This document shows positions 1-64,000 of a stretch of 64,000 nucleotides of DNA, piece after piece. Location of the stretch: positions 1,550,001 through 1,614,000 of the forward strand of contig OY253670.1 of assembly GCA_958009085.1 (NCBI GenBank). Reading direction: 5' to 3'. The notes below the pieces were generated by a model, which saw only the letters and a list, made by a program, of their open reading frames with translations, was not told where the DNA came from and searched no databases. The translations under genes and the position numbers were made by a program. The stretch comes from Protoeuglena noctilucae (Eukaryota). Position 1 is the stretch's first letter. The number at the start of each line of letters is the position of its first letter.

Positions 1-66
1 AGTATGCTTTCCATCCTGACGCTCCTCGCGTCTTCCAACTATGTGCCGCTGCTCTGGCTGCTGCAG

Positions 67-2337
67 TCGCCCAGGACCCCGAGGGCTTCCTGCGTTCGAT
101 GCGGGAGAGGGCGCGCACGGCCATGAACGCCGGCATCCAGGCGCGGATCCGCGACAGGCGGCCCAAGTGGCTGCAGAAGGCGAGTGCGGGAGAGACACCT
201 GCGCATCAGCGACCGTGCCCTGCGCATGCGTGGCATCTCCCAGCCCCACGCTTGTCCCCACGCTCCCTGCAGGTGTGGCAGTTCCTCGACGACCCGTCCA
301 GCTCCCTCGGGGCACAGCTCTGGATGGTGTTCATGATCTCCGTCATCGTCTACAGCACCATCACCTTCATGGTCTCCACCCTCCCTTACTACAACAAGGC
401 GAGTCGCTGGCTTTGGCAACCTCCTCACGCATCGCACTCCCACTCCCACCCCCACTCCCAACCCCACTCCCACACAGGAGATGGTCGACAGCCCCTTCGG
501 CCGCTGGTTCGCCATGGAGGCCGTGGCCATCGCCGTCTTCACCTTCGAGATCGCCCTGCGCCTGGCCTCGTGCAAGAGCATCCTGCAGTACTTCTTCCCC
601 CTCGTCCCCGGCGCCGACCCCTCCCAGCAGACCCGGAGCGTCAACCTCATGAACTGGGTCGACATCGTGTCGGTCGTGCCCTTCTACGTCGAACTCGGGT
701 TCCAGCGCAAGAGCTCCGTCCCGGGACTGCAGGCGCGGGGCTGGCGGACGCGATGGCACGTGTGATGGACTGACCATGCGACTGCGACACGCTTGCAATG
801 TGCCAGGCGCTGGTCTCCACCTGTGCCCGTCCACCTATGCCGATATCTACCTGTGACCCCATGTCATGTTCTCATTTTCAGATATCCCCTTCTCTCTCCC
901 CCCCAGGTGCTTCGGGTGCTGCGCCTGGTCCGCGTGTTCCGCCTCTTCCGCGTCAGCCGCTCCTCCATCGAGGTCTTCCGCCGCACCATGGCCGCCAGCT
1001 CCCACCCCATGTCCATGCTCCTCTTCTTCGTCGCCATGGGCGTCGTCATCTTCGCCAGGCGAGCAAGGGGGGGACCTGAGCAGGGGTTTTTGTGACGACA
1101 CAATCCTAGGCACAAGCATGATACTTAGGCGAACCCCGGGCCCGTGTCGATAAGGGTACAAGCATGATGCCTAGGCAAACCCTGCCAGTGCCTTGCGCCT
1201 CGTGCAGCCTGGAGTACTACTGCGAGAGGGGGACGTACGACACGGCGCTGGTGAGGGTGATGTTGAGACAAACAAGAAGGGGCGCAGTGCACTGAGAGGT
1301 CCAGGCCTAGTGAGAGTGAGAGTGAGAGTAGACTTGTTCATTCGTGTTCGCAGAAGATCTGGAAGCGGCCCGTCGGGTTTCATTGCCTCTTTGACGCCGA
1401 AGAGACGGCCTCGGGGGTGGCCATCAACGACGCATGGATCGCCAACAACGCGCCCACGTGCGTCGTCAGCCAGCAGATATCCACGGTGAGCCAGCGCCTG
1501 CCATGCATGCGCACACCGGGGTGCCCCACCCCGAGCACCCGGCAGTGACCACGACCGTACTTGGTGTGCCACCCCCGCGGCTCACCCCAGCCTCATACTG
1601 TCCCTGCCCCTTCCTCAGACGCATGCCGTGCTGGACTGCCTGGTGGAGTACCGCCACGTGCCCTCCCGGTCCCAGAGCGACTGCCTCACCGTGTACCAGG
1701 TGTCGCCCTTTGCGTCCATCCCGGAGTCCTTCTGGTTCACCATCGTCGCACTCATGGCGGTCGGATACGGAGACGTGTACCCGGTCCTGGCGAGTTTCTC
1801 ATTTGCACAATCAGCATTTGCGCTGGGAGCGACAGGCGCGGCTGCGTGACACAGTGAAGAGCTCACCTGCCCCTGCAGTGGTACGGCAAACTCATGGCGT
1901 CGCTGGTCATGATCTTCGGCGTCCTCATCATCGCCCTGCCCATCTCAGGCAAGTGCTGTCACCAGGATGCCCCTCCAGCAATGCTGGCCGCGCCCCTCGC
2001 GACCACAAAGCCGCCCCTTCACCTGCAGTGATTGGGACGACCTTTGCCCGCGAGTACCAGGACATGGTGCTGCAGCGCAAGTTCCAGGGACTCAACGCGG
2101 CGACGCGGGACAAGGTGCTCGAGGACGCGAAGCAGATGGCGGAGTACGAGCAAGACGTGGACGACGAGGTGAGGTGTCGGCGAGACGCGCGCTTCGGGAG
2201 CCTGCGACGGTCGCCCGCGAACGCACGGGGGTCGCGCGTGCCTGCAGGGGCAAGCGGCTCGCAAGGCGCGGATCAAGCTCCTGGCTGACGCCAAGGCCGC
2301 GTCTGGCGGCGTGCCTGGCGCCCGCCCCGAGTCGTGA
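67..2337 (+). CDS. Voltage-gated (Kv/Shaker-like) potassium channel, multi-exon, 5' end outside window
   Basis: Spliced exons give S1 (VWQFLDDPSSSLGAQLWMVFMISVIV), S3 (LMNWVDIVSVVPFYV), S4 (VLRVLRLVRVFRLFR), the pore (FASIPESFWFTIVALMAVGYGDVYP) and S6 (GKLMASLVMIFGVLIIALPISVIG). The last exon, 2248-2337, ends in TGA. Confidence 0.9.
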
Positions 2338-3504
2338 TAGCGCCGGTGCCGCCCTTCGGCTTCGTCATGATGTCGTGCTTTTCGAGCAAGTGCTGGCTGT
2401 GAAGCCTTAGAGACAAGTGGGCGTTTAAGGGTGGCATAATCAGGGCGTGTTGCGTCGCGAAGCCTTCCTGCTGCAACCCCCTTGGGTAGCATTGGAGTGG
2501 GGGCGTGATGGCCGCTGCTGGCGCAACGCTGGCTTGTCGGGTGCCCTGGTGAGCGTGGGAGCTCTCCGCGAGAGGCCTGTCGGCTTGCCATACCGTTACA
2601 GCCCTCGCCAGCGGATCCTGCCCTCGCGGACGCGACGCGCGCTTTCGTTGGCTTGATATATTCCCGCGGTGGGCACCCTGCCGGCCGCGCGGGGTGTCCC
2701 GGGGCTGGACGGCGGTCCGAGTGTTGCCGGCCGTGATTTCTTATCCCCGCGGCTCCCGGCCTCAATCGTCGCCCGCTCCCCTGCTACGACTGATGTTATG
2801 GAGCACGATGGCGTCCTCAGGGGCCCCGCCGGGGCTTCCGCGAGCGTTTCGGGCCGGGGGAGTCAACGTTTGGGCCCCCCCGCGACCCGCCCGCCATCGT
2901 GCCGGCGATTCGGGGTGTGTTTCGGCATCCCGTTCGACGACTTTGACTGTAGTGGAGAGCGAGGGCGCCGCGTGCCCGCGCATCGGCTACCGGCTTCGGC
3001 AAGGATCCCAGACCGAGTACTTGGAAACCGTTTTGCGCGCCCATGGTCTTCCTGCGCGGCAGCCGCGTCGCATGCCGAATGTAGGCTCTCCTCTCGCGCG
3101 TCCCGCGACCTCGCCTCCGTCCCGGGGCGGCACGCGGCGCACCCACGACGTGCAACCTATTGCGTCTGTTCCCGGCCTCGCGCCGTCGCTTGGTCTGATC
3201 TCTTCGCTCGCCTTCGCCACGCAGGGTTAGTAGGGCGGCGGAGGAGTCTTCGAGGAGGGCTCATGGACCCCTGGACGTCGCCGCGGCGCGGGGCGGACCC
3301 CCCAGGTGCAGGCCCGCGCATTGCATTCCTCGGGACGGCGATGAGCAGCCTCCGTCGCCTCTCCCTCCCCGGCGCTGACTTTGTGCATGTCGCATGCTCG
3401 TTTGGGTTCGTTGCCGTCGCCTGGCCCTCCCCCCAGCGTCGAGGCGGCCGCGAGGGCAGAGCCCCAGCAGTTTGAACCCCCTCCGCCCGTCCCCCCGCCC
3501 GCAG

Positions 3505-6500
3505 GCGCCGGCTCCGGCATGTCGCGGCGCGGAGTGTGATGGGCCGCCAGCACTACCTGGCGATGGCCATGGCCATGGAGCGCGGGGCCCAGAAGCAGGT
3601 GCTTTCGGAGGACCACGTGGTGACGACCTTCCGCCTCCGGAGCGACTTCGTCCGCGTCGACGTCGTCAACGCCCAGGACGGGTCTCAGAAGATCGTCGTC
3701 GACACGGATCGCCCCGGGCGTCTCATCCTGCACTGGGGCGTCGTGGGGGGGCCCGAGTACAAGGTGGGGTGCTTGGGGGCGGTGCGAGGGCGCTGGGTGA
3801 GCCATTGCTCGTCGTTTCGCATCAGTGCGCACGTGCCGCTGCCCCGGCTGCCCACGGCTGGCGCCTTGGCCGGGTGCCGATGGCTGGTGTTGCATCAGCC
3901 GTCATGATGCCGCGTGAGAATGTGAGGGTGTCATGAGTGCTTCGAGAGCCCCTGCGCGCGCAGGGAGGGTGGCGCCTGCCCGGCGAGGCGGTGTGGCCCA
4001 AGGGGACGTACAACTACAAGAAGCGCGCCCTGCAGACGCCCTTCGTGGCCGGCCCCCCGGGCGAGCGCCAGTCTGTCACCATCGAGCTGTCGCGGCAGGA
4101 GAACTCCGAGATCCTCAACTTCGTCCTCAAGGACCTCGAGAGGTGAAAGGGGTTGGAGATGGGCTTTCGCACTGAGTTGCACGAGGCTAGCGAGCGGTCT
4201 CTCTTTACACACGGTTGGTGGTGGCAAAGCTCTGTCTATCACACCCACACGATCGCTGGCATCGATCGATCCCTGCCCCCCTGCGTCACTCCTGCTTTCG
4301 ATCTCCCCCCTTGCAGCGAGGAGTGGTTCGACAACAACGGCCAGAACTTTGCCGTGGTCATCGCCCCTGTTGGTGTCGGGCCAGGGACGCTCCTGGAGTC
4401 CCGCGCAGACGACGGGGGCGGGGCGCGGGGCGTGGACGTGGCGGCGGACGTGGGGGGCCTCCCCGCGCTTCCCCAGGAGCTCTGCGGCATCTGGGCGTAC
4501 ATCAAGTGGGAGCAGGCGGGGTGCCCCAACCGGTCGCAGGAGGATGCGGACAAGGAGTACCAGGCGGGGATCAAGGAGATGAACGCCCTGCTGCGCACGG
4601 GGAGGTCCCTGGACTTCCTCTGGCGCGTCGCAAGGGGGGAGGTCAAGTACCGGGACGTGGCCGACGGTGAGGGGAGATGAGTTGTGGCATGTTGCGAGGC
4701 ATGAGTGAGATGCGTGGGTGACCCTGGTGCTGTTCTAATCATGTCGGGATGCATGGGCCACCCTGCCCTGCCAGGGGTTATGGATGGGCGATGGTCAGGT
4801 GGTGGTGAAGGGGTGTGGTGATGGATGGACGGGCCGGTGTGTTTGCGAACAAGCAAGGGGCCAGTGCCTGCTGCGACGTCGCGACCATTGTTGCGACTCA
4901 TCTCCGCTCGCAGAGATCGCCTTCGCGATGAGCGCGGAGGTGACGGGCACCCTGGCGGCCCTGAGCACCGTGGATGCGGAGCGACTGGGCCGGCTGCAGC
5001 GCATGCTGTCGGAGAGGCAGGCGCCGGAGATCCCCCAGGCGAGAGACGGCATGGGACACGAACATGCGAGCCGCTATGTACTTGCTCACCTGCCACGCCT
5101 TCCCTCACCAGTCACGCTCTCGCTTACCTGCCACGCTCAACTGCCACGCTGCCTTGCTGCTTCGCCCAGTCGCCACCCTCTCTCTCTCACCCCCTCTCTC
5201 TCTCTCCGTCTCTCCCACCCTCTCTCTCCCCCCACTCCCAGGACACGGTCAACCGCAACGCCTTCCTCATCTGGTGGCGCTCGGGCCGCCCCATGGGCGC
5301 GGACTTCGGGGACCAGTCGCGGCGCGAGCTGGTGGCGGAGATCCGGGCGGGGCGCGACGTGCGTGGGCTGGTGGAGCAGGTGGACGCGGACTACGTGCGT
5401 GCGTGGGAGGAGCACCAGGCGGCGCAGCGGAGGGCGGAGGAGGAGCGGAGGAAGGCTGAGGAGGCGAGGCGGGTGGAGGAGGAGGCGAGGAGGAGGGAGG
5501 AGCAGGAGAGGAGGAGGGCGGAGGAGGCGAGGAGAGCGGAGGAGGAGGGGCGGCGTGTGCAGGAGGAGGGGCGGAGGAAAGCGGAGGAAGCGAGGAGAGT
5601 AGAGGAGGGGCGCAGGGTGGAGGAGGAGGGGCGCAGGAAGGCAGAGGATGAGAAGCGGAAAGCGGAGGAGGGGACGAGGAAGGCAGAGGATGGGAAGGAG
5701 AAGGAGAAGGAGAAGCGCAGGGGGAGGCGCAAGGCGGAGGCGGCGCCCACGGCCCAGGCGGCCGACGCGACCGTGGAGGATGTGCCCGAGGTGAGAGATG
5801 GGGTGGCTGAGTGTGTGTGTGGGGGGGGGGGGGTTGGGCACAGTAAAGGTGACGGATGGGAGTGACGGAGCATTTCAGCCGGCACCCGGATGTCTTGTGA
5901 CGCGCCTGCGTGAGTGTGCCCACAACCCCCGCTCAGTCCCCTGAGCCACCCCTCTCCCCATGCAGGCCCCTGCTCTCCCCGAGGTCCCCCGCGACGTGGT
6001 CAACCGTAACGCCTTCCTGCTTTGGTTCGAGGGGGGCCGCCCCCAGGGCGCGGACTTCTCTGGCCCCTCCCTGGATCAGCTGCGGGGTCGGCTGGCGGCG
6101 GGGGAGTCTCTGGATGCGGTGACTAAAGAGGTGACGGAGCGTCACAGGCGCGCGAAGGAGCAGCAGGCGGAGGAGCGGAAAGCGCAGGAGGAGAGGGAGA
6201 GGGTGGAGAGGGAGAAGGGGGCCGCGGCAGAGAGGGAGGCGCAGGTGGGTGGGGGATGGGAGGGGGTGGTGGTGGGGGGGGGGCTGAAGGTGTGGTGGTG
6301 TGATGAGAGATGGTTGCATGAGAGGGGTGGGTGGTGGGCACGAGTGGGCATGGCAAGGCACCACCTGTTGAACGTGTCACGGGTACCAATGCCTGCGTGT
6401 CTCATGTCTCACCCCCCTGCCCCGCCCACCTCCCCAGAAGGCCCTCGTGGACTCCCAGCGCGAGGCCCCCGTGCAGTCAGTCGAAGATGTTGGGGGGGGG

Positions 6501-9500
6501 ATGGCCACGGGGAAGAGAGACCCCTTCTCGCTGGTGAGTTGCATCGAGTGGATGCGGATGCGAATGTGTTGTTGCCCTTTCTAGCTGGTGAGTTGCTTCT
6601 GATAGATGCGGATGCGATGCGTGTGTGGGGCATTGAATGGAGGGAACCATTGGGCGCAGTGGGGGGCAAGACTCTGTGCGCTTGTTAACCTTCCATTCCC
6701 CCTCCCCACCCCCACCCTCACCCACTCCCCCTCCCCTCCCCTTTCAGATCAACGAGAGCGTGCCCGAGGACAAGGTCGGCATCCCCCGGCTGTCCCTGGA
6801 GGCGCCCAAGGCCCCGGAGCCCCTGCGGCCGCTGAGCGAGGCCATGGGCGCGGACGAGGAGGTGGTGTGGAAGCGGGTGTACCCGCTGGGGGAGAAGAGC
6901 GGGCTGCTCGTGGGGGTGTACAAGCCGGACGTGGAAGGGGACGGGCCGGGTGAGGGCCGATGCGGGGGGTGGGGGGTGGTGGGTTAGTGACGAGTAGAAA
7001 AGTTGGGCAGTTGTGACTGTTACTGTTAGGGAAGAACGGCGGGGGTGGCGCTGGTGAAATGATGAATGGGTGGTGATTGGAGGCCACTTGCACTGTCGCC
7101 TCTCATGCCTTCCTCCCCCCCTCCCCCCTTCACAGTCCGCGTGCAGATATGGACGGACAACGCCAACGACCTGGTGCTGCACTGGGGCGTGTCGCGGTCG
7201 GGGCGTCGGCGGGAGAGGTGGGCCCTTCCCCCCAAGGGGCGGTGGCCGGAGGGGACGGCGGCGGCGGACGGCAAGTCGGCAGACACCCCCTTCCTCAGCT
7301 GCGGTGAGGGGCGGGTCAGGTGGCATGTGCCGACCCATGCATCCTACCCACTCCATCAAGTGACCCACCGTCACTTTGCAATTCCCACCCCGTCGCCACC
7401 CACCCCCTCACCTCCCCGTGCCCCCCCCCCCCCCCCCCCCCCTCAGATGACAGCGAGTGCATGGTGGAGGTGGGCGGCGCCGTGGTGCCCCTGCAGCGCG
7501 TGACCCTCGAGTTCACCCGGGAAGACGCCCTCGTCGCACTCACGTTCGGTGAGACGAGCATACGTGTGTGGGGGGGTAGGATGTGTGTGACTGTGTGCTG
7601 GCTGTGTACGGCTGGCTGTGCTGGGTGTGTACGGCTGTGGTGGGTGTGTGATGGCTGGCTGTCCTGGGTATGTACGCCTGTGTTGTTCATGCACCAATGT
7701 GCTATACCCAGTCACAACTGTGCCCCTACCCACCACCACCCCATCCACTCCCCCCCCTCCCAGTGCTGCGGTCGGCGGACGGCACGCGGTGGTGGAAGGA
7801 CGGCAGCGGTGACTTCAGCGTGCCGCTGCCATTCAAGGCGGCGGAGGCGGAGATGGGGGCGGCGTCGCCCGACCTGGCGCAGGACAAGGTCGCAATGGTG
7901 AGGAGGGGGAGTTGGGGGTGATAGTGAGTGATGAGATGTATTAGTAGCATTGATGGCGCAGGACAAGGTCGCGATGGTGAGGGGGGGGAGAGGGGGTGAT
8001 AGTGGGGGACAAGGTCGCGATGGTGAGGGGGGGGAGAGGGGGTGATAGTGGGGGACAAGGTCGCGACGGTGAGGGAGTGACAGCAGGGGTGGTGTTGAGG
8101 GGGAGTAGTGGGAATGGTGGTGGGTAGGAAGCGACGATGAGTATCACTGATGGTGAGGGACGAGAGCGGGAGTGGTGGGCGACAGTGCGGTGGCGGTTGA
8201 CGCGCACTCGCATCCACCCCTCAGCATCACCCCTGGCCATCCCCCCCCCTCTCCCCCAGGAGATCGTGGACGCGGAGGGCAGCGACCAGTGGACGCTCAT
8301 GCACCGGTACAACCGCGCCTCCGACCTCATCGAGGGCGTGCTGCAGGGGCGGTATGGCCGGGGGCAGGACCAGGTCGCCAGCGCCATGTCCCGCGTCTTC
8401 ATCTGGCTCAGGCGAGGCTGCGGGGGGATATGCAAGAGACTAGACTTGTCTGTCTATGATAGCCTCGTTTCTCTGCCTCCCTCGCCACCCTTGGTCGCCT
8501 GTTATACCTGACAATGAGTAGCGCTTGTGACCCACTCACTCCCCCACCCCCCCCACCCCAGGTACTCTTCCACGCGCCAGCTGACGTGGCAGCGCCGCTA
8601 CAACACGCAGCCGCGCATCCTCTCCTCGGCCCAAGAGCGCATGACCCGGACCATCATGGCGGCCGTGCGGGACCTGCGGGGCGAGGCGCAGTACTGGGCC
8701 CGGCTGTGTTTGTCCATGGTGGGCCGCGGGGGCGACGGCCAGCGCATCCGCGACGAGATCCTCAACATCATGCACCGCCACCACATCAAGGAGGTGAAGG
8801 GCACGTGGATGGAGGAGTGGCACCAGAAGCTCCACAACAACACCACGCCCGACGACATCCCCATATGCGAGGCGTACATTGCGTTCCTCAAGGGGAACGG
8901 GGACATCGGGGCCTACTGGAGGGTGAGGGGGGATGTTGGGGGTGGGGGGTTGTTGTGCTGGGCGATTGGGGGGGCGGTGTGTGTGTGTGTGGGAGGGAAG
9001 GGGGGTTGCTGTACGTGGCAGGGGCATGGGCCGCACTGATGCAGTGGCACAGCAACCAATGAGGCAGTCCTCCAGCTGCAGTGTCCCCGTGCATCTCACC
9101 CCACCCACCCATCTCTCCCTCTCCCGTCTTCGCTAGTACTAGCAACCCCACCCTGAACCGCACCCCATTTATCCCCCCAGGTGCTGAGCGACGCCGGCCT
9201 CACCCGCCAGCGCCTGGAGAGCTTCGACCGCCCCATCGTGGCAGAGCCGCACTCCTACGCGGACAAGAAGGACGCGCTGATCAGCGACCTCTACGGCTAC
9301 CTGGGCATCCTCAAGGCCTGCCACTCCGGCGCCGATCTCAGCACCAGCATCGCCAACGCGGGCGGGCGCGTGTCGGTGCACGCCAAGGGGCTCCTGGGCT
9401 ACGTGCAGAGCCACCTGCAGTCCCCGCAAGTGCTCAGCCTCGTGGAGGTGAGCGGCGATGCGTGCTTGCTTGCGAGTAGGGAGCGGGGGTGGTGCGATTG

Positions 9501-12500
9501 CAGCAGGAAGCAGGGCAGCAACTGCGGCCCAGCGCAGTGTCGCACCCCTCACCTCACTTACTCACAACCACCACCACCGCCCCCTCTCCCTCTCCACCCC
9601 CCCAGGCTGCCGTGGAGGCCCGCGCGGAGATCCGCGGCGACACCTCCACCGACCGGGAGCTGCTGTACCTGGACCTGGCCCTGCAGGACGTGGTCAGGGC
9701 AGCGGCCGAGCGGGGGGCAGGCGCACGCAACGCGGTGGCGCTGGTGGGCCCGTTGCTGGAGAATCTGTGCCTGTCGTACCACGACAACGAGGAGCTGTGC
9801 TTCTGCCTCAAGGCGTGGCAGGAGCTGCCGGAGAGCATCTCGCGGGGCAGGGGGCGGCCGTCCGAGAACGACGCCCTGCAGGCCATGGCGGTGGTGGACC
9901 GCGTGAGGAGGGCCCTGGCGCACGTGTCGGGTGAGGGAGTGGCGGGAGTGGTGGTGGTGGTGGTGGTCATGGTGGTGATAATGGTAATGGTAGTGGTGGT
10001 GGTGGTGGTGTTCGTAAGCAGAACACTGCCATGTCTGCGCACGGCAGGGCTGTCAATGGGGCTGTTGAGCAGGCATTGTGCGTGGCGAGGGTCACTCATT
10101 TGTCGCATCATCGCTCTGTCCCATCCATCACCCGCAGACGAGACCCAGGCGCGCATCGGAGCCGCCTCCGCCTCCATGGGCCGCGCCTTCGGGTGCGAGA
10201 ACTGGGCCGTGGAGCTCTTTGCTGAGGAGGTCATCCGGGGGGGGCCGGCCTTCGCGGTGTCGCTCGTGCTGGGGTCGGGTGAGGGGGGTGATGGGTGATG
10301 GGATGAGGGAAGCAGTGCTCAAGTGCAGCAGTGCGCCTCTAGCAACCACTGGCCTCACCCCGCCTGCCGCCGTCATGACATGACCGCTCACCTGCTCCGC
10401 TCACGTACATCCCCCCCCCCTCTCCCCCAGTGGAGCCCCAGCTGCGGCAGCAGGCCAAGCTGGGCTCGTGGCAGGTCATCAGTCCCGCGTCGGTGCAGGG
10501 CCGCGTGGTGCAGGCCAAGGGACTCCACGAGGTGCAGGACAAGGCCTTCCCGGAGCCAACCGTGCTGGGTGAGGGACTCACGAGATGGGGTGACTGACAG
10601 CACTGCTGGGTGTCGATTCAATGTCGATCACTTCCAGTGAGACATGAGGTGGGATGGCTGATCGCAACACAGACACCCCAGCAGTGACTGTGGCAGTGCC
10701 CCAGCCATCGACAGCGCTACGGCACCCGCAGTTCCCTGCGCTTAGCTGCCCGTGTTCCACATATGCATTATCCCCCCCTCTCCCCTCCCCCACCCCCAGT
10801 GTGCGAGCGCGTGACGGGGGAGGAGGAGATCCCCGACGGCGTGGTGGCCGTGCTGACGCCCGACGCCCCGGACGTGCTGTCCCACGTGGCGGTGAGGGCC
10901 AGGAACCTCAAGACGCTCTTCGCCACATGCTACGAGAACTCCCCCATGGAGGAGCTGGAGGGGCTGAGCGGCAAGGTGCTGTCGATCAAGACCACGGCGG
11001 CGGGGGACGTGACCTGGGCCGAGGCGGCGGCGGGGGCGGAGGGCAGCGAGGGGGCAGGCCACGGCGAGGGGGAGCGCCCGCGCCACTTAAACCTGAAAGT
11101 CACGATCCCCGAGTGGTGCGGGAAGTGGGCGGTGCCCATGGGTGATTTTAAAGATGGTGTGGTGGGGGCCAAGTCCAAGAACATCGCGCGGCTGAGGGGG
11201 CAGCTGCCGGACTGGGTGCGGCTGCCCAGCAGCGTCACGGGTGAGAGGGAGGGGTGGGGGATAGAGGGGGATGCGGCGGTAGGGTAGCAGCGTGGGAGGG
11301 GTGGAGAGGGGGGTAGCAGCCCCCGCATGCCCACCGCTTTGCTTTGCACTCGGTCCCCATAGATAGATAGATACCCTTGCGTGCCATATCTATTTGAGAC
11401 CATCCCATCTGTCCCCGCAGTGCCCTTCGGCAGCTTCGAGGAGGTCCTGTCACTGCCGGAGAACGCGGACGTGCGGCGCCAGATCGAGGACGCGGCCCAG
11501 ATGGTGGGGCAGGACCCGGCCGCGTGGCTCAAGCAGGTGAGGGGATGGGATGGTGTTGTGACATGAGACATGGAATCATGGCAGTGATCGGAGAGACCTG
11601 CCTGCATTGTGATAATGGAGGGTTGAGTGAATGTTTTTGAGATGCCATCCACCTCCACCATGTTCACACTCCAAGCATCCCTCCCCCCCCCCTCCCAGTG
11701 CCGCGACCTGGCGATGCGCGTCAAGGTCCCCGCCTCCCTGCGCCAGGAGCTGACGTCTCTGCTGGAGTCGAGCGACATGGGCGCCCTGGCTGACACGGAC
11801 GCCCGCTGGGCCGAGGCCGAGGAGGCCCTCAAGCGCGTGTGGGCCTCCAAGTTCAACGAGAGGGCCTGCGTCAGGTGAGGAGATGACTGGGCTTGTTGGT
11901 GTTTGACGAGTGGGCCTACGTCAGGTGAGGGGGTGGCAGTGATTGTATGAGAGTTGCATAGGGAAGGGGTGGGCCTCAAAGTTCAACGAGAGGGCGTACG
12001 TCAGGGGAGACCTGAGGGGGTAGCAGTTGGGATTGTGATGTGAGAGTTGCATTTGCTCAGGGGAGTCACCAATGCTCACATGAGAGTGCCATGTGCATGA
12101 TAGTCACTTACCACAGTTTACCACTCCCGGCCTCTCATGTCCCCACCCCTCCCCACTCCCCCCCCCCCCAGCTGCAAGAAGGTGGGCCTGAACTTCATGG
12201 ACGTGCGCATGGCGGTGCTGGTGCAGCAGGTGGTGGACGCCCAGTACGCGTTCGTGCTGCACACCACCAACCCCAGCACGGGCGACGCGGGGGAGGTCTA
12301 CGCCGAGATGGTGGTCGGCCTGGGGGAGACCCTCGTGTCGGGCATGTACCCCGGGCGGTCGCTGGCCTTCGCGGCCCGCAAAGACGCTTTGGACCAGCCC
12401 CGCGTGCTGTCCTACCCCTCCAAGTCCGTGGGCCTCTTCGTCAGCCGGTCGCTCATCTTCCGCTCGGACTCAAACGGAGAGGACCTCGAGGTGAATGGGG

Positions 12501-13078
12501 GAGAGGGATGGGGTGGTATTGTGTGAGGAATGTTGTGGTGCGATGGCTTGCTGGTGCTCACGTGGACTGTTGGGTGTTAAGCATGCCGGTGCTTACATCC
12601 GACTTCTGATGGTGTTAGGTAGAAGGCCCCTTGTTGTATGGCGCCCCTTGCTGACTTTCATCATCCATGCCGCCCCTCTCTCTGCAGGGCTACGCGGGTG
12701 CCGGTCTCTACGACAGCGTGACCACGCGCCACCAGGAGGAGAGGCGTGTCGATTACTCGGCGGAGAGGCTCAGCCGGGACGCGGAGTTCCGGCGGGAGGT
12801 GCTCAGCCGCGTGTTACAGGTGAGAAGGGGGGAGGGGAGGGGTTGTGGTGGTGATGAGCCGGGTGTTACAGGGGAGGGGGGTTGGGGTGATGGTGATGAT
12901 GATCTACATGGCAGATGTGAGGTGGAGAGTCGAGCTCAGTTGGAACCCCTTTTCCTCCTCCGCCCCCTCTCAGGTCGGCGTGGCGATTGAGAAGGCCCTG
13001 GGGTCGGCGCAGGACGTGGAGGGCGTGGTGGACCAGGGGGGCAACATCACGGTCGTGCAGACGCGGCCGCAGATGTGA
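3505..13078 (+). CDS. GWD1: Alpha-glucan water dikinase (GWD/R1), multi-exon; start uncertain
   Basis: CBM45-like LILHWGV..GGWRLP and LVLHWGV..WALPP segments. Core motifs GRGGDGQRIRDEILNIMHR and WMEEWHQKLHNNTTPDDIPICEAY. Phosphohistidine motif PDVLSHVAVRARN. C-terminal VGAKS, KRVWASKFNERA, FRSDSNGEDLEGYAGAGLYDS and QDVEGV..VQTRPQM-stop (TGA at 13076). Confidence 0.95.
7880..8075 (+). repeat. Intronic tandem repeat derived from exon end plus splice donor (GGACAAGGTCGCRAYGGTGAGG..), 4 copies
   Basis: Copies are visible at ~7882, ~7961, ~8007 and ~8053. Confidence 0.85.
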
Positions 13079-13449
13079 CATCTGGGAGACGCCGCGTGTG
13101 CCTGCGACCCATGTGCATGCATGCAATCTGTGCTTGTCTGTCCATTCCGCGGCGCCCCTTTCGCGACCCTCGCGCACCCTGCACACGCATTACACACCCG
13201 CGCTCGAGCCGACGAGCTTTCGCGGGCGCCAGCCTTTCTGGCAACCATCTGTGAAGTTCCAAAAGTCGATGCAAGCTGCGTTCCGCCGGGCTCCTCATGA
13301 GCGTGCACAGCTCGGGCATTTCCGCGAGCGTCGTCACCAGTCACATCTTTCAAACCAACTACCACGCTCAAAACAGCAGCTTGCGCGGCACAGGAGCGGA
13401 CAGACGGCGCCGATGCCGTCCATCTACCTACACCCTGCATGTCCCTCCC

Positions 13450-15924
13450 TCACAGCAGCTCCATGACCCGCAGTCCCCCGCTGCGGGAGTGCAGGTGGAA
13501 GGGCGACCCCGCCGGCTGGGGCAGCGCGGCCCCGCCCATCCCACCCTGGCCCTCTGGGTTGCCCTCCTGGTTGCCCTCCACACGCCCATCCACCAGGCCC
13601 GCGTCTCCGTCCCCCGTCCGCTCCCTGCAGAGACCGACAGCAATGGGCACATGCTCTCGTTGTGTAAGCGGCTTGCCTGGGATGTCGCAGCACGATGCAA
13701 GGTGCACCCCACTCACCCCTCGCCGGCACCCGGTCCGCCCAGGGCCGCCCCCGCCCCCGTGCCGTCGCGCGACTGCTTCCACGCACGCAGGCGGGGCGTG
13801 ATGTCCCGGGCCACAGACTCAAAGGCCTCGCCCGCGCGCAGCCGAGCCAGCGCCTCCTCCCCGAACGGACGCGTCTCCTGCGACGAGAGGCAGGCCGAGT
13901 GGATGACTTCGAAAGCCTATCTGCACTTGCACGTGACACCGCCGCACCCTGTACCATCCCTCCCGGCCTTCGACGCGTGACACCGCTGCGCTGCATCTTT
14001 CTTTGCTGATAGGTCCTTAAACGCTGCCGCACCCATTTCCACATACCCCTCAAGACCAACCCTCACCTCCAGGTACTTGGCGAGTGCCTCCATGCGCTTG
14101 CGGTGGCGCTCCACCTCCGCAGGCGACTCGGCGGGAGGGTCCACCCCCGGCACCTGCCCCGAGGCGAGGAGGTACCAGGCGGCGGGCTGGTCGACGCTGC
14201 CCTCGTAGCGCGGGATGTGGTACTCCCCCGTGTGCTTGAGGCCGTAGGTGGTGTCGAGCCATATGTCGAATCCCATCTCGCGTGCACGGTCGGCAAAGAC
14301 CCAGTCCTCCCCCACGTGGTCCTTGAGGGCCGCGGTGGGGGTCTGGAAGGCCACGCGCTGCTGGAACAGGGCATACACCTCCCTGGGGGGAGATGACAGG
14401 GGAAGTGTGGGAGGGGGAAGACGTGTGTGATGTGTGCAACTTATAGAGCGTAGGCAAGCAACACGGGTGGGCGAGTGGCGCGGGTGGGCACACGCACACG
14501 CTGCAGGGCGGGCAGGTGCTCGGGTATGCATCTACTCTACTTCTACCTCCCCATGCCGCCTGGCTTGTGTAACACCTCTGCCCATGACGGCGCCTCACCC
14601 GTACGTGGGGTGCTGGATGGTGAGCTCGGGGTACTGCCGCACCATGGCCAGCAGCAGGCGGCGCGACAGCACCAGGAACCCGGTGCCCGCGCGGGCGATC
14701 TGCAGCCACCCGTCCGCGCGCTTCAGGGCCTTGTCTGCCACATAGAATCCGTCGGGGAGGTTGCGGCGACGCGTCTCCTCCAAGTCTGCAAGAGAGGCAG
14801 GAGCATCCGGGTGGAGAGAATCACAGTCGCCGAGTCCCCCATTATAAGCAGGATGGCAAGTGCCGGGTGGAGAGGCAGGCACAGTGGCCACGTGTGGGCG
14901 GGTGCGTGTTCCCTGCACCACGCAGGCGCTGTGATGTGGGCACGTTGCCTTTCGCCCCCTCCCCCCCCCCCCCCCCCCCCCCCCCTTCCTTCCCGCCCTC
15001 ACCCGGCAGGAAGTCGAAGTTGGTGATGGATGCGACGCCGCGGTCGAGGTCCTCCGCCGTGAACCCCCTCCCCACCATGCGCGTGACCTTCTCCCAGTCA
15101 ATCATGCGCTTGGGACACGCGGCCGTGGCGGCGTCGAACCCCGCCGTCAGGAACTTGCGCACCAGCCACGCGGGGAAGGTGATGTCGTTGTCCACGAAGA
15201 CCATGTAGTCCGCTTGCGTCTGCGGGGGCAGGGATAGCGACTGGCCGTGTGGCTGGGGTACTCATGCATAGCCACTATACAGGCACCCAGTCAGTCAGTC
15301 ACTGAGCATCACTGCAGTGTTCCATCACAGCCCCCGCAAGTGTCCTCCCTGCTCGCCTCCTTCAGGAACCGCGTGACCAGGATCCCCCGCGCCAGGGCCA
15401 CGTCCGGGACGTCGTCGACCGTCATGACCGAGACGTGGATGTCGCTCTTGGGGCGGTTGAACTCGTCGTAGCACGCGAGGATCGAACGCACGACCTCCGT
15501 GTCCAGCACGCCCTGGGGCCAGGGGGCAGAGGCGCTGGGTCGGCACAGGCACAGGCAAAGGCATGTGCATAGACACAGGCATCAAGCAGCTCTGCAGGCC
15601 CCCTCCCCTGCAACCGCGCCGCACCTTGTAGGCCGGGATGGCGAACACTGCGGTGATGGCTGCCCTCGGGCGGAGGAGCAGGAACCACGCCAGCAGCAGA
15701 GCCAGCATGACGAGCGCTCCCGCCACCCCCGCGACTGCCGGCATCGGCAGGCCCGTGCGGGTCGTCACCCACGCCCACGCGTTGCCGTGGGCCGGCTCGC
15801 TTTTGCGCGATGCAGAGGACTGCCCCACGGCCCCGCTTGGCCCCTGGCCCTTTGCTTTCCGCTCCGCCTTGCTGTCAGACCCCGCACTCGTCGCATCGGC
15901 CCGCTTATCGTCGCCCTTGGGCAT
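13450..15924 (-). CDS. Type II membrane glycosyltransferase-like protein (GT-A fold), multi-exon; 3' end approximate
   Basis: N-terminal TM segment (GVAGALVMLALLLAWFLLL), then VFAIPAY, DxD motif YMVFVDNDITF, AGTGFLVLSR and HVGEDWVFADRAREMGFDIWLD..LKHTG. Confidence 0.7.
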
Positions 15925-17103
15925 CTGAGGCGGCAGAAAGGAACAAGATCTGACTTGTTCAAGCTGTCATCGCCCGGTCACGGCACTGGGGCGAGTGCCA
16001 GGTGCAAGTGTCCGTTGCCGCATCTCTCACCTCCTCCTCGGTCGCGTTCTTCGCCGATTGCCGCTGCTGGCGCGTCTGCAATGGCCCTGTTGATTCCGTT
16101 GCGTCCTCCATTGTCCTCTGCAGACGCGGAGGAAGCGCGGGTGTGGGACAGCATCAAACTGCGTGTCGATGGCCCCGCGCCGCTCCAAGTCGCTCCCGGT
16201 TTCGAGCATGCGCGGCATCATATTTGCTAGGTATTATAGCGCAATTGACCGCCGTCATCAGGCGCGCCGGGGCCCCGGATCGCGAGGGAAATGGCTCGAC
16301 CTGTCCCCCGATGAATTCCGACCCAGGCGCGAGCTGCGCCAATCGTGCACCGCCACGCCAATCGGAGATAGTGGCCTAGCACGCTCTGAGCGCGTGCACT
16401 TCACCTCTCCGCCTCGATCTCCGGGCTTTGCGCCTCACGTCCAACAATGCCACTTCTTCAAAACCACGGCCCCCCTAACGCAGAAGCGGAGAGGCCCCTT
16501 CTGACGGACCTTTTTTTTGCCACCTTCGAATGATGCATTGCAGCACGCGGACCGGCTTGCGCCAAGCTCTATTGCACCGCACTCTGTAGGTGGGGAAAAG
16601 TGCCCGTGCCGGAGAAAAAGTTTCACGCGCATTGCGCGAGGGACGCGTGCGAAGGCGAACGGGCGCCAGTTCGGCGATCGAGTTCTTAGCGGTATTGACG
16701 AAAGACGTCTCGCGACGGCGACCGACGCGGCGGCGCCGAACGGGTCCTGCAGGGCGGCGCGGCGACCGCGCGTGCTGCGGACGGCAGCTTTGAAAGGAGA
16801 AAACGCCAGGGGCGGCGGCGCGGCAGACGCAGCGCGGAGCTGACTGCAGGGGGCAGGGATCGCGCGCGCTGCGCGGACGACGGCAACGACCTTCGTCGCG
16901 GCGGCGACGTGTCCGTTATGACGGGCGCGATCGCACCGCGCGGGACGCGAGGTCCCGGACGTCCCGGCGACCGAGCGCCGGGCGCGCGCGGCGGTGTCAT
17001 GCCGCAGCGTTCAACGGGGGCGGTCCCGGCGGCTCCCGGCGCCGTGCGACGCGCGACCGGCTATGCGTGGGCGGGCCGCGACGAGGACATGGTCGGCGGC
17101 GCG

Positions 17104-17460
17104 TCACGGCGCCGCGCGGAGCGACGCCAGCGACGCGTGGGCCGGGCGCATATGGCGCATCGCGTGGAGGACCTGGACGATCTTGAGGTCGACCCCGCAC
17201 GCCCGGAAGATCTTCTTGAACTCCTCCCTGCTGTGCCTGACGAAGTGCAGCTGCGCGGCCGACTGGACGCGCGACATGGCCACGTACGTGTGGCCGCTGG
17301 CGAAGCACCCCGCGAGGTCGACGAGGACGTCGGTGGCGTACGTGCTGCCCTGGGCCTTGTGCACCGTCATGGCGAAGGCGGCTCGCAGAGGGAACGCCTC
17401 CACCTTGGCGTGGCTCGTCGTGCACGCGGAAGTGGAAGTCGCGACGCGTGATGGGGGTCA
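17104..17460 (-). pseudogene. PIF1/Helitron-type SF1 helicase C-terminal fragment
   Basis: FPLRAAFAMTVHKAQGST (motif V) and FASGHTYVAMSRV (motif VI) are present. No Walker A or B is seen upstream, and there is an apparent frameshift near 17410. Confidence 0.7.
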
Positions 17461-18381
17461 TATGATGGTCACACGAATCCCATCCTGGTGAACGCCGGTC
17501 GCCCCACTTGGGACACACTTGCCATCCGCAGTACCCACAGTCCACCTGGAAAACTAGTCAGGCAGGGTTGACACCCCCAACTCTGGCCCGTACACGCCAT
17601 GGCTGTCAGGCTGACGGCACGAATCGCATACTTTTACAGCTGGTTGTCATAGGCGACGTTCGTGCGCTTGTCCATCACGTGTGTCTCCGTGCCCGGCAGC
17701 CGAAACGACACCGACACCAGGGGGATGCACAAGTATTGGCCCGCCTTCCCGACCGACGCATGCCTCCTCAAGGGCATCTTTGTGCCCGACGAGAACATCA
17801 ACCCTTTCAACACCCTCACCAACGACGGACGCGAGCAAAGGTGCGCGCAGCTTCCCATTGCAAACCCGCAGTGCACAGCCGCTCACACTACGACAGACGC
17901 TACCCCCTATTCCCCCAAACCCCAGGCATCACCTCCCTCATCGAGGTCGACAAGAGGTACCGCATCAACACCTCCGCTTTCCAGTCCTCGCCGAGCCCCA
18001 ACCAGAAGAGCCTCCTCTCGCGCCCACGGCGAGACCAAGGCCGACGTGGACCGCATCCTCACCGACTCACCGAGATGACCCACGACGCCGCCAGGCCCAA
18101 GGCAATCCACGACCTACTCCTGACCCGCGATGACGCTGACGATGACTTACGCGTATGCCACTGCATGGCTCGCCCTGCTGCTCACCTCCCATACACGCAA
18201 TTGACCCTCAAAACCCACATCCTCCTTCATACCCCCTCCTGCGCGACTAAGCCGGGGGCCTGGGCCCCCCGGTCCTGATCGATAGACAATGGAACTGGGC
18301 ACCCTGGCAGGGTAACACCGGGAAGGCAGGGCACAGGGGATCTGTGCACGGACATGAGCAAATCGAAGCAGATAGGCCTCT

Positions 18382-20880
18382 TTAGTTCGAGAGCAATGCC
18401 TGGATTTCCTCCAGCGACCTCCCCTTGGTCTCGGGCACTGCAGGGCTGCGCACGAAGAGGGCGCCAACGACACACACAGCGGCAAAGAAGACGTACACCG
18501 TGGGCAGGCCGAACCTGCGAGGGGACGGAAAAACGGCAGATCGCACAATTCGACGGTTATTGGCCCGCAGGCTGACCACGGGACGTGCACAGCCGCCCTC
18601 ACTGTTCCACGCAGCTGAGGAAGAACTGCCCGATGCAGAAGTTGGCGACCCAGTGCGTTAGCAGGCACGCGGACATGCCGGCCCCGCGAACCTGCGCCAA
18701 GATGGAGAGACGTCGCGTTGTCCGGCGCACGCGACTGCCAACATCGTCGGCCCTTGTGTCCCCACAGTACTCAAGCCTGCGACCCCGAGAGACTCGCCTG
18801 GACCGGGAAGACCTCAGAGCTGAGCAGGGCGGGGATGGGCCCGCATCCCAGCGCGAAGGCGAGGATGTAGCCGAGGGTGCCAACCAGGGAGAGGGTCCCC
18901 GCCATGGACTGGAGCGCAGGCACCGACATGGAAGCTGTGAGCGATGAGGAGAAAGAAGGCATGCGCACAGCATGAGCGAGGGCGTGTGTGCCTGCTTGCC
19001 GCGAGCATCGCAGCGCCCCCCTGGTCACCCGCAAGTAGCAGCATGAAGGTGCCCATGCCGGCCATAGACCCGGACAGCAGCTGCTTGCGCCCCGCTCGGT
19101 CCACGAGGCTCCCCGCCACGACGGTGCCGAGGATGTTGACGAGGCCCACGGCCGCGGAGGCCACCGTCGCGTTGGCCACGCCTGCCTGGGTGAAGACGGC
19201 CGAGGAGTAGTAGACGATGGCGTTGATGCCCGCGAACTGCTGCAGGAGGAAGAGCGTCACACCCAGCTGCAAGGGGCGACTGCGAGTGGGGGAGGGGAGT
19301 AGCTGCTGAGACGGGGCACGACGCTGCTGGCCAGATGTGGCGCCTTTCGCCACTCGTGCACCCACCGGTGCTTGGTCAGCAGACTCGCCACCGCGCCCTG
19401 CTTTGCCCCACCCTCTGCGCCCTCGTCTGACCCGGCCAGGTCCGCCAGGGAGCTCCCCAGCTTCGCAGCTGACGCCCGCGCTGCCTCGATCTGGCCGCTC
19501 CTCTGCGCGCGCCACAGGGGGGTGCCAGGCCTCGTTCCCAGCCAACCCTATCAGCGGCGGCCACTATTGCGTACAACAGCTCTGGCTGGCCACGCGTCGT
19601 GCTGTGGGTGCGTCACACACACCGCTGCTTGCCTTGAGGTGGGCGGGCGTCTCGGGAGCGTACGCAGCCATGCCGGCCAGCAGCAGCAGGGCAGGGGCCA
19701 GCGACACCAGGAACATGTCGCGCCACTGCGCTGCTGGGAGCACCACGTTGGCCACGAGGGCCGCGAGGATGCCGATGCAGATGGACAGCTGGTTGACGCT
19801 GCCCAGGGACCCGCGCAGGGCCGGGGGGCCAATCTCGGAGATGTAAAGGGGGACGACCGCCGACGAGATGCCGATGCCCACGCCTGGGGGAGAAACGGGT
19901 CGAAAAGGTGCGAAAGATGAGCGGCAACGGCCCCATACTGCCAAAGTGGAAATCGCCTGGGGTTGCGTTGCGGCCCCCAGGGGCTCACCCGCAAGGGCCC
20001 TACCCAGGACCATCCCCTGGAACGAGGCTGCATTGGCACACAGCAGAGCGCCGGCGGCGAGGGGCAGGCAGTTGGCGATGAGAGCGCCACGCCGCCCAAA
20101 CGCGTCGGCGATGGTGCCCCCCCCCACGCTGCCGAGCGTCGCCCCGATCAGCACACTGCGGGGGGGCTGGCACGGTCAGCTTTTTTCAAGCAGCCTTGCG
20201 CTAACGGTGCTTCCGATGCGGGGATCTCGTGCCAGCCGCACCTCGACACCACCAGGCCCGCCTTGCCCACGTCCCCCGCAAAGCCCAGGCTGGTGGCGAT
20301 GGCGTTCAGGGGCCCGTTGACGACGCCGAGGTGGTAGCCGAAGCAGAAACCACCCATGGCGGCGATGGCGACGCACGTCAGCACCCGGCCCAGCGCCCCC
20401 CCCCGCTGCAGGCAACAACCGCAACAACCATGAGGCGTGGGGCGGCCGTGCCACGCGGTGGAGGCAAATCACGAGCCCCAGGCGCCGCCGCCGCATTGTC
20501 GGTATTCGAACCAAGTCATGACATGACGCCAGCAGTGACAGGGGTCGCATCGGGACTCCATCTGGGTCGCGATGCAAAATCACTCAGTCCCCCGTCCCCA
20601 GCCGCAGTTTGTTCATCGCGTCGCGTGGCTCACGTTTCTCTGCTGTAAGACCGCTCTCAGCGGCCGAAGCCGCAATCACGAGGCGCTCGCGCTCCGCGGA
20701 GGAATTGCGCGTCCGTCCCAACGCGCGCTCCTCCGGGCTCCCATACCGCTTCCTCGGCATCCGCAGCGCACCCCCCGGATGCCTTGCTGCCCCCGAGATC
20801 GTTATCACCTCTCGAGGGCGCTTGCCGGGCGCGGGCTGCGACCGGATGCAGGGTCGTGCGGTCAGGGGGCTAATGGCCAT
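18382..20880 (-). CDS. Plastidic glucose transporter (MFS sugar porter, pGlcT-like), multi-exon
   Basis: GFCFGYHLGVVNGPL, IADAFGRR, VPLYISEIGP..RGSLGSVNQL, QQFAGINAIVYYSS, FALGCGPIPALLSSEVFP, HWVANF and VPETKGRSLEEI. The N-terminus resembles a transit peptide. Confidence 0.9.
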
Positions 20881-21276
20881 CCTGTGCAACGCCTGGGTGT
20901 CCCGGTCCACCGATCTCGTAACATGAATGACCTGGCAGCATCTCCTGGCCGACGCGGAGCTCCCCGGACGCCAAATCCTCCCCGCTGTCTGACCCGTCTG
21001 ACAGGCGTCGGGGGGTTCCGTCCTTCTCGTCCCCGACGTCGGCCGACCGCGCCGTAATAAAAGCTACACATCCGCTCCTCCGATACGAGCATCGTGCCTC
21101 CTCGCTGGCGCCGCCACGCTTAAAAGCTGTTTTCCGGGGGCGTCGGGTGGCACTAAGCCTTCTACGGTTAGAAATCGCCATCTCGTGATGGCGGGGACCT
21201 CTTCCAGTTCACGAGGTCTCGAGCCCGGGCAACCGCGCGCACCCCATCCACTTGGCCCACGTTGTTCCAGGCAATA

Positions 21277-22449
21277 ATGCCGCTTTTCGCGGGCCCCAAG
21301 GGCGTGCGCAGCAACGGCGTGCGCAACTGTCGCCAGGGCTCCTCCCTGAGGCAGGCGGACGGAGCCCACGGGGCGCGGCGGCGCAGCTCCACGTTCTCGG
21401 CGCCCCACCACCTCTTCGGGGCCCTGGCGATCGACACGGACCGTAAGGGCGGCTCCACCTCGGTGCGTTTCCGTTCCGATGACGCGGAGGCGCGTCAAGT
21501 GGGCGAGAAGGACGCTCTCGACGCTCGGCAGGCCCTCTTCGGCGGCCTCACCCTCTCCCTGGGCACTCTCTCGCTGGGCAGCGATCTGCCCCTCTACGGC
21601 GCCGCGGAGGTGAGGAAGGGAGGTGTCGACGCCGGGTGCGCGCATGGGCGGCTGGTTTTTCCGCATGGCCCGCGCGCGCCACCGATGTGCCCCGTTGTCC
21701 GGAGGGGGGGGAGTCCGGGCGCAGCGGCGCGGCACATGCTTTCGCAACTGCCGGGCCTCTTAATCGCGTTGATTCATGCCCCCCGGCACCATGCGGGCCG
21801 GTATTTTGCCGCTTTGGAGCGGCGGGAGGGGGCGCAAGGTGGCGCAGCTGTTTGTGTCCGCGGCCTGGCCGGTCAAAGGCCGTGTCTGTCGTCGCTAAAT
21901 CTCACATCACTCTCCGCGCAGAATTATGACGGCGACGTGGACGTGGACCCGTTCGAACGCGGACAGCGCCCCAGCCATCACGACCGAAATGTGCACGTGA
22001 GTCCGCGGTGCCGCCTGGCCTCCTCGCCCCCACTCGGGGTTTTTTTGTTGCTTTCGCGTCTTCTCAGTAGCTGCAGATGCCGGCATCGCGAGTCACGGAC
22101 ATGCTCCCCCCAACCCACGCCGCAGACCCAGACCCTGAGCAGCGCCGCGCTTGCCGCGATGGCGCGCGCCGGGCCCGGCACCTCCCCGCCGTGTCATACC
22201 TATCGTCCATCCATGGACGCGCTGATCCGCCTGCGCCGGCGCTCCGCCGACAGCGTGGACCGCCACGTGGTCCCCGACCCCGACGCCCCCGGGGACGGGG
22301 GCCGCAAGGGCAGCTCGTGCGCGCTGGGCACTCTGGGCTTCGGCGGCGGCGAGGGCGACGCGGAGAAGAGCGACGACGAGGTGGACGAGGACCAGCAGGA
22401 CGACGAGCCCGCCGAGAGCGAGGACGAGTCGTGCGAGTCAGACGCATGA
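21277..22449 (+). CDS. Hypothetical protein with acidic C-terminus, about 3 exons
   Basis: Coding-like segments are separated by plausible GT-AG introns (~21610-21921 and ~21997-22125). Ends in an acidic tail DDEVDEDQQDDE. No family recognised. Confidence 0.5.
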   Translation: MPLFAGPKGVRSNGVRNCRQGSSLRQADGAHGARRRSSTFSAPHHLFGALAIDTDRKGGSTSVRFRSDDAEARQVGEKDALDARQALFGGLTLSLGTLSLGSDLPLYGAAEVRKGGVDAGCAHGRLVFPHGPRAPPMCPVVRRGGSPGAAARHMLSQLPGLLIALIHAPRHHAGRYFAALERREGAQGGAAVCVRGLAGQRPCLSSLNLTSLSAQNYDGDVDVDPFERGQRPSHHDRNVHVSPRCRLASSPPLGVFLLLSRLLSSCRCRHRESRTCSPQPTPQTQTLSSAALAAMARAGPGTSPPCHTYRPSMDALIRLRRRSADSVDRHVVPDPDAPGDGGRKGSSCALGTLGFGGGEGDAEKSDDEVDEDQQDDEPAESEDESCESDA

Positions 22450-22941
22450 GTTGAGGGCGTGATGTGGGGGGAGACTGGCTGTGGGATCAACGAGGGTTAC
22501 GCGAGTCTTAGCATCCATTGCCGGTGCCTGGAGTTGGGTTGTCGCGAGCCGTCGAGCGCGCCCATATCTGCGACTCGCTTTGTCCCTGCCTTGGCTGAGC
22601 AGGGCGTGCAGTCCCGTGATCCTGCCTTGCCCTAGCGACTGCCGCCCCGCGCCTGGTCAACCGTGGTATCTTCTGTTCGAGCCAGGCAGGCACAGCCCTT
22701 CGTCATGACAGCCGAGGCGCCACCAGCGCGTGATGCAGGGATGGGCACGCCCGCAAACGACCAAACAGCTGCCCACCCCAGCTAGTCCTAGCTAGTCCAC
22801 CCTATCTCGCCGGTGCCCCGCACCGCTGGCCGTCCTAGCTGCCACTGATGCCGTGCGGGGGTGATGGTCTCCCGGAACGCGGAAAGGGACGCGCGCAGTC
22901 GAGTACTCATCCAAAGCATCTCCCCCTGCTTGCTGCATGCG

Positions 22942-25900
22942 TCAGAAGTTGGTGAAGTCCCCCTCGGACTCGTACGCCTTGTCGGGGGAGTTCATGCGCA
23001 GGCGTGGGTCGCGGGGGTTGATGCGGTCGAAGTTGCGCGTGTCCTCGGGGTTGGAGATGCGGGGGACGTAGGGGGCCTTCATGCGCTGCTCGCTCTGGGG
23101 GGGTGGAGCGGAGGGTGCGGGGGTGAGCAAGGGTGGGCGAGGACGCGGGCGCTGTCCGTGTGCTTGCCCAGCATCCCTCTGCTCCGATGCCACACCCCAA
23201 CCCCCCTCACCAGTGCCCCTCTCTACCCCTCTCATCACACCCCTACCCCTACCCCACCCCTCACCAACGCCTCCCAGTGGAATCCCTCTCATCACACACC
23301 CTACATCTCATCCCTCACCAGTGCTTCCCAGTCGAATCCCTCGAACCAGGCGTGGTCCTTGATCTCCTGGATCCCCCGCTGCCCCATGCCGAGCCGCTTC
23401 ATGGGGTTGATGATCATGAGGGAGCGGATGAGGTCGGCGCACACGGGGGAGACGTGGGGGGGGATGGTCAGCGCGCACTGCACGATGCGCCGGAAGGTGT
23501 CGATCTGGTTGCGGGGGTTGTAGAAGGGCGTGATGCCCACCACCATCTCGTAGATTAACACCCCCAGGGCCCAGATGTCCACGGCGCGCGAGTGGCCCGT
23601 GTGGCTGATCATCTGTGGGGGGTGGGGGGGGGGGCAGGAGGTGAGGTGGGGAGAGGCAGGGCGCGGTGGGGACATGAGGCGCCATGCAGTCACACAGTGT
23701 TCGCTCAGCCATCCCCTCACCTCGGGCGCCATGTAGTCGGGCGTGCCGCACATGGTGTACGTCTTGCCGCGCCACAGCTTCTTGGCGAAACCGAAGTCGG
23801 CCACCTTCAGGTACCCCGTCTCCGTGATGAGCAGGTTCTGCAGATATATATGGAAGGAACACAGATTGGCACTCTTGTTGCTTTCCATCACGCAAACAGG
23901 CGCGCTACCTTGTTGCCCCCGACTGCACCCCATATCATCCCCCACCCCCCTCACCTCCGGCTTGAGGTCCCGGAACACGAGGGATCTCTCCTGGAAGTGC
24001 TCGAGGGCGAGGATGACGCACCCGGCGAAGAACCGCGCGCTGGCCTCGCTCAGGGGGTAGGTGCGCGACTGGAGGAAGGTGAAGAGCTCCCCGCCCATGA
24101 CGTTCTCCATGAGCATGTAGACGTAGTGCTTGTCGCTGAACGTGGCCACCAGGTTCACCGCGAAGGGCGTCGTGCACTCGAGCATCACCTCCTTCTCACG
24201 CTCCACGTGGCTGGGGGGTACGGGGGGGCGGGGGTGGTGAGGGCGATGACACAGTGGCAGGGGTACAGGGGGGCGGGGGTGGTATGGGAAATGACACAGT
24301 GGCAGACACGGGGCGGGAGTGGCTGCGAGGAGGCAGCGAGACGGCAGTAGTGGGGCCGCAGCGGTCGTGAGGGCAGCCGTGGGCGGTCATCATTGGCAGA
24401 CAGGCAACCACCCCCCTTCTCGCCCTCCCTCTCCCCTCACCGAATGAGCCCCACGTGCTTGAGCCGCGCCTTGGACATGGCCTTGAGGGCGAAGTGCTGC
24501 CCCCGGTGCCGCACCAGGTGCACCACCCCAAACGCCCCCAGCCCCAGGATCGTGACCTGCTCCAGGTCCTCCAGACGCAGGGGGCGGAACCCGAATCCCT
24601 TGGGGAAGAAGTACTGCTTGGCGTTGGTCTCCATCAGGCGGCGCACGGGCTCCAGGATGTCCGCGGCCTTGTCGGCCGTCAGCGACAGCACCGACATGTA
24701 GCACAGGGCCTTGACCGTGGCGGCACTGGGGGGAGGGGAGGTAGAGACGAACGTGTCTCACTGTGGCAAGCAGGCACCCGGGGTAAGCAGTCCAGCAAAC
24801 ACACAAACCCCTCCCCTCACCGCCTGGTGTTGTGGAAGAGCGCCATGCAAGCAGAGCAGCCAAGCGAACCCCCCCCTCTCTCACCGTCTGGTGTTGTAGA
24901 AGAGCGCGATCTCCCCGAAGTAGCTCCCCCCCCCCAGCCTGCGTATCTCCCTCCCCATGTCGTCCACCACCTGCACCAGCCCCGACTCCACAATGTACAG
25001 CTTGTCCCCAAACTCGCCCTGCTGCACAATCACCTCCCCCTCGTTGTACAGCTCCTGCTCCAGGTTCTGCGACGGGCATAGACAGGGCAGTGCTCAATGG
25101 GCAGGCTCTCTCAACCCCTCTCGTAGGGCGGCAGCGCAGCGATCGGCACAGACAGCGATCGGCAGAGACAGCGATCGGCAGAGACAGCGATCGGCAGAGA
25201 CAGCGGTCGGCACGGGTAGCCTCCCTCAGGTCACCTGCGCGAGCCGCAGGAGCTGGCTGTGGTTGAGCGCGCGCAGGACGGGCACCCGCAGCAGCGCCTC
25301 CATGCGCCACATGAGGCGAATCTCGTCGAGCTTCCCCAGCGTGCGGTTGAAGTCCTCCCGGTGCAGGCAAAGGAGCTTGCCCCCCGTGACGCCCTGCACG
25401 GACGCGGTGCGCACGTCCTGGCTGAGCAGCGCCAGCTCCCCGAAGCAGCTGCCCTTGAACACCCGCGCGTACTCGGTCCCCTCCTCGTCGTAGATGCGCA
25501 GCTCCCCGTCCTCTACGACGAAGAAGGTGTCGCCCACGTCGCCCTTCTCGAAGATGACCTCGCCCGCCGTGAACACGCGCTCCGTCATCAGCTCCGCCAG
25601 CTCCAGCAGCTGCTGGTCCGAGAGCGCCGCCAGGATGTTGACGCGGCGCAGGGCGTCGAAGCGCCAGATGTTGTGCAGGGGCCCCAGCAGGCGGTCGAAC
25701 GACGCCTTGGTGATGGTGTAGCACACCACGTACCCCTCGCACACCGCGTCGGCCGTCCGCACCATGTCGAACTCCAGAGCACGCTCCCCGAAGCCCTGCC
25801 CGGGGGACACCTTGGACACCAGCTTCCCGTCCACCATGATGCGCACGTGGCCCTCCTTGACCAGGTAGAAGCGGTCCCCCGGGTCCCCCTTCCGGAAGAT

Positions 25901-26129
25901 CACGTCCCCGTCCTCGAACTCCATCGGCTCCATGGCCTCGGAGAGCGTGCGGCGCTGCTGCTCGCTGAGCACCGACAGCGCGGGGATGGACTCCATCAGG
26001 TAAAACATCTCGTCCGTGATGCGCTTGGAATAGGCTGGGGGAGAGGGGGGGGGGGGAAGGTGTGGGTGGGTGTCGAGGCAGGTGGTGGCGCGGGGGTGGG
26101 TAGGTGCGCGTAAATGCCCCTAACCAGCC

Positions 26130-26185
<56 letters not shown>

Positions 26186-26187
26186 GT

Positions 26188-26239
<52 letters not shown>

Positions 26240-27628
26240 TCTCATCGCAGACTCACCGGTGATGATGCCCTTGTACACGAGCCGCTCCATCACCCACAGG
26301 CGGCAGTTGGTCTTGGCGCGCACCGTGGCGGACCGGGGCGTGTTGTAAAGCAGGCCGATCTCCCCAAACGCGCTCCCAGGGCCCATCTCGTGCGTCTTCC
26401 TCTCCCCGTCCGCCTCGATCTGCAATGAGCAAAAGGGGAGCGCAGGCGACGGTGGGCCACAGGACAGGACACCGCCCGCACAGGCGCACGACCCCTCGTC
26501 AGCAGCGGCATGACAGCCGCATGTACATCTCTCACCTCGACGGTGCAGGTCCCCTGCTCGAGGACGTAGAACTTGGACCCCCCCTCCTCCCCCTGCCGGA
26601 TGATGACCTCCCCCGCGTGCACGTCCAGGGGGGGCATGGAGTTGATGATGGCCTTGCGGGCCGGCAGCGACACCATCTGGAACAGCAGGTTGTTCTTCAC
26701 CGCGTTTTCAATCAGGTCCTGCACCTCCTGGGGCTTCTTGATCACCTGCGTGGTTGAGAGTCACGAGAGGTGTGATTTGACACCATGCACCACGCACGCT
26801 GCTTGCAGACAATCTCAGGCAGCGACGAGCACGGTGCTGAAGGAGCGACCGGACCGCCCACGCATGCCGGCTGGCCACGAGCGCGGCCCATGGTGCGGAT
26901 GCAGTTGTTGCCGGCACACCACTGCCCACGCGCACCCAGCCACATCACGCCCCGGCCCTCCCTAACACCCCTCCCTCCCCTCGCCTTGAACTCGACCGTC
27001 GACTCTGTCGACAAGATCTCCGCCACGATGGCCACGCGCTTCTGCATCAGCCGGCGTCGCTTGCGGCCCTGGTCCTCGTCGCCCCCGCCCTTGTCGTCCT
27101 TCTCGGCTGCCATGTTGTTCTCCACCTCGTCGATGGCCTCCTGGAGCGTCTTCGTCGTCAGCGCGTCATTCGTGGCGATCACGCGGCCACCGCCCTGCGG
27201 CGCGGCCGCCTTGGCATGGGACGTCGAGCCCTGACGCGCGGGCGCCGTGGACGCCTGCGGGCGGAGGCCGGGGCTCGCGCGACGATGGCGCCGGGCGAAG
27301 GACCGGCGCGGACCGGCGTCCCGGGCTGCCGCGCCGGCGGCGGGGGAGGGCCCGGCGCGCGCGCGATGAGGAGGGAGCCAGGGGACCCCGACATGTGCGC
27401 ACGGGGAGGCGTGCGGGAGGCGCGGGGGCGCGCGAGGGCGGCACCCCGTGCGACTCCCGTCCGTACCGGCGTCTGAGCCACGGCGCGCGCGCGATTCATC
27501 GCCGCAGCGAGCCTCACCGAGTCCCCGCTGGGGGCCGGCTGGTCCGGGGCCCCTGGGTCCTTCTTGTCCCCCTTCTTGCCGCGCAGGAAGCGCCGGAGCT
27601 TCCCCGTGAGCGAGTTTGGCGCGCTCAT
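22942..27628 (-). CDS. cGMP/cAMP-dependent protein kinase (PKG-like) with four cNMP-binding domains, multi-exon
   Basis: Four phosphate-binding cassettes: FGEIGLLYNTPRSAT, FGERALEFDMVRTAD, FGELALLSQDVRTAS and FGEIALFYNTRR. Kinase motifs LGLGAFG, FALKAM, RDLKPEN, DFGFAKK and CGTPDYMAPE. AGC tail PYVP..DTRNFD..FTNF. Confidence 0.92.
25128..25211. repeat. Intronic 16-bp minisatellite (AGACAGCGATCGGCAG)n
   Basis: About 4-5 near-identical tandem units. Confidence 0.85.
26132..26235. repeat. (GT)n microsatellite in an intron
   Basis: About 100 bp of almost pure GT. Confidence 0.97.
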
Positions 27629-28157
27629 CGGCGGCAAACGGCCCCTCCGCGCGCCGGCGGTCGCCGGTCAAAAAAAAATGCCTCCCTCCTGCGTCAAGCG
27701 TCGCGAGTGGAGCATTCGGGCGGCGGGAGCCGAGAAAGCGGTCACGGAGCAAGTGCAAGCATGCGATCCGCTGCCGACGCGGCTGCTGACGCACCTGCGC
27801 GCCTTGGGGGGGGACAAGGGCGACCTTCGCACGCCCGGCTCGGGAAAGATCGACGCCTTGCGTCCTGCGAATCAGAGACCAATCGACGGATGAGAATGGC
27901 GTGTAGTGACCGCGATTGGCGCGCGGAAGACGGGTCCTCCCGCCAGAAAAAGCTGCCGCACAACCGCCGATCTCGGTCCAGCCCGGCCGCGCTTGGCCAC
28001 GCGCAGTTGATGTGGAACGCGTGCCCCTGGGGACGAGCGCCGGCTTGAGCATCCGCGGGGAGAGTTGGTAGGCCGGGCTCGGTGCGCGGGGGAATCGTCA
28101 GCGGTCTCAGGAGACTTCGGCGGATCCGCCTGGAGGTTGGGTAGCGTGGGCTGAGCA

Positions 28158-29070
28158 ATGACGTCCCTGAAGGGCGTGGGGGTGCCCGTGAAGCTGCTGC
28201 ATGAGGCGGTGGGCCACACGGTGTCGGTGAGCGCTGAACAACACTGCCGGGAGCACGCGTAGGAGAAGTAGAACGCTCCAGTGTGGATGGCTGGGACGCA
28301 TCGCGCCCCCGAGCGTGGCGGGGCCCCTTGGCGCGTGAGGCAGCCACGCGAGGCCCGGGCCGAGCGACGAGGCCAGCCCCGCCGGGACTCGCTGGCACGA
28401 TGGGACTCCCTCGTGAATGTCCTGCACGGGGGGCGCAGGCAGGCCCGGGGAGGGCCCTGCACGGCCGTGCTCCCTCACGCCGCGCGTGTCAACCTCGATC
28501 CCGGGCTGCCGGCCCGGTCTCTTCGAGCAGTGGGCCCTGAGCGAAGAAAACGTGTCTTGCCCGCTCGTAGGTCGAGCTCAAGTCCGGGGAGCTGCTGCGA
28601 GGCACGCTGCACACGGCGGAGGACAACTGGAACTGCCAAGTGCGGGACGTGACGGCCACGGGGAGGGACGGACGCACCACTCACATGGACCACGTGTTCC
28701 TAAGGCGAGCGCTGGAAGCCGGGGAGGCTGTTTGGGCGATGCCGGGCCACGCATGCAGGGACACGAAGAGAGACATGGCTTTTCCACGCAGGGGCTCGCG
28801 GATCCGCTTTTTCGTCGTGCCCGACATGCTGAAAAACGCGCCGATGTTCAAGCGAATCGACCCCAAGGTGACGGGAGGGACACCTTGGTTGGCACACGAT
28901 GCATGCCCATCGGAGATGCGTGCGTGGCAGTCACTTGCCCAACCCTCCTTTGTCATGCGCAGCTCAAGGCCAAGTTGGGTCCGATGGGTATCGCCGGCAT
29001 GACGGCTGGCCGCGGCGGCGGCGGGGGGAGGGGAGAGCGGGGGGGCTTCCGGGGCCGGGGACGCTTCTGA
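28158..29070 (+). CDS. SmD3: Small nuclear ribonucleoprotein Sm D3, 4 exons
   Basis: GVPVKLLHEAVGHTVS|VELKSGELLRGTL..EDNWNCQ..VTATGRDGR..HVFLR|GSRIRFFVVPDMLKNAPMFKR, followed by an RG-rich tail. Confidence 0.95.
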
Positions 29071-29280
29071 GGGGGGCCGGTTGCATGGGGCCGCTGCTAG
29101 GCATGCGCGTCGCACGCGTCACGCTTGAAGTGCGCACGCACGCAGAGAAGAGCACGGGGAGAGGAGGGAGTGCATGTGGAGATCAGGCGGGCTAGCTAGG
29201 GAGGTCGCCGGGCGGCTCTGGCATCGGGCAGTCTCACAGTCTCACGCCCCCTCACGACGCCCGCGCCCGGCTCCCGCGCG

Positions 29281-32020
29281 TCACGGTCCCTGCGACCTCA
29301 GCAGCCGCTCCACCTCATCCTGCGCCTCCAGCTGCAGCTGCCACTCCTCCCGCATGGCCTCCACCTCCTGAAGCTTGTCGATCTCCGCCCCAATGTCGGC
29401 CAGCTCCGCCTGAGGGATCTCCGAGTCCATCTCCACCTCGATCTGCGGGAGACGCCGAGCTGGGCAGTCACGAGGACGCAGCTCCACAGGGCCTGACTGT
29501 GTCAGCAATGCACGGGGCAGTGGAGCTGGCCACCCCGCCCGCCCGCTCCCGACCTCACCTCGATCATCGAAAGCACCCGGGCATACCCGTCCGCGAGCTC
29601 CAGGCACTTGCGCAGGCGCTGCTCCAGGCCCCCCGCCGCCTGCACGCATCGACAGAGCACACGCGTCCGCAGGGGGAGCTGCTGTGGACCAGGCACTGGC
29701 AGGACGCCGCTAGAGCCGCAATGACACAGCTGCGACCCCGGCACCCCCCCGCCCTCCCCCTCGCGCCCCCACCGACTTGACCCGCTGCCCGCGGGTGGCG
29801 TACGTCTGGGCGTCCCCCACGCTCTCCATCTTCTGCTGCAGCTGACTCAGCCGCGCAAGGTCCCGGATGTCCTCCTCCGCCTGTCGCACCACCCCTTGGA
29901 GACGCTCCGACACTGCGCCACGGGGAGCAGCTCAGCTGACTCGGCCAGTCGGCCAGCCAACAATGCACAACGCTAGCCGAGCGCCGTGGCCGCAAGCCAC
30001 CCGCCCCGTTCACCGAGCATGTGCTGTTTAAGCAGGCTCTGCCTAATCTCCTCGATGCGCACGGACGGCTCCGGGAGGCGCTTCAGCTCAGGAAGCAGGT
30101 ACTGCGTGCTGGCGAACGCTGCGGGACACGGGGAGGGTGGCGGGGCGATCGTGGCGTTCCCGCCAAGCGCGCGCATCGATGGGTTGGAAGTGGGCACCCC
30201 TCGCTTTCCCGTTGACTGAGGTCACCTGTGAGGCTGGCCGTCGCCACGCCTGCCCCTATCAGCAGGGGCATGGCCGGGTCGATGAGCCCCGACGCGGCGT
30301 CCGAGCCCGCCAGCAAAATGGCCACGGTCGGGGCCCAGGAGGGCAGGACGGAAGCGGACGCGTCGGGGGGGCGCAGGAGGGGCGTGGTGGGGGCGCCCGG
30401 GGCCGCGTGGTTGCAGAGGGACAGGGGCTCGCCGCGCTTGGTGCCTGCGTCGCGGGAGCCGCAAGCTGTCCGGCTCAGCGGCCCGCATCGCGCGCACCGC
30501 CCCTGCGCCCCCAGCCACAGCGCCGCTCACCGGGCGGGGAGGTGGAGAGGATGCCCACACGGCGCTGGCCGGGCCCGGTGGGGGCGCAGACGACCGTGAC
30601 GCGCTGGCCCTCGAAGGCGGGGACGTCGGCCGTCTCGGTGGCGAAGCGGAAGGCCCGCGACTGGCCCCCCGGGGTCTGCACCACCACCTCGTGCACGGCG
30701 CCCGTGGGCGGCTGCCTCCACACGCCCGCTAGCCGCAGGGCCGCGAGCAGGACGCTCTGCTGCGACGTCAGGGCCTCGGATGACACGCGTGTCACCACCC
30801 CGCTGAAGAGCTCAAACTCGTACCGGGACTGCGGGCGTGCGGGGGCGGGGGGGGTGACGGGGGTGGCATGGGGACCTCGCAGCGTCCGCCGCGGGTCGGG
30901 CGCCGCGTTGCATCGCAGAGACGCGAGGTGGCCCTCGCCTCGGCGCACGCCACCACCCGGCACCCCTCCTGGGGCTGCACCACGGCCAGGGGCGGGCAGG
31001 GTGGCAGGGGCGACTTGACGACCTGGCCGAACGGGACCTCGGTGTTGCGCGCGGAGGATGCTCCCGCTCGCACGACCTGCGGCGTCACGTCACGGCATCG
31101 GCATGTCGCAGCATGGCGGCCTGTGCTGTGCTCCCCAACAGCGCTGCCCCCCGCTGCTCCCTCGCCTGCAGGACCCGCATGGCGTCAGTGACTTGCACTT
31201 CCTTCGCCAGGCCCACGAGGATCTCCTGCAGCGTCTCCAGCCCCGCGCGCGGCCACGTCCACTGCCCCTGGCTCGCCTTGCTGCGCACGCACGCACCGGG
31301 GACGGCCGTCAGCGCCATCGGCAGCGCCAGCACCTCCCCTCGTTCACATTCTATCGAGCGGGAGCAAAAATTCCTGCCGTCGAGCACCGCAGTCTCCCCG
31401 GCTCGCCTGCTGCACGTGGCATCGAAGAGCGAAACCACCAGGGGGAAGTTCCCGCGCTCCAGAGCGACGCCTATGATCTTCCGCACGTCCTTGTCGGATA
31501 GAGGTGGTGTTGTGTGGCCGAGCGCCTGCGAACGCGGCGCGCGCAGCGTGGACAGGGCACAGCGTGAGATCTGCTGGCAAGGTGGCCGCCGCGCGCTCCG
31601 ACCCACCTCCACCTCCTGCAGATACATATCGAGCGCCTCCGATGCAGTCTGCAGGAGAGAAGACGGCGCTGCATTGGCCACGAGCGCATCGGCTCGGCTC
31701 AGGTCCGCTCGCGCCAACGCACCGACGAGGCACTCCGCGCATCCCGCGTTCTTTGCACCCTACCTTGCATCCCGAGACCTTGCGCATTACCGCAGAAGTG
31801 TCAATCAGCGACTCGCTCTCCGCGGGTGCCTTCTTGGCCTTCTTGGGCTCCCGCGCCACCGCCCCGTCCCCCACCCTGTGGGCGCGCGCGATGCGAAGGG
31901 AAGGTCGGGCCGGGACTCCCGATTCATATTCATGGCATAGACATGTGGCATGGGCGTGTTCCCCGGGAGAATCGGGCCGCGTGGCCATCGAAACCCACGG
32001 GTCGACGAGGATCTCGCCAT
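29281..32020 (-). CDS. Conserved green-lineage hypothetical (probably plastid) protein, multi-exon; start uncertain
   Basis: Exons include EVPFGQVVKSP..LAVVQPQEG, RYEFELFSG, RFATETADVPAFEGQRVTV and a TM segment. The coiled-coil end reads EAMREEWQLQLEAQDEVERLL. It resembles an uncharacterised plant protein family (recalled, not searched). Confidence 0.6.
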
Positions 32021-32631
32021 GCTGTCTCACCCGCGCGAGCCGCCGCGCACTGCCCGTCCGCCGGTCGATCGCGCAACGCAGCTAGACGCGAAGGAACGCC
32101 CCTTTAAGTGAAGCAGCTCGAGGCGCCTCGCTCGGATGGCAGCGGGCGAGGCGACCAAGGACCAGCTTGTCCCCCCCGAGCAAGACGGCGCACCGCCGCA
32201 GGATCGCGTCGGCCGACCACATCTCCCCGCCGCAAGCTTGGACATGGCGGGGGACGGGCGGCCTTCCGTCAGCTCGCTGGTCGCGACGTCGTTGCCAGGG
32301 GTCGGCGATCACCCACGCAAGGCGTCCCCCGACCTGCGCGCCCGACGAGTCGACAAGGCAGGAAGGTGGGGGGAAAGGCGCGCTTCAATGCAAGGCGCAC
32401 CGGAAACGGTGGAGCTGGGCTTTGCGCTGCAACCCAAGATGGTGAGCCAGCGACATCTGGCGCCAAAAGAGCGCGGCGCAAGGTCGCTTAGGACGTCAAG
32501 ACTATTGTTGTGCGGCTGCCTTTGCGACGTGAAAAGAGGATATGCAGACTGGCGCCAGTCTCAGGCGAGCCAGCCAGGATCCTCCTGCATCCTTCTCCAG
32601 AAGACCAGCAAGGCCAAAGAGTTGGCGAGCT

Positions 32632-33685
32632 TCACGAGCCCTTCTTCTCCACGCCTTCTCCATCCCCGTCGTACTCCACCTCGAGCAGCACCTCGTTGGT
32701 CCTCATGTACGAGGGCGAGAACGGCGGGTCATACTGCCAGAGGGACAGGCGGGCGCCCTGCTTCACCTGCACGCCTGCCTGAGCCAGGACGAAGCGCAGC
32801 ACCGCGTCCATCACCGCGACCTGCAGGGGTCGGGTCCACTGTCAGTGGGCTTCCCTCGAGTGGTCAGACGTGGTCAGGCGCAATGGCTGCGTGTCTGCGC
32901 GTCGGCATCCTCTCGCCTTGGCCTCCGAGGGGCTCGCGCCGCTCCACGTGATGGCGGCCAGCGTGCGCCCCGGCTCCTCCCTCAGCTGCACGTCCGAGTC
33001 GTGTGGCTTGGGCAGGGTCGCCATCGTCCACTTGCTCGGCATGGTGAACGTGACACTGCGTGTGAGAAAGGCGGGCCCTGGCAGCATGCGCGCGAGCAGG
33101 CGCCCAGCGGGACGTGACCTGTCGGTGCTCACCGGATGGATCCGGCCTCAGTGAAGCGCGCCATGGACGCGATGGACGTGCTCGCTCCCCCCTCGCGAGG
33201 GAGGATGTCCGAAATGACGGGAGAAGTCATGGCAATCGACTCGCTCCCCGCGCCCGACACGCTGTCGTTCTTGCCAAAGATGTACCCCGCGCATTTGCGG
33301 AACCCGCGGCTCAGGGCGTCACGCAGCGTCGCAGCGCCCTTGACCTCGAACGTAGCCACCAAGAACGGCGAGTAGCGGCGGATTTCGACGCCCCTCCCGA
33401 CAGGCATGCCACCCTCTCGGGCCGCCGACACGTCCAGACGCCGCAGCAGCGTATACGCCGGTTTCTCGCATGCCTTCACGATCCACCTGCGCAGTGGCGA
33501 GTGCGTTGTGATCGTTTGCCCCCCTCCAAGCACGCGTGCGAGCATCCGGGGCTAATGAACGGGCCATCCGTCGCGAATCGCCCTCCCATCAATGCGCACC
33601 AGCTGCTGATGTGCCACGCCGCGAGGCCCGTCCCCAGTATTGCCCCGGCGACCGAGAGGCCCACCGCAAGCGCGTTGCCCGGCAT
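32632..33685 (-). CDS. SOUL heme-binding family protein, multi-exon
   Basis: CEKPAYTLL, VEIRRY, GFRKCAGYIFGKN, IAMTSPV, FTMPSKWTMATLPKP and QYDPPFSPSYMRTNEVL. Confidence 0.9.
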
Positions 33686-33714
33686 CGTTCGCAATTGACG
33701 GCCGCTGCCTGCGA

Positions 33715-33794
33715 CTCCCGCAGAGATGTAGATGGCCTACAATATCAATCACCTCTCCCGCAGAGATGCAGATAGCCTACAATATCAATCACCT
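33715..33794. repeat. 40-bp tandem duplication in intergenic DNA
   Basis: CTCCCGCAGAGATGYAGATRGCCTACAATATCAATCACCT occurs twice with 2 mismatches. Confidence 0.9.
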
Positions 33795-33883
33795 CGATGG
33801 CCTCTATAGGATATCATTCATGCAACGCCGGGCAGGGCCAGCCCCGCAAGTGGCGCTGCGGCACAATTCATCAACTGGGCTGG

Positions 33884-35933
33884 CTAGAGCTCCTTGGCCG
33901 CCTGGGCCAGGTCGTCGAGGCGGCGCACGGCGCTGCGACCGGCGATGGTGCCCATGACGGCGCACTCGAGCAGCGAGTTGCCCGCCAGCCGGTTGCGGCC
34001 GTGGAGTCCCCCCGTGACCTCACCCGCGGCAAAGAAGCCAGGGATGGCCGCGTCCGTCTCGTCCAGCACCTGCGCACGCATCGGGCAAGTGGTGCTCGCA
34101 CGGCGCGCGTCGTCACCACCTGCGCCGCGCGCCCAGCCCAGCCGCCCGTCTCACCCGGCCCTCCCTGTCGACGCGCACGCCGCCCATGCAGTAGTGGACG
34201 ACGGGCGTGACGCGCGCAGCCCACACAGCCTCGTCGCGGCCCAAGGTGACCGGGAAGACCGTCTTGCCAAACGCGTCCTGCGCCTCCCCCGCCGCCGCTC
34301 GGTTGTACGCCTCCACCTCGTCGACCAGCACGGCCTCCTCCGCCCCGATCAGCCACGCCAGGCCGCCCAGCCCCGCTACTTTGGCGAACAGGCCCCGCGA
34401 TTGGTAGAAGTCGATGTCGGCTGCCCCGTACGCCTCCCTCCCCGCCTCCGGCAGCACCAGCCACACCTCTGGGGCGCCCCCGGGCTGCGACCCCGGCGCG
34501 TCCGCGGGCCCCTGCTCCATGATGGCGGCCGTCACGCGGTCGCGGGTCGAGAGCTCGTCCACGAAGCGCCGGCCCTCGCGGTTGAAGAGCACCGCGCCCG
34601 TGCCCCGCAGGCGCTCGGGGGCCAGGAACTTGGTCGGGTTGCGGGGGTCCGAGGGATCCACGAAGCCCGTGGGGTGCACCTGCACCTGCGGGCACAAAAG
34701 GGCACGGGACGGGGTCCTGGTCGGCCACAGGGGGGAGGTCCACACGCTCACGCCACGTCGACAATGACTACTTCCAAACCTGGTCCATGTGCACGAGCGC
34801 GGCCCCCCCGTCAAACGCGACCAGCATGCCGTCCCCCGTGGCCTGGGGCCCGTTGGACGTGGACAGCCCTGCCGCGTGGTGCGCGAATCGCTCCAACATC
34901 TCCTGACTCGCCCCAAACCCACCCGTCGCCATGACCACCGCCCCCGCCCTGCAGGCAGCGGGGCACCAGGGCTGGTGCATTCGCCGCAGGCAGGCACCCC
35001 GTGCCCTGCTCTCGATGCAACACGCGACCCACCCGATGCAGCGGCTGGCACTGCCGTCGCCCTCAGCCACCACGACCCCCTCCACTCCGCCCGACCCCAC
35101 CAGCACCCGCTCCACGCGTGCATCGAGTAAGGTCTCGACACCAGCCTCCGCCACCGCCTCCACCATGCGGGTCATGATGTACCGCCCGACGTTGGGACCC
35201 TGCAGCGCGGACGCGGGTCGACGTCCCTCCGCCTCCGCGAGGGGCGCGGCCTGGTCATCCTGCCCTCTCTCGCCTGGGGGTTGGAGTGCGTGCGCGGCCG
35301 GCTGTGCCCCCCCAGCTGCGTCACGACCGACAGGTCGAGGCCCAGCGCCTCCAGCCTCCCCAGGGCCGCCTCGCTCTGGGCCGCGAGGGTGGCCACGAGC
35401 GCCAGGTCGCTCAGGCCCCCTCCCGAGGCCATCGTGTCATCGAAGAAGGCCTCCTCTGAGTCCCCCTGCGATGCGGTCACGGCGTTCATGCCGCTGCTCG
35501 CCTTGGCGCTGTTGCCGCCCAGCGCCCCGGTCTTCTCCACCAGCACCACGCGGGCGCCCTCGCGACGGGCCTCCAGGGCAGCTGCAGGAAAGCAGCGCGA
35601 GCGTTGCTTGCAGCGCCAAAAGGATGCGTGGCTTCGCTGGCTCGGGCGCGGGGATGCGCACCTGAAAGGCCAGCCAGGCCGCCCCCGACGACGACTACGG
35701 TATCGAAGCCCGCGCCCTCGCTCGCAGACGGCCCGCATGCTGTTGCCAGGGCCCGATGCGCCTGCTGCGCATTTTCTGCCGATCCCAGCGCGACAGCCAC
35801 ACCCTTTGGGCAAACGAGAACTCGGTCATAATGTTCTTAACGCTTTCGTCTTCCGGATGCCATGCAGGCGCGCTGCGCTCACCATCAAGATAATAAGCAC
35901 AACGGCGAAAAGGACAGCAAGGGCCCTCGCCAT
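33884..35933 (-). CDS. Soluble-type FAD-dependent fumarate reductase (flavocytochrome c/Osm1-like) with N-terminal signal or anchor, multi-exon
   Basis: VVVVGGGLAGLS, GGNSAKASSGMN, LGGHSRPRTH, MATGGFG, QVHPTG, APERLRG, HYCMGGV and AGEVTGGLHGRNRLAGNSLLEC. Confidence 0.92.
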
Positions 35934-36322
35934 CGTCGCGCGGGGACGGGAGACCCCCCAGAGGTCTGAGCCCCGACTTCTGGCTAAATCCTGTCCGAAT
36001 AGGGGCTGTTTCACCCCCCTGGTGACTCCCCTGGTCTGTCACTGACGCCGGAAACACGCTAATTGCCTGGTCTGACGAGATTGGTCGACGAAATCGGACG
36101 GCGACCAGCCATCCGAGCTGAGACGTTCCATCGCAATGCGCAGGCGGAATGTCAAACCGGGCCTTCCCTGTGATCCTCCGCTTTGGGGCCGCATCCGCAT
36201 CAATCCTTTGTTGCCGCGCTGGTTTGTGACCAGGCTCAGGGTAGGCATGGTTCGTTTTCAACCGACCAGGCGCTGCTAGGTTCTAGGGGCTAGTGGCGCT
36301 AGATGGTAGCTATCTACGAGAC

Positions 36323-39300
36323 TCAGAGGAGCGCGGCCAGCAGCATGGACGCGGCCAGGAGCGCACTGCCCGTCGCCGCCATGAAGGCGCTGGACTTCTT
36401 CGTCGGCGCCGGCGTGGACGACGAGGGCGTCGAGGAGCCGGGGCCCGAGCTGGGGGCGGGGGTGGGGACGGTCGCGACGGATGCCACCACGGACGGGACC
36501 TGGAGCTGGTAGAGGGCCGAGGTGGGGTCGGACGCCGCAGCGATCAGGGCCGACTGGATGGAAGTGGCCAGTGCCGAGCCGTCGCCGACCGCCGTCACGA
36601 GCGCCTGGGCCGCGGTATTGGTGGCAGCTGCCACAGCCACGTTGAGGTTCACCGCTACCTGCGTGGGAATATAAGGATTGGCGATTGGCATCGAAAATCA
36701 ATCAGCAGGCACAATTATTGACAATATCGACTCCATGCACCCCCACAGCAGCAGCAGCACTCACGTCGAGGAGGGCGCGGCGCGACGTGGAGGCCGTGAC
36801 AACAACCGACGAGGCCGGCACGCCCAGCTTGGCGGCCACGGTGCTCTGGATCTGGGCCTCGATGGCGGCCAGCTGGACGCTCGAGGGCTGGGTCTTGAAC
36901 GACAGCGTGACCGTGAACTTGGCCTGGGGCGTGCCCGAGGCGATGGGCGTGGGGGTCGGGAAGAGGTCGTTGATGACGATGTTCATCGAGAACACGTCCG
37001 ACGTCTGGTAGCCCGAGCCGCTCGTCTTGGGGCTGCACGACAGCACCAGCGTCGTGGCCGAGCCGGTGACGCTGGGCATGGCCGACCGGTACACGGGCGT
37101 CGAGGACGTGGTGACCGCGATGTCGGGCGTGGTGGCCGTGGAGGAGGCCATGACCGAGCCGGTGTAGGCGGGGGAGTTCTTGGCGTTGGCCAGCGTGCAG
37201 TCGACCGTGACGGCCTGGTTGAGCGCCTGCAGGTTGACGAGCTCGCCCGCCGCGTACTGCGTTTGCTCGATGGCCTGCACCGACGTGACCTGGGAGCCGG
37301 CCGTGAGCGCCTTGCCCTTGGTGTCGGTGGCGATGGCCTTGGTGCCCGTCACGAACACCACCGTCTGGTTGCGGACGTAGACGTCGAACTTGGCCGCCTC
37401 GGTCGTGTAGCCGCCCGCAGACGACGAGGGCATGCACGTGTAGGTCACCGTCTTGTCGGCGCTGATGGTCAGCGAGGCCGGAACGGTGACGCTGACGGCC
37501 GTGCCGCCCACCAGGTTGCTCGTCGTGGGCATGGAGATGGCCGACGTGACGTTGGGCAGCGTGGCGGTGTCGCTCGACGTGCACGTCACCAAGACGGCGG
37601 CGGTCGGGGGGACCGTCGTGTACAGCTGGACCAGGGCGCCGGCGGAGCTGCTTTGGAGCTCGAACACGGCCGGGGTGAGGGAGGCCGAGCCCGAGGCCAG
37701 GAGGGTGCCGCTGGCCACCGTCGACCCGCTGGCCGTTGTGGCAGAGGAGCCGGCCACGGCGATGAGGGACCGCGCGAGGACCACGACGTCGAACTTGACG
37801 CTCTCGGTGCCCTTGTAGGGCGAGGAGGCGCACACCACTATGCACGAGTAGGTCACGGTCGTGTTCTTGCTCACGGCCGCGGGGTTGTGCAGCGACAGGG
37901 CCGTGCCTGCGTTCACAAGGTTGGACACGCTGACGTCGCTCATCACGGACGAGTTGTTCGACGTGCAGTAGACGTCCACGGCCACCTCCTTGTTGGACGA
38001 GTCGAGGGCGGGCGTCTTGGTCATGAGCTTGACCGTGCTGTTCCCACCCGTGTACATGACGAGCAGCGGCGCCAGGGACGCGGTGGTCGAGTAGCCGATG
38101 TTGGTGCCGGCCGAGATGGACTGAAGCGTCGAGCTGTTGAGCGCGGACGAGCCCGCCACGGCCATCAGGCCGTAGTAGTAGACGTACACGTCGAACTTGA
38201 CCGAGTCGGTCGTGTCCAGGCCGCCAGCCGCCGCAGTCGGAGCGCACGTGTAGGTCACGGTAGTGTCGCCGGTCAGGGCGCCCATGGGCGTGGGGATGGG
38301 GATGTTGACAGCCGTGGTGCCGGAGACAGACAGGGCCGTGGTGATGCTGGCCAGCACCGTCGAGGCGCTGCTCGTGCAGTTGAACGTAACCGTAGCCGTG
38401 GCCGTGGCGTTGAGGCTGATGGTCGCGACGGTACCCGAGGTCGTCGACTGGCCGTACATGACGGCGGGCGTGATGGCGAGCGAGCCGCCGCCCGAGATGT
38501 CAGTGCCAGATGCCGGCGTCAGGTTGGTGTCCGCGCGGACGGCGGACGAGCCGGCCTTGATGACGGGCTTGAGGGCAACGACCTTGATGTCGAAGAAGAC
38601 CGTGCCCGTCACGGTCGTCTTGGCCGCGGCCGGGGTGGTGGGTGCGGGGGTGGCAGTCGACGCAGGCGTGGAGGCCTGAGTAGCGGCCGGCGTAGGCGCC
38701 GTGGTGGCGGCCGGCGTGGAGCCAGACGGGGTCCCGGCGGGCGTCGGGGCCGGCGTGGGCGCGGCCACGGAGCCGGGGGTGCACGTGTAGGTCACCGTGG
38801 TGTCGGCCGAGACCGACGCGGCGACCGGGACCATGAGCCCCACGGCGCTGGCGGACGAGAGAGACACGTTGTTGATGTCCGCGAGCACGGTCGAGTTGCT
38901 CGACTTGCACGAATAGGTCGTGGCCGTCTGGGGGGCTGCCGTGGCCTGCAGGGCCACGATGGTGCTGGAGGCCGCCGCGCCCTCGTACACAACAGGCGTG
39001 CGCGAGGCGATGCCCGTGCCGAGGATGGAGGCGCCAGCAGTCAGGGTCGTGGTCCCATCGGCGGCCTTGCCCGCAGCCGAGCCCGCCACGACCTGGACTC
39101 TGGGGTTGGAGACAAACACGTCGAAGGTGACGCTCACGCTGGTCGCAAAGCCGCCGGCCGCGGCGCTGGGGGCGCACGTGAAGGTGACGAGCGTGCCTGA
39201 AGACACGACCGCGGGAGTGGGGAGGGCGAGGTTGACGGCGGTGGTCGTTGAGACGGACGTGGCCGGAACGTCGCCGACGACGGCCTTGTTGCTCGACGTG

Positions 39301-42300
39301 CACACGTAGCTGACGGCAGCCGTGGGCGTCACGTTGACCTTGAGCGCGACCGTGGAGCCCGCGGCGTAGGTGACGCCGGCGTAAAGCTGCACCGTCTTGG
39401 CCAGGGACCCGCCGCCGCTGATCTTGGAGGACGTGGACAGCATCGTGTAGCCGTCCGCGGCCGTGAGCGCCGCGCTGGGGTACACATCGACAGCGCGGGG
39501 CAGGACCGTCACGTCGAACGTGAACGAGTCGGCCGTGGTGAGGCCGCCAGCATTGGCCGTCGGGGCGCACGTGAAGGTGACCGTGGTGGCCATCGAGACA
39601 TCGGCAGCCGCGCCGAAGGTGAGGCCCACGACGGCGGTGGAAGACACGCTAGCGTTCACGTCCCCGAGGGTCTTGCTGTCGGAGGACGCGCACTTGTAGT
39701 TCACGGTGGCCGAGGGAGTGCCATTGGCCACCAGCTGGACGAGGGCGCCGGCAGCGGGGGTCACGGTCGTGATGACCGTGGGCGTCTTGGCCGCATTGCC
39801 CGAAGCCAGGGCCGTTCCCTGCGCCAGCGTGGCGCCGGCCGCCGTCATCGCGGCCGTGCCGGCCTGGGCCGAGACGGCCAGGGGCACGACCGTCACGTCG
39901 AAGGTGAACGTCTCGGAGGTCGTCACGCCGCCCGCGGTGGCGGTGGGCATGCACGTGTACGTCACCGTCGTGGCCTTGTCAATCTGGCCGCTCTGGGGCA
40001 GGCCCACCGAAACGGGGGTCGTGCTGTTGACCTGGATGGACGGCACATTGCCAAGCACGGACGTGTTGGAGGAGGTGCACGAGTAGGTGATGGTCGCCGT
40101 CGGCGTGGCGTTGGCCTGCAGCGCCACCACGTTGGAGATGCTGCTCGCCGGCGCCAGCTCGATGATCTGTGGGGTGGCCGACGCCTTGCCGGACACCAGC
40201 ATGGTGCTGGTCGTCATGGCGGTCTTGCCGTCGGCGGCCGTCTGGGCGGTGCCACTGTAGGCAGCGACCGCAATTGCCTTGACGTGGACCGTGAAGGCCA
40301 CATTCTCGGACGTCGTCAGGCCGCCAGCGTTGGCCTTGGGAGAGCAAGTGATGATCACGTCCGTGTCGGCGTTCACTGAGCCCGGCGTTGGCAGAGTGAT
40401 GGCCGCCTTGGTCGATGACAGCGTCACGTCCGGAATGGTCCCGATCACGCTCGAGTTGTTGCTCGTGCAGGAGTACGTGACAGTGGCGGCCGTCCCGGCG
40501 CTCGATGGAGTCGTGTTGGCCAGCAGCTCAACGGTCGTCCCCAGGTTGGTGGACTGGCCCTCGTAGAGGACGAAAGACTTGCTCGAGGGCAGGGCCGTGT
40601 TGGCGGCCAGGGTCGTGCCGTCGCTGAGGGTCTGCGACGAGGCAGCCGCCGCCTGGACGTTGATGGCCACCACGTTGACCCAGAACATGACCGAGTCGGT
40701 CGTCGCCAGGTTCCCGAAAGCCGCGGTGGGCTGGCACGTGTAGCTGAGCTGCACGTTCGCCGTGCCCATGTTGGTCGGTGCGGGGAGCGTGATGGCATCG
40801 GCCGCCGTGTCGTTGGTGATGGACACGGAGGGGATGTCCGCCATGATGTTCGAGTTGCTGGACGTGCACTTGACCGTGCCCGTCGCGCCCGGCGCCACGT
40901 TCTGCTGCAGCTTGACCTTGGAGCTGTCGGTGCCCGCGCCCTCAAAGACCTGCACCGCCAGCGCTGCGTTGTACGTGCTGCTGGTCAGGTCGGTCGACGT
41001 GCTGCCGAAGGCCGTCCCGTTGCCGTTCAGGACGGTGGTGGCCGCGGGGACGGGCGTCAGCTTGGCGCGCATGACGTACACATCAAACTTGACTGTGTAG
41101 TTCGACGGGGCCATGCCAGTGAAGACGAACCCGCCGCCGCTGGTGGGCGAGCACGTGTAGGTGACGGTGGTGTCGGTCGAGATGCCCGTCACAGCCTGAA
41201 TCGTGAAAGTCGTCACGCTCGTGTCTGTGATGTTGAAGGCCGCCACAGCGGGGGCGATCGTCGTGTTGCTCGAGCTGCAGGAGAAGGACACGGTACCTGC
41301 AGGAGTGTAGTTGAGCTGGAGGCCGATCTGGCCGGTCGACGCGGACCCCTCGTATAGCACGGGCGTCATGGACGTGGAGCCCGCCGTGGAGTAGCCGATG
41401 GACGTGCCCGAGGCGAACGTCGTGCCGTCCGACTGGCGCGTAAGGGTGGACGCGCTGACCACCACCGAGACGGAGCGCGGCATGATCGTGACCGGGAAGC
41501 TCACGGCCTGGCCCGCCGTCACGCCCGTCGGTGCGGGCGAGGACGCGACCGTGCACGTGACCGTCACAGTCACGGCCGACGTGGTGGCCGTGGGTGCGCC
41601 GAAGTCGATGGAGGCCGTGGTGGCGCCGCTGACCGTCAGTGCGGGGGGGCTGGCCAGGGCCGACGTCGTCCCGCTCACGCAGTTGACGGTGGCTGTGGCC
41701 GAGTTGCCAAACGAGAGCGTAGCGATGGCGCCGGCAGCCGTGTCCTCGCCCTCGAAGATGCGGGGCGTGAGGCACGACGAGGTGCCCAGGACGGTGCCGG
41801 CCGTGATCTGGGCGGTCGGCATCGTGCTGCGATAGGCGGCAGAGCCCGCGACCGCCTGCATCTGGGGCGTCACGTCGAGGATGAAGGCCGTCTTGACGCT
41901 GGGCCAGCCGTTTGTGGTGTCACCGCTGGGGACGGTGCACTTGACGTAGAACTTGGTCTGCGTGGTCACGTTCTGGATCGCGATGGTCGTGGCCGTGCCG
42001 AAGATGCCCTGCGCGGCGATGTTGTTCGTCGTCGACGTGCCGGTGTTGGCGGTCGTGGCGAACGTGAACGTGTCCGAGGTCGCCCCGCCCACCGTGAAAG
42101 CGCTCGATGCCTTGGAGGTGAAGCCCGAGTCGCTGTACGCCGTGCACGACACCACGGCGCCACCAGTCAGGGGCGTGCTGCTCGACCCGTTCTGGAACTT
42201 GAGCGTCACCGAGTCGCCACCGACCTGGGACACCTTGCCGAACGCCGTGCTCATCGTGGGGTTGTTGGGGGCCCAGACAGACGTCGTGTTGCCGCTGACC

Positions 42301-45278
42301 TTCAGGAGGACAATGTCGCCGTCTGCCACGGACGGGTAGGCCGTGCCCAGGGTCAGGTTCTGCGCAGTCGTGGCCCCGGAGGTGCCGAACGTCTTGGTGT
42401 AGTCTGACGAGGTGGTGGAGTTGGGGAGGTTGATCGTGTTGCCGCTCGTGCACGCGACGTTGATGGACGCACCCGCGTTGTCGCCGTTGAGCTTGATGGC
42501 GAACAGGTAGCCCGCGGTGGGCGTGAGGTACTCCTTGTCAAGGACCTTGACCGTGCTGGGCACGATGGTACCCGAGCTGAGGGAGCTCCCGTTCGTCAAG
42601 GCCGTGTTGGAGCCGGCCACGATGAGGATCTGCATGGGCTGGATGACGATGCTGACTGAGAAGCCGTCCGTGGTCGACAGGTGGTTGGCCGCCGTCGTGA
42701 CCTTGCACGTCAGCGTGACTGTCTTGGAGGTCGTGATGGAGCTCGGGGTGTTGAGGGTCACGTTGACCGGAGTCGTGTCCGTCACGGCAGCCGCCGTGGG
42801 GGTCGCGCTGAAGTCGTTGCTCCCCGACTCCGTGCAGGTGAACGCGTTGGCGCCACCCGAACTGCCGTTGAGCGCCACCTTCAGCACCGTGCCACCCGCA
42901 TCAGCCTGGCCCTCCACCACGACCACCTGGCCAAGGGAGTTGCTGCCGATGGTCGACACGAGGGCCTTGTTTGAGCCGAACGTCGTCAGGTTGCCCTTGC
43001 TGTCAACAGACTTGTAGGCGGCAGACTGGGCGTACACGATGAAGCCCAGCGGCTGGAGCGTGAGGTTCAGTTGGAAGCCGTCAGACGTGGTCAGGTGGTT
43101 CCCAGCTGTGGTGACCGTACATGTCAGAGTGATGCTGACGGGGGAGCTCAGGTCAGCCACCGTCTTCATGTCCATGTTGACCGAGGTCGCGTCGGTGACG
43201 TTCGAAACAGTCGGGATCGTGCTGCTGGCAAAGTTGGAGGCACTGGCCGTCTTGCATGTGAGGGCGTTGGCGCCACCCGATGCACCGTTCAGGGAGACCT
43301 TGAACGTATTGCCCGGAGTGTCGGCCTGGCCCTCGAGCAGGTACACCGTGTCATTGGAAGTCCCACTGATAACCGCGGTGATGGGCTGCCCAGAGCCGCC
43401 AAATGTGGTCAGCTCGTTCGTCGACGCCACGCTCTTGATCGCGGTCGACTGGGCCGTCACGATGAAGCCCAGCGGCTGCAGGACGATGTTCAGGCTGAAG
43501 CCGTCGCCCGTCGTCAGGTGGTTGCCTGCCTTGGCCACCGTGCACGTCAGCGTGATGGTCTTGGCCGTGGACAGGTCCGCGATGGTCTGCATGTTGATGG
43601 CCACGTTGGTCGTGGTCGACACGGGGGCCGCCACCGGCAGCAGGCTGTTGTAGAAGTCGGTCCCAGTGGTCGTTGTGCACGACAGGAGATTGGAGCCGCC
43701 CGAGTTGCCGTTCAGCTGCACCTGGAGGATGGAGCCTCCGGGGAAGTTGGCGACTGTGACGTTGCCGATGGGGCTGGAGAGCGCGGAGGCCAGGGCGGTC
43801 GCGTTGGTGGCCGCGCTCGTCGAGGTGACCGTGTTCACCAACGTGGTGGAGACATTGGCCGAGGTGGGGTACGTCACAGTGACCTTGTCGCCCACGACGA
43901 ACGTGCCACCGAGGTAGACTACGTCCACCTGAGAAATGCCGGTACCATTGGCGATCGGGGTGCCAGTGGCCTTGGAGCCCGTGCTGCCCGTCGACTGCGT
44001 CACAGTCACTGAGTAGGACGGGAGGGCCGTGCCAGCCGTGCCAGCTGTGATGGTGAAGGCATTTGCCGTGCTGGCCGACGCAGTCCCGTTCAGGGTCTTG
44101 GTCAGCGCTGTGGCGACTGCCGTTGCCGCAGCAGCAGTGGTGACGCTGGCGGTAGGCGTGTAGGCGACGGTGTAGAGTGTGGGGGTCCCAGTGGCCGTGC
44201 TCTTCACAGTGACGGTGATGCTATCGCCGCTTGCCCAGGTGCCACCGATGGTGAAAGGGCCGGTGCCCGAAACCGTGAAACCCGCGGTACCAGCGTTTGT
44301 GTTGGCAACCGCGACGCTGAGGCCCGTGCCCAACGTGATGGTGAGGACGCTGCTGGAGGCTGAAGCCGACCCTCCGCTGCCAAGGGGCGAGCTCATCGCT
44401 TTCAGGAGCCCAGCCGTGACGTTGGCCACGGTCGTCCCATCGACAGAGTTGACGGTGTACGTCGTCGCGACTGCTCCGTCCGTCACCTTGATGGTGTCGC
44501 CCGCCGCATACGTGCCGCCGACAGCGATTGCGTCGACCTGGGCCACACCCGTACCACTCGCCACCAGGTTCTTGAACGCTGCCTGCCCGCTGGTGGAGGT
44601 CGGGGCGACAGAGTAGGTGTCAATCGCCGTCCCCGCCGTGGTGGCAGTGAGCACAATGACGTTGTTGGTGGCGATGGTGGCGCCGCCCAGCGGCGAGGTC
44701 AGAGCAGCCTTGAGACCCGCGCCCACGTTGGCGGCCGTCGTCCCGTCCCCGGAATTGACCTTGTACGTGACGGTGGTCGCGACGCTGGAGCTCGGATCAA
44801 CCTCCACGGCAATCTGGTCCGGGGTGGTGGTGGCCCAAGTGCCACCCACGACCACGACGTCCTGCTGGGCCACCGTGGCGCTGGCCGCGTTGACCGTCTG
44901 ACCGACGGCCATGCCAGCCGACGACGTGGGCGTCACCTTGGTCGTGAACGACGTATTCACCGCCTTGGCCGACAATGTGATGATGGTGGTGTCCGCCGTG
45001 CCAGAGTCAGTCTGACCCTCCAGCAGGTACACCGTGCCGTTGCTCGAGCCGCCCTGCACCGCCGTCAGCGTCTGGGCGGAGTTAAACGTGGTGAGCGCGT
45101 TCGTCGACGCCACGCTCTTGATCGCGGTCGACTGGGCCGTCACGATGAAGCCCAGCGGCTGCAGGACGATGTTCAGGCTGAAGCCGTCGCCCGTCGTCAG
45201 GTGGTTGCCTGCCTTGGCCACCGTGCACGTCAGCGTGATGGTCTTGGCCGTGGACAGGTCCGCGATGGTCTGCATGTT
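36323..45278 (-). CDS. 3' part of a giant Thr/Ser/Ala-rich repetitive cell-surface protein, likely GPI-anchored; interrupted by the PLV
   Basis: One ~8.5-kb open exon of repeated ~120-aa Cys-paired beta-rich modules (..C.SS..VL....TVTYTC.P..) ending in an RRALL motif. One GT-AG intron at 36659-36764. The last exon has a P/S/T stalk and a hydrophobic tail (SALLAASMLLAALL). Confidence 0.85.
43414..45278. repeat. 1683-bp (561-aa) intragenic tandem repeat of the surface-protein gene
   Basis: 43414-43595 matches 45097-45278, and 43592-43901 matches 63691-64000 on the far side of the insertion. Confidence 0.9.
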
Positions 45279-45582
45279 AGCTAGCTATAACCGACGCCTG
45301 GAACGGCGCGGAGCGACGACGGCGGTCCGACGGTTGGATTCTTTACTAAGGATTACTGATGCCAGTAATGGCACGCGCACGGCGGCGCCAGCGTTGACTT
45401 TGGCGTGTCCAGCGTTGACCGTACGCGCCTCATAAAAAATTATTCCAACAGCCGCGCGGCCGTAGGGGCTATGCCCTACGCCCTACGCCTCATGCGACGC
45501 CTGGAAGCGAGCCCCCGAGCCCCCATGTCCCAGGGGCCTTCACAAAAAAATTTCCAAATAGGGCGACAGCAAGGTGCGCCGC
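45279..45582 (+). repeat. Left terminal inverted repeat (304 bp)
   Basis: Begins AGCTAGCTATAACCGACGCCTGG. Reverse complement of 63386-63690, with one indel and one substitution seen near the inner end. Confidence 0.95.
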
Positions 45583-45630
45583 TGCCGCTGCCGCTGCCCA
45601 AACGACAAATGTACCCCTAACATGGGGGGT

Positions 45631-45858
45631 TCAAGGGGGTGGCCGAAGGCCGATGGGCTCCGCCCCCGCCCCCTGCCCCTTCCGTCTCGCCAAAGCGCGA
45701 GCCCGAAACTCAGGGTCTTCCGCGTACTTGCGTCTCATGTACTCCAATTTTTTCTCCCGATTCTTTTGATACGCTTCTCTTTTCTGCTGGAGTATACGTT
45801 CCTTGTTAGCTTCATAGTAAATCTTGAAGCGGTTAGCCGTAGCCGCAGAGTCTTCCAT
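45631..45858 (-). CDS. Small basic protein (YYEANKERIL motif), paralog of 63174-63377
   Basis: 75-aa Lys/Arg-rich helical ORF with an AT-rich leader. Confidence 0.7.
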   Translation of the reverse strand: MEDSAATANRFKIYYEANKERILQQKREAYQKNREKKLEYMRRKYAEDPEFRARALARRKGQGAGAEPIGLRPPP

Positions 45859-45878
45859 ATTATAGTTGACGAAAATCT

Positions 45879-46808
45879 TTACGCTTCCACCACGAGGTCT
45901 CTCTTGACAGTCTTGCGCCGTTTCGTTGTCGTTTTAATGAGCTCGTAGCTGCTGGGCAACACTCTAACAATCTCAAAGATGGCCTTGGATACGTGTTCCG
46001 CGCGCGACTTTTTGAGTCTCGGGTTTGTATCTATCACACGCACTCGGTCTCCCACATTAAAGAGCGCCCTGGCATTTGTCTCTCGTTTGAAATTCTGGTT
46101 CAGTTTGTTTTGGAGGTATGTGATTTGATGGTAGTCCGTTGGACTTATCTCGTGGTCATCGACAAGCTTCATGATGTCATCCGGTTTCATTCCGGTTTGT
46201 TTCGAAACAGTGTCGTTATGCGCATTGGCCACTGCTGTCAATTTTTGCCAATACGTCATGTCATCTGGTAGTCTCGTGATACCTTCCCGTAATGTTCGAA
46301 TCATTCGTTCGGCTGTCGGAGCATGCTCTACGAACTGTTGCTGAACCCCTTGCTCCAGGAGCCATGTCACGGTGTCCTTGGAATCTCCCACAGTCCACGC
46401 GGAGTCGCGGTCACACACGATGGTCATCGGCTTAGGGCGTTGACGAGGCAACATGCTTAACAGTCCCTTTTTTACAGAATCTTTTGTTTTATTTTTCAGG
46501 GGATACAGGTAGACATATTTAGAAAACACGTCGACCAAAACGAGGATATACTTCACGTCTTTCGTCTGATTCGGTTTCTCAATGTGCATGATGTCAAGCA
46601 TGGCTACTGCCCACGGGGACGTAGTCATGAAGTGGCCCCCTTTCGGTTTCTCGTCTCGGGGCTTCATGACCATCCTGCGAACGTTCTTTTGCCCGAGAAG
46701 GAATTCCTTTTCTTGCGACTTGCTGTATCCTTTCGAACGAACTTTGGCATACAACTTATCGATAGATGTGTATCCCTGCTTAAAAAATGTATTGAACAGC
46801 TCCTCCAT
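45879..46808 (-). CDS. Retroviral-like (rve, DDE) integrase
   Basis: AMLDIMH..KYILVLVDVFSKYVYLYPLKNKT, IVCDRDS, TAERMIRTLRE and HNDTVSKQTGMKP. The C-terminus is SH3-like (FNVGDRVRV). Confidence 0.93.
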   Translation of the reverse strand: MEELFNTFFKQGYTSIDKLYAKVRSKGYSKSQEKEFLLGQKNVRRMVMKPRDEKPKGGHFMTTSPWAVAMLDIMHIEKPNQTKDVKYILVLVDVFSKYVYLYPLKNKTKDSVKKGLLSMLPRQRPKPMTIVCDRDSAWTVGDSKDTVTWLLEQGVQQQFVEHAPTAERMIRTLREGITRLPDDMTYWQKLTAVANAHNDTVSKQTGMKPDDIMKLVDDHEISPTDYHQITYLQNKLNQNFKRETNARALFNVGDRVRVIDTNPRLKKSRAEHVSKAIFEIVRVLPSSYELIKTTTKRRKTVKRDLVVEA

Positions 46809-46861
46809 ATATGAGCTTTAAAAAACCTCAACCAAAAATGAGGCCGAAGGCCTCTCGGGGT

Positions 46862-49800
46862 TTAAGGGGACTTCGTCCCCTTCCTGTTGCAAGCCAGGCA
46901 GGCAATCCCACAGTTTTCTTTCGTGTGACCGAGGTCGTCATCTGTGCGGTCCAGAGTCCATGTCCCCTCCTGATAAAAGTCAGCACCGCAATGCCTGCAC
47001 CGGAATTTGTCAGCTTTCAAGAGAGCCCAGATATCCTCGGACGTGATTGTGGTCTCTTGGTCACGCGTCCTGTCCTGTCGCGTGTACCCCACAACCTTGT
47101 CCCGAATGTATGCTTTCAAGTTCAAGAGAACAGAGCTGATACCCTGAACGAGATAGACTTTATCGAAGTCCCTCGCTCGTGTGATGGCCATGTACAATTC
47201 TTCACATCCGACGAACGTGGTGCTCACACCATGGACATATAAGTTTCCGCTCGTACGAGACCCCTGACAGCTGTGAATGGTTACCATATTGGACGACTCA
47301 AAGTTCTTGTGGAACTGGTCTACTTTAATTTTCTGAATCACACCGTCTTGTCCTTGCAGTTCCACATGGGACCCGTCATTAGACACCATCAAGTACTCTG
47401 CATTCCTAACGAATTTCCCAGAAGACCTCCCAGAACTCGGTCGATAGGTCCAAGTGTCTGGAGCAGCTATGTTCGTCCCCAACGATTGAATGCACTTGAA
47501 CGGACATAGATGTAGTCCATCACGTGCGAGTGCCTCGTCCTCGGACAACAAGCGCTTCTGTGTCATAAACCACTGAATGCACGCTCTCTTGTCCTTGCGC
47601 TCTACAAGCATCTCTCGTAGCTCTTTGAGTAATGGCTTCTGTGATTCCGGTAGGGTTTTATTTTCATGCAGGTATACCCTATTTTTGAAAACGCTCTGCA
47701 TGAGCATCCCGACTGCATCTCGGGAATATCGGGTGTCCTGGACCGGCTTCAGCTGGTCGATATCGCCGGTCATGATTAGGGTGTAGTCCCGGTTCACCGC
47801 CTCCGTGGCCATTTCTCTTAATGCCGAGGTACAGAACAGAAACGCTTCCTCGAGGATAACCATATTTGCGTCAGGAGGTACGTTGCGAGTAGCTTTGCGG
47901 TTGATGACCGGGAGCTCCCACCACTTGTGCGAGGTCGTGAAGTGGACGTCTATAGAATCGTCTTCGAAATATCGCTGACAGTCCAGCTTGTTCTTGTTGT
48001 TGGGGCAAACAACCACGATGCGCTTCTCTTGACAGTACTTCTTGACGTAATCGACCCAGAGCCGTGTCTTTCCGCTGCCGGCGTAGTGCGCTTGGATGCT
48101 CAGCCTATTATGTGATTTCAGTATTTCGTGGATTTGTCCCGTCATAAGTTCCGTGTCGTACTCTTGTTCCTTGGTGAACTCATGGGTGATCCATTTGTTC
48201 TTTTCCTTGAATTCTGGAAGATTCGGAGGACTTAGGTCCATAGGATTCGCTTTGATTTTTCCTCGCTCTGGCAGCTTGTATGAGCCCAGTTTTCCGTCAT
48301 ACTTGATGTTTGGACGTTCACGGAAATACACAGCATCTGTCTTGATGGCCACTGGCTTGTATCTCAGATTTTTGTGCATGAACGTAGCGACATTTTCAGC
48401 GGCAAGCTCCTGAAGGACTGCCCAAACGCTGTGCTTCCATCCGTTGAGGCAAACCTTACGGTCCTCGTCATACACGATATTCAGGTCAGGGTCTCCTGAC
48501 AATTTGAGTCTTGGGTTATCCTCGATTACCTTGTATGCGCTCATGGGGTCTTTGAACAAAACACCTCGCTGCGCCCTTGTCCTCGACCTTCCAGCCATAC
48601 CAATAGCCATGTTGACGATTTTTTTCACGTCTTTTAATTTCAGGGTCGTATCCTGGAGTGCATCTTTGTATAACCAGTCGATGACTGCGGCGACTCCCTG
48701 AATGCGCGCTGTATACGCCGTCTTGAGTTCTCCGACGATTCTGATGGGGGGCCGTAGGCCGGTTGGACGTTCGTCCTCCCTGTCGAATAATTTAGCCATC
48801 CTCTTGAGTACACTGCCGAGACATAGCGATAGTTCCTTTCGGTAATACACTTGCTCCGAGAACCAGAATAACTGAGTCTTGTCCAACTTGACGACGTACC
48901 AAGCAAGGTCATCCGCATCTTCTACGCGCATGTCGACGCTATAGAAGTGGTCGCTCGAGCATGGTACAGGAATTTCCATGCCTTCCATTGACTTTAGAAT
49001 ATATGTGTAGTGCTTGCTAGCGTCGCATTCCCAGAAATCACCGTCGATTCCATCACGGAGGGATTCTGAACTACCCTCCCCCATACATCGTTTGATACCG
49101 AACTTTCGGAGGCGGTCAAACACGTCGAATACGTCTTGGTTAACCTCGCATCTTGTCGTGGAACAGAGTAGTCGTTTGAGGAGTTTGTCCTGGGCGTTTT
49201 TGTAGTCGATTTCATGCTCAAGACTGTACCTCGGTTCGGTAATCTCGTCGCACTCGACCATGGACTTCACTACTATCTTTTTGTTGTCTACGTGATGGAA
49301 CATGAATTGGTTGACTTGTCCATTCTGTAGTATAAGGGTAAACGGGACGGCAAATGGAACCACGTTTTTAAGCGCTCCGATTACGTCGTGGGTATAATAG
49401 GTACCAGGTTCGATGCTGTTCAGTTCCTGGAGACTTTCAACATATTTCCAGGGAATCACTTCCTTAATTTTCGTGGGAGCCCACTCGATTTTCTCAGGTG
49501 CTTTCGCTGCAGGGAAGTCGATTTCTGGGGCGAGGAAGTCTTCGATAGTCTTCGCGTGCACATTCTCTGTAGCCCGCTTCGTGTGCCACGCGGGACATAT
49601 GTGGCCGTCATGGACGATAAAAGTCAAGCGTCTAATTTCCTTGTTCTCCCGCTCTGCTTTGAGTTTGAGTACAACGCGACCAAAGATATTGAAAACCACC
49701 ACATTAAATCTCTTGGCCAGCAATTGACACCCCTCGAGCAATCTAACAGGCCCATCCGGGAAATTCTCACTCACCCACTTAAGGTGGCAGGTGATGTTTT

Positions 49801-50383
49801 GTTTTGCCTTTTTTGAACCAGAATTCTCAATCGCACGTAGAATCTGATTTTGAACCGAAGACTTGAAACAGCTTCCTTCCTTGAGGTCGAATACGTTGTC
49901 AGAGTCCTTGAATCCCAGGGGGTTCACGTGGTTAATAAATACGCTCTTGTCCCTGGACACCGCCTGCTCGAACCATAGCTTATAGTCGCGTTCATGTGGG
50001 TTCACCTTATAGACAGAAACAACGTCGATGAATACCATTCCTCCGCTGGTTGCAATGCTGCTTAAATTCTCAAAGAGGTCTGGATTTGATTTCTCGATGA
50101 GGTTTCTAAACCTCTTAGCTGATTCAGTTTTCGCATTGTTGAACTCGAATTTCTCTATTTTGGGAGCAGGGTCTTTAACAAACATCCGGTAAGGCGTCTC
50201 GTTCATTTGAATGAACCAGCCTTTGAAATGTCCAAATCCACGCCGAATCGTGTTATTTTGCAAGTGCTGTTCAAAGTACTCGAGAACGTTATGGCCTCGC
50301 TTGTTCTTCGTGTCGATGTGATGACGCATCTTCTTGACAGTAGCTCGTAGCTCATCGTAAGTTCTTACCTCTTTTCCGGCCAC
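46862..50383 (-). CDS. Replication polyprotein: divergent family-B DNA polymerase fused to SF1 helicase and C-terminal HNH/Zn domain
   Basis: PolB-like motifs A (CDASKHY), B (KKIVNMAIGMAG) and C (IKTDAVY). Helicase motifs AGSGKT, VILEEAF, GDIDQLKPV, TIHSCQGS and YMAITRAR. C-terminus CRHC..TLDRTDDDLGHTKENCGIACLACN. Confidence 0.85.
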   Translation of the reverse strand: MAGKEVRTYDELRATVKKMRHHIDTKNKRGHNVLEYFEQHLQNNTIRRGFGHFKGWFIQMNETPYRMFVKDPAPKIEKFEFNNAKTESAKRFRNLIEKSNPDLFENLSSIATSGGMVFIDVVSVYKVNPHERDYKLWFEQAVSRDKSVFINHVNPLGFKDSDNVFDLKEGSCFKSSVQNQILRAIENSGSKKAKQNITCHLKWVSENFPDGPVRLLEGCQLLAKRFNVVVFNIFGRVVLKLKAERENKEIRRLTFIVHDGHICPAWHTKRATENVHAKTIEDFLAPEIDFPAAKAPEKIEWAPTKIKEVIPWKYVESLQELNSIEPGTYYTHDVIGALKNVVPFAVPFTLILQNGQVNQFMFHHVDNKKIVVKSMVECDEITEPRYSLEHEIDYKNAQDKLLKRLLCSTTRCEVNQDVFDVFDRLRKFGIKRCMGEGSSESLRDGIDGDFWECDASKHYTYILKSMEGMEIPVPCSSDHFYSVDMRVEDADDLAWYVVKLDKTQLFWFSEQVYYRKELSLCLGSVLKRMAKLFDREDERPTGLRPPIRIVGELKTAYTARIQGVAAVIDWLYKDALQDTTLKLKDVKKIVNMAIGMAGRSRTRAQRGVLFKDPMSAYKVIEDNPRLKLSGDPDLNIVYDEDRKVCLNGWKHSVWAVLQELAAENVATFMHKNLRYKPVAIKTDAVYFRERPNIKYDGKLGSYKLPERGKIKANPMDLSPPNLPEFKEKNKWITHEFTKEQEYDTELMTGQIHEILKSHNRLSIQAHYAGSGKTRLWVDYVKKYCQEKRIVVVCPNNKNKLDCQRYFEDDSIDVHFTTSHKWWELPVINRKATRNVPPDANMVILEEAFLFCTSALREMATEAVNRDYTLIMTGDIDQLKPVQDTRYSRDAVGMLMQSVFKNRVYLHENKTLPESQKPLLKELREMLVERKDKRACIQWFMTQKRLLSEDEALARDGLHLCPFKCIQSLGTNIAAPDTWTYRPSSGRSSGKFVRNAEYLMVSNDGSHVELQGQDGVIQKIKVDQFHKNFESSNMVTIHSCQGSRTSGNLYVHGVSTTFVGCEELYMAITRARDFDKVYLVQGISSVLLNLKAYIRDKVVGYTRQDRTRDQETTITSEDIWALLKADKFRCRHCGADFYQEGTWTLDRTDDDLGHTKENCGIACLACNRKGTKSP

Positions 50384-50567
50384 TTTCTCGAGGACATCGA
50401 AGTCAGTCTCGTCGTGCTCGGATATCCAAATATTTTATGCCGTATCGTAAATGGTTCGTTTGCGCTGCTTTTCGTTCTTGCGTTGTCTACGTGCGTGTTT
50501 TTGTTGAGCAATTCTCTCAGCTCGCGCGACTTGCTGGCGGATGGTACGGGCTTTGGGCATACCATGT

Positions 50568-50593
50568 TGGAGAAAAATCTTTACGGCGTTTTT
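50568..50593 (-). promoter_or_regulatory. Second start-proximal motif AAAAACRCYGTAAAGMTTTT (putative viral promoter)
   Basis: It recurs before ATGs at 62409 and 62912, and the core recurs before 45858. Confidence 0.6.
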
Positions 50594-50648
50594 GGCCGCG
50601 CCTGGAACCGATGGGGCCTTCGCCCCGTATTTTTTCCAAAGTTTTCGT

Positions 50649-50960
50649 ATGGAGCTGAAGATAACCAAAGCGACCGCAAAAGGAAAGAAGTATCGAGCTG
50701 AATTCCTGAGAGCTGGAGACCATCGGCCTATGGCCACCGTCAACTTTGGGGCAGAAAATTATCAGGACTATACCCAACACCATGACACTAAGCGTCGCGA
50801 GGCGTATCGCGCGAGACATAAAAATGACCGAATTGATGACCCCATGACTCCAGGAGCTTTGTCGTGGTACATACTTTGGGGTGATTCGACGAGCATGGAA
50901 AAGAATGCCAAAGCCTTTGCCAAGAAATTTAATTTAAAGCTAATGCCTCTTGGGTTTTGA
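50649..50960 (+). CDS. Tlr6F-like conserved PLV/virophage protein
   Basis: KKYRA..VNFGAENYQDYTQHHDTKRREAYRARH..TPGALSWYILWG pattern. Confidence 0.8.
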   Translation: MELKITKATAKGKKYRAEFLRAGDHRPMATVNFGAENYQDYTQHHDTKRREAYRARHKNDRIDDPMTPGALSWYILWGDSTSMEKNAKAFAKKFNLKLMPLGF

Positions 50961-51131
50961 CTCCTTAGCAAGAACGGTGTTTACATAAAACTGTGCCTTC
51001 CGTTTCATGATGTCCCCGTATGTCGAGTTTTTCGCCAGTACGGCCTTCGCAAACTTCTTGAGGTCCGCTTCGCCATCCTTCTTTTTAAACCCGTATTTTT
51101 TCGCAGCAGCAGTAAACGTGCCTTCCTTCAT
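50940..51131 (-). CDS. Small basic hypothetical viral protein
   Basis: MKEGTFTAAAKK..LKKFAKAVL..KRKAQFYVN. It is preceded by the TTTTCAAAAGTTATAC-ATG motif shared with other viral genes. Confidence 0.65.
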   Translation of the reverse strand: MKEGTFTAAAKKYGFKKKDGEADLKKFAKAVLAKNSTYGDIMKRKAQFYVNTVLAKESKPKRH

Positions 51132-51220
51132 GTATAACTTTTGAAAACGAATGTCGCCGTAGGCGCCTGCAGGGGTTAAAGGGGGCAGCGGCGGAGCCGC
51201 GACGCACGTAGTGCTGCCCC

Positions 51221-54200
51221 CTAATTGATGAAGTCTGTGCTCATGAGAACGCACCCGATGTGGATGGTGTCTATCTGATACCCAGAATTGCTATTCACAA
51301 TGCTAATATAAGGGGGATTGCCTGACCCGTCGGGACTGATAAGCTTCACATCCTGTGGCCAACTAATGTTGCCCGATGTGAATATCTGATACACCCACTT
51401 AGCGATAACGCTTGGCCCGCTGTTGGGGAAACTGAGCGATGGACTTGAGCTATATTGTAGGTACGTGAGTAGACTGATATACAGGTAATCATTGAGTTGA
51501 TTTCTGACATAAACAGTATTGTTATCTGGGGAAATCTTCACGATTCCTTCACACATATAAATATTACCCACGGCGTCTTGACCAGAGCCATACGCGTATA
51601 TCTTCCATATGCCCGCTGACAAGTTGCTCAAGTCGTTGACAGGGAAGCTGACATAATTGCCGTTCACCGGCACATCCAGTCTGTAATACTTATTCTTCAG
51701 CAGTCCTTGGAGAATGTTGAGGTACTTCACGTTAAGCTGGGTACACCTGAATGTCCCCTCACAAGCAGCTGCGAGTCCTACAGACGAGGTATTAAAAACG
51801 CTCAGTTTCGAAGTAAAATTCCCAGCTGAGTCTTTGACACCGAGGTTTACCTGTGCCGGTCCATACGTACTCGAACAGTCAATATTAAGCTGCCCTCCTA
51901 CTGTCTGGTCAATCCCATACGAGTCTCCAGCAGCATATGTCTTGACTAACATGGCTGGGTTATTTGCAGTGTACGTGATTGGCGTGGCTGTTGTGAAGTT
52001 TCCGTTAACCGTCAAGGCTTGGGTAGTCGTACTCGAGTTGCATGTGACCGTGCTGTCAAAGTTGACACTTCCGTTAAATATTAGAGACCCAGACAGCGTA
52101 GCATTAGAATTGACATTTAGGAACCCGCCGTTAGACAACGAAGTGGACAAGGCATTAATTTGCGCTTGAACGTCTGATGTAAGTCCTTGACAATAAACGA
52201 TATAGCTTGGCAAATTGCTTATGTCCGTCCAGGGGAGCGTTCCCGACAAACTCCCGGACACTGTCAGTCCACCTGTAATCGTACAGCCTCCCGCATTTAC
52301 CCCTAAGATTTCCGTGCCATTGTTTTGGAAACTCGCTATCTGTGCCCCACCGTTCGTATTATTCGCCGTGAAAACCCTGGCTGTAGAACTTGCCGTGACA
52401 CCCGTGGCGGCGTCCGAGCGCATGAACTGGCTCGCGTTGAGGCCCTGTAGCGTACTCGCGTCGCCGACGGATGTGACCGTTTGGGTCGTGGTTGTATTGT
52501 ACACGATGTTATTGACGAGGTCAACGGTACTGAAGTCAGGGGTCCAAGCGTCATTGACATAGTAGTACTGAACCACATTGAGCCCTGTTGTCGGAGTGGG
52601 GATGGTTCGGACATTGTTCCCCGAATTGTTCTGCTCGGTGATTTCGTATACAAGGTTCGGCTGGAGAATCAAAGTCTTCTGGAGATAATTTCCCGTACTT
52701 GGATTCGGTAGCGGCAGCGTGGCCTGCATGGCCTGGTTATTGTACCCCCATGTGACCAAATACGGTTGAGTCGTGTTCGTTGTCCAAGCATCTGGGTCTG
52801 TCGTTAATCCTACGGAGTAATTCCCGTTTCCGTCCGAAATGAGTACACTCGACTGGTCAGTGGTCAGAAAACCGCTGAAGTATAGGTACCCGTTTTTAGC
52901 ACGCATGCTGTAGTCTGAGATAGTTAAGTGGCCAGTGTTGACGCTGAACGGAATCATTGTATATTGCCACTTTCCCGTGGAAGTGTTCAAGATAAATAAA
53001 GGGTTTTCTGTTCTTGTAGTTCCGAGTGTAGGATTCGTCACGAGGGACGTTGTCCCGTCCATATTGTGCATGGCACTGCCCGTCACAGCTGTACCGGTAG
53101 AGTAAATATCGAGATACATCAGACTGTTTTTGGAATCGTACCACATGCGCCTATTGGCTGCGCCATAAAACGTCGTTTGGAGACCGTAAGCATTGAACGC
53201 AGACACGAACTTAAGCACGGTTCCAGTAGGCGTTATATTTAAGATGTATCCAGAATACGTGTAATTATTCGTAGCTGTGACGCCATTGACAGTAAGGCTT
53301 GAGTTCGTGCTTTGAAAACATACCCATAGATTCGTCCCATCGCTTTCGAGTTGAGGGAAATCGGTCCCGCCTACATTCACCTGGACTAAAGTCCGGACGA
53401 AGTTGCCAGCCGCGTCGTACATTAGAACCACGTTGTCATTCCCATTGAGTGTGATAGAGTTCCCAGAGCTTGCGTTCGTCGAAAGGTTATTAATCGTCAA
53501 TGTCACCGGTGAAGTACTAAGAGCCACCCACATGCCGATGTATAAATTATTCGAACTGTCCACCGCATAGCCTCCGAGGTACAGATTTTGACTGGTAGAA
53601 GTCAAGGCTATGGGATTGGCCATAACTTTAGTCCCACCAGTCTCATTGACTGCTATAATCGCCGTGTTGTATCCACCTCCAGCCGGCAGATACAGCTGGT
53701 TTGGGGAGGAGGAATTTCCTTGACTGGAACATATGGTGGTAATTCCCACCAGTGCGTTGCTACCCCATAACATTTGTGCCGATTTGTACCAGTATTGAGA
53801 ACTCGTACCTCCCGTAGTGTATACAGTATTATATGAAAGTAAAGCGCCAGTTGTAGGGTCATGGACGGTATACATGGTGAAATCTAAGTACGTTGTATAT
53901 TGGTTCGAAGCCACCAATGTAGTCCCGTTATAGATATTAACACCAGCGTTTGCCTGAATGTAGAAGAAGGCCATGATGTTGCCGCTCGGCATAACCACGA
54001 GCCCGTCGAACTCGATAGCAGTAGTAGTCGGGGATTGAACAGGCGCACAAGCCCATCGGAATTGTCCTGTAGCTGTGTAGCTGACAATGTAAGCCGTTCC
54101 ATACGTGTTATTGATGTTTGACAGCCGGAAGCTCGTCTGTGTTCCATCGAGATTCGTGATATACGTGTTAGGCGTGTTCTTGTTGTTGAAGTTCATATTC

Positions 54201-54595
54201 GCGTATATGTTGAGACTCGAGTCCGTGTCGATGTACGCCAGGCCTCCATGAGTTTGATCGGTGACGGGATTGGGCGCTGTCTGACATATCCCGTAAAGAT
54301 TTGGTTTGAACCCTACTGGTTGAGTAATTCCAGGGGCGAAGTAGGTGTCTTGTGTCAAACTTAACGTGGCGTTGTTTGTCGTAATCGTTTCTACGTCCAA
54401 ACTTTGGACACCTGATAGAATCGTTCCAGTTGATAAATGTCGGATACTCGGAGCAGTTCCGTTGTCCGTATATGCCTGGGAACTCGGAAGCCATCTGTCA
54501 TACGCACTGTCGTGTACCAACACGTCTCCATTGGAAGCGTTTGGGGTCGAAAGTTCTTCTTGAAATGTCCGGTACCATGAACCGTTCCAACTCAT
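51221..54595 (-). CDS. Large fibre/receptor-binding-like virion protein
   Basis: About 1120 aa, rich in T/N/S/G. Propeller-like repeats (IDTDSSLNIY, AVDSSNNLYIG, SDGTNLWV) and a tail-fibre-like motif GDASTLQGLNASQFMRSD. Confidence 0.7.
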   Translation of the reverse strand: MSWNGSWYRTFQEELSTPNASNGDVLVHDSAYDRWLPSSQAYTDNGTAPSIRHLSTGTILSGVQSLDVETITTNNATLSLTQDTYFAPGITQPVGFKPNLYGICQTAPNPVTDQTHGGLAYIDTDSSLNIYANMNFNNKNTPNTYITNLDGTQTSFRLSNINNTYGTAYIVSYTATGQFRWACAPVQSPTTTAIEFDGLVVMPSGNIMAFFYIQANAGVNIYNGTTLVASNQYTTYLDFTMYTVHDPTTGALLSYNTVYTTGGTSSQYWYKSAQMLWGSNALVGITTICSSQGNSSSPNQLYLPAGGGYNTAIIAVNETGGTKVMANPIALTSTSQNLYLGGYAVDSSNNLYIGMWVALSTSPVTLTINNLSTNASSGNSITLNGNDNVVLMYDAAGNFVRTLVQVNVGGTDFPQLESDGTNLWVCFQSTNSSLTVNGVTATNNYTYSGYILNITPTGTVLKFVSAFNAYGLQTTFYGAANRRMWYDSKNSLMYLDIYSTGTAVTGSAMHNMDGTTSLVTNPTLGTTRTENPLFILNTSTGKWQYTMIPFSVNTGHLTISDYSMRAKNGYLYFSGFLTTDQSSVLISDGNGNYSVGLTTDPDAWTTNTTQPYLVTWGYNNQAMQATLPLPNPSTGNYLQKTLILQPNLVYEITEQNNSGNNVRTIPTPTTGLNVVQYYYVNDAWTPDFSTVDLVNNIVYNTTTTQTVTSVGDASTLQGLNASQFMRSDAATGVTASSTARVFTANNTNGGAQIASFQNNGTEILGVNAGGCTITGGLTVSGSLSGTLPWTDISNLPSYIVYCQGLTSDVQAQINALSTSLSNGGFLNVNSNATLSGSLIFNGSVNFDSTVTCNSSTTTQALTVNGNFTTATPITYTANNPAMLVKTYAAGDSYGIDQTVGGQLNIDCSSTYGPAQVNLGVKDSAGNFTSKLSVFNTSSVGLAAACEGTFRCTQLNVKYLNILQGLLKNKYYRLDVPVNGNYVSFPVNDLSNLSAGIWKIYAYGSGQDAVGNIYMCEGIVKISPDNNTVYVRNQLNDYLYISLLTYLQYSSSPSLSFPNSGPSVIAKWVYQIFTSGNISWPQDVKLISPDGSGNPPYISIVNSNSGYQIDTIHIGCVLMSTDFIN

Positions 54596-54682
54596 ACATG
54601 AGCTTAGAAAACACTTCATGAAAGAGCCACCCGGAGGGGCGTCCCCCTCGTCGCAAGCTCTTCCATGAATTTTTAAAGCTGT

Positions 54683-55093
54683 ATGAGTATGGAATCAGTT
54701 GCACAGACACCGACCATTGACCGCCACCACCACACGTACCGCGTCGTGGTCAGGTTCCCAGCAAACACCAACACCGCGACCGTACACTTTCGACCCATCA
54801 ACCGGTCTGCTCCGAGCAACACCCCCTGGGCCGTCATCGTGGAAGAAACACCCGGCCTCCCCACCGACTGCTTTGTGTCTTGCTCTGATATAGTGCAGTA
54901 CCATACGATAGATTCCGCCACGGACCAACCCACGCAGGTCATCGGAAGCTTTAAGAATCAACCTGGAAACCCCATCCCTATCAACCCAGTAAGCGACACG
55001 TATATGACGTTTAACCTGACCACCGTTGATACTGGAGTAGCGTACACTACGTCCCACTCGGGCTGCGCTGTAGTGCTTCGATTCTTGTCTTAG
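54683..55093 (+). CDS. Hypothetical beta-rich viral protein (possibly penton-like)
   Basis: 136-aa ORF with beta-strand periodicity. Confidence 0.6.
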   Translation: MSMESVAQTPTIDRHHHTYRVVVRFPANTNTATVHFRPINRSAPSNTPWAVIVEETPGLPTDCFVSCSDIVQYHTIDSATDQPTQVIGSFKNQPGNPIPINPVSDTYMTFNLTTVDTGVAYTTSHSGCAVVLRFLS

Positions 55094-55143
55094 GGGGCAG
55101 CGGCCCGTCGCGCCTGCGGCGCTTTTTTTTTGGAAGCTATTGT

Positions 55144-55608
55144 ATGATTAGCCTCAAGAATCCCGACGCCGCCGAGGGGCACAACCAAGACGTAGAACCA
55201 CCGAGCAGCGGCGGAGCCGCGACGCACGTAGTGCTGCCCACAAAGGACGATACTGCGGCCGCAGGGGGGTCCAAGGGGGCCCCTTACCATAGACTTGCTA
55301 ACTTGCAGAAAGCAAGAGAGGCAGTCGCGCTCAGGAAGCAGGCGAAGCAGGAGGAGCAGTCTCGTCTTCAGTCCCTTAAGGAGCGTGAAAAAACACTCAA
55401 GGACCTTGAATATCAAGTGAAAGAGCAAGAACTTGCTACCCGCGAAAAGGAATTGCTCGCGAAACTGAATACTCTCAACGCTTATGATTCCCACGTAGTT
55501 CAGAGAGCCGACCCTTTGATTCACGATAGACGCGTGAATGAAGTGAAACGCGAGATTGAGACCGCTCGGAAGACTAATAACGTACGGGGGCTAATTTCCT
55601 ATTTCTAA
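55144..55608 (+). CDS. Coiled-coil hypothetical viral protein
   Basis: LANLQKAREAVALRKQAKQEEQ.. heptad-like pattern. The N-terminus includes hairpin-derived sequence. Confidence 0.7.
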   Translation: MISLKNPDAAEGHNQDVEPPSSGGAATHVVLPTKDDTAAAGGSKGAPYHRLANLQKAREAVALRKQAKQEEQSRLQSLKEREKTLKDLEYQVKEQELATREKELLAKLNTLNAYDSHVVQRADPLIHDRRVNEVKREIETARKTNNVRGLISYF

Positions 55609-56523
55609 TTTCCGATTTCCGAATTCGAACCCTTTGTTCAGGTTTATCCTGAATCTCGTGTCTTCTGGTTCATGAAGTAGTCCAACAAAGCAGTTATGAA
55701 TATTATTCGACACTGCTTCGACCCACATTTTTTCGAATTCCGTCGGCGTCACGGCGTGTCCGCACAGAGTCTCCGAGAGGTCTTTTCTGATTTTCGGATA
55801 ACTGCACCTGAAAAGAGCGAACATATTCACCATGGCGCGCAACGAAGGTGGAATCGTCTGTGTCCAGGATTGGCTCGAAACAAACACACTGCATCTTCTG
55901 TGCCGGAGCGTCGTAATAAAGCGATTGAACCCGTGATTCATGTGCGTGCTGTACACTTCCGAATTGCCAAGCATATCGTCACACACGAGGCAAAATGTCG
56001 GTTTTCCCAAGGGGTATTTTTCAGGAGGCAGAAATTCGAATCTTTCGAGAAGCAGGATTTCATCCGGTTCGAACCTTCCCTGCAAATCGGTATATTTATA
56101 TCCGGATTCCTTTAAGACCTTCATGTATCGTTTCCAAACGCTGATATATTTCTGAGTCAGCTGCCAGTCTTCCAGTTTGGTGTCTATAAACGTCTCGATA
56201 TCGTGCAGGGGGAAATCTGTGCTATAAAAGACATCTTGCAGGTATCCGTCTTCCAACGCTTTTGACAGCACGTGCTTGACCTTAGCGTCTCGCGTCGACG
56301 TGCTACTGCACCAAAACACGTAGTCATACGTGCGGGTCCTGAAGTATTTGTCGAGATAATTTAACAAGAACGTTGTTTTCCCGGTGCCTATCGAACCAAC
56401 GATGTACCCGAATTGGAACTGATTCCCGACACCAACAGCAGGGAGTCCTTTAGGCGCTTTCCGGGGGTTTTCTACGTCATCAGGTATCATTCGAATTTCC
56501 AAGTCACCAGCTATGTCTCTCAT
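55591..56523 (-). CDS. A32-like (FtsK/HerA) genome packaging ATPase
   Basis: Walker A GSIGTGKTT, Walker B LVCDDM, LRHRRCSVFVSSQ and IPPSLRAMVN. Confidence 0.92.
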   Translation of the reverse strand: MRDIAGDLEIRMIPDDVENPRKAPKGLPAVGVGNQFQFGYIVGSIGTGKTTFLLNYLDKYFRTRTYDYVFWCSSTSTRDAKVKHVLSKALEDGYLQDVFYSTDFPLHDIETFIDTKLEDWQLTQKYISVWKRYMKVLKESGYKYTDLQGRFEPDEILLLERFEFLPPEKYPLGKPTFCLVCDDMLGNSEVYSTHMNHGFNRFITTLRHRRCSVFVSSQSWTQTIPPSLRAMVNMFALFRCSYPKIRKDLSETLCGHAVTPTEFEKMWVEAVSNNIHNCFVGLLHEPEDTRFRINLNKGFEFGNRKLEIGN

Positions 56524-56632
56524 AACCTTTTTACAAAAAAGGTTGACCAAAAATGGGGGGACTGCGTCCCCATCGGGCTATGCCCTACACCCCCGCGGCG
56601 CTATGTTTTGTTAACTTTTTCAAAAGTTATAT

Positions 56633-56851
56633 ATGATACTCGAGGACCTCGTGGACGCCATCGTTAACAAGTACAGCAACTTAGATCACCTCATTGCAAC
56701 CGCTCTTGTACGCCAATGGGCCCGAGACGCTAATGTAGAGCTTGTTTCAAAGTTCAAAGTGCCGGAAGTTCAGGGTGATGACGAAGTTAGTGTTAGGGAG
56801 CAACAGAGTTCCGTCACTATCAGTGAGGTAGATACCGATGCAGTTGAGTGA
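56633..56851 (+). CDS. Small hypothetical viral protein
   Basis: 72-aa ORF directly after the TAACTTTTTCAAAAGTTA motif. It overlaps the 3' end of the penton gene on the opposite strand. Confidence 0.55.
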   Translation: MILEDLVDAIVNKYSNLDHLIATALVRQWARDANVELVSKFKVPEVQGDDEVSVREQQSSVTISEVDTDAVE

Positions 56852-57454
56852 ATTCGTTTCTTCATCGACAATCAGATGTGCGTCATCTTGCCTTCCATTG
56901 AAAACTATACCCTGACTATTTTTATCAGCCGAGATTGGTATCTCGGTTAACACGTCCCCTCTATCAACCCCTCCCATAGCGATAGAGGAATAACTTCTCC
57001 TAACGAAATTTGCATGAACCAGAATACTGGTCGTCCAGTTCAATAAAGGTGCCTTCTGTGCCTCTATAATAGTGCCCGCGGGTATCGTCAATTGTGTCGA
57101 GACCCCCAGCAACGGACTTGCAGATATGACTACACTCGAAAGCAGTGACGTATTTCTGAAAGACAGTCGATTACTTGCCGTGTTGTATTCGCAAAACAAA
57201 TAGGATAATGTGTTATTAGATATCCATGTCGCAAGGTCTTGACACGTAGCCTGGGTCATGTCAGGCACCGCATAAGTGACACCTTGAACTATGATGCTCT
57301 GAGGAAGTACATTTTTGCTGAAATCAATCTCGTTCATCGCGAAGGCCGCGCACCAACCTATCAAAGTCTTGGACTTGGTGAATTTCGGAACACTCCAAGT
57401 GTAATACCCTCCCGTGACAGTCGCGTCTTCCGAGCGCAGTCTGAGTCGCCACAT
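56747..57454 (-). CDS. Minor capsid protein (penton, single jelly roll)
   Basis: L.LRSED start, YNTASNRLSF, SILVHANFV, VLTEIPIS and IGIYLTDSDGTLL..FVITLNF, a pattern typical of PLV pentons. Located next to the ATPase. Confidence 0.78.
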   Translation of the reverse strand: MWRLRLRSEDATVTGGYYTWSVPKFTKSKTLIGWCAAFAMNEIDFSKNVLPQSIIVQGVTYAVPDMTQATCQDLATWISNNTLSYLFCEYNTASNRLSFRNTSLLSSVVISASPLLGVSTQLTIPAGTIIEAQKAPLLNWTTSILVHANFVRRSYSSIAMGGVDRGDVLTEIPISADKNSQGIVFNGRQDDAHLIVDEETNSLNCIGIYLTDSDGTLLLPNTNFVITLNFRHFEL

Positions 57455-57470
57455 ACAAATCTTTAGAAAG

Positions 57471-57501
57471 TTTTGTTAACTTTTTCAAAAGTTATATATA
57501 T
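57471..57501 (+). promoter_or_regulatory. Palindromic AT-rich start-proximal motif TAACTTTTTCAAAAGTTA (putative viral promoter)
   Basis: The same motif precedes ATGs at 56633, 57502 and 61085, with variants before 51131 and 56523. Confidence 0.65.
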
Positions 57502-59208
57502 ATGCCTCCCCAAGAAATACGCGTAAGTGCACAAAGCAACCTACAACCGTTTGACAGAGAAGACCTCGTGGAGCTATGGAATGATTTTGAAAAATCAAAC
57601 CCTGCGCTCATGAAGGCATTAAAAAATGCTTATCCAGGCAATGATAAATTTTGGACGAAGGGCGAGTGGCCAAGGGATAAGATGTACGCCCTTGTAGACA
57701 TTTTCAAGAGCATCGATTTAACCATAGGTCCAGACACAGACGCAAATTTCAACGTGTTGAAGAATCGGATTTATGACCTGCGGACATCAGCGTATTGTAA
57801 AAAAAATTCCAAAAAAATAGCTACAGAAAACAAACAGGTAACTTATACACGTCCTTTCAAAGGTGGTAATAGGTTTGTCGGTTACTGTATGCCGAAGGCT
57901 ACTGAAGGATTAGACGATGCAAGACAACAATTTGACGATTTTAGAAGACAACTTATTAACGAAGCCGTCGCAACCCCATTAGATATTGGGACTGCATCCG
58001 AGACTCAGATTGACCAAACACAAGCACAAGGGTCCACGTCGTATGCCGAAGGCGCTGGTAGCGCCGCCGGCGCTGGTACCGGTAGCGCCGAAGGTGCTGG
58101 GGGTGCCGGCGAAGTGGACTTAACAGACGACGACCGAAACGATATAGCTGCTTTCAACGTCAAGCTCAAGCAGTCAAATCCGGCGCTTTTCGATGAATTC
58201 GACGCCGACCGTAAAAGCCGAACGCGAGAAGACGACCCCTATCCTTGGATTCGGCTGATAAAAACTCTGCCCCCCAATGACCCCCTTTTAAAACCAGCTA
58301 CAACCATCTTGAATCGGCTGATGGGGTTGACCGTATCTGCACAAAATTCAAACACGATTACATCCACCGTTGAGATGATGTATAAGCGTCCATTCAGTCA
58401 GACGAGTCATCCAGTCGTTTACTTTGGGAAAACGAATGATATCTTTGATAAAAAGATGAACGATTTTAAGGTTCAGTTAGACAAAGAACAACATTACCCG
58501 CCTCAATCCAGAGCAGACCAATCGCCTGATTTGAAAGAGGGAGACACCCAGCCCAAGAAGGAAGACATCGACGCTTATAACGCGTTCATTCAACGGCTCG
58601 GAAACATCGACAGTGTCGTTTTGGCTCAGTTCACGTATGACATAAATAACAATATCGCATACGTAGCGCCTTGGCTCAAGTTGTCCAGGACTTTCAAGAA
58701 GTATCCTCAGTTTAACGATCTACAAGGATTTTTGACCGTACTAATGACACGCATGAAGCAATTGACCGCATCTAAACAGTTCTTCGATGAGGGGGTTAAG
58801 AACCTCATCGGGTACTCGACGACATACCCGATAGCTGGAGGGAATCTATCAGGTTATTACTATTGCAAGGACGGAAACCCAGAACTCATGGATGCAAAGA
58901 TAAGCAATATCACGCTTAATGCGACACTGCAACTCTCTGGAATCTATCAAATAGGGGGCGGAGCCCCCTCAGACCCCCAAATGGGCCCATCAACTTCGGC
59001 CACATACCCCAACCAAGCAGGGGGGACGAACGGGGTTGGACAAACGGGGGGCAGCGGCGCAGCCCAGGGGGGGTTGGGGGGCGCAGCCCCCCTGTATAAC
59101 ATATCCGGACCAGACCCCATGGCTATGACCATCCCGCTACTCGGACGCCCCTTGAGGTGCACCCGTGGGCAAAATGCTTATATGTGCTATAAATATGATG
59201 GGTCTTGA
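57502..59208 (+). CDS. Hypothetical viral protein with three diverged internal repeats
   Basis: 568 aa with three ~120-aa units separated by low-complexity linkers. Confidence 0.8.
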   Translation: MPPQEIRVSAQSNLQPFDREDLVELWNDFEKSNPALMKALKNAYPGNDKFWTKGEWPRDKMYALVDIFKSIDLTIGPDTDANFNVLKNRIYDLRTSAYCKKNSKKIATENKQVTYTRPFKGGNRFVGYCMPKATEGLDDARQQFDDFRRQLINEAVATPLDIGTASETQIDQTQAQGSTSYAEGAGSAAGAGTGSAEGAGGAGEVDLTDDDRNDIAAFNVKLKQSNPALFDEFDADRKSRTREDDPYPWIRLIKTLPPNDPLLKPATTILNRLMGLTVSAQNSNTITSTVEMMYKRPFSQTSHPVVYFGKTNDIFDKKMNDFKVQLDKEQHYPPQSRADQSPDLKEGDTQPKKEDIDAYNAFIQRLGNIDSVVLAQFTYDINNNIAYVAPWLKLSRTFKKYPQFNDLQGFLTVLMTRMKQLTASKQFFDEGVKNLIGYSTTYPIAGGNLSGYYYCKDGNPELMDAKISNITLNATLQLSGIYQIGGGAPSDPQMGPSTSATYPNQAGGTNGVGQTGGSGAAQGGLGGAAPLYNISGPDPMAMTIPLLGRPLRCTRGQNAYMCYKYDGS

Positions 59209-59752
59209 ACATGAGCTCGTTGAGATGAATCTCGGGTTTCCCGTATCGAAGGAAAAAATAGGCGATTGGCATCTCGTGTACTCTGGCGCGAATCATATCT
59301 TGGAATACCGTCGAAATGATGGTCTCAGTGCTATCATCTTTCGCGGAACAACTGACGCACAGGATGTCGTGGATGACCTAAGTCTTTATGTATCAGGGAA
59401 CGCGTTCAGCAGTCGTCTGAATGAAGCGCTGTCATATGCTTACAAAGTTGCTAAGACGGGACGCCTTGTAATATGCGTCGGGCATAGCCTCGGTGGTCTT
59501 TACGCTTTGAAGGTTCAAGAGATTTTATACCCCAAGTACCCGATTTGGGCGTGGGCTTTTAATCCCTTCGTCCCAGACGCCGTTTCGTTGCGTCTTAATC
59601 GCCGGCAGAAACTTTTCCTGAACATGAACGACCCGGTGTGTCGAATCACGTATCAATCTTGCGCAAACAGACCGGGTCGTGATGAGGCGAAGTGGGTGTT
59701 TTCTTGGGAAAATACGAGTACGTTAAATCACGGCGTGGATCAATGGCTTTAA
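59195..59752 (+). CDS. Class-3 lipase-like alpha/beta hydrolase
   Basis: IIFRGT, CVGHSLGG, AFNP, NDPV and a terminal NH. Confidence 0.88.
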   Translation: MMGLEHELVEMNLGFPVSKEKIGDWHLVYSGANHILEYRRNDGLSAIIFRGTTDAQDVVDDLSLYVSGNAFSSRLNEALSYAYKVAKTGRLVICVGHSLGGLYALKVQEILYPKYPIWAWAFNPFVPDAVSLRLNRRQKLFLNMNDPVCRITYQSCANRPGRDEAKWVFSWENTSTLNHGVDQWL

Positions 59753-59775
59753 AAATTTCTTTTGTTTCCTTAGAT

Positions 59776-60990
59776 ATGATGAAAATGCTTCCCGACCCGC
59801 TTGACTTTAAATGCGCGTCTCTAAACTCCGGGGTCAGCGTCTCTCAGGTGAAGGTGAGGTCCGACACCCAGGGTACTCGCACTGGAGGCAGCCAGGTCAC
59901 GTTCACGCTACCCACGGCAAGTCTTTTCGATCTCAAGTCGATGAAGCTCTGGTTCAATATCACGAACAATGACACAAATCAGTACATTACACCCCGAGTG
60001 GCAGACCATTTTATTCGACAGCTGACCGTTCAAGTGAATGGGTCGACGGTGAGTAACATCGAGTACTACGGGACAATTGCTGGATATCTACGCGACATGG
60101 AAGTATCCGGGTCTGAGATAAGCTCAAATGCTCTAAGTTACGAGCGCGCCATTGACGCAAGCTCAAATGCTCTAAGTTACGAGCGCGCCATTGACGCTTC
60201 ATCTTCTGCCAAAATTCCCGTGGATGGCTTTAAGTTCGGCTTCCTCTCGGGTGATTGGATGAGGTACCTTGACACTACTCTCTTCAAAAACGTGGTTATC
60301 ACTATCACGCTTGCCAACCCGTGGACGATTGCTGGACCAGCAACGCCGGCCGCTTTGAATAACAACAACGTTGTTTACACAGAGTGCTACCTCACTTGTA
60401 ACAACGTAGGCTTTAACGATGATACGTATCGCGCGCTACTTAAGGAAGAGGTCCAGAGCGAGAAAGGTCTCGACGTGTTTTACAAGAACATGCAGGTGTT
60501 TCCGTCAACTCAGTTCACCGGATCTATCGACTGGACTTTCCGCGTAACGTCCGGTTCGCTCGACAAGCTCTATGGACTTGTGAAGTACGTTGACGCCACC
60601 AAAGGTAACTGGCTGGCAACTTCCGGCACGGCTTTGAGTCCATATGCTAATTCGGTCGGTAACGCAGGACTAACGTACTACTATACCGTCGGAGGGGCTC
60701 GGGTCATTATGTACGATGCGGATGACCAGGAAGCCTTCAGCATTCTAAGGAATGCGGTTGACGTCAAGGCAACCAATACATACGCTACATGGTTGTCTAC
60801 TGATTTCTGTATGGCCACAACTCTATGCCTTCCTCACATCAAGTCAGGATACAACAGCTTTAACTCTGCCGTGGATATCATGCTTCACGTACAGGGACAC
60901 GACGCTTATACCAAGATTCTCCTGGCATGCGCAGAGATGACTTCGAATGTGAACCTGAGCGATACGAACGGCGTGACCATCCGGACGTAG
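59776..60990 (+). CDS. Major capsid protein (double jelly roll, PLV type)
   Basis: About 404 aa. The N-terminal pattern QVTFTLPTASLFDLKSMKLWF..FIRQLTVQVNGSTVSNIEYY is typical of PLV MCPs. The size and gene neighbourhood fit. Confidence 0.85.
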   Translation: MMKMLPDPLDFKCASLNSGVSVSQVKVRSDTQGTRTGGSQVTFTLPTASLFDLKSMKLWFNITNNDTNQYITPRVADHFIRQLTVQVNGSTVSNIEYYGTIAGYLRDMEVSGSEISSNALSYERAIDASSNALSYERAIDASSSAKIPVDGFKFGFLSGDWMRYLDTTLFKNVVITITLANPWTIAGPATPAALNNNNVVYTECYLTCNNVGFNDDTYRALLKEEVQSEKGLDVFYKNMQVFPSTQFTGSIDWTFRVTSGSLDKLYGLVKYVDATKGNWLATSGTALSPYANSVGNAGLTYYYTVGGARVIMYDADDQEAFSILRNAVDVKATNTYATWLSTDFCMATTLCLPHIKSGYNSFNSAVDIMLHVQGHDAYTKILLACAEMTSNVNLSDTNGVTIRT

Positions 60991-61084
60991 GGGGTAGGGC
61001 GGAGCCCATAGGCCTTCGGCCACCCCCTTAAACCCCCTTGGGGCCTTCGGCCCCTTAGTTTGTTAACTTTTCTAAAGTTATTAT

Positions 61085-61429
61085 ATGGCAGCATACACCC
61101 AGAAAAAACCATCTTTGTTTTACGAAGGGTATACCCCGTGGAACCAGAACGTCCCGAGATTCTCGGACCTGAAATGTTGGAAACTTCGGGAAAACCGGAC
61201 ATTGATTCCAGAAACAGACATCTCATTAGGGTACATGTATGCTAAGAAAAAGGGCTCGTGGCTTGACGACTATAAGGTTTGCGACGAAGGCCTCCGGCAT
61301 CCAAAACCTCCCCATGATGATGTCCGACCTACTGCACCCAAGTTCATTGTGCAAGCAGGAGACACTGGGACAAGTAAAGGTACGGGGAGTGAAATTTTTG
61401 TCATCAAAGATAACCGACCTAACATGTAA
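61085..61429 (+). CDS. Hypothetical viral protein
   Basis: 114-aa ORF after the TAACTTTTCTAAAGTTA motif and followed by a hairpin. Confidence 0.7.
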   Translation: MAAYTQKKPSLFYEGYTPWNQNVPRFSDLKCWKLRENRTLIPETDISLGYMYAKKKGSWLDDYKVCDEGLRHPKPPHDDVRPTAPKFIVQAGDTGTSKGTGSEIFVIKDNRPNM

Positions 61430-61525
61430 GAGGGGGCGTAGCCCCCTTAAACCCCCAATAGTGGTTTATTTTTGCCAGGCTCAAGACCGTCGCGGCTTCG
61501 CCGCTCTTTTTTCTGAAACACATAT

Positions 61526-62002
61526 ATGGACACAACAGGTATCGACCCGAGCATGGTCGCTTTAGAGTGGGAAGAACGAATTAAGACAGCGCACCCCATC
61601 AATCTACACGCTCTCATAGGATTGGCCATCAAGGAGTATCAAGCTTCTACGGTGGGTGACAAAGGTGCAGTTTTGGCTATCGTTCTTGAGACCATGCTGA
61701 GCGACCCTGATGGCGTTGGGCACCCCTGCTATGAGGACGCTCAGCGTGTCATGGCTCATGTGGGCCATCAACTGGATGCCTTCACGGACCACACTACGGC
61801 AATCAAAAAGCTGGCCAAACACGTGCGTAAGTCTGTTCCTAAAGACCGTTGGCTTCAGACTTTAAGTTTATGCATTAAGAAACTCGTGTCCGCTCCGCTC
61901 GCTAAGTCAACCATCGAAAACATCACCAAAGTTATCGAGACTGACCTGGAGAGCATCGCTCTGAGTGCATTACGACACGCGAGTCATTTCTTTCATTGCT
62001 AA
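61526..62002 (+). CDS. Hypothetical helical viral protein
   Basis: 158-aa ORF in the co-oriented gene run. Confidence 0.7.
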   Translation: MDTTGIDPSMVALEWEERIKTAHPINLHALIGLAIKEYQASTVGDKGAVLAIVLETMLSDPDGVGHPCYEDAQRVMAHVGHQLDAFTDHTTAIKKLAKHVRKSVPKDRWLQTLSLCIKKLVSAPLAKSTIENITKVIETDLESIALSALRHASHFFHC

Positions 62003-62107
62003 ACGAAGCGTAAAAAAGCTGTCTCTGGAACTCCTTAGAGCCATCCCAGCTGTGCTTATATTCACGTTAATGCACATCCATTGAAACTATTTTTATCTAC
62101 CTATGAT

Positions 62108-62368
62108 ATGCAACTCTTGATAGACAAACTTGAGGTAGCGAACATAGGCGTTCAAACCGGTGGCATTGTTGACCTCGATGCACCCGCAGTGAAGGTCGAT
62201 CTTAAGGACCTTCTCGAGTTGTTTGTCATGGAACTTCAGCTCACCGGAGACAATTCACCAGTGACGTTCGATGTGGTCAAGGGTCATCGTTCTTTCAGGT
62301 TTGTGTACAGCCCCGACAAGATTGACATTATTAAGAAGGCGGTCATGACCCTCGATAGACTGGCTTGA
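62108..62368 (+). CDS. Hypothetical viral protein
   Basis: 86-aa ORF with an AT-rich leader. Confidence 0.6.
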   Translation: MQLLIDKLEVANIGVQTGGIVDLDAPAVKVDLKDLLELFVMELQLTGDNSPVTFDVVKGHRSFRFVYSPDKIDIIKKAVMTLDRLA

Positions 62369-62408
62369 TGGAGAAAAACACCGTAAAGCTTTTTTGTTAT
62401 GTATTATT

Positions 62409-62807
62409 ATGATGACCTCCACCTCCGACCCTCAAGCCATCGACGCGCTTCTGAGCTCGACGCCTCTGCCATATGATATCTGTGAGCACATCAGCAACCT
62501 TGCAAGTGATGAATATTATTGTCATCGTCAGCAGAAACTAATCCGACTGGTGAAACCTCCCGAGGATTTCATGAAAATCGTCCATGCGAAGACTGGTGAG
62601 GTACTGACCAGGGTCATTCTCTATGACGAAGAAGACTTCGACGTGGATGAGGCTGTGGATGCTGTAAGGAAATTTTACCCAGGTAAACGGATAATTTCGC
62701 GAGACGATGACTATCTCATATATGGACATGACACTGACATATACACGGGAGACCACGAAGACCACGAAGACCATGGGCCTTGTTGGGTGTGTGATAAGGA
62801 CTATTAA
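62409..62807 (+). CDS. Hypothetical viral protein (weak F-box-like N-terminus)
   Basis: LLSSTPLPYDICEHI. Preceded by the CGTAAAGCTTTT motif. Confidence 0.6.
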   Translation: MMTSTSDPQAIDALLSSTPLPYDICEHISNLASDEYYCHRQQKLIRLVKPPEDFMKIVHAKTGEVLTRVILYDEEDFDVDEAVDAVRKFYPGKRIISRDDDYLIYGHDTDIYTGDHEDHEDHGPCWVCDKDY

Positions 62808-62911
62808 TTACTATTACTTCTGTTAAGCCGCTGCAAGCCGTAGCCCCTTCGGGACATATTTTTCAAAAAGCGTTGAAGAAAAACGCTGTAAAGCTTTTCT
62901 CCATCCTTATC

Positions 62912-63154
62912 ATGGGTAAGACGCGATACGTGATGCTTTATGATGCCAACGATAAAGAGCTCGGTATCTTTATCAACTGGAGTCAGGCGAAGTGGGACAA
63001 AAGTAAAGCTACTTTTGAGCATTGGTTCGGAGGCACGCCCGTGAAAACGTCGGACGTAACCTATCAGTCCTTCGACGACATGATGAGCGACATCCGAAGA
63101 CCAGGTAAGATGCTGCCGTGGCATAACGGTTCGCGTGGCTCAAGACCTTCCTAA
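62912..63154 (+). CDS. Hypothetical viral protein
   Basis: 80-aa ORF preceded by the TGTAAAGCTTTT motif. Confidence 0.6.
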   Translation: MGKTRYVMLYDANDKELGIFINWSQAKWDKSKATFEHWFGGTPVKTSDVTYQSFDDMMSDIRRPGKMLPWHNGSRGSRPS

Positions 63155-63173
63155 CATTTTTATATCCTTTTTT

Positions 63174-63377
63174 ATGAGCGAAGGAGAGCCTAAGACGTCT
63201 TCTTACCTACCGCAGCATAAACGCTATTACCAAGCCAATCGAGAGCGGATTCTCGCGAAAGCGAAGCAACGGTATGCTGAAAACCAGAAGTACCGCGAAG
63301 CCACTATCCAGCGTTCGAAGGAACGGTACAGGGGGCTCCGCCCCCTCAGACCCCCCACCGGTGGCCTGTTGGAATAA
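63174..63377 (+). CDS. Small basic protein (YYQANRERIL motif), paralog of 45631-45858
   Basis: 67-aa Lys/Arg-rich ORF abutting the right TIR. Confidence 0.7.
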   Translation: MSEGEPKTSSYLPQHKRYYQANRERILAKAKQRYAENQKYREATIQRSKERYRGLRPLRPPTGGLLE

Positions 63378-63385
63378 TTTTGGGG

Positions 63386-63690
63386 GCGGCGTACCTTGCT
63401 GTCGCCCTATTTGGAAATATTTTTTGTGAAGGCCCCTGGGACATGGGGGCTCGGGGGCTCGCTTCCAGGCGTCGCATGAGGCGTAGGGCGTAGGGCATAG
63501 CCCCTACGGCCGCGCGGCTGTTGGAATAATTTTTTATGAGGCGCGTACGGTCAACGCTGGACACGCCAAAGTCAACGCTGGCGCCGCCGTGCGCGTGCCA
63601 TTACTGGCATCAGTAATCCTTAGTAAAGAATCCAACCGTCGGACCGCCGTCGTCGCTCCGCGCCGTTCCAGGCGTCGGTTATAGCTAGCT
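63386..63690 (-). repeat. Right terminal inverted repeat (305 bp)
   Basis: Ends CCAGGCGTCGGTTATAGCTAGCT. Reverse complement of 45279-45582. Confidence 0.95.
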
Positions 63691-64000
63691 TGTTGATGGC
63701 CACGTTGGTCGTGGTCGACACGGGGGCCGCCACCGGCAGCAGGCTGTTGTAGAAGTCGGTCCCAGTGGTCGTTGTGCACGACAGGAGATTGGAGCCGCCC
63801 GAGTTGCCGTTCAGCTGCACCTGGAGGATGGAGCCTCCGGGGAAGTTGGCGACTGTGACGTTGCCGATGGGGCTGGAGAGCGCGGAGGCCAGGGCGGTCG
63901 CGTTGGTGGCCGCGCTCGTCGAGGTGACCGTGTTCACCAACGTGGTGGAGACATTGGCCGAGGTGGGGTACGTCACAGTGACCTTGTCGCCCACGACGAA
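63691..64000 (-). CDS. Upstream part of the interrupted giant surface-protein gene (continues beyond window)
   Basis: Matches 43592-43901. The frame runs into the TIR and stops at 63620. Confidence 0.9.

Follow-up and report, generated by a model that had tools for sequence, protein, structure and literature searches.

A family of short, GC-rich hairpins punctuates an integrated polinton-like/virophage-like virus in the window, the 64,000-nt stretch of DNA analyzed here. The hairpins are best explained, tentatively and with a nearly even chance of the explanation being right, as labile gene-boundary cassettes, which could serve as transcript-end and insulator signals of this virus. Each cassette is built around at least one very stable GC stem whose loop has 3 nt. 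In the typical layout, a G5…C5 stem leads into an A/T-rich spacer of about 5 nt, which often includes the stop codon, and the spacer leads into another run of C. The cassette is placed at or just past the stop codon, directly before the promoter-like motif of the next gene. Its likeliest role would be to mark the 3′ ends of transcripts, by termination or processing, and to insulate neighboring transcription units. The machinery reading the cassettes may be of the giant-virus type, as is suggested by the presence of the same module in giant-virus contigs and in an unrelated virophage. When sister copies of the element are compared, cassettes turn out to be duplicated, inverted, exchanged, or missing, and they thus appear to behave like portable regulatory modules.

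The hairpins lie in an integrated polinton-like/virophage-like virus

The GC profile, the terminal inverted repeats, the Pfam matches, and the capsid fold showed that the integrated virus spans positions 45279-63690 of the window (18.4 kb), so the extent of 45621..63356 proposed in the initial annotation was too narrow and left out the inverted terminal repeats. The GC content of the element is ∼48%, as compared to ∼66% in the surrounding DNA. The terminal repeats, 304 nt in length (45279..45582 and 63386..63690), match each other over 280 nt at 99% and 39 nt at 95% identity, and contain the hairpins GGGC-TAT-GCCC at 45466 and GGGC-ATA-GCCC at 63493, respectively. Reading of the junctions showed that TGTT flanks the element at both ends.

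The minus strand encodes an rve-family integrase (45879..46808; Pfam PF00665, E = 1.5e-10), an 1155-aa protein with an SF1 helicase domain (46862..50329; Pfam AAA_30, E = 4e-9), and a putative packaging ATPase of 310 aa (55591..56523), which was tentatively assigned by its position, as its Pfam AAA_22 match was weak and below the cut-off (E = 0.0028). DUF5754 was also detected by Pfam. The major capsid protein gene is located on the plus strand (59743..60990) and, as judged by AlphaFold2 and Foldseek, encodes a double jelly roll. The AlphaFold2 model had a mean pLDDT of 80.4, and in Foldseek it matched iridovirus and PBCV-1 capsid proteins with E = 2.5e-18 and the mavirus capsid protein with E = 8e-13, the whole range over the iridovirus, PBCV-1, mavirus, and Sputnik proteins being 2.5e-18 to 1e-12. 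With its double-jelly-roll capsid protein, terminal inverted repeats, rve integrase, and replicative helicase, the element is a polinton-like/virophage-like virus. The capsid gene also contains a perfect 39-nt tandem duplication (60120-60197). As to a packaging ATPase, maturation protease, and penton protein, Pfam gave no match of any kind for the ORFs of 235, 568, and 1132 aa, and an Atlas search gave only a lead (0.75). For the capsid and ATPase genes, neither IMG/VR nor the metagenome contig collection yielded a close relative, and word-based protein searches returned near-identical copies only. Distant capsid homologues, when aligned, had diverged too far to serve for a locus scan.

The element is similar to the EMALEs of Cafeteria burkhardae, which have 47-53% GC, terminal inverted repeats, and an rve integrase, and reside in a high-GC protist genome (PMC8547959), in that it is also a mid-GC element with these features inside GC-rich DNA. 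It differs from the EMALEs in its 415-aa capsid protein, whose sequence shows no relationship to that of mavirus, in its gene order, and in that no tyrosine recombinase was found in it. The words hairpin, terminator, and stem-loop, and words beginning with palindrom, do not appear in the EMALE paper.

GC-rich stems with 3-nt loops are enriched in the element

All hairpins listed in the initial annotation are present, at most 1-2 nt from where it had placed them (45641, 46840, 46864, 48750, 51188, 55208, 56557, 58953, 59076, 60997/61011/61040, 61431, and 63330). The palindrome content of the core (45583-63385) was compared with that of 500 dinucleotide-preserving shuffles. The core contains 22 stems in which the inner 4 bp are all G/C and the loop has 3 nt, as compared to 2.98±1.85 in shuffled sequences (maximum 10; 0/500 reached 22), and the excess over shuffled sequence that would be expected from the initial annotation was thus confirmed. 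All-GC stems of at least 5 bp numbered 10 versus 0.34 in the shuffles, and stems with GNA or TNC loops 16 versus 0.35 (maximum 3).

Further comparisons used a set of 24 hairpins, which consisted of the 22 all-GC stems and two GGGGAC stems. Because the hairpins group in ∼11 clusters and are not independent, the following p-values are optimistic: GNA or TNC loops are present in 18 of the 24 hairpins (expected 1/8; p=3.5e-12), 13 are located outside maximal ORFs, in 7.9% of the core (p=5e-9), and 16 are within -90 to +180 nt of an ORF stop, in a zone that makes up 24% of the core (p=1.5e-5). The last result agrees with the earlier remark that most hairpins lie at gene 3′ ends. The preference of GNA loops for one strand did not hold, since on the sense strand of the genes of each arm the two loop types are mixed about evenly (7 GNA, 10 TNC). 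Mini-hairpins of the d(GCGNAGC) type are exceptionally stable in single-stranded DNA, and the 18 hairpins resemble them in reading C-GNA-G on one or the other strand. However, the strand that carries GNA is inconsistent, and the folding model gives the same energy for both strands, each of which folds equally well as DNA. The folding z-scores of clusters versus shuffles were modest, from -0.4 to -3.3, with -0.4 to -1.6 for most of them.

The hairpins form a dispersed, multi-copy family present in both orientations, a trait shared with mobile palindromic micro-elements. The inverted block of ∼50 bp noticed earlier is a 48-nt sequence at 45625-45672 with an inverted copy of 90% identity at 60990-61037, and a 40-nt block at 51185 has a 95% identical copy in another context at 55205-55244. 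Exact 26-nt units occur repeatedly in the element, and the sub-families GGCC-GAA, G5C-GGA, and GCGGC-GGA were found in both orientations. The hairpins do not belong to the intrinsic (rho-independent) terminator class: sites with a GC hairpin followed by a T tract were not enriched (23 versus 17.4±4.6 in shuffles), and a T-rich tail is present on only ∼5 hairpins of the family (46840, 55110, 56557, 61040, and 61492). No Rfam 15 family covered the hairpins of the window, where one unrelated match had E = 0.83, or the motif in 13 viral and 20 bacterial loci.

Hairpin clusters adjoin stop codons and promoter-like motifs

In the arm with minus-strand genes, the cluster at 45621..45680 reads, on the minus strand, GGGC-GGA-GCCC, GGCC-TTC-GGCC, and ACCCCC-TTGAA-CCCCCC. 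The next cluster (46836..46886, minus strand) contains AAGGGGAC-GAA-GTCCCCTT, then AAACCCC, and then GAGGCC-TTC-GGCCTC; it is followed by the promoter-like T-rich box of the integrase gene, and its RNA fold has z = -3.3. The TGA stop of a 75-aa ORF in the former cluster and the TAA stop of the helicase ORF in the latter form the center of the tail motif. The composite hairpin at 51150..51224 (minus strand), in which an outer G5CAGC/GCTGC5 stem encloses GCGGC-TCC-GCCGC and is followed by TTTAACCCC and GCGCC-TAC-GGCG, lies directly 3′ of the TAG of the 1132-aa ORF, with a promoter-like motif coming next. Another minus-strand hairpin, GGGG-ACG-CCCC (54628..54646), is located 27 nt past the stop of an 89-aa ORF and immediately precedes the 1132-aa ORF. 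An isolated GGCC-GTA-GGCC (48750..48760) is inside the helicase ORF. The region 55092..55285, in which gene calls are ambiguous, contains GCGCC-TGC-GGCGC with T9 (55110) and the 40-nt copy at 55205-55244. It also contains AAGGG-GGC-CCCTT (55266-55285), whose tail is read on the minus strand. The pair at 56557..56600, which consists of GGGGAC-TGC-GTCCCC and then GGGC-TAT-GCCC with TACACCCCC, lies between the end of the 235-aa ORF, the start of the ATPase gene, and a promoter-like motif.

The plus-strand clusters begin at 58953..59092 with AGGGGGC-GGA-GCCCCCT and CAGACCCCC, followed by G-run-rich DNA and GGGGGGC-GCA-GCCCCCC. The 568-aa ORF runs in frame through this cluster as a Gly/Ala/Pro-rich tail, and its 26-nt unit at 58953, with AAAT on both sides, is the sole unit flanked by direct repeats. 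Directly after the TAG of the capsid gene, the cluster at 60990..61056 (plus strand) contains GGGC-GGA-GCCC, GGCC-TTC-GGCC, ACCCCC-TTAAA-CCCCC, and GGGGCC-TTC-GGCCCC. In the cluster at 61431..61504 (plus strand), AGGGGGC-GTA-GCCCCCT with TAAACCCCC starts 2 nt past the stop of a 114-aa ORF and is followed by GCGGC-TTC-GCCGC with a T-rich run. The last unit (63330..63356, plus strand), AGGGGGC-TCC-GCCCCCT with CAGACCCCCC, lies inside the last codons of a 67-aa ORF (…RGLRPLRPP…). The units at 58953, 63330, and 55208 are in frame within ORFs. At 51221, 60988, and 61427, the G run comes immediately after a TAG or TAA.

The C-run tail seen by the initial annotation after many hairpins proved real. 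The sequence CCCCT-N2-4-ACCCC occurs after hairpins in 8 copies in the 18.4-kb element. The rest of the window (45.6 kb of host DNA, 66% GC) has 4 copies, whose spacers are unrelated. All four tails in the plus-gene arm are on the plus strand, and all four in the minus-gene arm on the minus strand, one of the minus cases being in the ambiguously annotated stretch. A resemblance of the tail complement to transposon ends was set aside, since the matching stretch is too short for any meaning to be attached to it.

The promoter-like motif at 56605..56634 (plus strand; …AACTTTTTCAAAAGTTATATAT) ends at an ATG, and its position suggests a promoter role. Repeat matches revealed further copies at 57470-57499 and 61057-61086 on the plus strand and at 51128-51147 on the minus strand, and the hairpin clusters abut the motifs at 51147, 56605, and 61057. 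The box CATTTTTGGTYRASSTTTTTT is common to the stretches before the integrase and ATPase genes. There were no exact matches to the promoter-like motif in IMG/VR, and hence the helper virus was not identified by this route.

The interpretation of the initial annotation, taken as a whole, was supported in part. Its suggestion that the hairpins are transcript-end signals is consistent with their position at or after stop codons and before promoter-like motifs, with the strand of the tails, and with the same layout in a Sputnik-type virophage (see below). RNA contigs, which came from four metatranscriptome runs of one study and cover only 60014-64000, included several that bridge the clusters at 60990-61056 and 61431 and have no loose poly(A) ends. 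Other RNA contigs end near hairpins, at 61050, 61492/61500, and 62833/62848, although assembled contigs, whether bridging or ending, cannot show transcript ends. With all runs coming from one study, these data weigh neither for nor against the suggestion.

Hairpin-coded ORF ends vary among sister copies

Sister copies of the element were compared at the protein level, at the ends of ORFs. The ends encoded at the 75-aa ORF site (45621..45680) and by the 63330 unit are polymorphic, and they differ exactly at the unit boundary: one protein continues after …RKG with QGAGAEPIGLRPPP, A, or RKTP before the stop, and another continues after …RYR with GLRPLRPPTGGLLE or RGRKTP. The helicase ends with …KGTKSP or …GRGPLKPPC in sister copies, so that a hairpin stays in place there but its sequence is replaced by a different variant. 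The sister-copy comparison proposed in the initial annotation thus gave, in protein sequence, indels or swaps at the hairpin-coded ORF ends, which are candidate differences in hairpin presence. The related idea of a micro mobile element gains from this polymorphism and from polymerase insertions elsewhere, but it is weakened by the missing transposase and by the lack of a consistent target-site duplication.

The module recurs in other viruses and in bacteria

An independent virophage of 15,361 nt and 31% GC, with a Sputnik-type capsid protein (Pfam), contains 11 GC hairpins as compared to 0.28 in shuffled sequences, of which 8 are in intergenic DNA. Four of its stop codons have a hairpin with an N2-3 ACCCC tail within ∼25 nt, 5 of 6 tails point in the direction of the gene, and one hairpin is in the terminal repeat. 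The two copies of this virophage are 99.87% identical and gapless, and hence uninformative on the presence or absence of hairpins. In this virophage and most other carriers the loops are other than GNA.

The motif was also found right after the stops of Rpb2 and ribonucleotide reductase genes in giant-virus-like contigs, and two contigs (L054 and L329) have convergent copies facing each other. One 60-kb giant-virus contig, pattern-searched over its whole length, had a single such hairpin, which suggests that it is not a general terminator there. In anellovirus-like single-stranded-DNA contigs tandem motif units fill the GC-rich non-coding region, tandem arrays are present in several contigs, and the motif also occurs in bacteria. 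In contig L233, a 118-nt GT…AG insertion with the motif splits polymerase motif B between KQKATK and VTMNSVYG, and a homologue of 86% identity (P0127) lacks this insertion in the protein-level comparison. The same polymerase gene has a palindromic unit pair in frame, which varies among homologues of 85-98% identity.

In the sampled viral contigs ACCCC was the commonest 5-mer after the hairpin, ahead of TTTTT, its association with the hairpin was as frequent as that of the classical T tract, and it was specific (18 loci versus 3 for CACCC, 3 for TCCCC, and 0 for GCCCC). A wider IMG/VR sample of 58 motif instances showed no overall preference in tail strand, with 24 co-directional and 26 convergent stops, and with 11 instances next to an exclusively co-directional stop versus 13 next to an exclusively convergent one (p = 0.84). 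The instances in tight adjacency leaned toward the co-directional arrangement (13 versus 5). Six instances were in divergent spacers and 13 inside naive ORFs, and the distribution among spacer types was weakly non-random.

Regulatory signals or mobile palindromes

The association with ACCCC and the polymorphism among sister copies raise the question whether the hairpins are regulatory signals, mobile palindromes, or both. That they are a by-product of composition or chance, with GC-rich patches simply folding, has practically no probability. Shuffled GC-rich clusters do fold almost as well as most of the natural ones, but the observed counts were never reached by the whole-core shuffles, and these counts, together with the GNA/TNC loop bias, the repeated exact 26-nt units, and the specificity for ACCCC, refute this reading. 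The main rival explanation, possible if rather unlikely, is that they are selfish or mutationally generated palindromic micro-elements with no dedicated function, akin to mitochondrial GC clusters, Rickettsia palindromic elements, foldback MITEs, or repeats produced by hairpin-driven slippage. Such elements would insert, duplicate, or invert, and would survive where the harm is small, in intergenic spacers and ORF 3′ ends. This would account for the sub-families in both orientations, the inverted copy of the 48-nt block 15 kb away, the recopied 40-nt block, the units read in frame, the protein-level indels exactly at unit boundaries, the insertion and the variable unit pair in the L233 polymerase gene, and the tandem arrays, and a slippage model has already been proposed for giant-virus hairpin repeats (2026 preprint). 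However, Pfam found no transposase or HUH endonuclease in any ORF of the element, whose sole recombinase is its own rve integrase, the only candidate for a target-site duplication is AAAT at 58953, and empty and filled sites are compared at the protein level only. Moreover, neutral insertions would not make the tail strand track gene direction, as it does in the window and mostly in the virophage, and the hairpins lie exactly at stops and promoter edges, and the helicase end keeps its hairpin despite the changed sequence.

A role of the hairpins as DNA, during replication of the linear genome, which comes close to the strand-displacement idea of the initial annotation, is improbable. The hairpins would then be extruded in single-stranded intermediates, with the C run as a priming or recognition site, or would protect the displaced strand or cause pausing. 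The flip of the tail strand between the arms fits replication from the ends or the center as well as it fits transcription, clusters are located directly inside both terminal repeats, and the other virophage has a hairpin in its terminal repeat. C(GNA)G loops have extra stability in DNA, both strands fold equally well, and the tandem units of the anellovirus-like contigs are also in keeping with such a role. On the other hand, it is not evident why replication would require a site at the end of almost every gene, GNA loops are not restricted to one strand per arm, and a protein-primed polymerase is absent from the element. A triplex, a G-quadruplex/i-motif, or a primase site might also be imagined for the G5/C5/C5 layout. 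The gene-boundary cassettes preferred here also face contrary observations, which are the mixed loops on the sense strand, the in-frame units, the modest folding z-scores, the lack of enrichment of U-tract sites, the absent strand preference in IMG/VR, and the lone hairpin of the 60-kb giant-virus contig. The presence of the motif in bacteria and anellovirus-like contigs further means that no single transcription system explains all occurrences, which counts against cassettes.

A broader proposal, which we regard as doubtful, is that G5-C-NNN-G-C5 with a spacer and ACCCC(C) makes up a portable micro-module, not described before, that circulates among giant viruses, virophages, polinton-like viruses, and their hosts, and that lands in spacers, at ORF ends (as …RGLRPL(K/R)PP… peptides), and even, intron-like, in a DNA polymerase gene, and is then used as a gene-end signal. 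The literal motif did not occur in the literature searched, in which no title or abstract on virophage or polinton-like hairpins describes it. If this proposal were true, the hairpin with ACCCC would be a second widespread tail class beside the U-tract terminator. Some regulatory signals are known to be common to giant viruses and the virophages that depend on them (PMC8547959), and shared cis signals have been proposed as the basis on which a virophage-like element is woken up by a particular giant virus. The shared signals documented so far are promoters and AT-rich hairpins only. A GC-rich, sequence-defined gene-end module that occurs in an endogenous polinton-like element as well as in a Sputnik-type virophage and in giant-virus contigs would offer a new means of pairing dormant elements with their helpers, and would also aid the annotation of transcription units in these elements.

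Comparison with known systems

In Mimiviridae, and likewise in Pithovirus, polyadenylation is defined by hairpins (the "hairpin rule"), which lack sequence conservation and occur in AT-rich genomes (PMC4402537). The hairpins of the element resemble these signals in being palindromes just 3′ of genes, in short intergenic regions of a cytoplasmic-type DNA virus. In contrast to them, the stems are short and GC-rich and belong to few sequence families, their loops are 3 nt long, and the C-run tail that follows is conserved. The repeated 26-48-nt units also place them outside a definition based on structure only, and genes for RNase III and poly(A) polymerase are absent from the element.

The PeSL cassettes of T4-like phages consist of a stem–loop beside a promoter, lie between genes, and have been implicated in indels and module exchange among close relatives (PMC4122927). 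Similarly, the clusters of the element abut recurrent promoter-like motifs, and, in protein sequence, sister copies differ there. PeSLs belong to bacterial viruses and are used by the host sigma-70 polymerase, while in the element the promoters are putative and exchange was seen at protein ends only. In Sissivirus and other pimascoviruses there are intergenic palindrome families with NNN loops, for which an ancestral polyadenylation role and hairpin-driven slippage were proposed (2026 preprint). The element shares with them the enrichment of palindromes with 3-nt loops in intergenic DNA. However, those repeats have an A/T-flanked example unit, spacer-like units, and huge tandem arrays in a giant virus, while the element has few dispersed GC-rich clusters with C-run tails in 18 kb.

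Yeast mitochondrial GC clusters, Rickettsia palindromic elements, and introner-like elements are short, dispersed, GC-rich palindromes in a lower-GC genome, which are sometimes in frame in genes and are present or absent between relatives. As compared to all of these, the hairpins of the element have a bias in position and strand relative to genes that is stronger than neutral insertion predicts.

The GC-rich hairpins lie within an integrated virus

The GC content of the window is ~62–73% up to ~45.2 kb, and it drops to 45–53% between ~45.3 and 63.7 kb. The stretch of lower GC content is bounded by terminal inverted repeats (45279–45582 and 63386–63690), which match at 99% over 280 nt and at 95% over a further 39 nt. 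The sequence TGTT at both outer edges (45274–45279 and 63690–63694) may represent a 4-bp target duplication. The insertion disrupts a host frame, a long repetitive ORF in GC-rich DNA (36702–45275, minus strand) that resumes past 63620. A single RNA-library contig joins the right flank, through 1098 further letters, to a copy of 45000–45161, and the host gene is therefore internally repeated.

Of 20 ORFs scanned against Pfam, four were given a name: an rve integrase (E = 1.5e-10), a 1155-aa protein with an SF1-type helicase domain (4e-9), a DUF5754 ORF (4e-16), and a 310-aa ORF, here tentatively called the ATPase, with a weak AAA_22 match under the cut-off. For the 415-aa ORF at 59743–60990, a word-based protein search returned near-identical copies only, while an exhaustive search returned 123 distant relatives with identity of at most 31%. 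Its AlphaFold2 model (mean pLDDT 80.4) has a predicted double-jelly-roll fold, matching the corresponding capsid proteins of iridovirus and PBCV-1 with E values of 2.5e-18 to 1e-14, and those of mavirus and Sputnik with E values of about 1e-12. Because of the GC contrast, the inverted repeats, the integrase and helicase, and the modelled capsid fold, we conclude that 45279–63690 is an integrated polinton-like/virophage-like virus. The GC contrast, the terminal repeats, and the integrase make the element similar to endogenous virophages of mid-GC composition that were described in Cafeteria, whose capsid protein and gene order are different (PMC8547959).

The hairpins are enriched, and most have a GNA/TNC loop

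All hairpins listed in the initial annotation were found in the window, and they proved to be enriched when the 17.8-kb core between the repeats was shuffled 500 times with its dinucleotide composition preserved. The core contains 22 all-GC stems with 3-nt loops versus 2.98±1.85 in shuffled sequence, a number reached in 0 of 500 shuffles, and 16 such stems carry GNA or TNC loops versus 0.35 in the shuffles. With two GGGGAC stems added, the total is 24 hairpins, and the loop is GNA or TNC in 18 of these (expected fraction 1/8, p = 3.5e-12). Thirteen lie outside maximal ORFs, in 7.9% of the core (p = 5e-9), and 16 are located −90 to +180 nt from an ORF stop (p = 1.5e-5); since the hairpins fall into about 11 clusters, these p-values overstate independence. 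The proposal that the loops are GNA on one strand fails, because the sense-strand loops are a mixture of 7 GNA and 10 TNC. Single hairpins folded as DNA adopt the predicted structure on both strands (−3.3 to −7.9 kcal/mol, z = −2.5 to −3.7). Whole clusters also fold strongly as RNA, yet GC-rich shuffles of the same letters are nearly equal (z = −0.4 to −3.3). At 59017–59092 (plus strand) and 45652–45680 (minus strand) at least four G runs are clustered on one strand, an arrangement that might form a G-quadruplex, with a possible i-motif on the complement.

The hairpins belong to a recurrent unit at gene boundaries

The recurrent unit consists of a G run paired with a C run, followed by an A/T-rich spacer of ~5 nt and a second C run, with the stem enclosing a plain C-NNN-G loop in some cases and small nested hairpins in others. 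The element has eight copies of CCCCT-N2-4-ACCCC, four of them on the plus strand of the plus-gene arm (58965, 61024, 61443, and 63342) and four on the minus strand of the minus-gene arm (45626, 46857, 51172, and 55266, the gene calls around the last being ambiguous). The 45.6 kb of host sequence in the window contain four copies, whose spacers are unrelated. The center of the spacer is the stop codon of the helicase ORF (TAA) and of a 75-aa ORF (TGA), while the G run behind the 1132-aa ORF, the capsid ORF, and the 114-aa ORF comes right after a TAG or TAA.

Promoter-like motifs adjoin the clusters directly downstream. One is a partly palindromic 30-nt motif that ends in …AAAGTTATATATG and has 0 exact matches in IMG/VR. 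Three copies lie on the plus strand (56605–56634, 57470–57499, and 61057–61086) and an inverted one on the minus strand (51128–51147), and each of the four runs up to the ATG of an ORF. A second box, CATTTTTGGTYRASSTTTTTT, is common to the upstream regions of the integrase (46820–46843) and ATPase (56535–56558) genes.

Three units lie in frame within ORFs, at 58953–59092, 63330, and 55205; the first encodes the Gly/Ala/Pro-rich tail of a 568-aa ORF and the second encodes …RGLRPLRPP…. Immediately before the G run of the unit at 58953 lies a TAG (58952–58954), as is the case for other genes, but in a different frame from the 568-aa ORF, which therefore continues for 85 codons through the GC-rich hairpin DNA. 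The identical 568-aa sequence is present on 16 contigs. Two outward-pointing small ORFs, 45631–45858 (minus strand) and 63174–63377 (plus strand), each lie just inside a terminal repeat. With 38% identity over 52 aa (E = 1e-7) they are paralogues of each other, and both terminate in hairpin-coded peptides.

Units appear to be gained, lost, and exchanged

The proteins of sister copies of the element on other contigs are at least 90% identical, and their divergence starts exactly at the hairpin DNA. The left-end small ORF ends in …RKG+QGAGAEPIGLRPPP, …RKG+A, or …RKG+RKTP before the stop, and its right-end paralogue in …RYR+GLRPLRPPTGGLLE or …RYR+RGRKTP. The helicase ends in …NRKGTKSP or …NRGRGPLKPPC, the hairpin being retained and its sequence exchanged. 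Comparable differences were seen on an unrelated contig of 59% GC (L233, 6561–6681 and 8001–8097), where a 118-nt GT…AG insertion bearing a hairpin and tail splits motif B of a family-B DNA polymerase gene and is missing from an 86% identical homologue. The same contig has an in-frame palindromic unit pair in a region of variable length among 85–98% identical homologues. From this polymorphism and the in-gene insertions, units appear to be gained, lost, and exchanged as well. Within the window, the inverted duplication described initially was recovered as a 48-nt block recurring at a distance of 15 kb, and another block, of 40 nt, has a 95% copy in a different context.

The same motif is present in other viruses and in bacteria

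A scan of IMG/VR with the 3′ arm and tail returned 106 loci, approximately the expectation for a random 16-mer; the 5′ arm, which was not part of the query, also pairs (at least 4 bp, mostly 8 bp) in 65 of 122 matches, at 49 loci. One carrier is a virophage of 15,361 nt and 31% GC whose capsid protein is of the Sputnik type. Its GC hairpins number 11, versus 0.28 in shuffles, with 8 of the 11 within the 15% of its DNA that is intergenic. Within ~25 nt past four stop codons it carries GCGGGG-NNN-CCCCGC and then C-N-ACCCC, with hairpin and tail co-oriented with the gene in five of six copies, while a second unit of opposite orientation carries the window's own CCCCCTTAAACCCCC. The motif is also present on giant-virus-like contigs, in some directly after a stop and in others as convergent copies; these contigs encode DUF5767, an A22-type resolvase, an NCLDV capsid protein, Rpb2, or ribonucleotide reductase. 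In a cyanomyophage-like group the tail pairs with a G run downstream. In anellovirus-like contigs of ~3 kb (L001 and about 49 further loci), the GC-rich non-coding region consists of 2–4 tandem 27-nt hairpin and tail units; these contigs encode an Arg-rich ORF1 and an ORF2 with a W-x7-H-x3-C-x-C-x5-H pattern.

As an internal control, at least 113 non-redundant, non-anellovirus loci with AGGGGGC-NNN-GCCCCCT were compared among the matches listed. The commonest 5-mer 2–5 nt after the stem was ACCCC (18 loci), followed by TTTTT (16), CCCCA (6), and CACCC and TCCCC (3 each), while GCCCC and AGGGG had 0. In a wider scan, giant-virus MAG contigs account for 13 of 80 flank-bearing rows among the matches listed (9 MAG ids), a figure not corrected for how much of the collection such contigs make up. 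Many bacterial MAGs, from several phyla, carry the motif too, and its contexts there are often conserved. Tandem arrays were seen in a bacterial MAG (L377, 401–678; four copies with a period of 85 nt), close to the end of a giant-virus MAG contig of 139 kb (L496, about 6296–6364; three copies with a period of 23 nt), and on a giant-virus-like contig (L018, around 5001; period about 45 nt).

Possible roles of the units

The position of the units, the strand of their tails, their overlap with stop codons, the adjacent promoter-like motifs, and a matching layout in an independent virophage suggest that they could be gene-boundary cassettes acting on transcript ends, a reading which we favor at somewhat less than even confidence. 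The hairpin-defined polyadenylation sites of Mimiviridae, the PeSL terminator/promoter cassettes of T4-like phages, and the recently described intergenic hairpin families of pimascoviruses are proposed analogues. Several results speak against a simple terminator. Among 58 instances sampled more widely from IMG/VR, 24 co-directional and 26 convergent ORF stops lay no more than 200 nt away, and a lean to co-directional was confined to tight adjacency (−45 to +30 nt; 13 versus 5). The spacers in this sample were convergent in 7 cases, tandem in 18, and divergent in 6, and 13 instances lay within naive ORFs. A 60-kb giant-virus contig had one such hairpin in total, and terminator-like sites with a U-tract were not enriched in the element. 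Poly(A) was absent from RNA-library contigs bridging two clusters, although contigs cannot reveal transcript ends.

The main rival is that the units are selfish palindromes tolerated at gene ends. This could hold together with a role in punctuation, and as the whole explanation it seems to us less likely than that role. Action at the DNA level, in replication, is conceivable, because the arm-specific strand of the tail matches the direction of replication as well as that of transcription, and we regard it as improbable. The remaining probability is assigned to something else. The punctuation of genes by hairpins is already known in giant viruses and virophages. Three things are new: an endogenous polinton-like element has a sequence-defined family of GC-rich hairpins followed by a C-run tail, a virophage and giant-virus contigs share this family, and the family is polymorphic. 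No paper of the literature searched contains the literal motif, and word searches brought up, among the titles and abstracts listed, just the papers cited here. The words hairpin, terminator, and stem-loop, and forms of palindrom-, do not occur in the EMALE paper (PMC8547959).

Additional features of the element

The capsid gene contains a perfect 39-nt tandem duplication (60120–60197; 13 aa), present in some sister copies (401 aa) and absent from others (388 aa). A 192-aa ORF (59174–59752) begins within the last part of the 568-aa ORF and extends into the first part of the capsid gene. It contains GHSLGG, which is nucleophile-elbow-like, and its only matches, to alpha/beta-hydrolase and lipase_3, are below threshold (E = 0.03–0.11). 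An RNA-library contig with a depth of 90.9 matches part of the integrase (46393–46746; 17 differences in 354 nt) and then diverges; a diverged sister element, well represented in that library, is its probable source.

Follow-up and report, generated by a model that had tools for sequence, protein, structure and literature searches.

A replication gene on the minus strand of the window (64,000 nucleotides of contig OY253670.1 of Protoeuglena noctilucae), located at positions 46862..50560, very probably encodes the pPolB-S1H fusion replicase of an 18.4-kb polinton-like virus (PLV), which its rve integrase has inserted into a host gene coding for a giant repeat protein. The encoded protein is a very divergent new member of the known pPolB-S1H class, formerly named 'Tlr1-like helicase' (PMC5499653; PMC11071308). 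It has the domain order of the pPolB-S1H proteins of PLVs, Tetrahymena Tlr1 elements and mimivirus transpovirons, namely an N-terminal region, the Cys and His of a putative vOTU, an exonuclease-less palm, a superfamily 1 (SF1) helicase and a C-terminal HNH domain, and it falls into the same size class (1173 aa, or 1232 aa with the leader, compared to 1000–1400 aa). A TP-vOTU-PALM-S1H protein that ends in an HNH domain and lacks the first Asp of the DTD motif is on record in polinton-like viruses, in Tlr1 and in transpovirons (PMC5499653 section 8; PMC11071308 section 10). An earlier note on this DNA, made from the sequence alone, had presented the system as unusual unless its architecture was already described; since it is, the novelty falls. 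At the sequence level, the protein is very distant from the class. A phmmer search with residues 1–740 against 1.84 billion representative proteins revealed only two non-identical relatives; none of the relatives found (P0001–P0005) is named, and the searches gave no direct tie by sequence to a named member of the class (Tlr1, TvV-S1, transpovirons, PLVs).

The start of the gene, placed by the earlier note at the ATG at 50560, was borne out by relatives P0001 and P0003, which begin with the same leader (MPKA.../...PKAS...) and have an uninterrupted frame. A promoter-like motif, CGTAAAGATTTT, is located at 50574..50585 (minus strand), 14 nt upstream of this ATG; the motif has three matches in the window compared to 0.01 expected, each 14–16 nt upstream of an ATG. 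The longest open frame is 46862..50383 (minus strand, 1173 codons; the residue numbers used here refer to it), and each of the motifs listed in the earlier note was found within it, exactly where it had been placed; the two distant relatives conserve them. The description of the entire gene as "one ORF" stands for this part only; upstream, at 50435..50437 (minus strand), there is an in-frame TAA that went unmentioned. It is codon 42 counting from the ATG at 50560, and Tyr is found in its place in P0001 and P0003; the protein would have 1232 aa if this stop were sense. Runs X1, X6 and X9 have contigs that keep the TAA; one contig of run X3 contains a Tyr codon. With a nonsense codon after codon 41, this locus probably yields a truncated replicase or none. 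A further reading, compatible with the pPolB-S1H assignment, is that the endogenous element is decaying and the gene, now a pseudogene, gives no product here, and the chances of this seem evenly balanced: the TAA, the Tyr of the two relatives and the recurrence of the stop in the contigs of runs X1 and X6 (X1 is possibly the source of the window itself) speak for it, whereas the 1173 codons past the TAA stay open, a restart at Met19 of the long frame is possible, the terminal repeats of the element are identical over their first 271 nt, hence a young insertion, and the X9 contig, which comes from an RNA library (185 nt, 0 differences; DNA carry-over is possible), spans the TAA site. The assignment of the gene to the pPolB-S1H class draws on the features of the long frame, described below from the N-terminus.

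Residues 1–165 (49889..50383, minus strand), preceded by the 59-codon leader, occupy the position of the variable N-terminal, or terminal protein-equivalent, domains, as follows from a comparison with PMC11071308 (section 10); in a low-confidence model of a larger part of the protein (pLDDT mostly <60 in this region), they showed no specific fold match. The next region, residues ~166–270 (49574..49888, minus strand), may adopt the fold of an OTU-like cysteine protease. The supposed catalytic residues are Cys172 (49868–49870), located in the GSCFK string at residue 170, and His261 (49601–49603), located in DGHICP at residue 259; the coordinates of both codons are exactly those given in the earlier note. 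In the AlphaFold model, Cys172 directly precedes the helix 173–187 and His261 opens the fourth strand (261–267). Structure comparison of the model revealed OTU entries with weak Z-scores of 4.1–4.5 over residues 146/168–267/275, and the best Foldseek OTU match, 3tmp_G, was also weak (E 0.036, probability 0.87), followed by many further OTU rows; the matches include 4BOZ and 7MIC, both of which the legend to Figure 5 of PMC11071308 also names for comparison. Pfam OTU was undetected at E ≤ 10. In the pPolB-S1H class, the catalytic Cys of the vOTU belongs to helix α1 and the His to strand β4. Of the earlier suggestion of an OTU-type protease, the Cys and His were confirmed and are invariant; the modelled similarity is consistent with an OTU fold but weak.

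A small α/β module without Exo motifs is predicted at the exonuclease position, at residues ~296–395 (49199..49498, minus strand). Residues 5–187 of a phi29 chain align to its residues 306–385 with a Z-score of 4.7, and generic β-α-β-β-β modules score about 5 on residues 323–385. A pattern search of residues 271–450 revealed neither DxE (ExoI) nor Nx2[FY]D (ExoII), and the sole Yx3D match, YYTHD at residue 329, is wrongly ordered for ExoIII; the absence of 3'–5' exonuclease motifs, noticed earlier, was thereby confirmed. A canonical polinton pPolB (TP-vOTU-EXO-PALM, with an intact exonuclease domain bearing ExoI–III and no fused helicase) does not fit, given the missing Exo motifs and the fused SF1 helicase.

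The palm and fingers of a family B polymerase occupy residues ~396–740 (48164..49198, minus strand), as judged from motifs and Foldseek comparisons. Both of the AlphaFold models used have low confidence, with mean pLDDT values of 43.9 and 46.1 and alignments of 4–5 sequences only. With the model of residues 296–740 (mean pLDDT 46), all eight Foldseek matches in the PDB at E ≤ 1e-3 were chains of phi29 DNA polymerase (E 8.2e-8 to 4.5e-7, 476–492 columns); the superposition gave TM-scores of 0.25–0.28 and an rmsd of ~18 Å. Weaker polymerase rows included HSV-1 pol, Tgo, E. coli Pol II, Pol zeta and RB69. The independent aligner VIA found Pol alpha (Z 5.8), phi29 (Z 5.4, 258 residues aligned) and HSV pol (Z 5.4), and scores of 5–6 lie in the range that this tool calls common. 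A comparison of the model of residues 1–740 with viral models (BFVD) gave six matches at E ≤ 1e-3: the top one is an unnamed 999-aa protein (3.8e-8, 732 columns), and both of the named ones are DNA-directed DNA polymerases, a 'densovirus' record (2.1e-4) and mavirus (5.9e-4). Sequence searches detected neither the polymerase nor the OTU domain: Pfam had no match to them at E ≤ 10, no PDB sequence was found at E ≤ 1 with the protein as a query and no relevant one at E ≤ 10 with a profile, and a comparison of the family profile with the phi29 sequence alone by hhalign gave a probability of 0.08, aligning only motif C. Taken with the motifs, the modelling supports a protein-primed type of family B polymerase in the central region, in line with the earlier proposal of a divergent PolB that keeps two catalytic Asp residues.

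The motifs follow one another in the order of phi29. Motif A (DASKHYTYI at residue 454; D454 at 49022–49024), motif B (KKIVNMAIG at 587; K587–G595 at 48599–48625), the motif 2b-like SVWAV (residue 652) and motif C (KTDA at 681; KTD 681–683 at 48335–48343), all on the minus strand, correspond to DVNKLYSHV, KQVVNHAIG, TTWAT and KTDC in the relatives and to DVNSLYPAQ, KLMLNSLYG, TAWAR and DTDS in phi29. The distance between motifs A and B is 133 residues (105–108 in the relatives) versus 134 in phi29, and that between motifs B and 2b is 65–66 versus 51. Where the TPR1 and TPR2 insertions diagnostic of protein-primed PolBs would lie, mixed strands and helices are predicted, in a model too poor to delimit subdomains. 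In the alignment with relatives of 26–29% identity, Cys172, His261, D454, K457, Y459, K587, N591, G595, G598 and K681-T682-D683 are invariant; judging by this alignment, the conservation of the catalytic residues is more than chance. The first Asp of the DTD motif is replaced in the window protein and in both relatives, a motif scan found no KxY (motif 4) after motif C in any of them, only GxYK/GEFK, and the helicase begins ~60 residues past motif C, with no thumb in between.

Since motif C lacks its first Asp and both KxY and the thumb are missing, polymerase activity is not assured. Within the same architecture, this domain may serve as an inactive scaffold, with the helicase (perhaps together with the nuclease) as the only working part and synthesis left to a host polymerase or to that of a co-infecting giant virus. 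The features just named and the lack of exonuclease motifs agree with this; such inactivation was argued for the class in 2016 (PMC5499653, abstract and section 8), and the accessible part of a 2025 preprint calls a Tetraselmis protein 'S1H fused to an inactivated pDNAP' (10.1101/2025.10.09.676808). It is nevertheless the less likely possibility, though one to be kept in mind: D454, D683 and the dNTP-binding K587, N591 and G595 are invariant at 26–29% identity, which is not expected of a dead site and so disfavours one, and the first Asp is also lost in mavirus, mitochondrial plasmids, pipolins and some archaea, whose polymerases were described as catalytically active (PMC11071308 section 10). 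A primase-polymerase of the TVpol type, similar to family A, is a very improbable identity for the N-terminal polymerase. Virophages and other PLVs commonly carry PolA-helicase fusions (PMC4642659 and, in its accessible part, 10.64898/2026.10.13.758929), and the D-x-S and K..N..G strings can loosely be read as family A motifs, but the K-x3-N-x3-G spacing equals that of KLMLNSLYG in phi29, and the 50 matches listed for either PDB search contain phi29 and other family B enzymes and no family A polymerase, an absence that by itself excludes no family. The fused helicase also belongs to SF1 (AAA_30), whereas PolA fusions carry SF3, rarely SF2, helicases according to the accessible part of the same preprint (10.64898/2026.10.13.758929).

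The family B palm is followed by the SF1 helicase, at residues ~741–1085 (47129..48163, minus strand). The RecD/PIF1-like helicase read from the sequence is clearly recovered by Pfam AAA_30 (4.2e-9, 36.9 bits versus a cutoff of 27, residues 751–891); AAA_19 and a PHROG Dda-like helicase (2.5e-5) also matched, and no S3H family was reported by Pfam at E ≤ 10. The helicase motifs are GSGKT at residue 769 (48065–48079), VILEEA at 842 (47843–47860), where Walker B reads EE, HSCQG at 1037 (47261–47275) and TRAR at 1068. The C-terminal part, residues 1096–1168 (46880..47098, minus strand), resembles HNH/endonuclease VII-like domains and contains CRHC at 1129, LGHT at 1151 with His1153, and CLAC at 1162 with Asn1166. 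A nuclease tail of this kind had been proposed, and PHROG endonuclease VII matches residues 1096–1168 at 4.8e-9, accompanied by four HNH PHROGs at 0.0025–0.022 and, in one relative, by a Pfam HNH match at 0.027. E845-E846, H1153 and N1166 are invariant across the three full-length homologues. In the published class, the C-terminal homing-endonuclease domain is HNH in PLVs and GIY-YIG in Tlr1 (PMC5499653; PMC11071308).

The gene belongs to a low-GC integrated element, probably of the polinton-like virus type (45279..63690, 18,412 bp), with a GC content of 0.45–0.52 versus 0.62–0.71 in the flank. The element is bounded by terminal inverted repeats: the left repeat (45279..45558, plus strand, 280 nt) is 99% complementary to the right one (63411..63690, minus strand). 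All four mismatches per 280 nt are found among the innermost nine positions, and beyond the 280 nt the pairing resumes after a 1-nt shift; since the first 271 nt are identical, the insertion is young. A 4-bp target-site duplication, TGTT (plus strand), is read from the flanks at 45275..45278 and 63691–63694. The host site is a repeat-protein gene, and another, paralogous repeat of this host ORF has the empty-site 23-mer intact at 43579–43601 (minus strand). An rve (retrovirus-type) integrase gene adjoins the replicase (45879..46808, minus strand; Pfam rve 1.5e-10, 41.6 bits versus a cutoff of 32.6); an rve integrase is also present in the Tlr1 element. PLVs carry a morphogenetic module with a double jelly-roll capsid protein and an FtsK/A32-type ATPase; the element may encode an A32-like ATPase (a weak Pox_A32 match at 0.011 plus Walker A GTGKT) and, from a reading of their sequences, ORFs of 415 and 235 aa are candidate capsid proteins.

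Compared to known replicases, the palm of the window protein resembles that of pPolB-S1H proteins in keeping motifs 1, 2a, 2b and 3 and in lacking both motif 4 and the first Asp of DTD. Unlike in the accessible published descriptions of pPolB-S1H, where the vOTU adjoins the palm, a module of ~100 residues separates the OTU-like domain from the palm. Mavirus pPolB, one of the BFVD matches, has a TP-vOTU-PALM layout with an exonuclease remnant, but its S3H is encoded by a separate gene and no helicase is fused to it, whereas the window protein has a fused SF1 helicase. Phi29 DNA polymerase, the best and only significant PDB match and the only protein-primed PolB listed as solved (PMC11071308), shares motifs A, B, 2b and C in the same order; it possesses an active exonuclease domain (DFE, NLKFD, YIKND), a KTY motif and a thumb, which the window protein does not have, and is devoid of OTU, helicase and HNH domains. 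The PolA-S3H ('TVpol') and AEP-S3H replicases of virophages and PLVs follow the same principle of an exonuclease-less polymerase with a fused helicase, but differ in the polymerase fold and in the helicase superfamily.

The protein begins with a basic leader and an N-terminal region placed where relatives carry a terminal protein-like domain, followed by the putative OTU-like cysteine protease (Cys172, His261) and a short module replacing the lost 3'–5' exonuclease; the polymerase, SF1 helicase and HNH nuclease make up the remainder. This order of domains, the conserved residues and the assignment to family B at the level of the fold come from the present analysis; the enzyme activities, protein priming and self-cleavage we infer by analogy with the steps proposed in print for the pPolB-S1H class. 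The polymerase would start synthesis at the terminal repeats, probably with protein priming, and the OTU domain would cleave off the N-terminal part; the fused helicase would unwind the parental duplex for the exonuclease-less, thumb-less polymerase, and the HNH domain may be a homing-endonuclease remnant or an end-processing nuclease.

The reading of the raw sequence without tools recovered a published, non-obvious domain architecture. The analysis adds to the class a divergent pPolB-S1H lineage, with two non-identical relatives among 1.84 billion representatives, and the inserted element of this lineage is recent and sharply bounded, its terminal repeats matching over 271 bases, with a target duplication of 4 bp and an identified empty site. 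That both catalytic Asp and motif B stay invariant at <30% identity bears on the question of an active (2024) versus dead (2016) polymerase, without settling it. A bolder suggestion, and a rather doubtful one, is that the protein and its two distant relatives represent a deep, previously unsampled pPolB-S1H branch, with the module at the exonuclease position and the rve integrase, transitional from the polinton pPolB to the PLV/transpoviron fusion. If this were true, the protein would be a transitional form between TP-vOTU-EXO-PALM and TP-vOTU-PALM-S1H, and the full conservation of its catalytic residues would speak for activity of the exonuclease-less, thumb-less polymerase.

The replicase gene, a candidate pPolB-S1H fusion ('Tlr1-like helicase'), occupies positions 46862–50560 of the minus strand, and 1173 codons are open in the minus-strand frame 46862–50383, to which the residue numbers refer. 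All motif strings quoted in the earlier note are present in this frame: DASKHYTYI (residue 454), KKIVNMAIG (587) and KTDA (681), the helicase strings GSGKT (769), VILEEA (842), HSCQG (1037) and TRAR (1068), and the nuclease-tail strings CRHC (1129), LGHT (1151) and CLAC (1162); the coordinates of the predicted OTU-like protease residues Cys172 (49868–49870, minus strand) and His261 (49601–49603, minus strand) are exact. The upper bound, 50560, is a real start, as the relatives P0001 and P0003 share the basic leader and are in frame throughout; the interval does not, however, read without interruption, since an in-frame TAA (50435–50437, minus strand), occupied by Tyr in relatives, had been overlooked. 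The window's letter at this site is kept in contigs of the sequencing runs X1 and X6 and in a contig of the RNA library X9, and one contig, from the metagenome run X3, has a Tyr codon; X1 is possibly the window's own source and is therefore not independent evidence. Because of the TAA, the full-length protein is probably not made from the window copy. Coverage by the X9 contigs, 13 of 30 bins at depth ≤5, is no demonstration of transcription. Short contigs from X1, X3 and X6 cover 46862–50560 in number, with 90–99% likeness and numerous alternative letters, with a deletion of 1 nt at 47239 and a skip of 16 nt at 47367–47384. Such variation suggests that the family is polymorphic and present in several copies, both in the organism and in marine metagenomes.

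The C-terminal domains were recognised by profile searches. The helicase matches Pfam AAA_30 (E-value 4.2e-9; its 36.9 bits exceed Pfam's own cutoff of 27) and a Dda-like PHROG (2.5e-5), which, together with VILEEA at 842, bears out the SF1 helicase with an EE Walker B; the nuclease-like tail, with its CRHC, LGHT and CLAC strings, matches the endonuclease VII PHROG (4.8e-9) and four HNH PHROGs. At E ≤ 10, Pfam returned only the helicase and nuclease, and nothing in the N-terminal 740 residues. Neither the polymerase nor the protease domain was detected by sequence methods (Pfam and PDB sequences); against the latter, a protein query gave nothing at E ≤ 1 and a profile query nothing relevant at E ≤ 10, and an hhalign comparison of the family profile with the single φ29 polymerase sequence gave a probability of 0.08, with motif C alone aligned.

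Structural models were predicted from 4–5 homologues for residues 1–740 and 296–740; both are poor (mean pLDDT 43.9 and 46.1, respectively), so the fold matches are to be taken as support rather than proof. With the 296–740 model, a Foldseek search revealed eight PDB matches at E ≤ 1e-3, all of them φ29 DNA polymerase chains (E-values 8.2e-8 to 4.5e-7, probability 1.0, 476–492 columns, TM-score only 0.25–0.28), and weaker polymerase rows comprised HSV-1, Tgo, E. coli Pol II, Pol zeta, RB69 and other family B enzymes. VIA-align, which is independent of Foldseek, placed Pol alpha (Z-score 5.8), φ29 polymerase (5.4, 258 residues) and the HSV polymerase (5.4) in its top rows, with generic small modules tying with the polymerase rows. 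The 1–740 model had no Foldseek match in the PDB at E ≤ 1e-3, φ29 polymerase occupying ranks 1–8 and 10 (2.9e-3 to 4.3e-2); among viral models, its top match was a 999-aa unnamed protein (3.8e-8, 732 columns), followed by bidnavirus-type and mavirus DNA polymerases. The only families recurring in the fold searches with this model were OTU, PolB and generic beta-alpha-beta modules. The order of motifs is also alike, with DVNKLYSHV, KQVVNHAIG, TTWAT and KTDC in the relatives corresponding to DVNSLYPAQ, KLMLNSLYG, TAWAR and DTDS in φ29. An initial guess, a family A 'TVpol' domain, was dropped because of these fold matches and the φ29-like motif order; no family A polymerase was among the Foldseek matches listed for the 296–740 model. 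The central region is thus read as a family B polymerase, as had been proposed.

The reported lack of recognisable 3′–5′ exonuclease motifs was upheld by a motif scan, where both DxE and Nx2[FY]D were absent from residues 271–450, whereas the GenBank record of the φ29 polymerase contains DFE, NLKFD and YIKND within its first 200 residues. In the model, residues 296–395 form a small alpha/beta module at the position of the exonuclease domain; φ29 residues 5–187 align to it with a Z-score of 4.7, no better than generic modules do. The fold searches gave residues 1–165 no assignment.

As to the OTU-type protease suggested for the N-terminal part, Cys and His lie at the stated coordinates, but the fold is weakly matched. 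Both residues are invariant in the distant relatives; in the model, Cys172 lies just before the helix 173–187 and His261 at the start of the domain's fourth strand. Five OTU entries were among the best 50 rows of a wide fold search (Z-score 4.1–4.5, residues 146/168–267/275), and a second fold search repeated the OTU matches; the Foldseek rows for the 1–740 model included DUBA (E-value 0.036, probability 0.87), several nairovirus vOTUs, A20, OTUD2, OTUD3 and the maize rayado fino virus protease. The modelled region is consistent, if weakly, with an OTU-type protease.

A phmmer search with residues 1–740 against 1,835,955,588 representative proteins returned four matches at E ≤ 1e-3, two of them near-identical fragments and two distant full-length proteins, P0004 (1242 aa, E-value 1.2e-38) and P0005 (1179 aa, 3.3e-10), which have the same layout as the replicase from end to end. 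At 26–29% identity, invariant positions include G170, C172, PDGP (209–212) and H261; D454, K457, Y459, K587, N591, G595, G598 and K681-T682-D683 in the polymerase part; and the GSGK, EEA, QG-RT and RARD strings, His1153 and Asn1166 towards the C-terminus. P0005 has lost the nuclease tail's first CxxC. It also carries, within the OTU-like domain (residues ~255–300), a Cys/His-rich insertion of ~45 residues (CATC...CLTC), which may be a zinc-ribbon insert and is not found in the window protein or P0004. Queried with the N-terminal 740 residues, word-index searches gave only P0001 and P0002, both near-identical, and queried with the helicase part only P0002, and tblastn against 50,697 phage records found no match to the N-terminal 740 residues. 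Pattern scans of viral contigs (92, then 146 pattern matches) and of metagenome contigs (384) yielded no confirmed relative; the patterns were family-specific, so these scans are no evidence of absence.

The replicase is carried by an element probably of the polinton-like virus (PLV) type (45279–63690), which is bounded by 280-nt inverted repeats, identical over the first 271 nt; GC content drops from 0.62–0.71 to 0.45–0.52 at ~46 kb. TGTT is present on both flanks, the right flank runs directly into the left one on the minus strand as one coding sequence, and the 23-mer that results from joining them with a single TGTT copy is intact at 43579–43601, where this giant host ORF has a paralogous repeat. 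The element thus inserted recently, as a discrete unit, into a host gene and duplicated 4 bp of the target. The interrupted ORF (36702–45275 and 63691–64000, both minus strand) encodes a giant Thr/Ser/Ala-rich repeat protein, with 2857 codons downstream of the insertion and the frame continuous across the empty site. An rve integrase (Pfam rve, 1.5e-10) adjoins the replicase, and a DUF5754 protein (50541–50960, plus strand; 4e-16) overlaps its 5′ end on the opposite strand. The element also contains a candidate A32-like ATPase (weak match, GTGKT), a lipase-like ORF (59174–59752, plus strand; GHSLGG), a fibre-like, Asn/Thr/Ser-rich ORF of 1132 aa (51221–54619, minus strand) with no family match, and ORFs of 415 and 235 aa, candidate capsid proteins from reading the sequence alone. 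A PDB sequence search with a 568-aa ORF and the ATPase candidate gave nothing useful. The 415-aa ORF contains an exact 39-nt tandem duplication (60120–60197), repeating 13 residues in frame.

At a distance of 14 nt upstream of the replicase ATG (50560) is the motif CGTAAAGATTTT. The window has three copies of the motif CGTAAAGNTTTT, where 0.01 would be expected, and all of them stand 14–16 nt before an ATG: at 45872–45883 (minus strand) before a 75-aa ORF, at 50574–50585 (minus) before the replicase and at 62382–62393 (plus) before a 132-aa ORF; these sites look like one promoter class. A second AT-rich motif, TCAAAAGTTATA, also occurs three times (0.03 expected), at 51133–51144 (minus), 56620–56631 (plus) and 57485–57496 (plus), two of the copies directly preceding an ATG, that of the 568-aa ORF (57502) and that of a short MKEG ORF near 51131 (minus), and may represent a second, late-type promoter class, such as virophage-like elements have in common with a helper virus. 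GC-rich palindromes of the GGGGG...CCCCC type (46857–46881, 58953–58978, 61431–61456 and 63330–63355; also 45625–45672/60990–61037) are found repeatedly at the ends of genes, the replicase 3′ end among them, and might act as terminator hairpins or else be small repeats that were inserted; contigs of other copies have similar loose ends at 46883.

The replicase probably belongs to the pPolB-S1H class. PMC5499653 describes a protein-primed PolB domain in the large SF1 helicase proteins that PLVs, Tlr1 and transpovirons carry, with motifs 1, 2a, 2b and 3 and lacking the exonuclease domain and motif 4, and an HNH domain at the C-terminus of the PLV members. PMC11071308, where the class was renamed pPolB-S1H, adds a vOTU domain whose Cys and His are conserved and a variable terminal-protein-equivalent domain, and argues that a DTD motif without its first Asp is compatible with activity. 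It notes for mavirus no more than a remnant of the exonuclease and for Tlr1 an rve integrase, which the element in the window has as well. Further sources annotate the class routinely in PLVs (PMC9356565, PMC4642659, PMC12220804, 10.1101/2025.10.09.676808, 10.64898/2026.10.13.758929). Within this class, an active polymerase seems moderately more probable than a dead scaffold, since both catalytic Asp residues and motif B are invariant at <30% identity. Protein priming by the replicase, self-cleavage by the predicted OTU domain and the part that the HNH domain plays would follow hypotheses published for the class.

The domain parse of the earlier note, its KTD-for-DTD reading and its mechanism (self-processing, protein priming and a helicase compensating for a minimal polymerase) coincide with the class description in PMC5499653 and PMC11071308. 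The same layout being already in print there for PLVs, Tlr1 and transpovirons, the claim of a novel architecture falls by that note's own third criterion, an architecture already described; the observation is confirmed, and the interpretation, though correct for the most part, had been published before. The replicase is a very divergent addition to an already known protein class.

Follow-up and report, generated by a model that had tools for sequence, protein, structure and literature searches.

Small GC-rich palindromic modules dispersed in an integrated virus-like element, at gene ends and in frame within genes

The element and its hairpin family

The window analysed here is a 64,000-nt stretch of DNA from Protoeuglena noctilucae (assembly GCA_958009085.1, contig OY253670.1, positions 1,550,001 to 1,614,000, forward strand). 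It contains an integrated polinton-like/virophage-like virus genome in a host genome of the GC-rich protist type, with 63-71% GC in the flank against about 48% in the element (Table 1). The terminal inverted repeats of about 300 bp comprise an inverted pair at 45279-45558/63411-63690 (280 nt, 99%) and a second pair at 45544-45582/63386-63424; TGTT ends the left flank and begins the right flank, and is the target duplication of the element. The element encodes an rve integrase, a polymerase-helicase/HNH fusion, a packaging ATPase and a 415-aa capsid protein, which has the double jelly roll of the polinton-like kind. The original prediction took the 1173-aa ORF for a PolB. Pfam finds only a helicase domain in it, and a fold search with its model matches both Pif1/RecD2 helicases (E 1e-12) and phi29 DNA polymerase (E 2.6e-8); thus, the polymerase assignment holds for one part of a protein that is a polymerase-helicase fusion. 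No Pfam match to a tyrosine recombinase was found among 27 different ORFs (13 element ORFs at E <= 0.01, 15 at E <= 1). A divergent tyrosine recombinase could escape such a scan. Related loci of the polymerase-helicase and the ATPase were absent from IMG/VR, and related loci of the ATPase were absent from the JGI metagenomes.

Scattered through the element is a family of very small GC-rich palindromic modules. The hairpin consists of a short G/C stem of 4-10 bp, a C-G closing pair and a GNA triloop or its complement TNC (C-GNA-G/C-TNC-G). The modules measure 11-48 nt; many are clamped by AGGGGG...CCCCCT, and some are nested or double hairpins. The element holds 20 GC-rich hairpins of this form against 0.69 +/- 0.82 (largest 3) in 100 shuffles, a count that covers one element and 45 kb of host flank; the flank itself has one such hairpin against 9.3 in shuffles and is thus depleted of them.

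Table 1. Positions in the window of the element, its genes discussed here and its hairpin sites
Feature	Position	Strand	Remarks
Integrated element, mid-GC, 18.4 kb	45279-63690		
Left terminal inverted repeat	45279..45582	.	TGTT target duplication directly outside
48-nt composite module: outer G5/C5 clamp around GGCC-GAA-GGCC and GGGC-TCC-GCCC	45625..45672	.	about 210 nt past integrase stop
Hairpin GAGGCC-GAA-GGCCTC	46840..46854	.	7 nt past polymerase-helicase stop; DNA fold -5.9 kcal/mol, z -3.6
PolB-like/Pif1-like helicase/HNH-like fusion gene, 1173 aa	46862..50383	-	Pfam AAA_30 and fold search
Site B, empty in window	47524..47527	-	related copies: net 27-nt double hairpin, encodes GGRSPDGLRP
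Site A, in-frame hairpin GGCC-TAC-GGCC (sense strand)	48746..48776	-	part of ERPTGLRPP; coil 534-546 in model
GC island with imperfect hairpin GGGGCC-TTC-GCCCC, in frame in N-terminal part of o139	50594..50626	+	peptide WGLRP
Intergenic hairpin cluster between convergent genes, including 43-nt nested hairpin with first 35-mer	51155..51222	.	clamp overlaps TAG stop of fibre-like gene; fold -20.6 kcal/mol, z -3.4
GC-rich hairpins from TAG stop of o136, then T9	55089..55125	+	contain module GGGGGCAGCGGC
154-aa ORF (o154)	55144..55608	+	first 50 residues largely three GC islands; remainder Lys/Glu-rich
Second 35-mer copy, in frame in o154	55205..55239	+	encodes SSGGAATHVVLP
Further GC-rich palindromes CTGCGGCCGCAG and AAGGGGGCCCCTT, in frame in o154	55253..55284	+	
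Intergenic hairpins GGGGAC-TGC-GTCCCC and GGGC-TAT-GCCC	56557..56585	.	upstream of ATPase start and promoter-like repeat
GC-rich palindromic linker between repeated domains A and B of 568-aa ORF	58045..58111	+	AEGAGSAAGAGTGSAEGAGGAG
26-nt unit, AGGGGGC-GGA-GCCCCCT plus tail CAGACCCCC, in frame in 568-aa ORF	58953..58978	+	GGGAPSDP
GC island: partial GGGGGCAGCGGC module and GGGGGGC-GCA-GCCCCCC, in frame in 568-aa ORF	59041..59095	+	GGSGAAQGGLGGAAP
Hairpin cluster filling spacer after capsid gene: inverted 48-nt module from TAG stop, then CCCCCTTAAACCCCC, GGGGCC-TTC-GGCCCC	60989..61054	.	fold -21.3 kcal/mol, z -4.3
26-nt unit, GTA loop	61431..61456	+	1 nt past o114 stop
26-nt unit, TCC loop, in frame at C-terminal end of last small ORF	63330..63355	+	RGLRPLRPP; adjoins right repeat
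Right terminal inverted repeat	63386..63690	.	inverted-pair match to left repeat

The modules recur at unrelated sites, identical or nearly identical and in both orientations. Module GGGGGCAGCGGC occurs three times, and the 48-nt module beside the integrase gene is 90% complementary to 60990-61037, its copy in the opposite orientation. There are three copies of the 26-nt unit, of which those at 58953 (GGA) and 63330 (TCC) differ in the loop alone, confirming the flipped loop that had been pointed out there; the third, at 61431, has GTA. It had also been suggested that the hairpins can invert. The loop flip is a real observation, and inversion of a loop and insertion in the opposite orientation fit the data equally. 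In a run from an RNA library, a joint from 63332 to 51184 was disregarded because similar G5C hairpins probably let the graph connect the two places; a loose contig end 'TTCAAAAAAAA' after 57835, which lies in an A-rich stretch, was disregarded too.

The best example of recurrence is a 35-mer, already singled out in the original prediction as common to an intergenic and a coding site. Its copies at 51185-51219 and 55205-55239 have 0 mismatches; the window has no third match at <=3 mismatches, and 100 dinucleotide shuffles gave no match at all. Two stops flank the first copy, that of o139 (50960) and that of a 1132-aa fibre-like ORF (51221-51223). This copy forms the centre of a 43-nt hairpin (51180-51222), and the clamp of the hairpin reaches into the second of these stop codons. 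The second copy is inside o154. A 33-nt core of the 35-mer, bounded by GCAGC/GCTGC, has a third context in three other runs, the flanks of which are absent from the window. An exact scan with this core gave 0 matches in viral, metagenome and prokaryote genome collections, which seem to be without this element lineage. Of the flank in the third context 30 letters are known, and a box-C-like GTGATGA in it was considered and dropped.

Inside genes, the modules keep the reading frame, and their translation gives stretches rich in Gly/Pro/Arg/Ala, placed in loops, linkers or termini. In-frame hairpins without stops occur in the polymerase-helicase, o139, o154, the 568-aa ORF (o568) and the last small ORF; being in frame is partly a survivor effect, since out-of-frame copies would destroy the ORFs by which genes are recognised. 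Among them are the peptides that had drawn attention to these sites, ERPTGLRPP in the polymerase-helicase and GGGAPSDP and GGLGGAAP in o568. In o139, the Pfam match to DUF5754 spans residues 40-93 only. A homolog search with o568 returned the ORF itself only, and the idea that its GC-rich linker is collagen-like or belongs to another repeat protein was dropped, as there was no Pfam match. For o154, the search returned an identical truncated copy and nothing else; because the databases searched held no homolog lacking the hairpin, the reading that this copy is an insertion is drawn by analogy, and we regard it as a putative one.

Gain and loss inside the polymerase-helicase gene

Copies of the polymerase-helicase from other assemblies (at least 83% identical) vary through in-frame Gly/Pro/Arg-rich indels, located at internal sites A to D and at the C-terminus; the indels are 5, 9, 14 and 2 residues long, and the C-terminus is changed. 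Most of these polymorphisms are known as protein, and one, at site B, is known as DNA, for 30 nt. The four internal sites all lie inside conserved domains of the protein, at places predicted to be coil between secondary-structure elements. Sites A to C vary within its 90% cluster, and sites B and C are wholly empty in the window.

Site A is the one at which outgroups fix the direction of change. In an alignment with 48 distant homologs, the kind of comparison proposed as a check on whether hairpin peptides are insertions in loops, the residues of LFDREDERPT were matched by 0-3 of the 48, which makes the stretch an insertion relative to homologs. Among the copies at least 83% identical, ERPTGLRPP is present in six, two are 5 residues shorter, and one has a different peptide of equal length; the last, 83% identical, reads DAAWAHGPA in a conserved surrounding stretch.

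The hairpin of site B is present in five and absent in six of the 11 aligned sequences that cover it. In DNA, this 9-residue insertion is a 30-nt double hairpin that takes the place of 3 nt at position 47524 in the window, so that 27 nt are gained net and the insertion is not a clean one; the evidence is loose contig ends at 47524 in two runs, one of them from an RNA library. The possibility that hairpins are spliced out or bypassed was dropped, since nothing points to it and the RNA-library contig retains the site-B hairpin (the library may include DNA). Beside the GGGAPSDP encoded by the 26-nt unit at 58953 may be set GGGAPSGP, which lies within a 14-residue insertion in the polymerase-helicase of two related copies. 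In contrast, the 1132-aa fibre-like protein, which is without a strong hairpin, has 0 indels among eight copies.

Taken together, the indel polymorphism, the double-hairpin DNA and the coil positions show that hairpins are gained or lost as units, and with the recurrence of identical units at unrelated sites they bear out the earlier view that the hairpins are copied or inserted. The units show neither a target duplication nor a fixed insertion footprint, and no dedicated transposase was found for them; the sole recombinase found is the rve integrase of the element, and nothing ties it to the hairpins.

Gene ends and an extended motif

Intergenic DNA makes up 8.4% of the element and holds 13 of the 20 hairpins (P 5e-10) and seven of the 13 loci (P 3e-5); the other hairpins are in frame in ORFs. 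A hairpin lies 1-16 nt past the stop in five of 18 genes, and three TAG stops lead directly into GGGG. For the integrase, o139 and o235 a hairpin is found 175-213 nt downstream of the stop, and the last small ORF has one inside its 3' end. By our reading of the gene ends, most co-directional gene blocks end in a hairpin, with the exception of the convergent pair o154/ATPase. Since this pair and 13 of the 18 genes have no hairpin near the stop, the hairpins are not an obligatory terminator. By analogy with viral systems considered below, those at gene ends plausibly act as transcript-end hairpins. The one hint of a transcript end is a contig of a metatranscriptome run that carries 13 unmatched T before 62848.

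An extended form of the motif, AGGGGGC-NNN-GCCCCCT-YARA-CCCCC, was found at 35 loci in IMG/VR. Of the 15 larger loci examined, 12 have it across the stop of a co-oriented ORF or at most 250 nt downstream of one, which lends outside support to a 3'-end role; the loci at stops include giant-virus-like low-GC contigs, at genes for the RNR large subunit and at E2 and RPB9-like genes. Small anellovirus-like contigs also have the motif, as tandem copies in their GC-rich non-coding region. Its presence at stop codons of giant-virus-like contigs leads us to a tentative suggestion. The GNA-triloop hairpins, with their G5/C5 clamps and a TTAAA/TCAGA-CCCCC tail, may be portable gene-end cassettes common to protist giant viruses and their polinton-like/virophage parasites. 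Such a cassette would combine stop codons in the clamp (TAG followed at once by GGGGG, and CCCCC followed at once by TAA) with a transcript-end hairpin; it might be copy-pasted within and perhaps between co-infecting genomes, and might rewrite protein loops, linkers and C-termini as a side effect.

Known systems, mechanism and rival explanations

Rickettsia palindromic elements (RPEs), about 100-150 bp long in a bacterial genome, are translated as extra loops that leave the fold of the host protein intact, and their presence varies between relatives; Ogata et al. are said to have described them in 2000 as dispersed between genes and in frame in genes. The hairpins here likewise form a dispersed palindrome family with in-frame gene copies that are absent from homologs and lie in predicted loops (site A of the polymerase-helicase). 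Unlike RPEs, their units measure 11-48 nt, are GC-rich in a virus genome of lower GC, have a GNA triloop and often abut stop codons. Double-hairpin elements occur in fungal and algal organelles and have two adjacent mini-hairpins per unit, to which the 48-nt module (45625/60990) and the net 27-nt insertion of site B bear a likeness; however, they are organellar, and their sequences are apparently unrelated to the hairpins here. The comparison with Rickettsia and double-hairpin elements, made in the original prediction, is a fair functional analogy rather than membership. MITEs combine terminal inverted repeats and a target-site duplication with a matching autonomous transposon. One may take the stems here for such inverted ends; duplications were not seen, and the rve integrase, the one recombinase found, has no link to the hairpins.

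Mimivirus polyadenylation signals are longer than the hairpins here, stand after most genes and should be AT-rich given the composition of the genome. In the portions of PMC4402537 and PMC6723459 concerned with them, such signals follow a 'hairpin rule' in Mimiviridae and the virophage Sputnik, with palindromes directly 3' of genes, and the former gives the genomes of giant viruses as more than 70% A+T. The palindromes within 16 nt of the stop in five of 18 genes resemble this arrangement; the modules differ from such signals in that they are GC-rich, have stems of 4-10 bp, are missing after 13 of 18 genes and also occur within ORFs. Yeast mitochondrial GC clusters are, in the sections of Wu & Hao 2015 (PMC4478555) devoted to them, short GC-rich palindromes with mobility inferred from population polymorphism, which merge and shuffle into composites, have no known transposase and are reported with target duplication. 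The modules share with GC clusters a GC-rich palindromic form within a genome of lower GC, polymorphism among close copies and merging into composites; they are dissimilar in that the carrier is a nuclear-integrated provirus, not an organelle, and in that there is no target duplication around the units.

As a carrier, and not for its hairpins, the element is matched most closely by the mid-GC endogenous mavirus-like elements; it is similar to the mid-GC endogenous virophages reported from a marine flagellate. As far as the relevant parts of Hackl et al. 2021 (PMC8547959) go, these have terminal inverted repeats, an rve integrase, a long helicase-polymerase ORF and 47-53% GC, and all mid-GC types carry a tyrosine recombinase. 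The element agrees with them in a GC content of about 48% within a high-GC flank, in its terminal inverted repeats and rve integrase, and in a helicase ORF with a polymerase domain and no separate pPolB; it departs from them in the lack of a tyrosine recombinase by Pfam and in its polinton-like double-jelly-roll capsid. The words hairpin, palindrom-, terminator and stem-loop are all absent from the main text of PMC8547959, and no description of the hairpin family was found in the EMALE papers or the literature searched.

We propose the following explanation, in which we have moderate confidence: the integrated virus carries a hairpin family that spreads by copy-and-paste and has mainly a gene-end role. 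Copy-and-paste while the DNA is replicated or repaired is the probable source of new copies; the self-pairing stems would seed it, with template switching or short-patch conversion as the route. The main niche would be the 3' ends of genes and gene blocks, where the clamp often starts at the stop codon, and there the hairpins most likely serve the transcription machinery of a helper giant virus by marking transcript ends, in the way reported from Sputnik and Mimiviridae. Copies within genes would be ectopic by-products, able to survive only at frame-keeping lengths in tolerant places.

Other explanations need to be weighed against it. First, the hairpins might be purely gene-end signals, and the copies in ORFs might have been captured by gene fusion or by shifts of stops and starts that turned spacers into linkers or extensions, with no insertion at all. 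Several sites look like this. o568 is made of three related domains (A-B z 8.8, B-C z 5.5), and its GC-rich palindromic parts are the A-B linker and the C-terminal tail; the hairpins of o154 and o139 are N-terminal and that of the last small ORF is C-terminal; in one related copy, the polymerase-helicase ends differently, its C-terminus running on through a GC-rich element; and the enrichment at stops is strong. However, capture of spacers cannot yield sites A to D, which lie within conserved polymerase-helicase domains and of which A to C vary, and the exact 35-mer in a spacer and an ORF interior, with the third context of its core, indicates copying between sites. We therefore consider this explanation unlikely.

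Second, the modules might be cis-acting replication or nicking sites, such as internal origins or priming sites for the PolB-like/Pif1-like/HNH protein, selected as DNA structure regardless of the peptide. C-GNA-G triloops are exceptionally stable DNA mini-hairpins, and DAAWAHGPA, a peptide of equal length at site A (known as protein only), would fit conservation of structure over peptide. The tandem extended motif of the anellovirus-like contigs points the same way, as do, in the part of a preprint on other endogenous virophages that concerns them, terminal palindromes proposed as replication primers. On the other hand, presence and absence among near-identical copies, with sites B and C empty in the window, is unfit for essential cis elements, and the hairpins cluster at gene ends rather than at the termini of the element; this explanation is improbable.

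Third, the modules might be no viral feature but scars of endogenisation: once the element had integrated, the host would have introduced them by GC-biased repair or as filler copied from its own GC-rich genome. The host flank is indeed richer in GC than the element, and nucleotide-level GC shifts in such elements are argued in part of PMC8547959, but this type of hairpin is depleted in the 45-kb flank, no copy of any hairpin unit family was found in that host part of the window, the 33-mer occurs nowhere else in the window, and the extended motif is found in free low-GC viral contigs, so that we give this explanation very little weight. Finally, chance, low-complexity sequence or an assembly artefact is scarcely credible: short GC-rich palindromes are common in GC-rich DNA and de Bruijn contigs break at the hairpin repeats, yet the counts were reached by 0 of 100 shuffles, contigs of 10 runs from four studies support the stretch, and independent contigs underlie the predicted polymerase-helicase proteins that carry the insertions and those that lack them.

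Current work looks at endogenous virophages and polinton-like viruses as antiviral defences that protists can induce; little is known about how these elements are regulated. A gene-end hairpin family would give a handle on the transcription of such elements and on which helper virus they depend. Gain and loss of hairpins inside genes is a fast and cheap source of variation in protein loops and C-termini. It also carries a warning, as Gly/Pro/Arg-rich stretches of this kind in such viral proteins are passengers at the DNA level and not functional motifs. The selfish palindrome in coding sequence is extended here from bacteria and organelles to a eukaryotic provirus.

The carrier element and its insertion site

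GC content is 63-71% at 1-45278 and 63691-64000 of the window and approximately 48% in between. Terminal inverted repeats (280 nt at 99%, with an adjoining 39 nt at 95%) delimit the low-GC stretch, and TGTT is present on both flanks as a target duplication. Deleting the element and one TGTT in silico yields a stop-free minus-strand host frame that is continuous across the junction; thus, the element is integrated and has split a very long host ORF. Its proteins are listed in the table below. An AlphaFold model of the polymerase-helicase (pLDDT 78.8) has fold matches both to Pif1/RecD2 helicases (E 1e-12) and to phi29 DNA polymerase (E 2.6e-8). The pattern Cys-x2-Cys ... His ... Asn ... Cys-x2-Cys is nearly invariant over the C-terminal ~45 residues in a 50-sequence alignment. 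We take it to be an HNH-like nuclease finger fused to the helicase; a tie between this finger and the hairpins is speculation. In its GC content, inverted repeats, integrase and long helicase-polymerase ORF, the element is like the endogenous virophages of mid-GC type that PMC8547959 describes from a marine flagellate. It differs from them in the polinton-like look of its capsid and in that Pfam found no tyrosine recombinase among its ORFs, and so we call it polinton-like/virophage-like.

Features of the element and its surroundings (window coordinates)
Feature	Position	Details
Host ORF	36702-45275 (-), 63691-64000 (-)	2857 aa on one side alone
Flanking TGTT	45275-45282, 63687-63696	
Terminal inverted repeats	45279-45582, 63386-63690	
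48-nt hairpin module	45625, 60990	second copy inverted, 90%
Polymerase-helicase	46862-50383 (-)	1173 aa; helicase domain, Pfam AAA_30; hairpin in a loop of the polymerase part
C-terminal Cys/His/Asn pattern	46862-46990	
In-frame stop	50435-50437 (-)	DTA*NIW vs DTAYNIW in related proteins
o139 (139-aa ORF)	50541-50960	Pfam DUF5754 over residues 40-93, E 4e-16; hairpin in N-terminal part encodes WGLRP
35-mer	51185-51219, 55205-55239	
o154 (154-aa ORF)	55144-55608	hairpin in N-terminal 50 residues
30-nt AT-rich repeat	56605-56634, 57470-57499, 61057-61086	two copies exact, one at 73%
o568 (568-aa ORF)	57502-59208	hairpins in the A-B linker (A and B being repeated domains) and the C-terminal tail
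26-nt unit	58953, 61431, 63330	
Capsid-gene tandem duplication	60120-60197	39 nt, perfect, in frame (SSNALSYERAIDA x2)
25-nt repeat	62369, 62874	upstream of two other ORFs
Contig start with unmatched T	62840-62860	beside a CCC-GAA-GGG mini-hairpin
Last small ORF		hairpin at C-terminal end
Integrase		rve, Pfam E 1.5e-10
Fibre-like protein		1132 aa; Asn/Thr/Ser-rich
ATPase		310 aa; AAA_22 match only weak, under cut-off
Capsid protein		415 aa; Atlas model aligns with double-jelly-roll capsid clusters, TM 0.77-0.84

The window copy of the polymerase-helicase may be N-terminally truncated or decaying, since its N-terminal extension contains an in-frame stop; contigs from another run have A instead of the window's T at position 50435. 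Contigs of another run break at the tandem duplication in the capsid gene. The 30-nt AT-rich repeat, probably a promoter motif, reaches up to the start ATG of three ORFs on the plus strand.

Structure and excess of the hairpins

The original prediction held that a 35-mer is shared by an intergenic and a coding site, and indeed the two copies are exact and the second lies in frame within o154. No further match with up to 3 mismatches occurs in the window, nor any in 100 shuffles. Between two convergent genes, the first copy forms the core of a nested hairpin of 43 nt, and the clamp of this hairpin overlaps the fibre-like gene's TAG stop. A scan for perfect GC-rich stems of at least 4 bp with 3-nt loops found 42 hairpins in the element, 20 of them with a C-G-closed loop GNA or its complement TNC, against 0.69 +/- 0.82 (maximum 3) in 100 dinucleotide shuffles. 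In the 45-kb host flank, 1 of 172 hairpins is of this type where shuffles expect 9.3. This excess in the element, together with the scarcity in the flank, makes the GNA/TNC hairpin a feature of the element and not of the surrounding host DNA. C-GNA-G triloops presumably belong to the d(GCGAAGC) type of DNA mini-hairpin, which is exceptionally stable. Folding with DNA parameters gave the expected structures at the hairpin loci, and 8 of 16 folded loci reached z <= -3.0.

The units are built in modules: there are five copies of GGCC-GNA-GGCC and three of GGGGGCAGCGGC, and a 48-nt module encloses two mini-hairpins in a G5/C5 clamp. In the 26-nt unit, AGGGGGC-NNN-GCCCCCT runs into TCAGA or TTAAA and then CCCCC. 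It is present in three copies; as first noted, those at 58953 and 63330 differ in the loop alone (GGA vs TCC), and the third has the loop GTA. Minute inversions at hairpin loops occur in chloroplast DNA; the loop flip resembles one, but may equally reflect insertion in the opposite orientation.

Gain and loss within coding sequence

Hairpins do encode the peptides ERPTGLRPP, GGGAPSDP and GGLGGAAP assigned to them, and the hairpins had been proposed to be copied or inserted. The polymerase-helicase was used for the insertion test because relatives exist, namely 22 further sequences, from other contigs, in its 90%-identity cluster and neighbouring clusters. The alignment bears the idea out, with indels relative to the window at four internal sites (A-D) and at the C-terminus, most of these polymorphisms being known at the protein level only. 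Site A reads EDERPTGLRPP (n=6), EAE-----GRP (n=2) or GDDAAWAHGPA (n=1); site B, EALA|RDGL (n=6) or EALGGRSPDGLRPRDGL (n=5); site C, MVS|NDGSH in most and MVGGGAPSGPHCSGFQRGETPY in two; site D, EDDS--ID vs GGDATPLN/GGDTTPLD; and the C-terminus, NR-KGTKSP vs NRGRGPLKPPC. The inserted stretches, and the altered residues beside them at site D, are Gly-, Pro-, Arg- or Ala-rich, and the site C insertion has a GGGAPSxP peptide almost identical to the one that o568 owes to the 26-nt unit. The site B variant was also read as DNA: contigs from two runs, one of DNA and one of an RNA library, follow the window to 47524 and continue with 30 other letters, which on the gene strand form two hairpins, GGGGC-GTA-GCCCC and GGCC-TAC-GGCC, and translate as GGRSPDGLRP. 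This is not a clean insertion, as the 30 nt replace 3 nt of the window. A loose contig end at 46883 agrees with the variant C-terminus.

Eight copies of the fibre-like protein, which has no strong hairpin, contain no indels. The expectation that homologs would lack the hairpin peptides, and that these would sit in loops, also held. At site A, where the hairpin spans 48746-48776, the residues LFDREDERPT are matched by 0-3 of 48 distant homologs (17-27% identity), and 6 of 6 homologs in a smaller alignment have a gap there; insertion is polarised against deletion at this site only. The model places site A in a 13-residue coil, predicted with lowered confidence, that links a helix to a strand, and sites B, C and D in short coils between secondary-structure elements. 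Moreover, three other runs, one bearing another organism's label, show the 33-nt core of the 35-mer, with GCAGC and GCTGC at its ends, in a third context; the sequence surrounding it there is absent from the window. Taken together, these results show that hairpin units come and go as whole pieces and are copied from one site to another. A target duplication around them was not seen.

Searches found no homologs of o154 or o568, the latter also without a Pfam match, and by analogy their hairpins would be insertions as well. For o568, whose three related domains have GC-rich linkers between them (z 8.8 and 5.5 for the internal repeats), a fair alternative is that its hairpins are former spacers captured through gene fusion. 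The in-frame status of hairpins inside ORFs partly reflects the survivors of selection and ORF-based gene calling.

Placement at gene ends and a proposed role

The intergenic 8.4% between the terminal repeats, by our own gene map, contains 13 of the 20 hairpins (binomial P 5e-10) and 7 of 13 loci (P 3e-5). A hairpin lies 1-16 nt from the stop in 5 of 18 genes (polymerase-helicase, fibre-like, o136, capsid and o114), and in three of these the TAG stop directly joins the clamp G-run. The post-capsid spacer is almost wholly hairpins, followed by the promoter-like repeat. In our reading of the gene and hairpin positions, a hairpin closes most co-directional gene blocks; there is none at the convergent pair o154/ATPase, and 13 of 18 genes have none nearby. 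Among the sequencing runs, which were compared as contigs only, the single hint of an RNA end is one metatranscriptome contig that begins with 13 T without a window match and then matches from 62848, adjoining the CCC-GAA-GGG mini-hairpin; a minus-strand transcript from a related copy may end in poly(A) here.

The extended motif AGGGGGC-NNN-GCCCCCT-YARA-CCCCC (23 fixed bases) is found at 35 IMG/VR loci. Of the 15 larger loci examined, 12 have it either across the stop of an ORF in the same orientation or no more than 250 nt downstream of such a stop; the exceptions are L006, L007 and L016. In four loci (26-29% GC; contigs of 28-177 kb), the last base of the TAA stop is the motif's first A. Loci in which the motif starts on the final base of a TAA codon include L029 and L031 (10001-10026 in each) and also L004, L020, L032 and L035. 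The ORF concerned is the ribonucleotide reductase large subunit in L029, whose flank is shared by same-length ORFs of L004 and L035, and an RPB9-like gene beside an E2 enzyme in L031; the gene content of these two contigs, the ones scanned in the low-GC group, is typical of giant viruses. More GC-rich palindromes follow the motif in the L029 group.

Thirteen small loci (L001, at 842-921, L002, L010-L013, L017, L018, L021, L022, L025, L030 and L034), on contigs of 2.8-5.9 kb, also have the motif, several with tandem 27-nt copies. L001, the sole small locus scanned, encodes TT_ORF1 and TT_ORF2 and is thus anellovirus-like; its motif lies within a GC-rich non-coding region. We take the motif in anellovirus-like small contigs as convergence.

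Polyadenylation in Mimiviridae is established as hairpin-dependent, according to part of PMC4402537, and the available portion of a 2026 preprint describes intergenic hairpins in many giant viruses and ties hairpins to repeat proliferation via replication slippage. Considering these reports and the stop-codon placement in IMG/VR, we propose that the gene-end hairpins most likely serve transcript-end formation, which the machinery of a helper virus would carry out, and that the copies inside genes would be ectopic.

The main texts of two EMALE papers, one of them PMC8547959, make no mention of hairpins, palindromes, stem-loops or terminators, and the available portion of a preprint on another flagellate has terminal 52-nt palindromes only. 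Literature searches on virophage palindromes, hairpins, GC-rich elements or polyadenylation found nothing on such elements. Rickettsia palindromic elements are one of the two closest parallels to the units in behaviour, and double-hairpin elements are a further analogy. The other close parallel is the palindromic GC clusters of yeast mitochondrial DNA, as presented in PMC4478555. In size, host and sequence the units do not belong to any of these families. Our results support the view that the hairpins are selfish or semi-functional palindromic mini-repeats entering coding sequence, a known phenomenon; the traits that stand out here are the GNA-triloop signature and the placement abutting stop codons.
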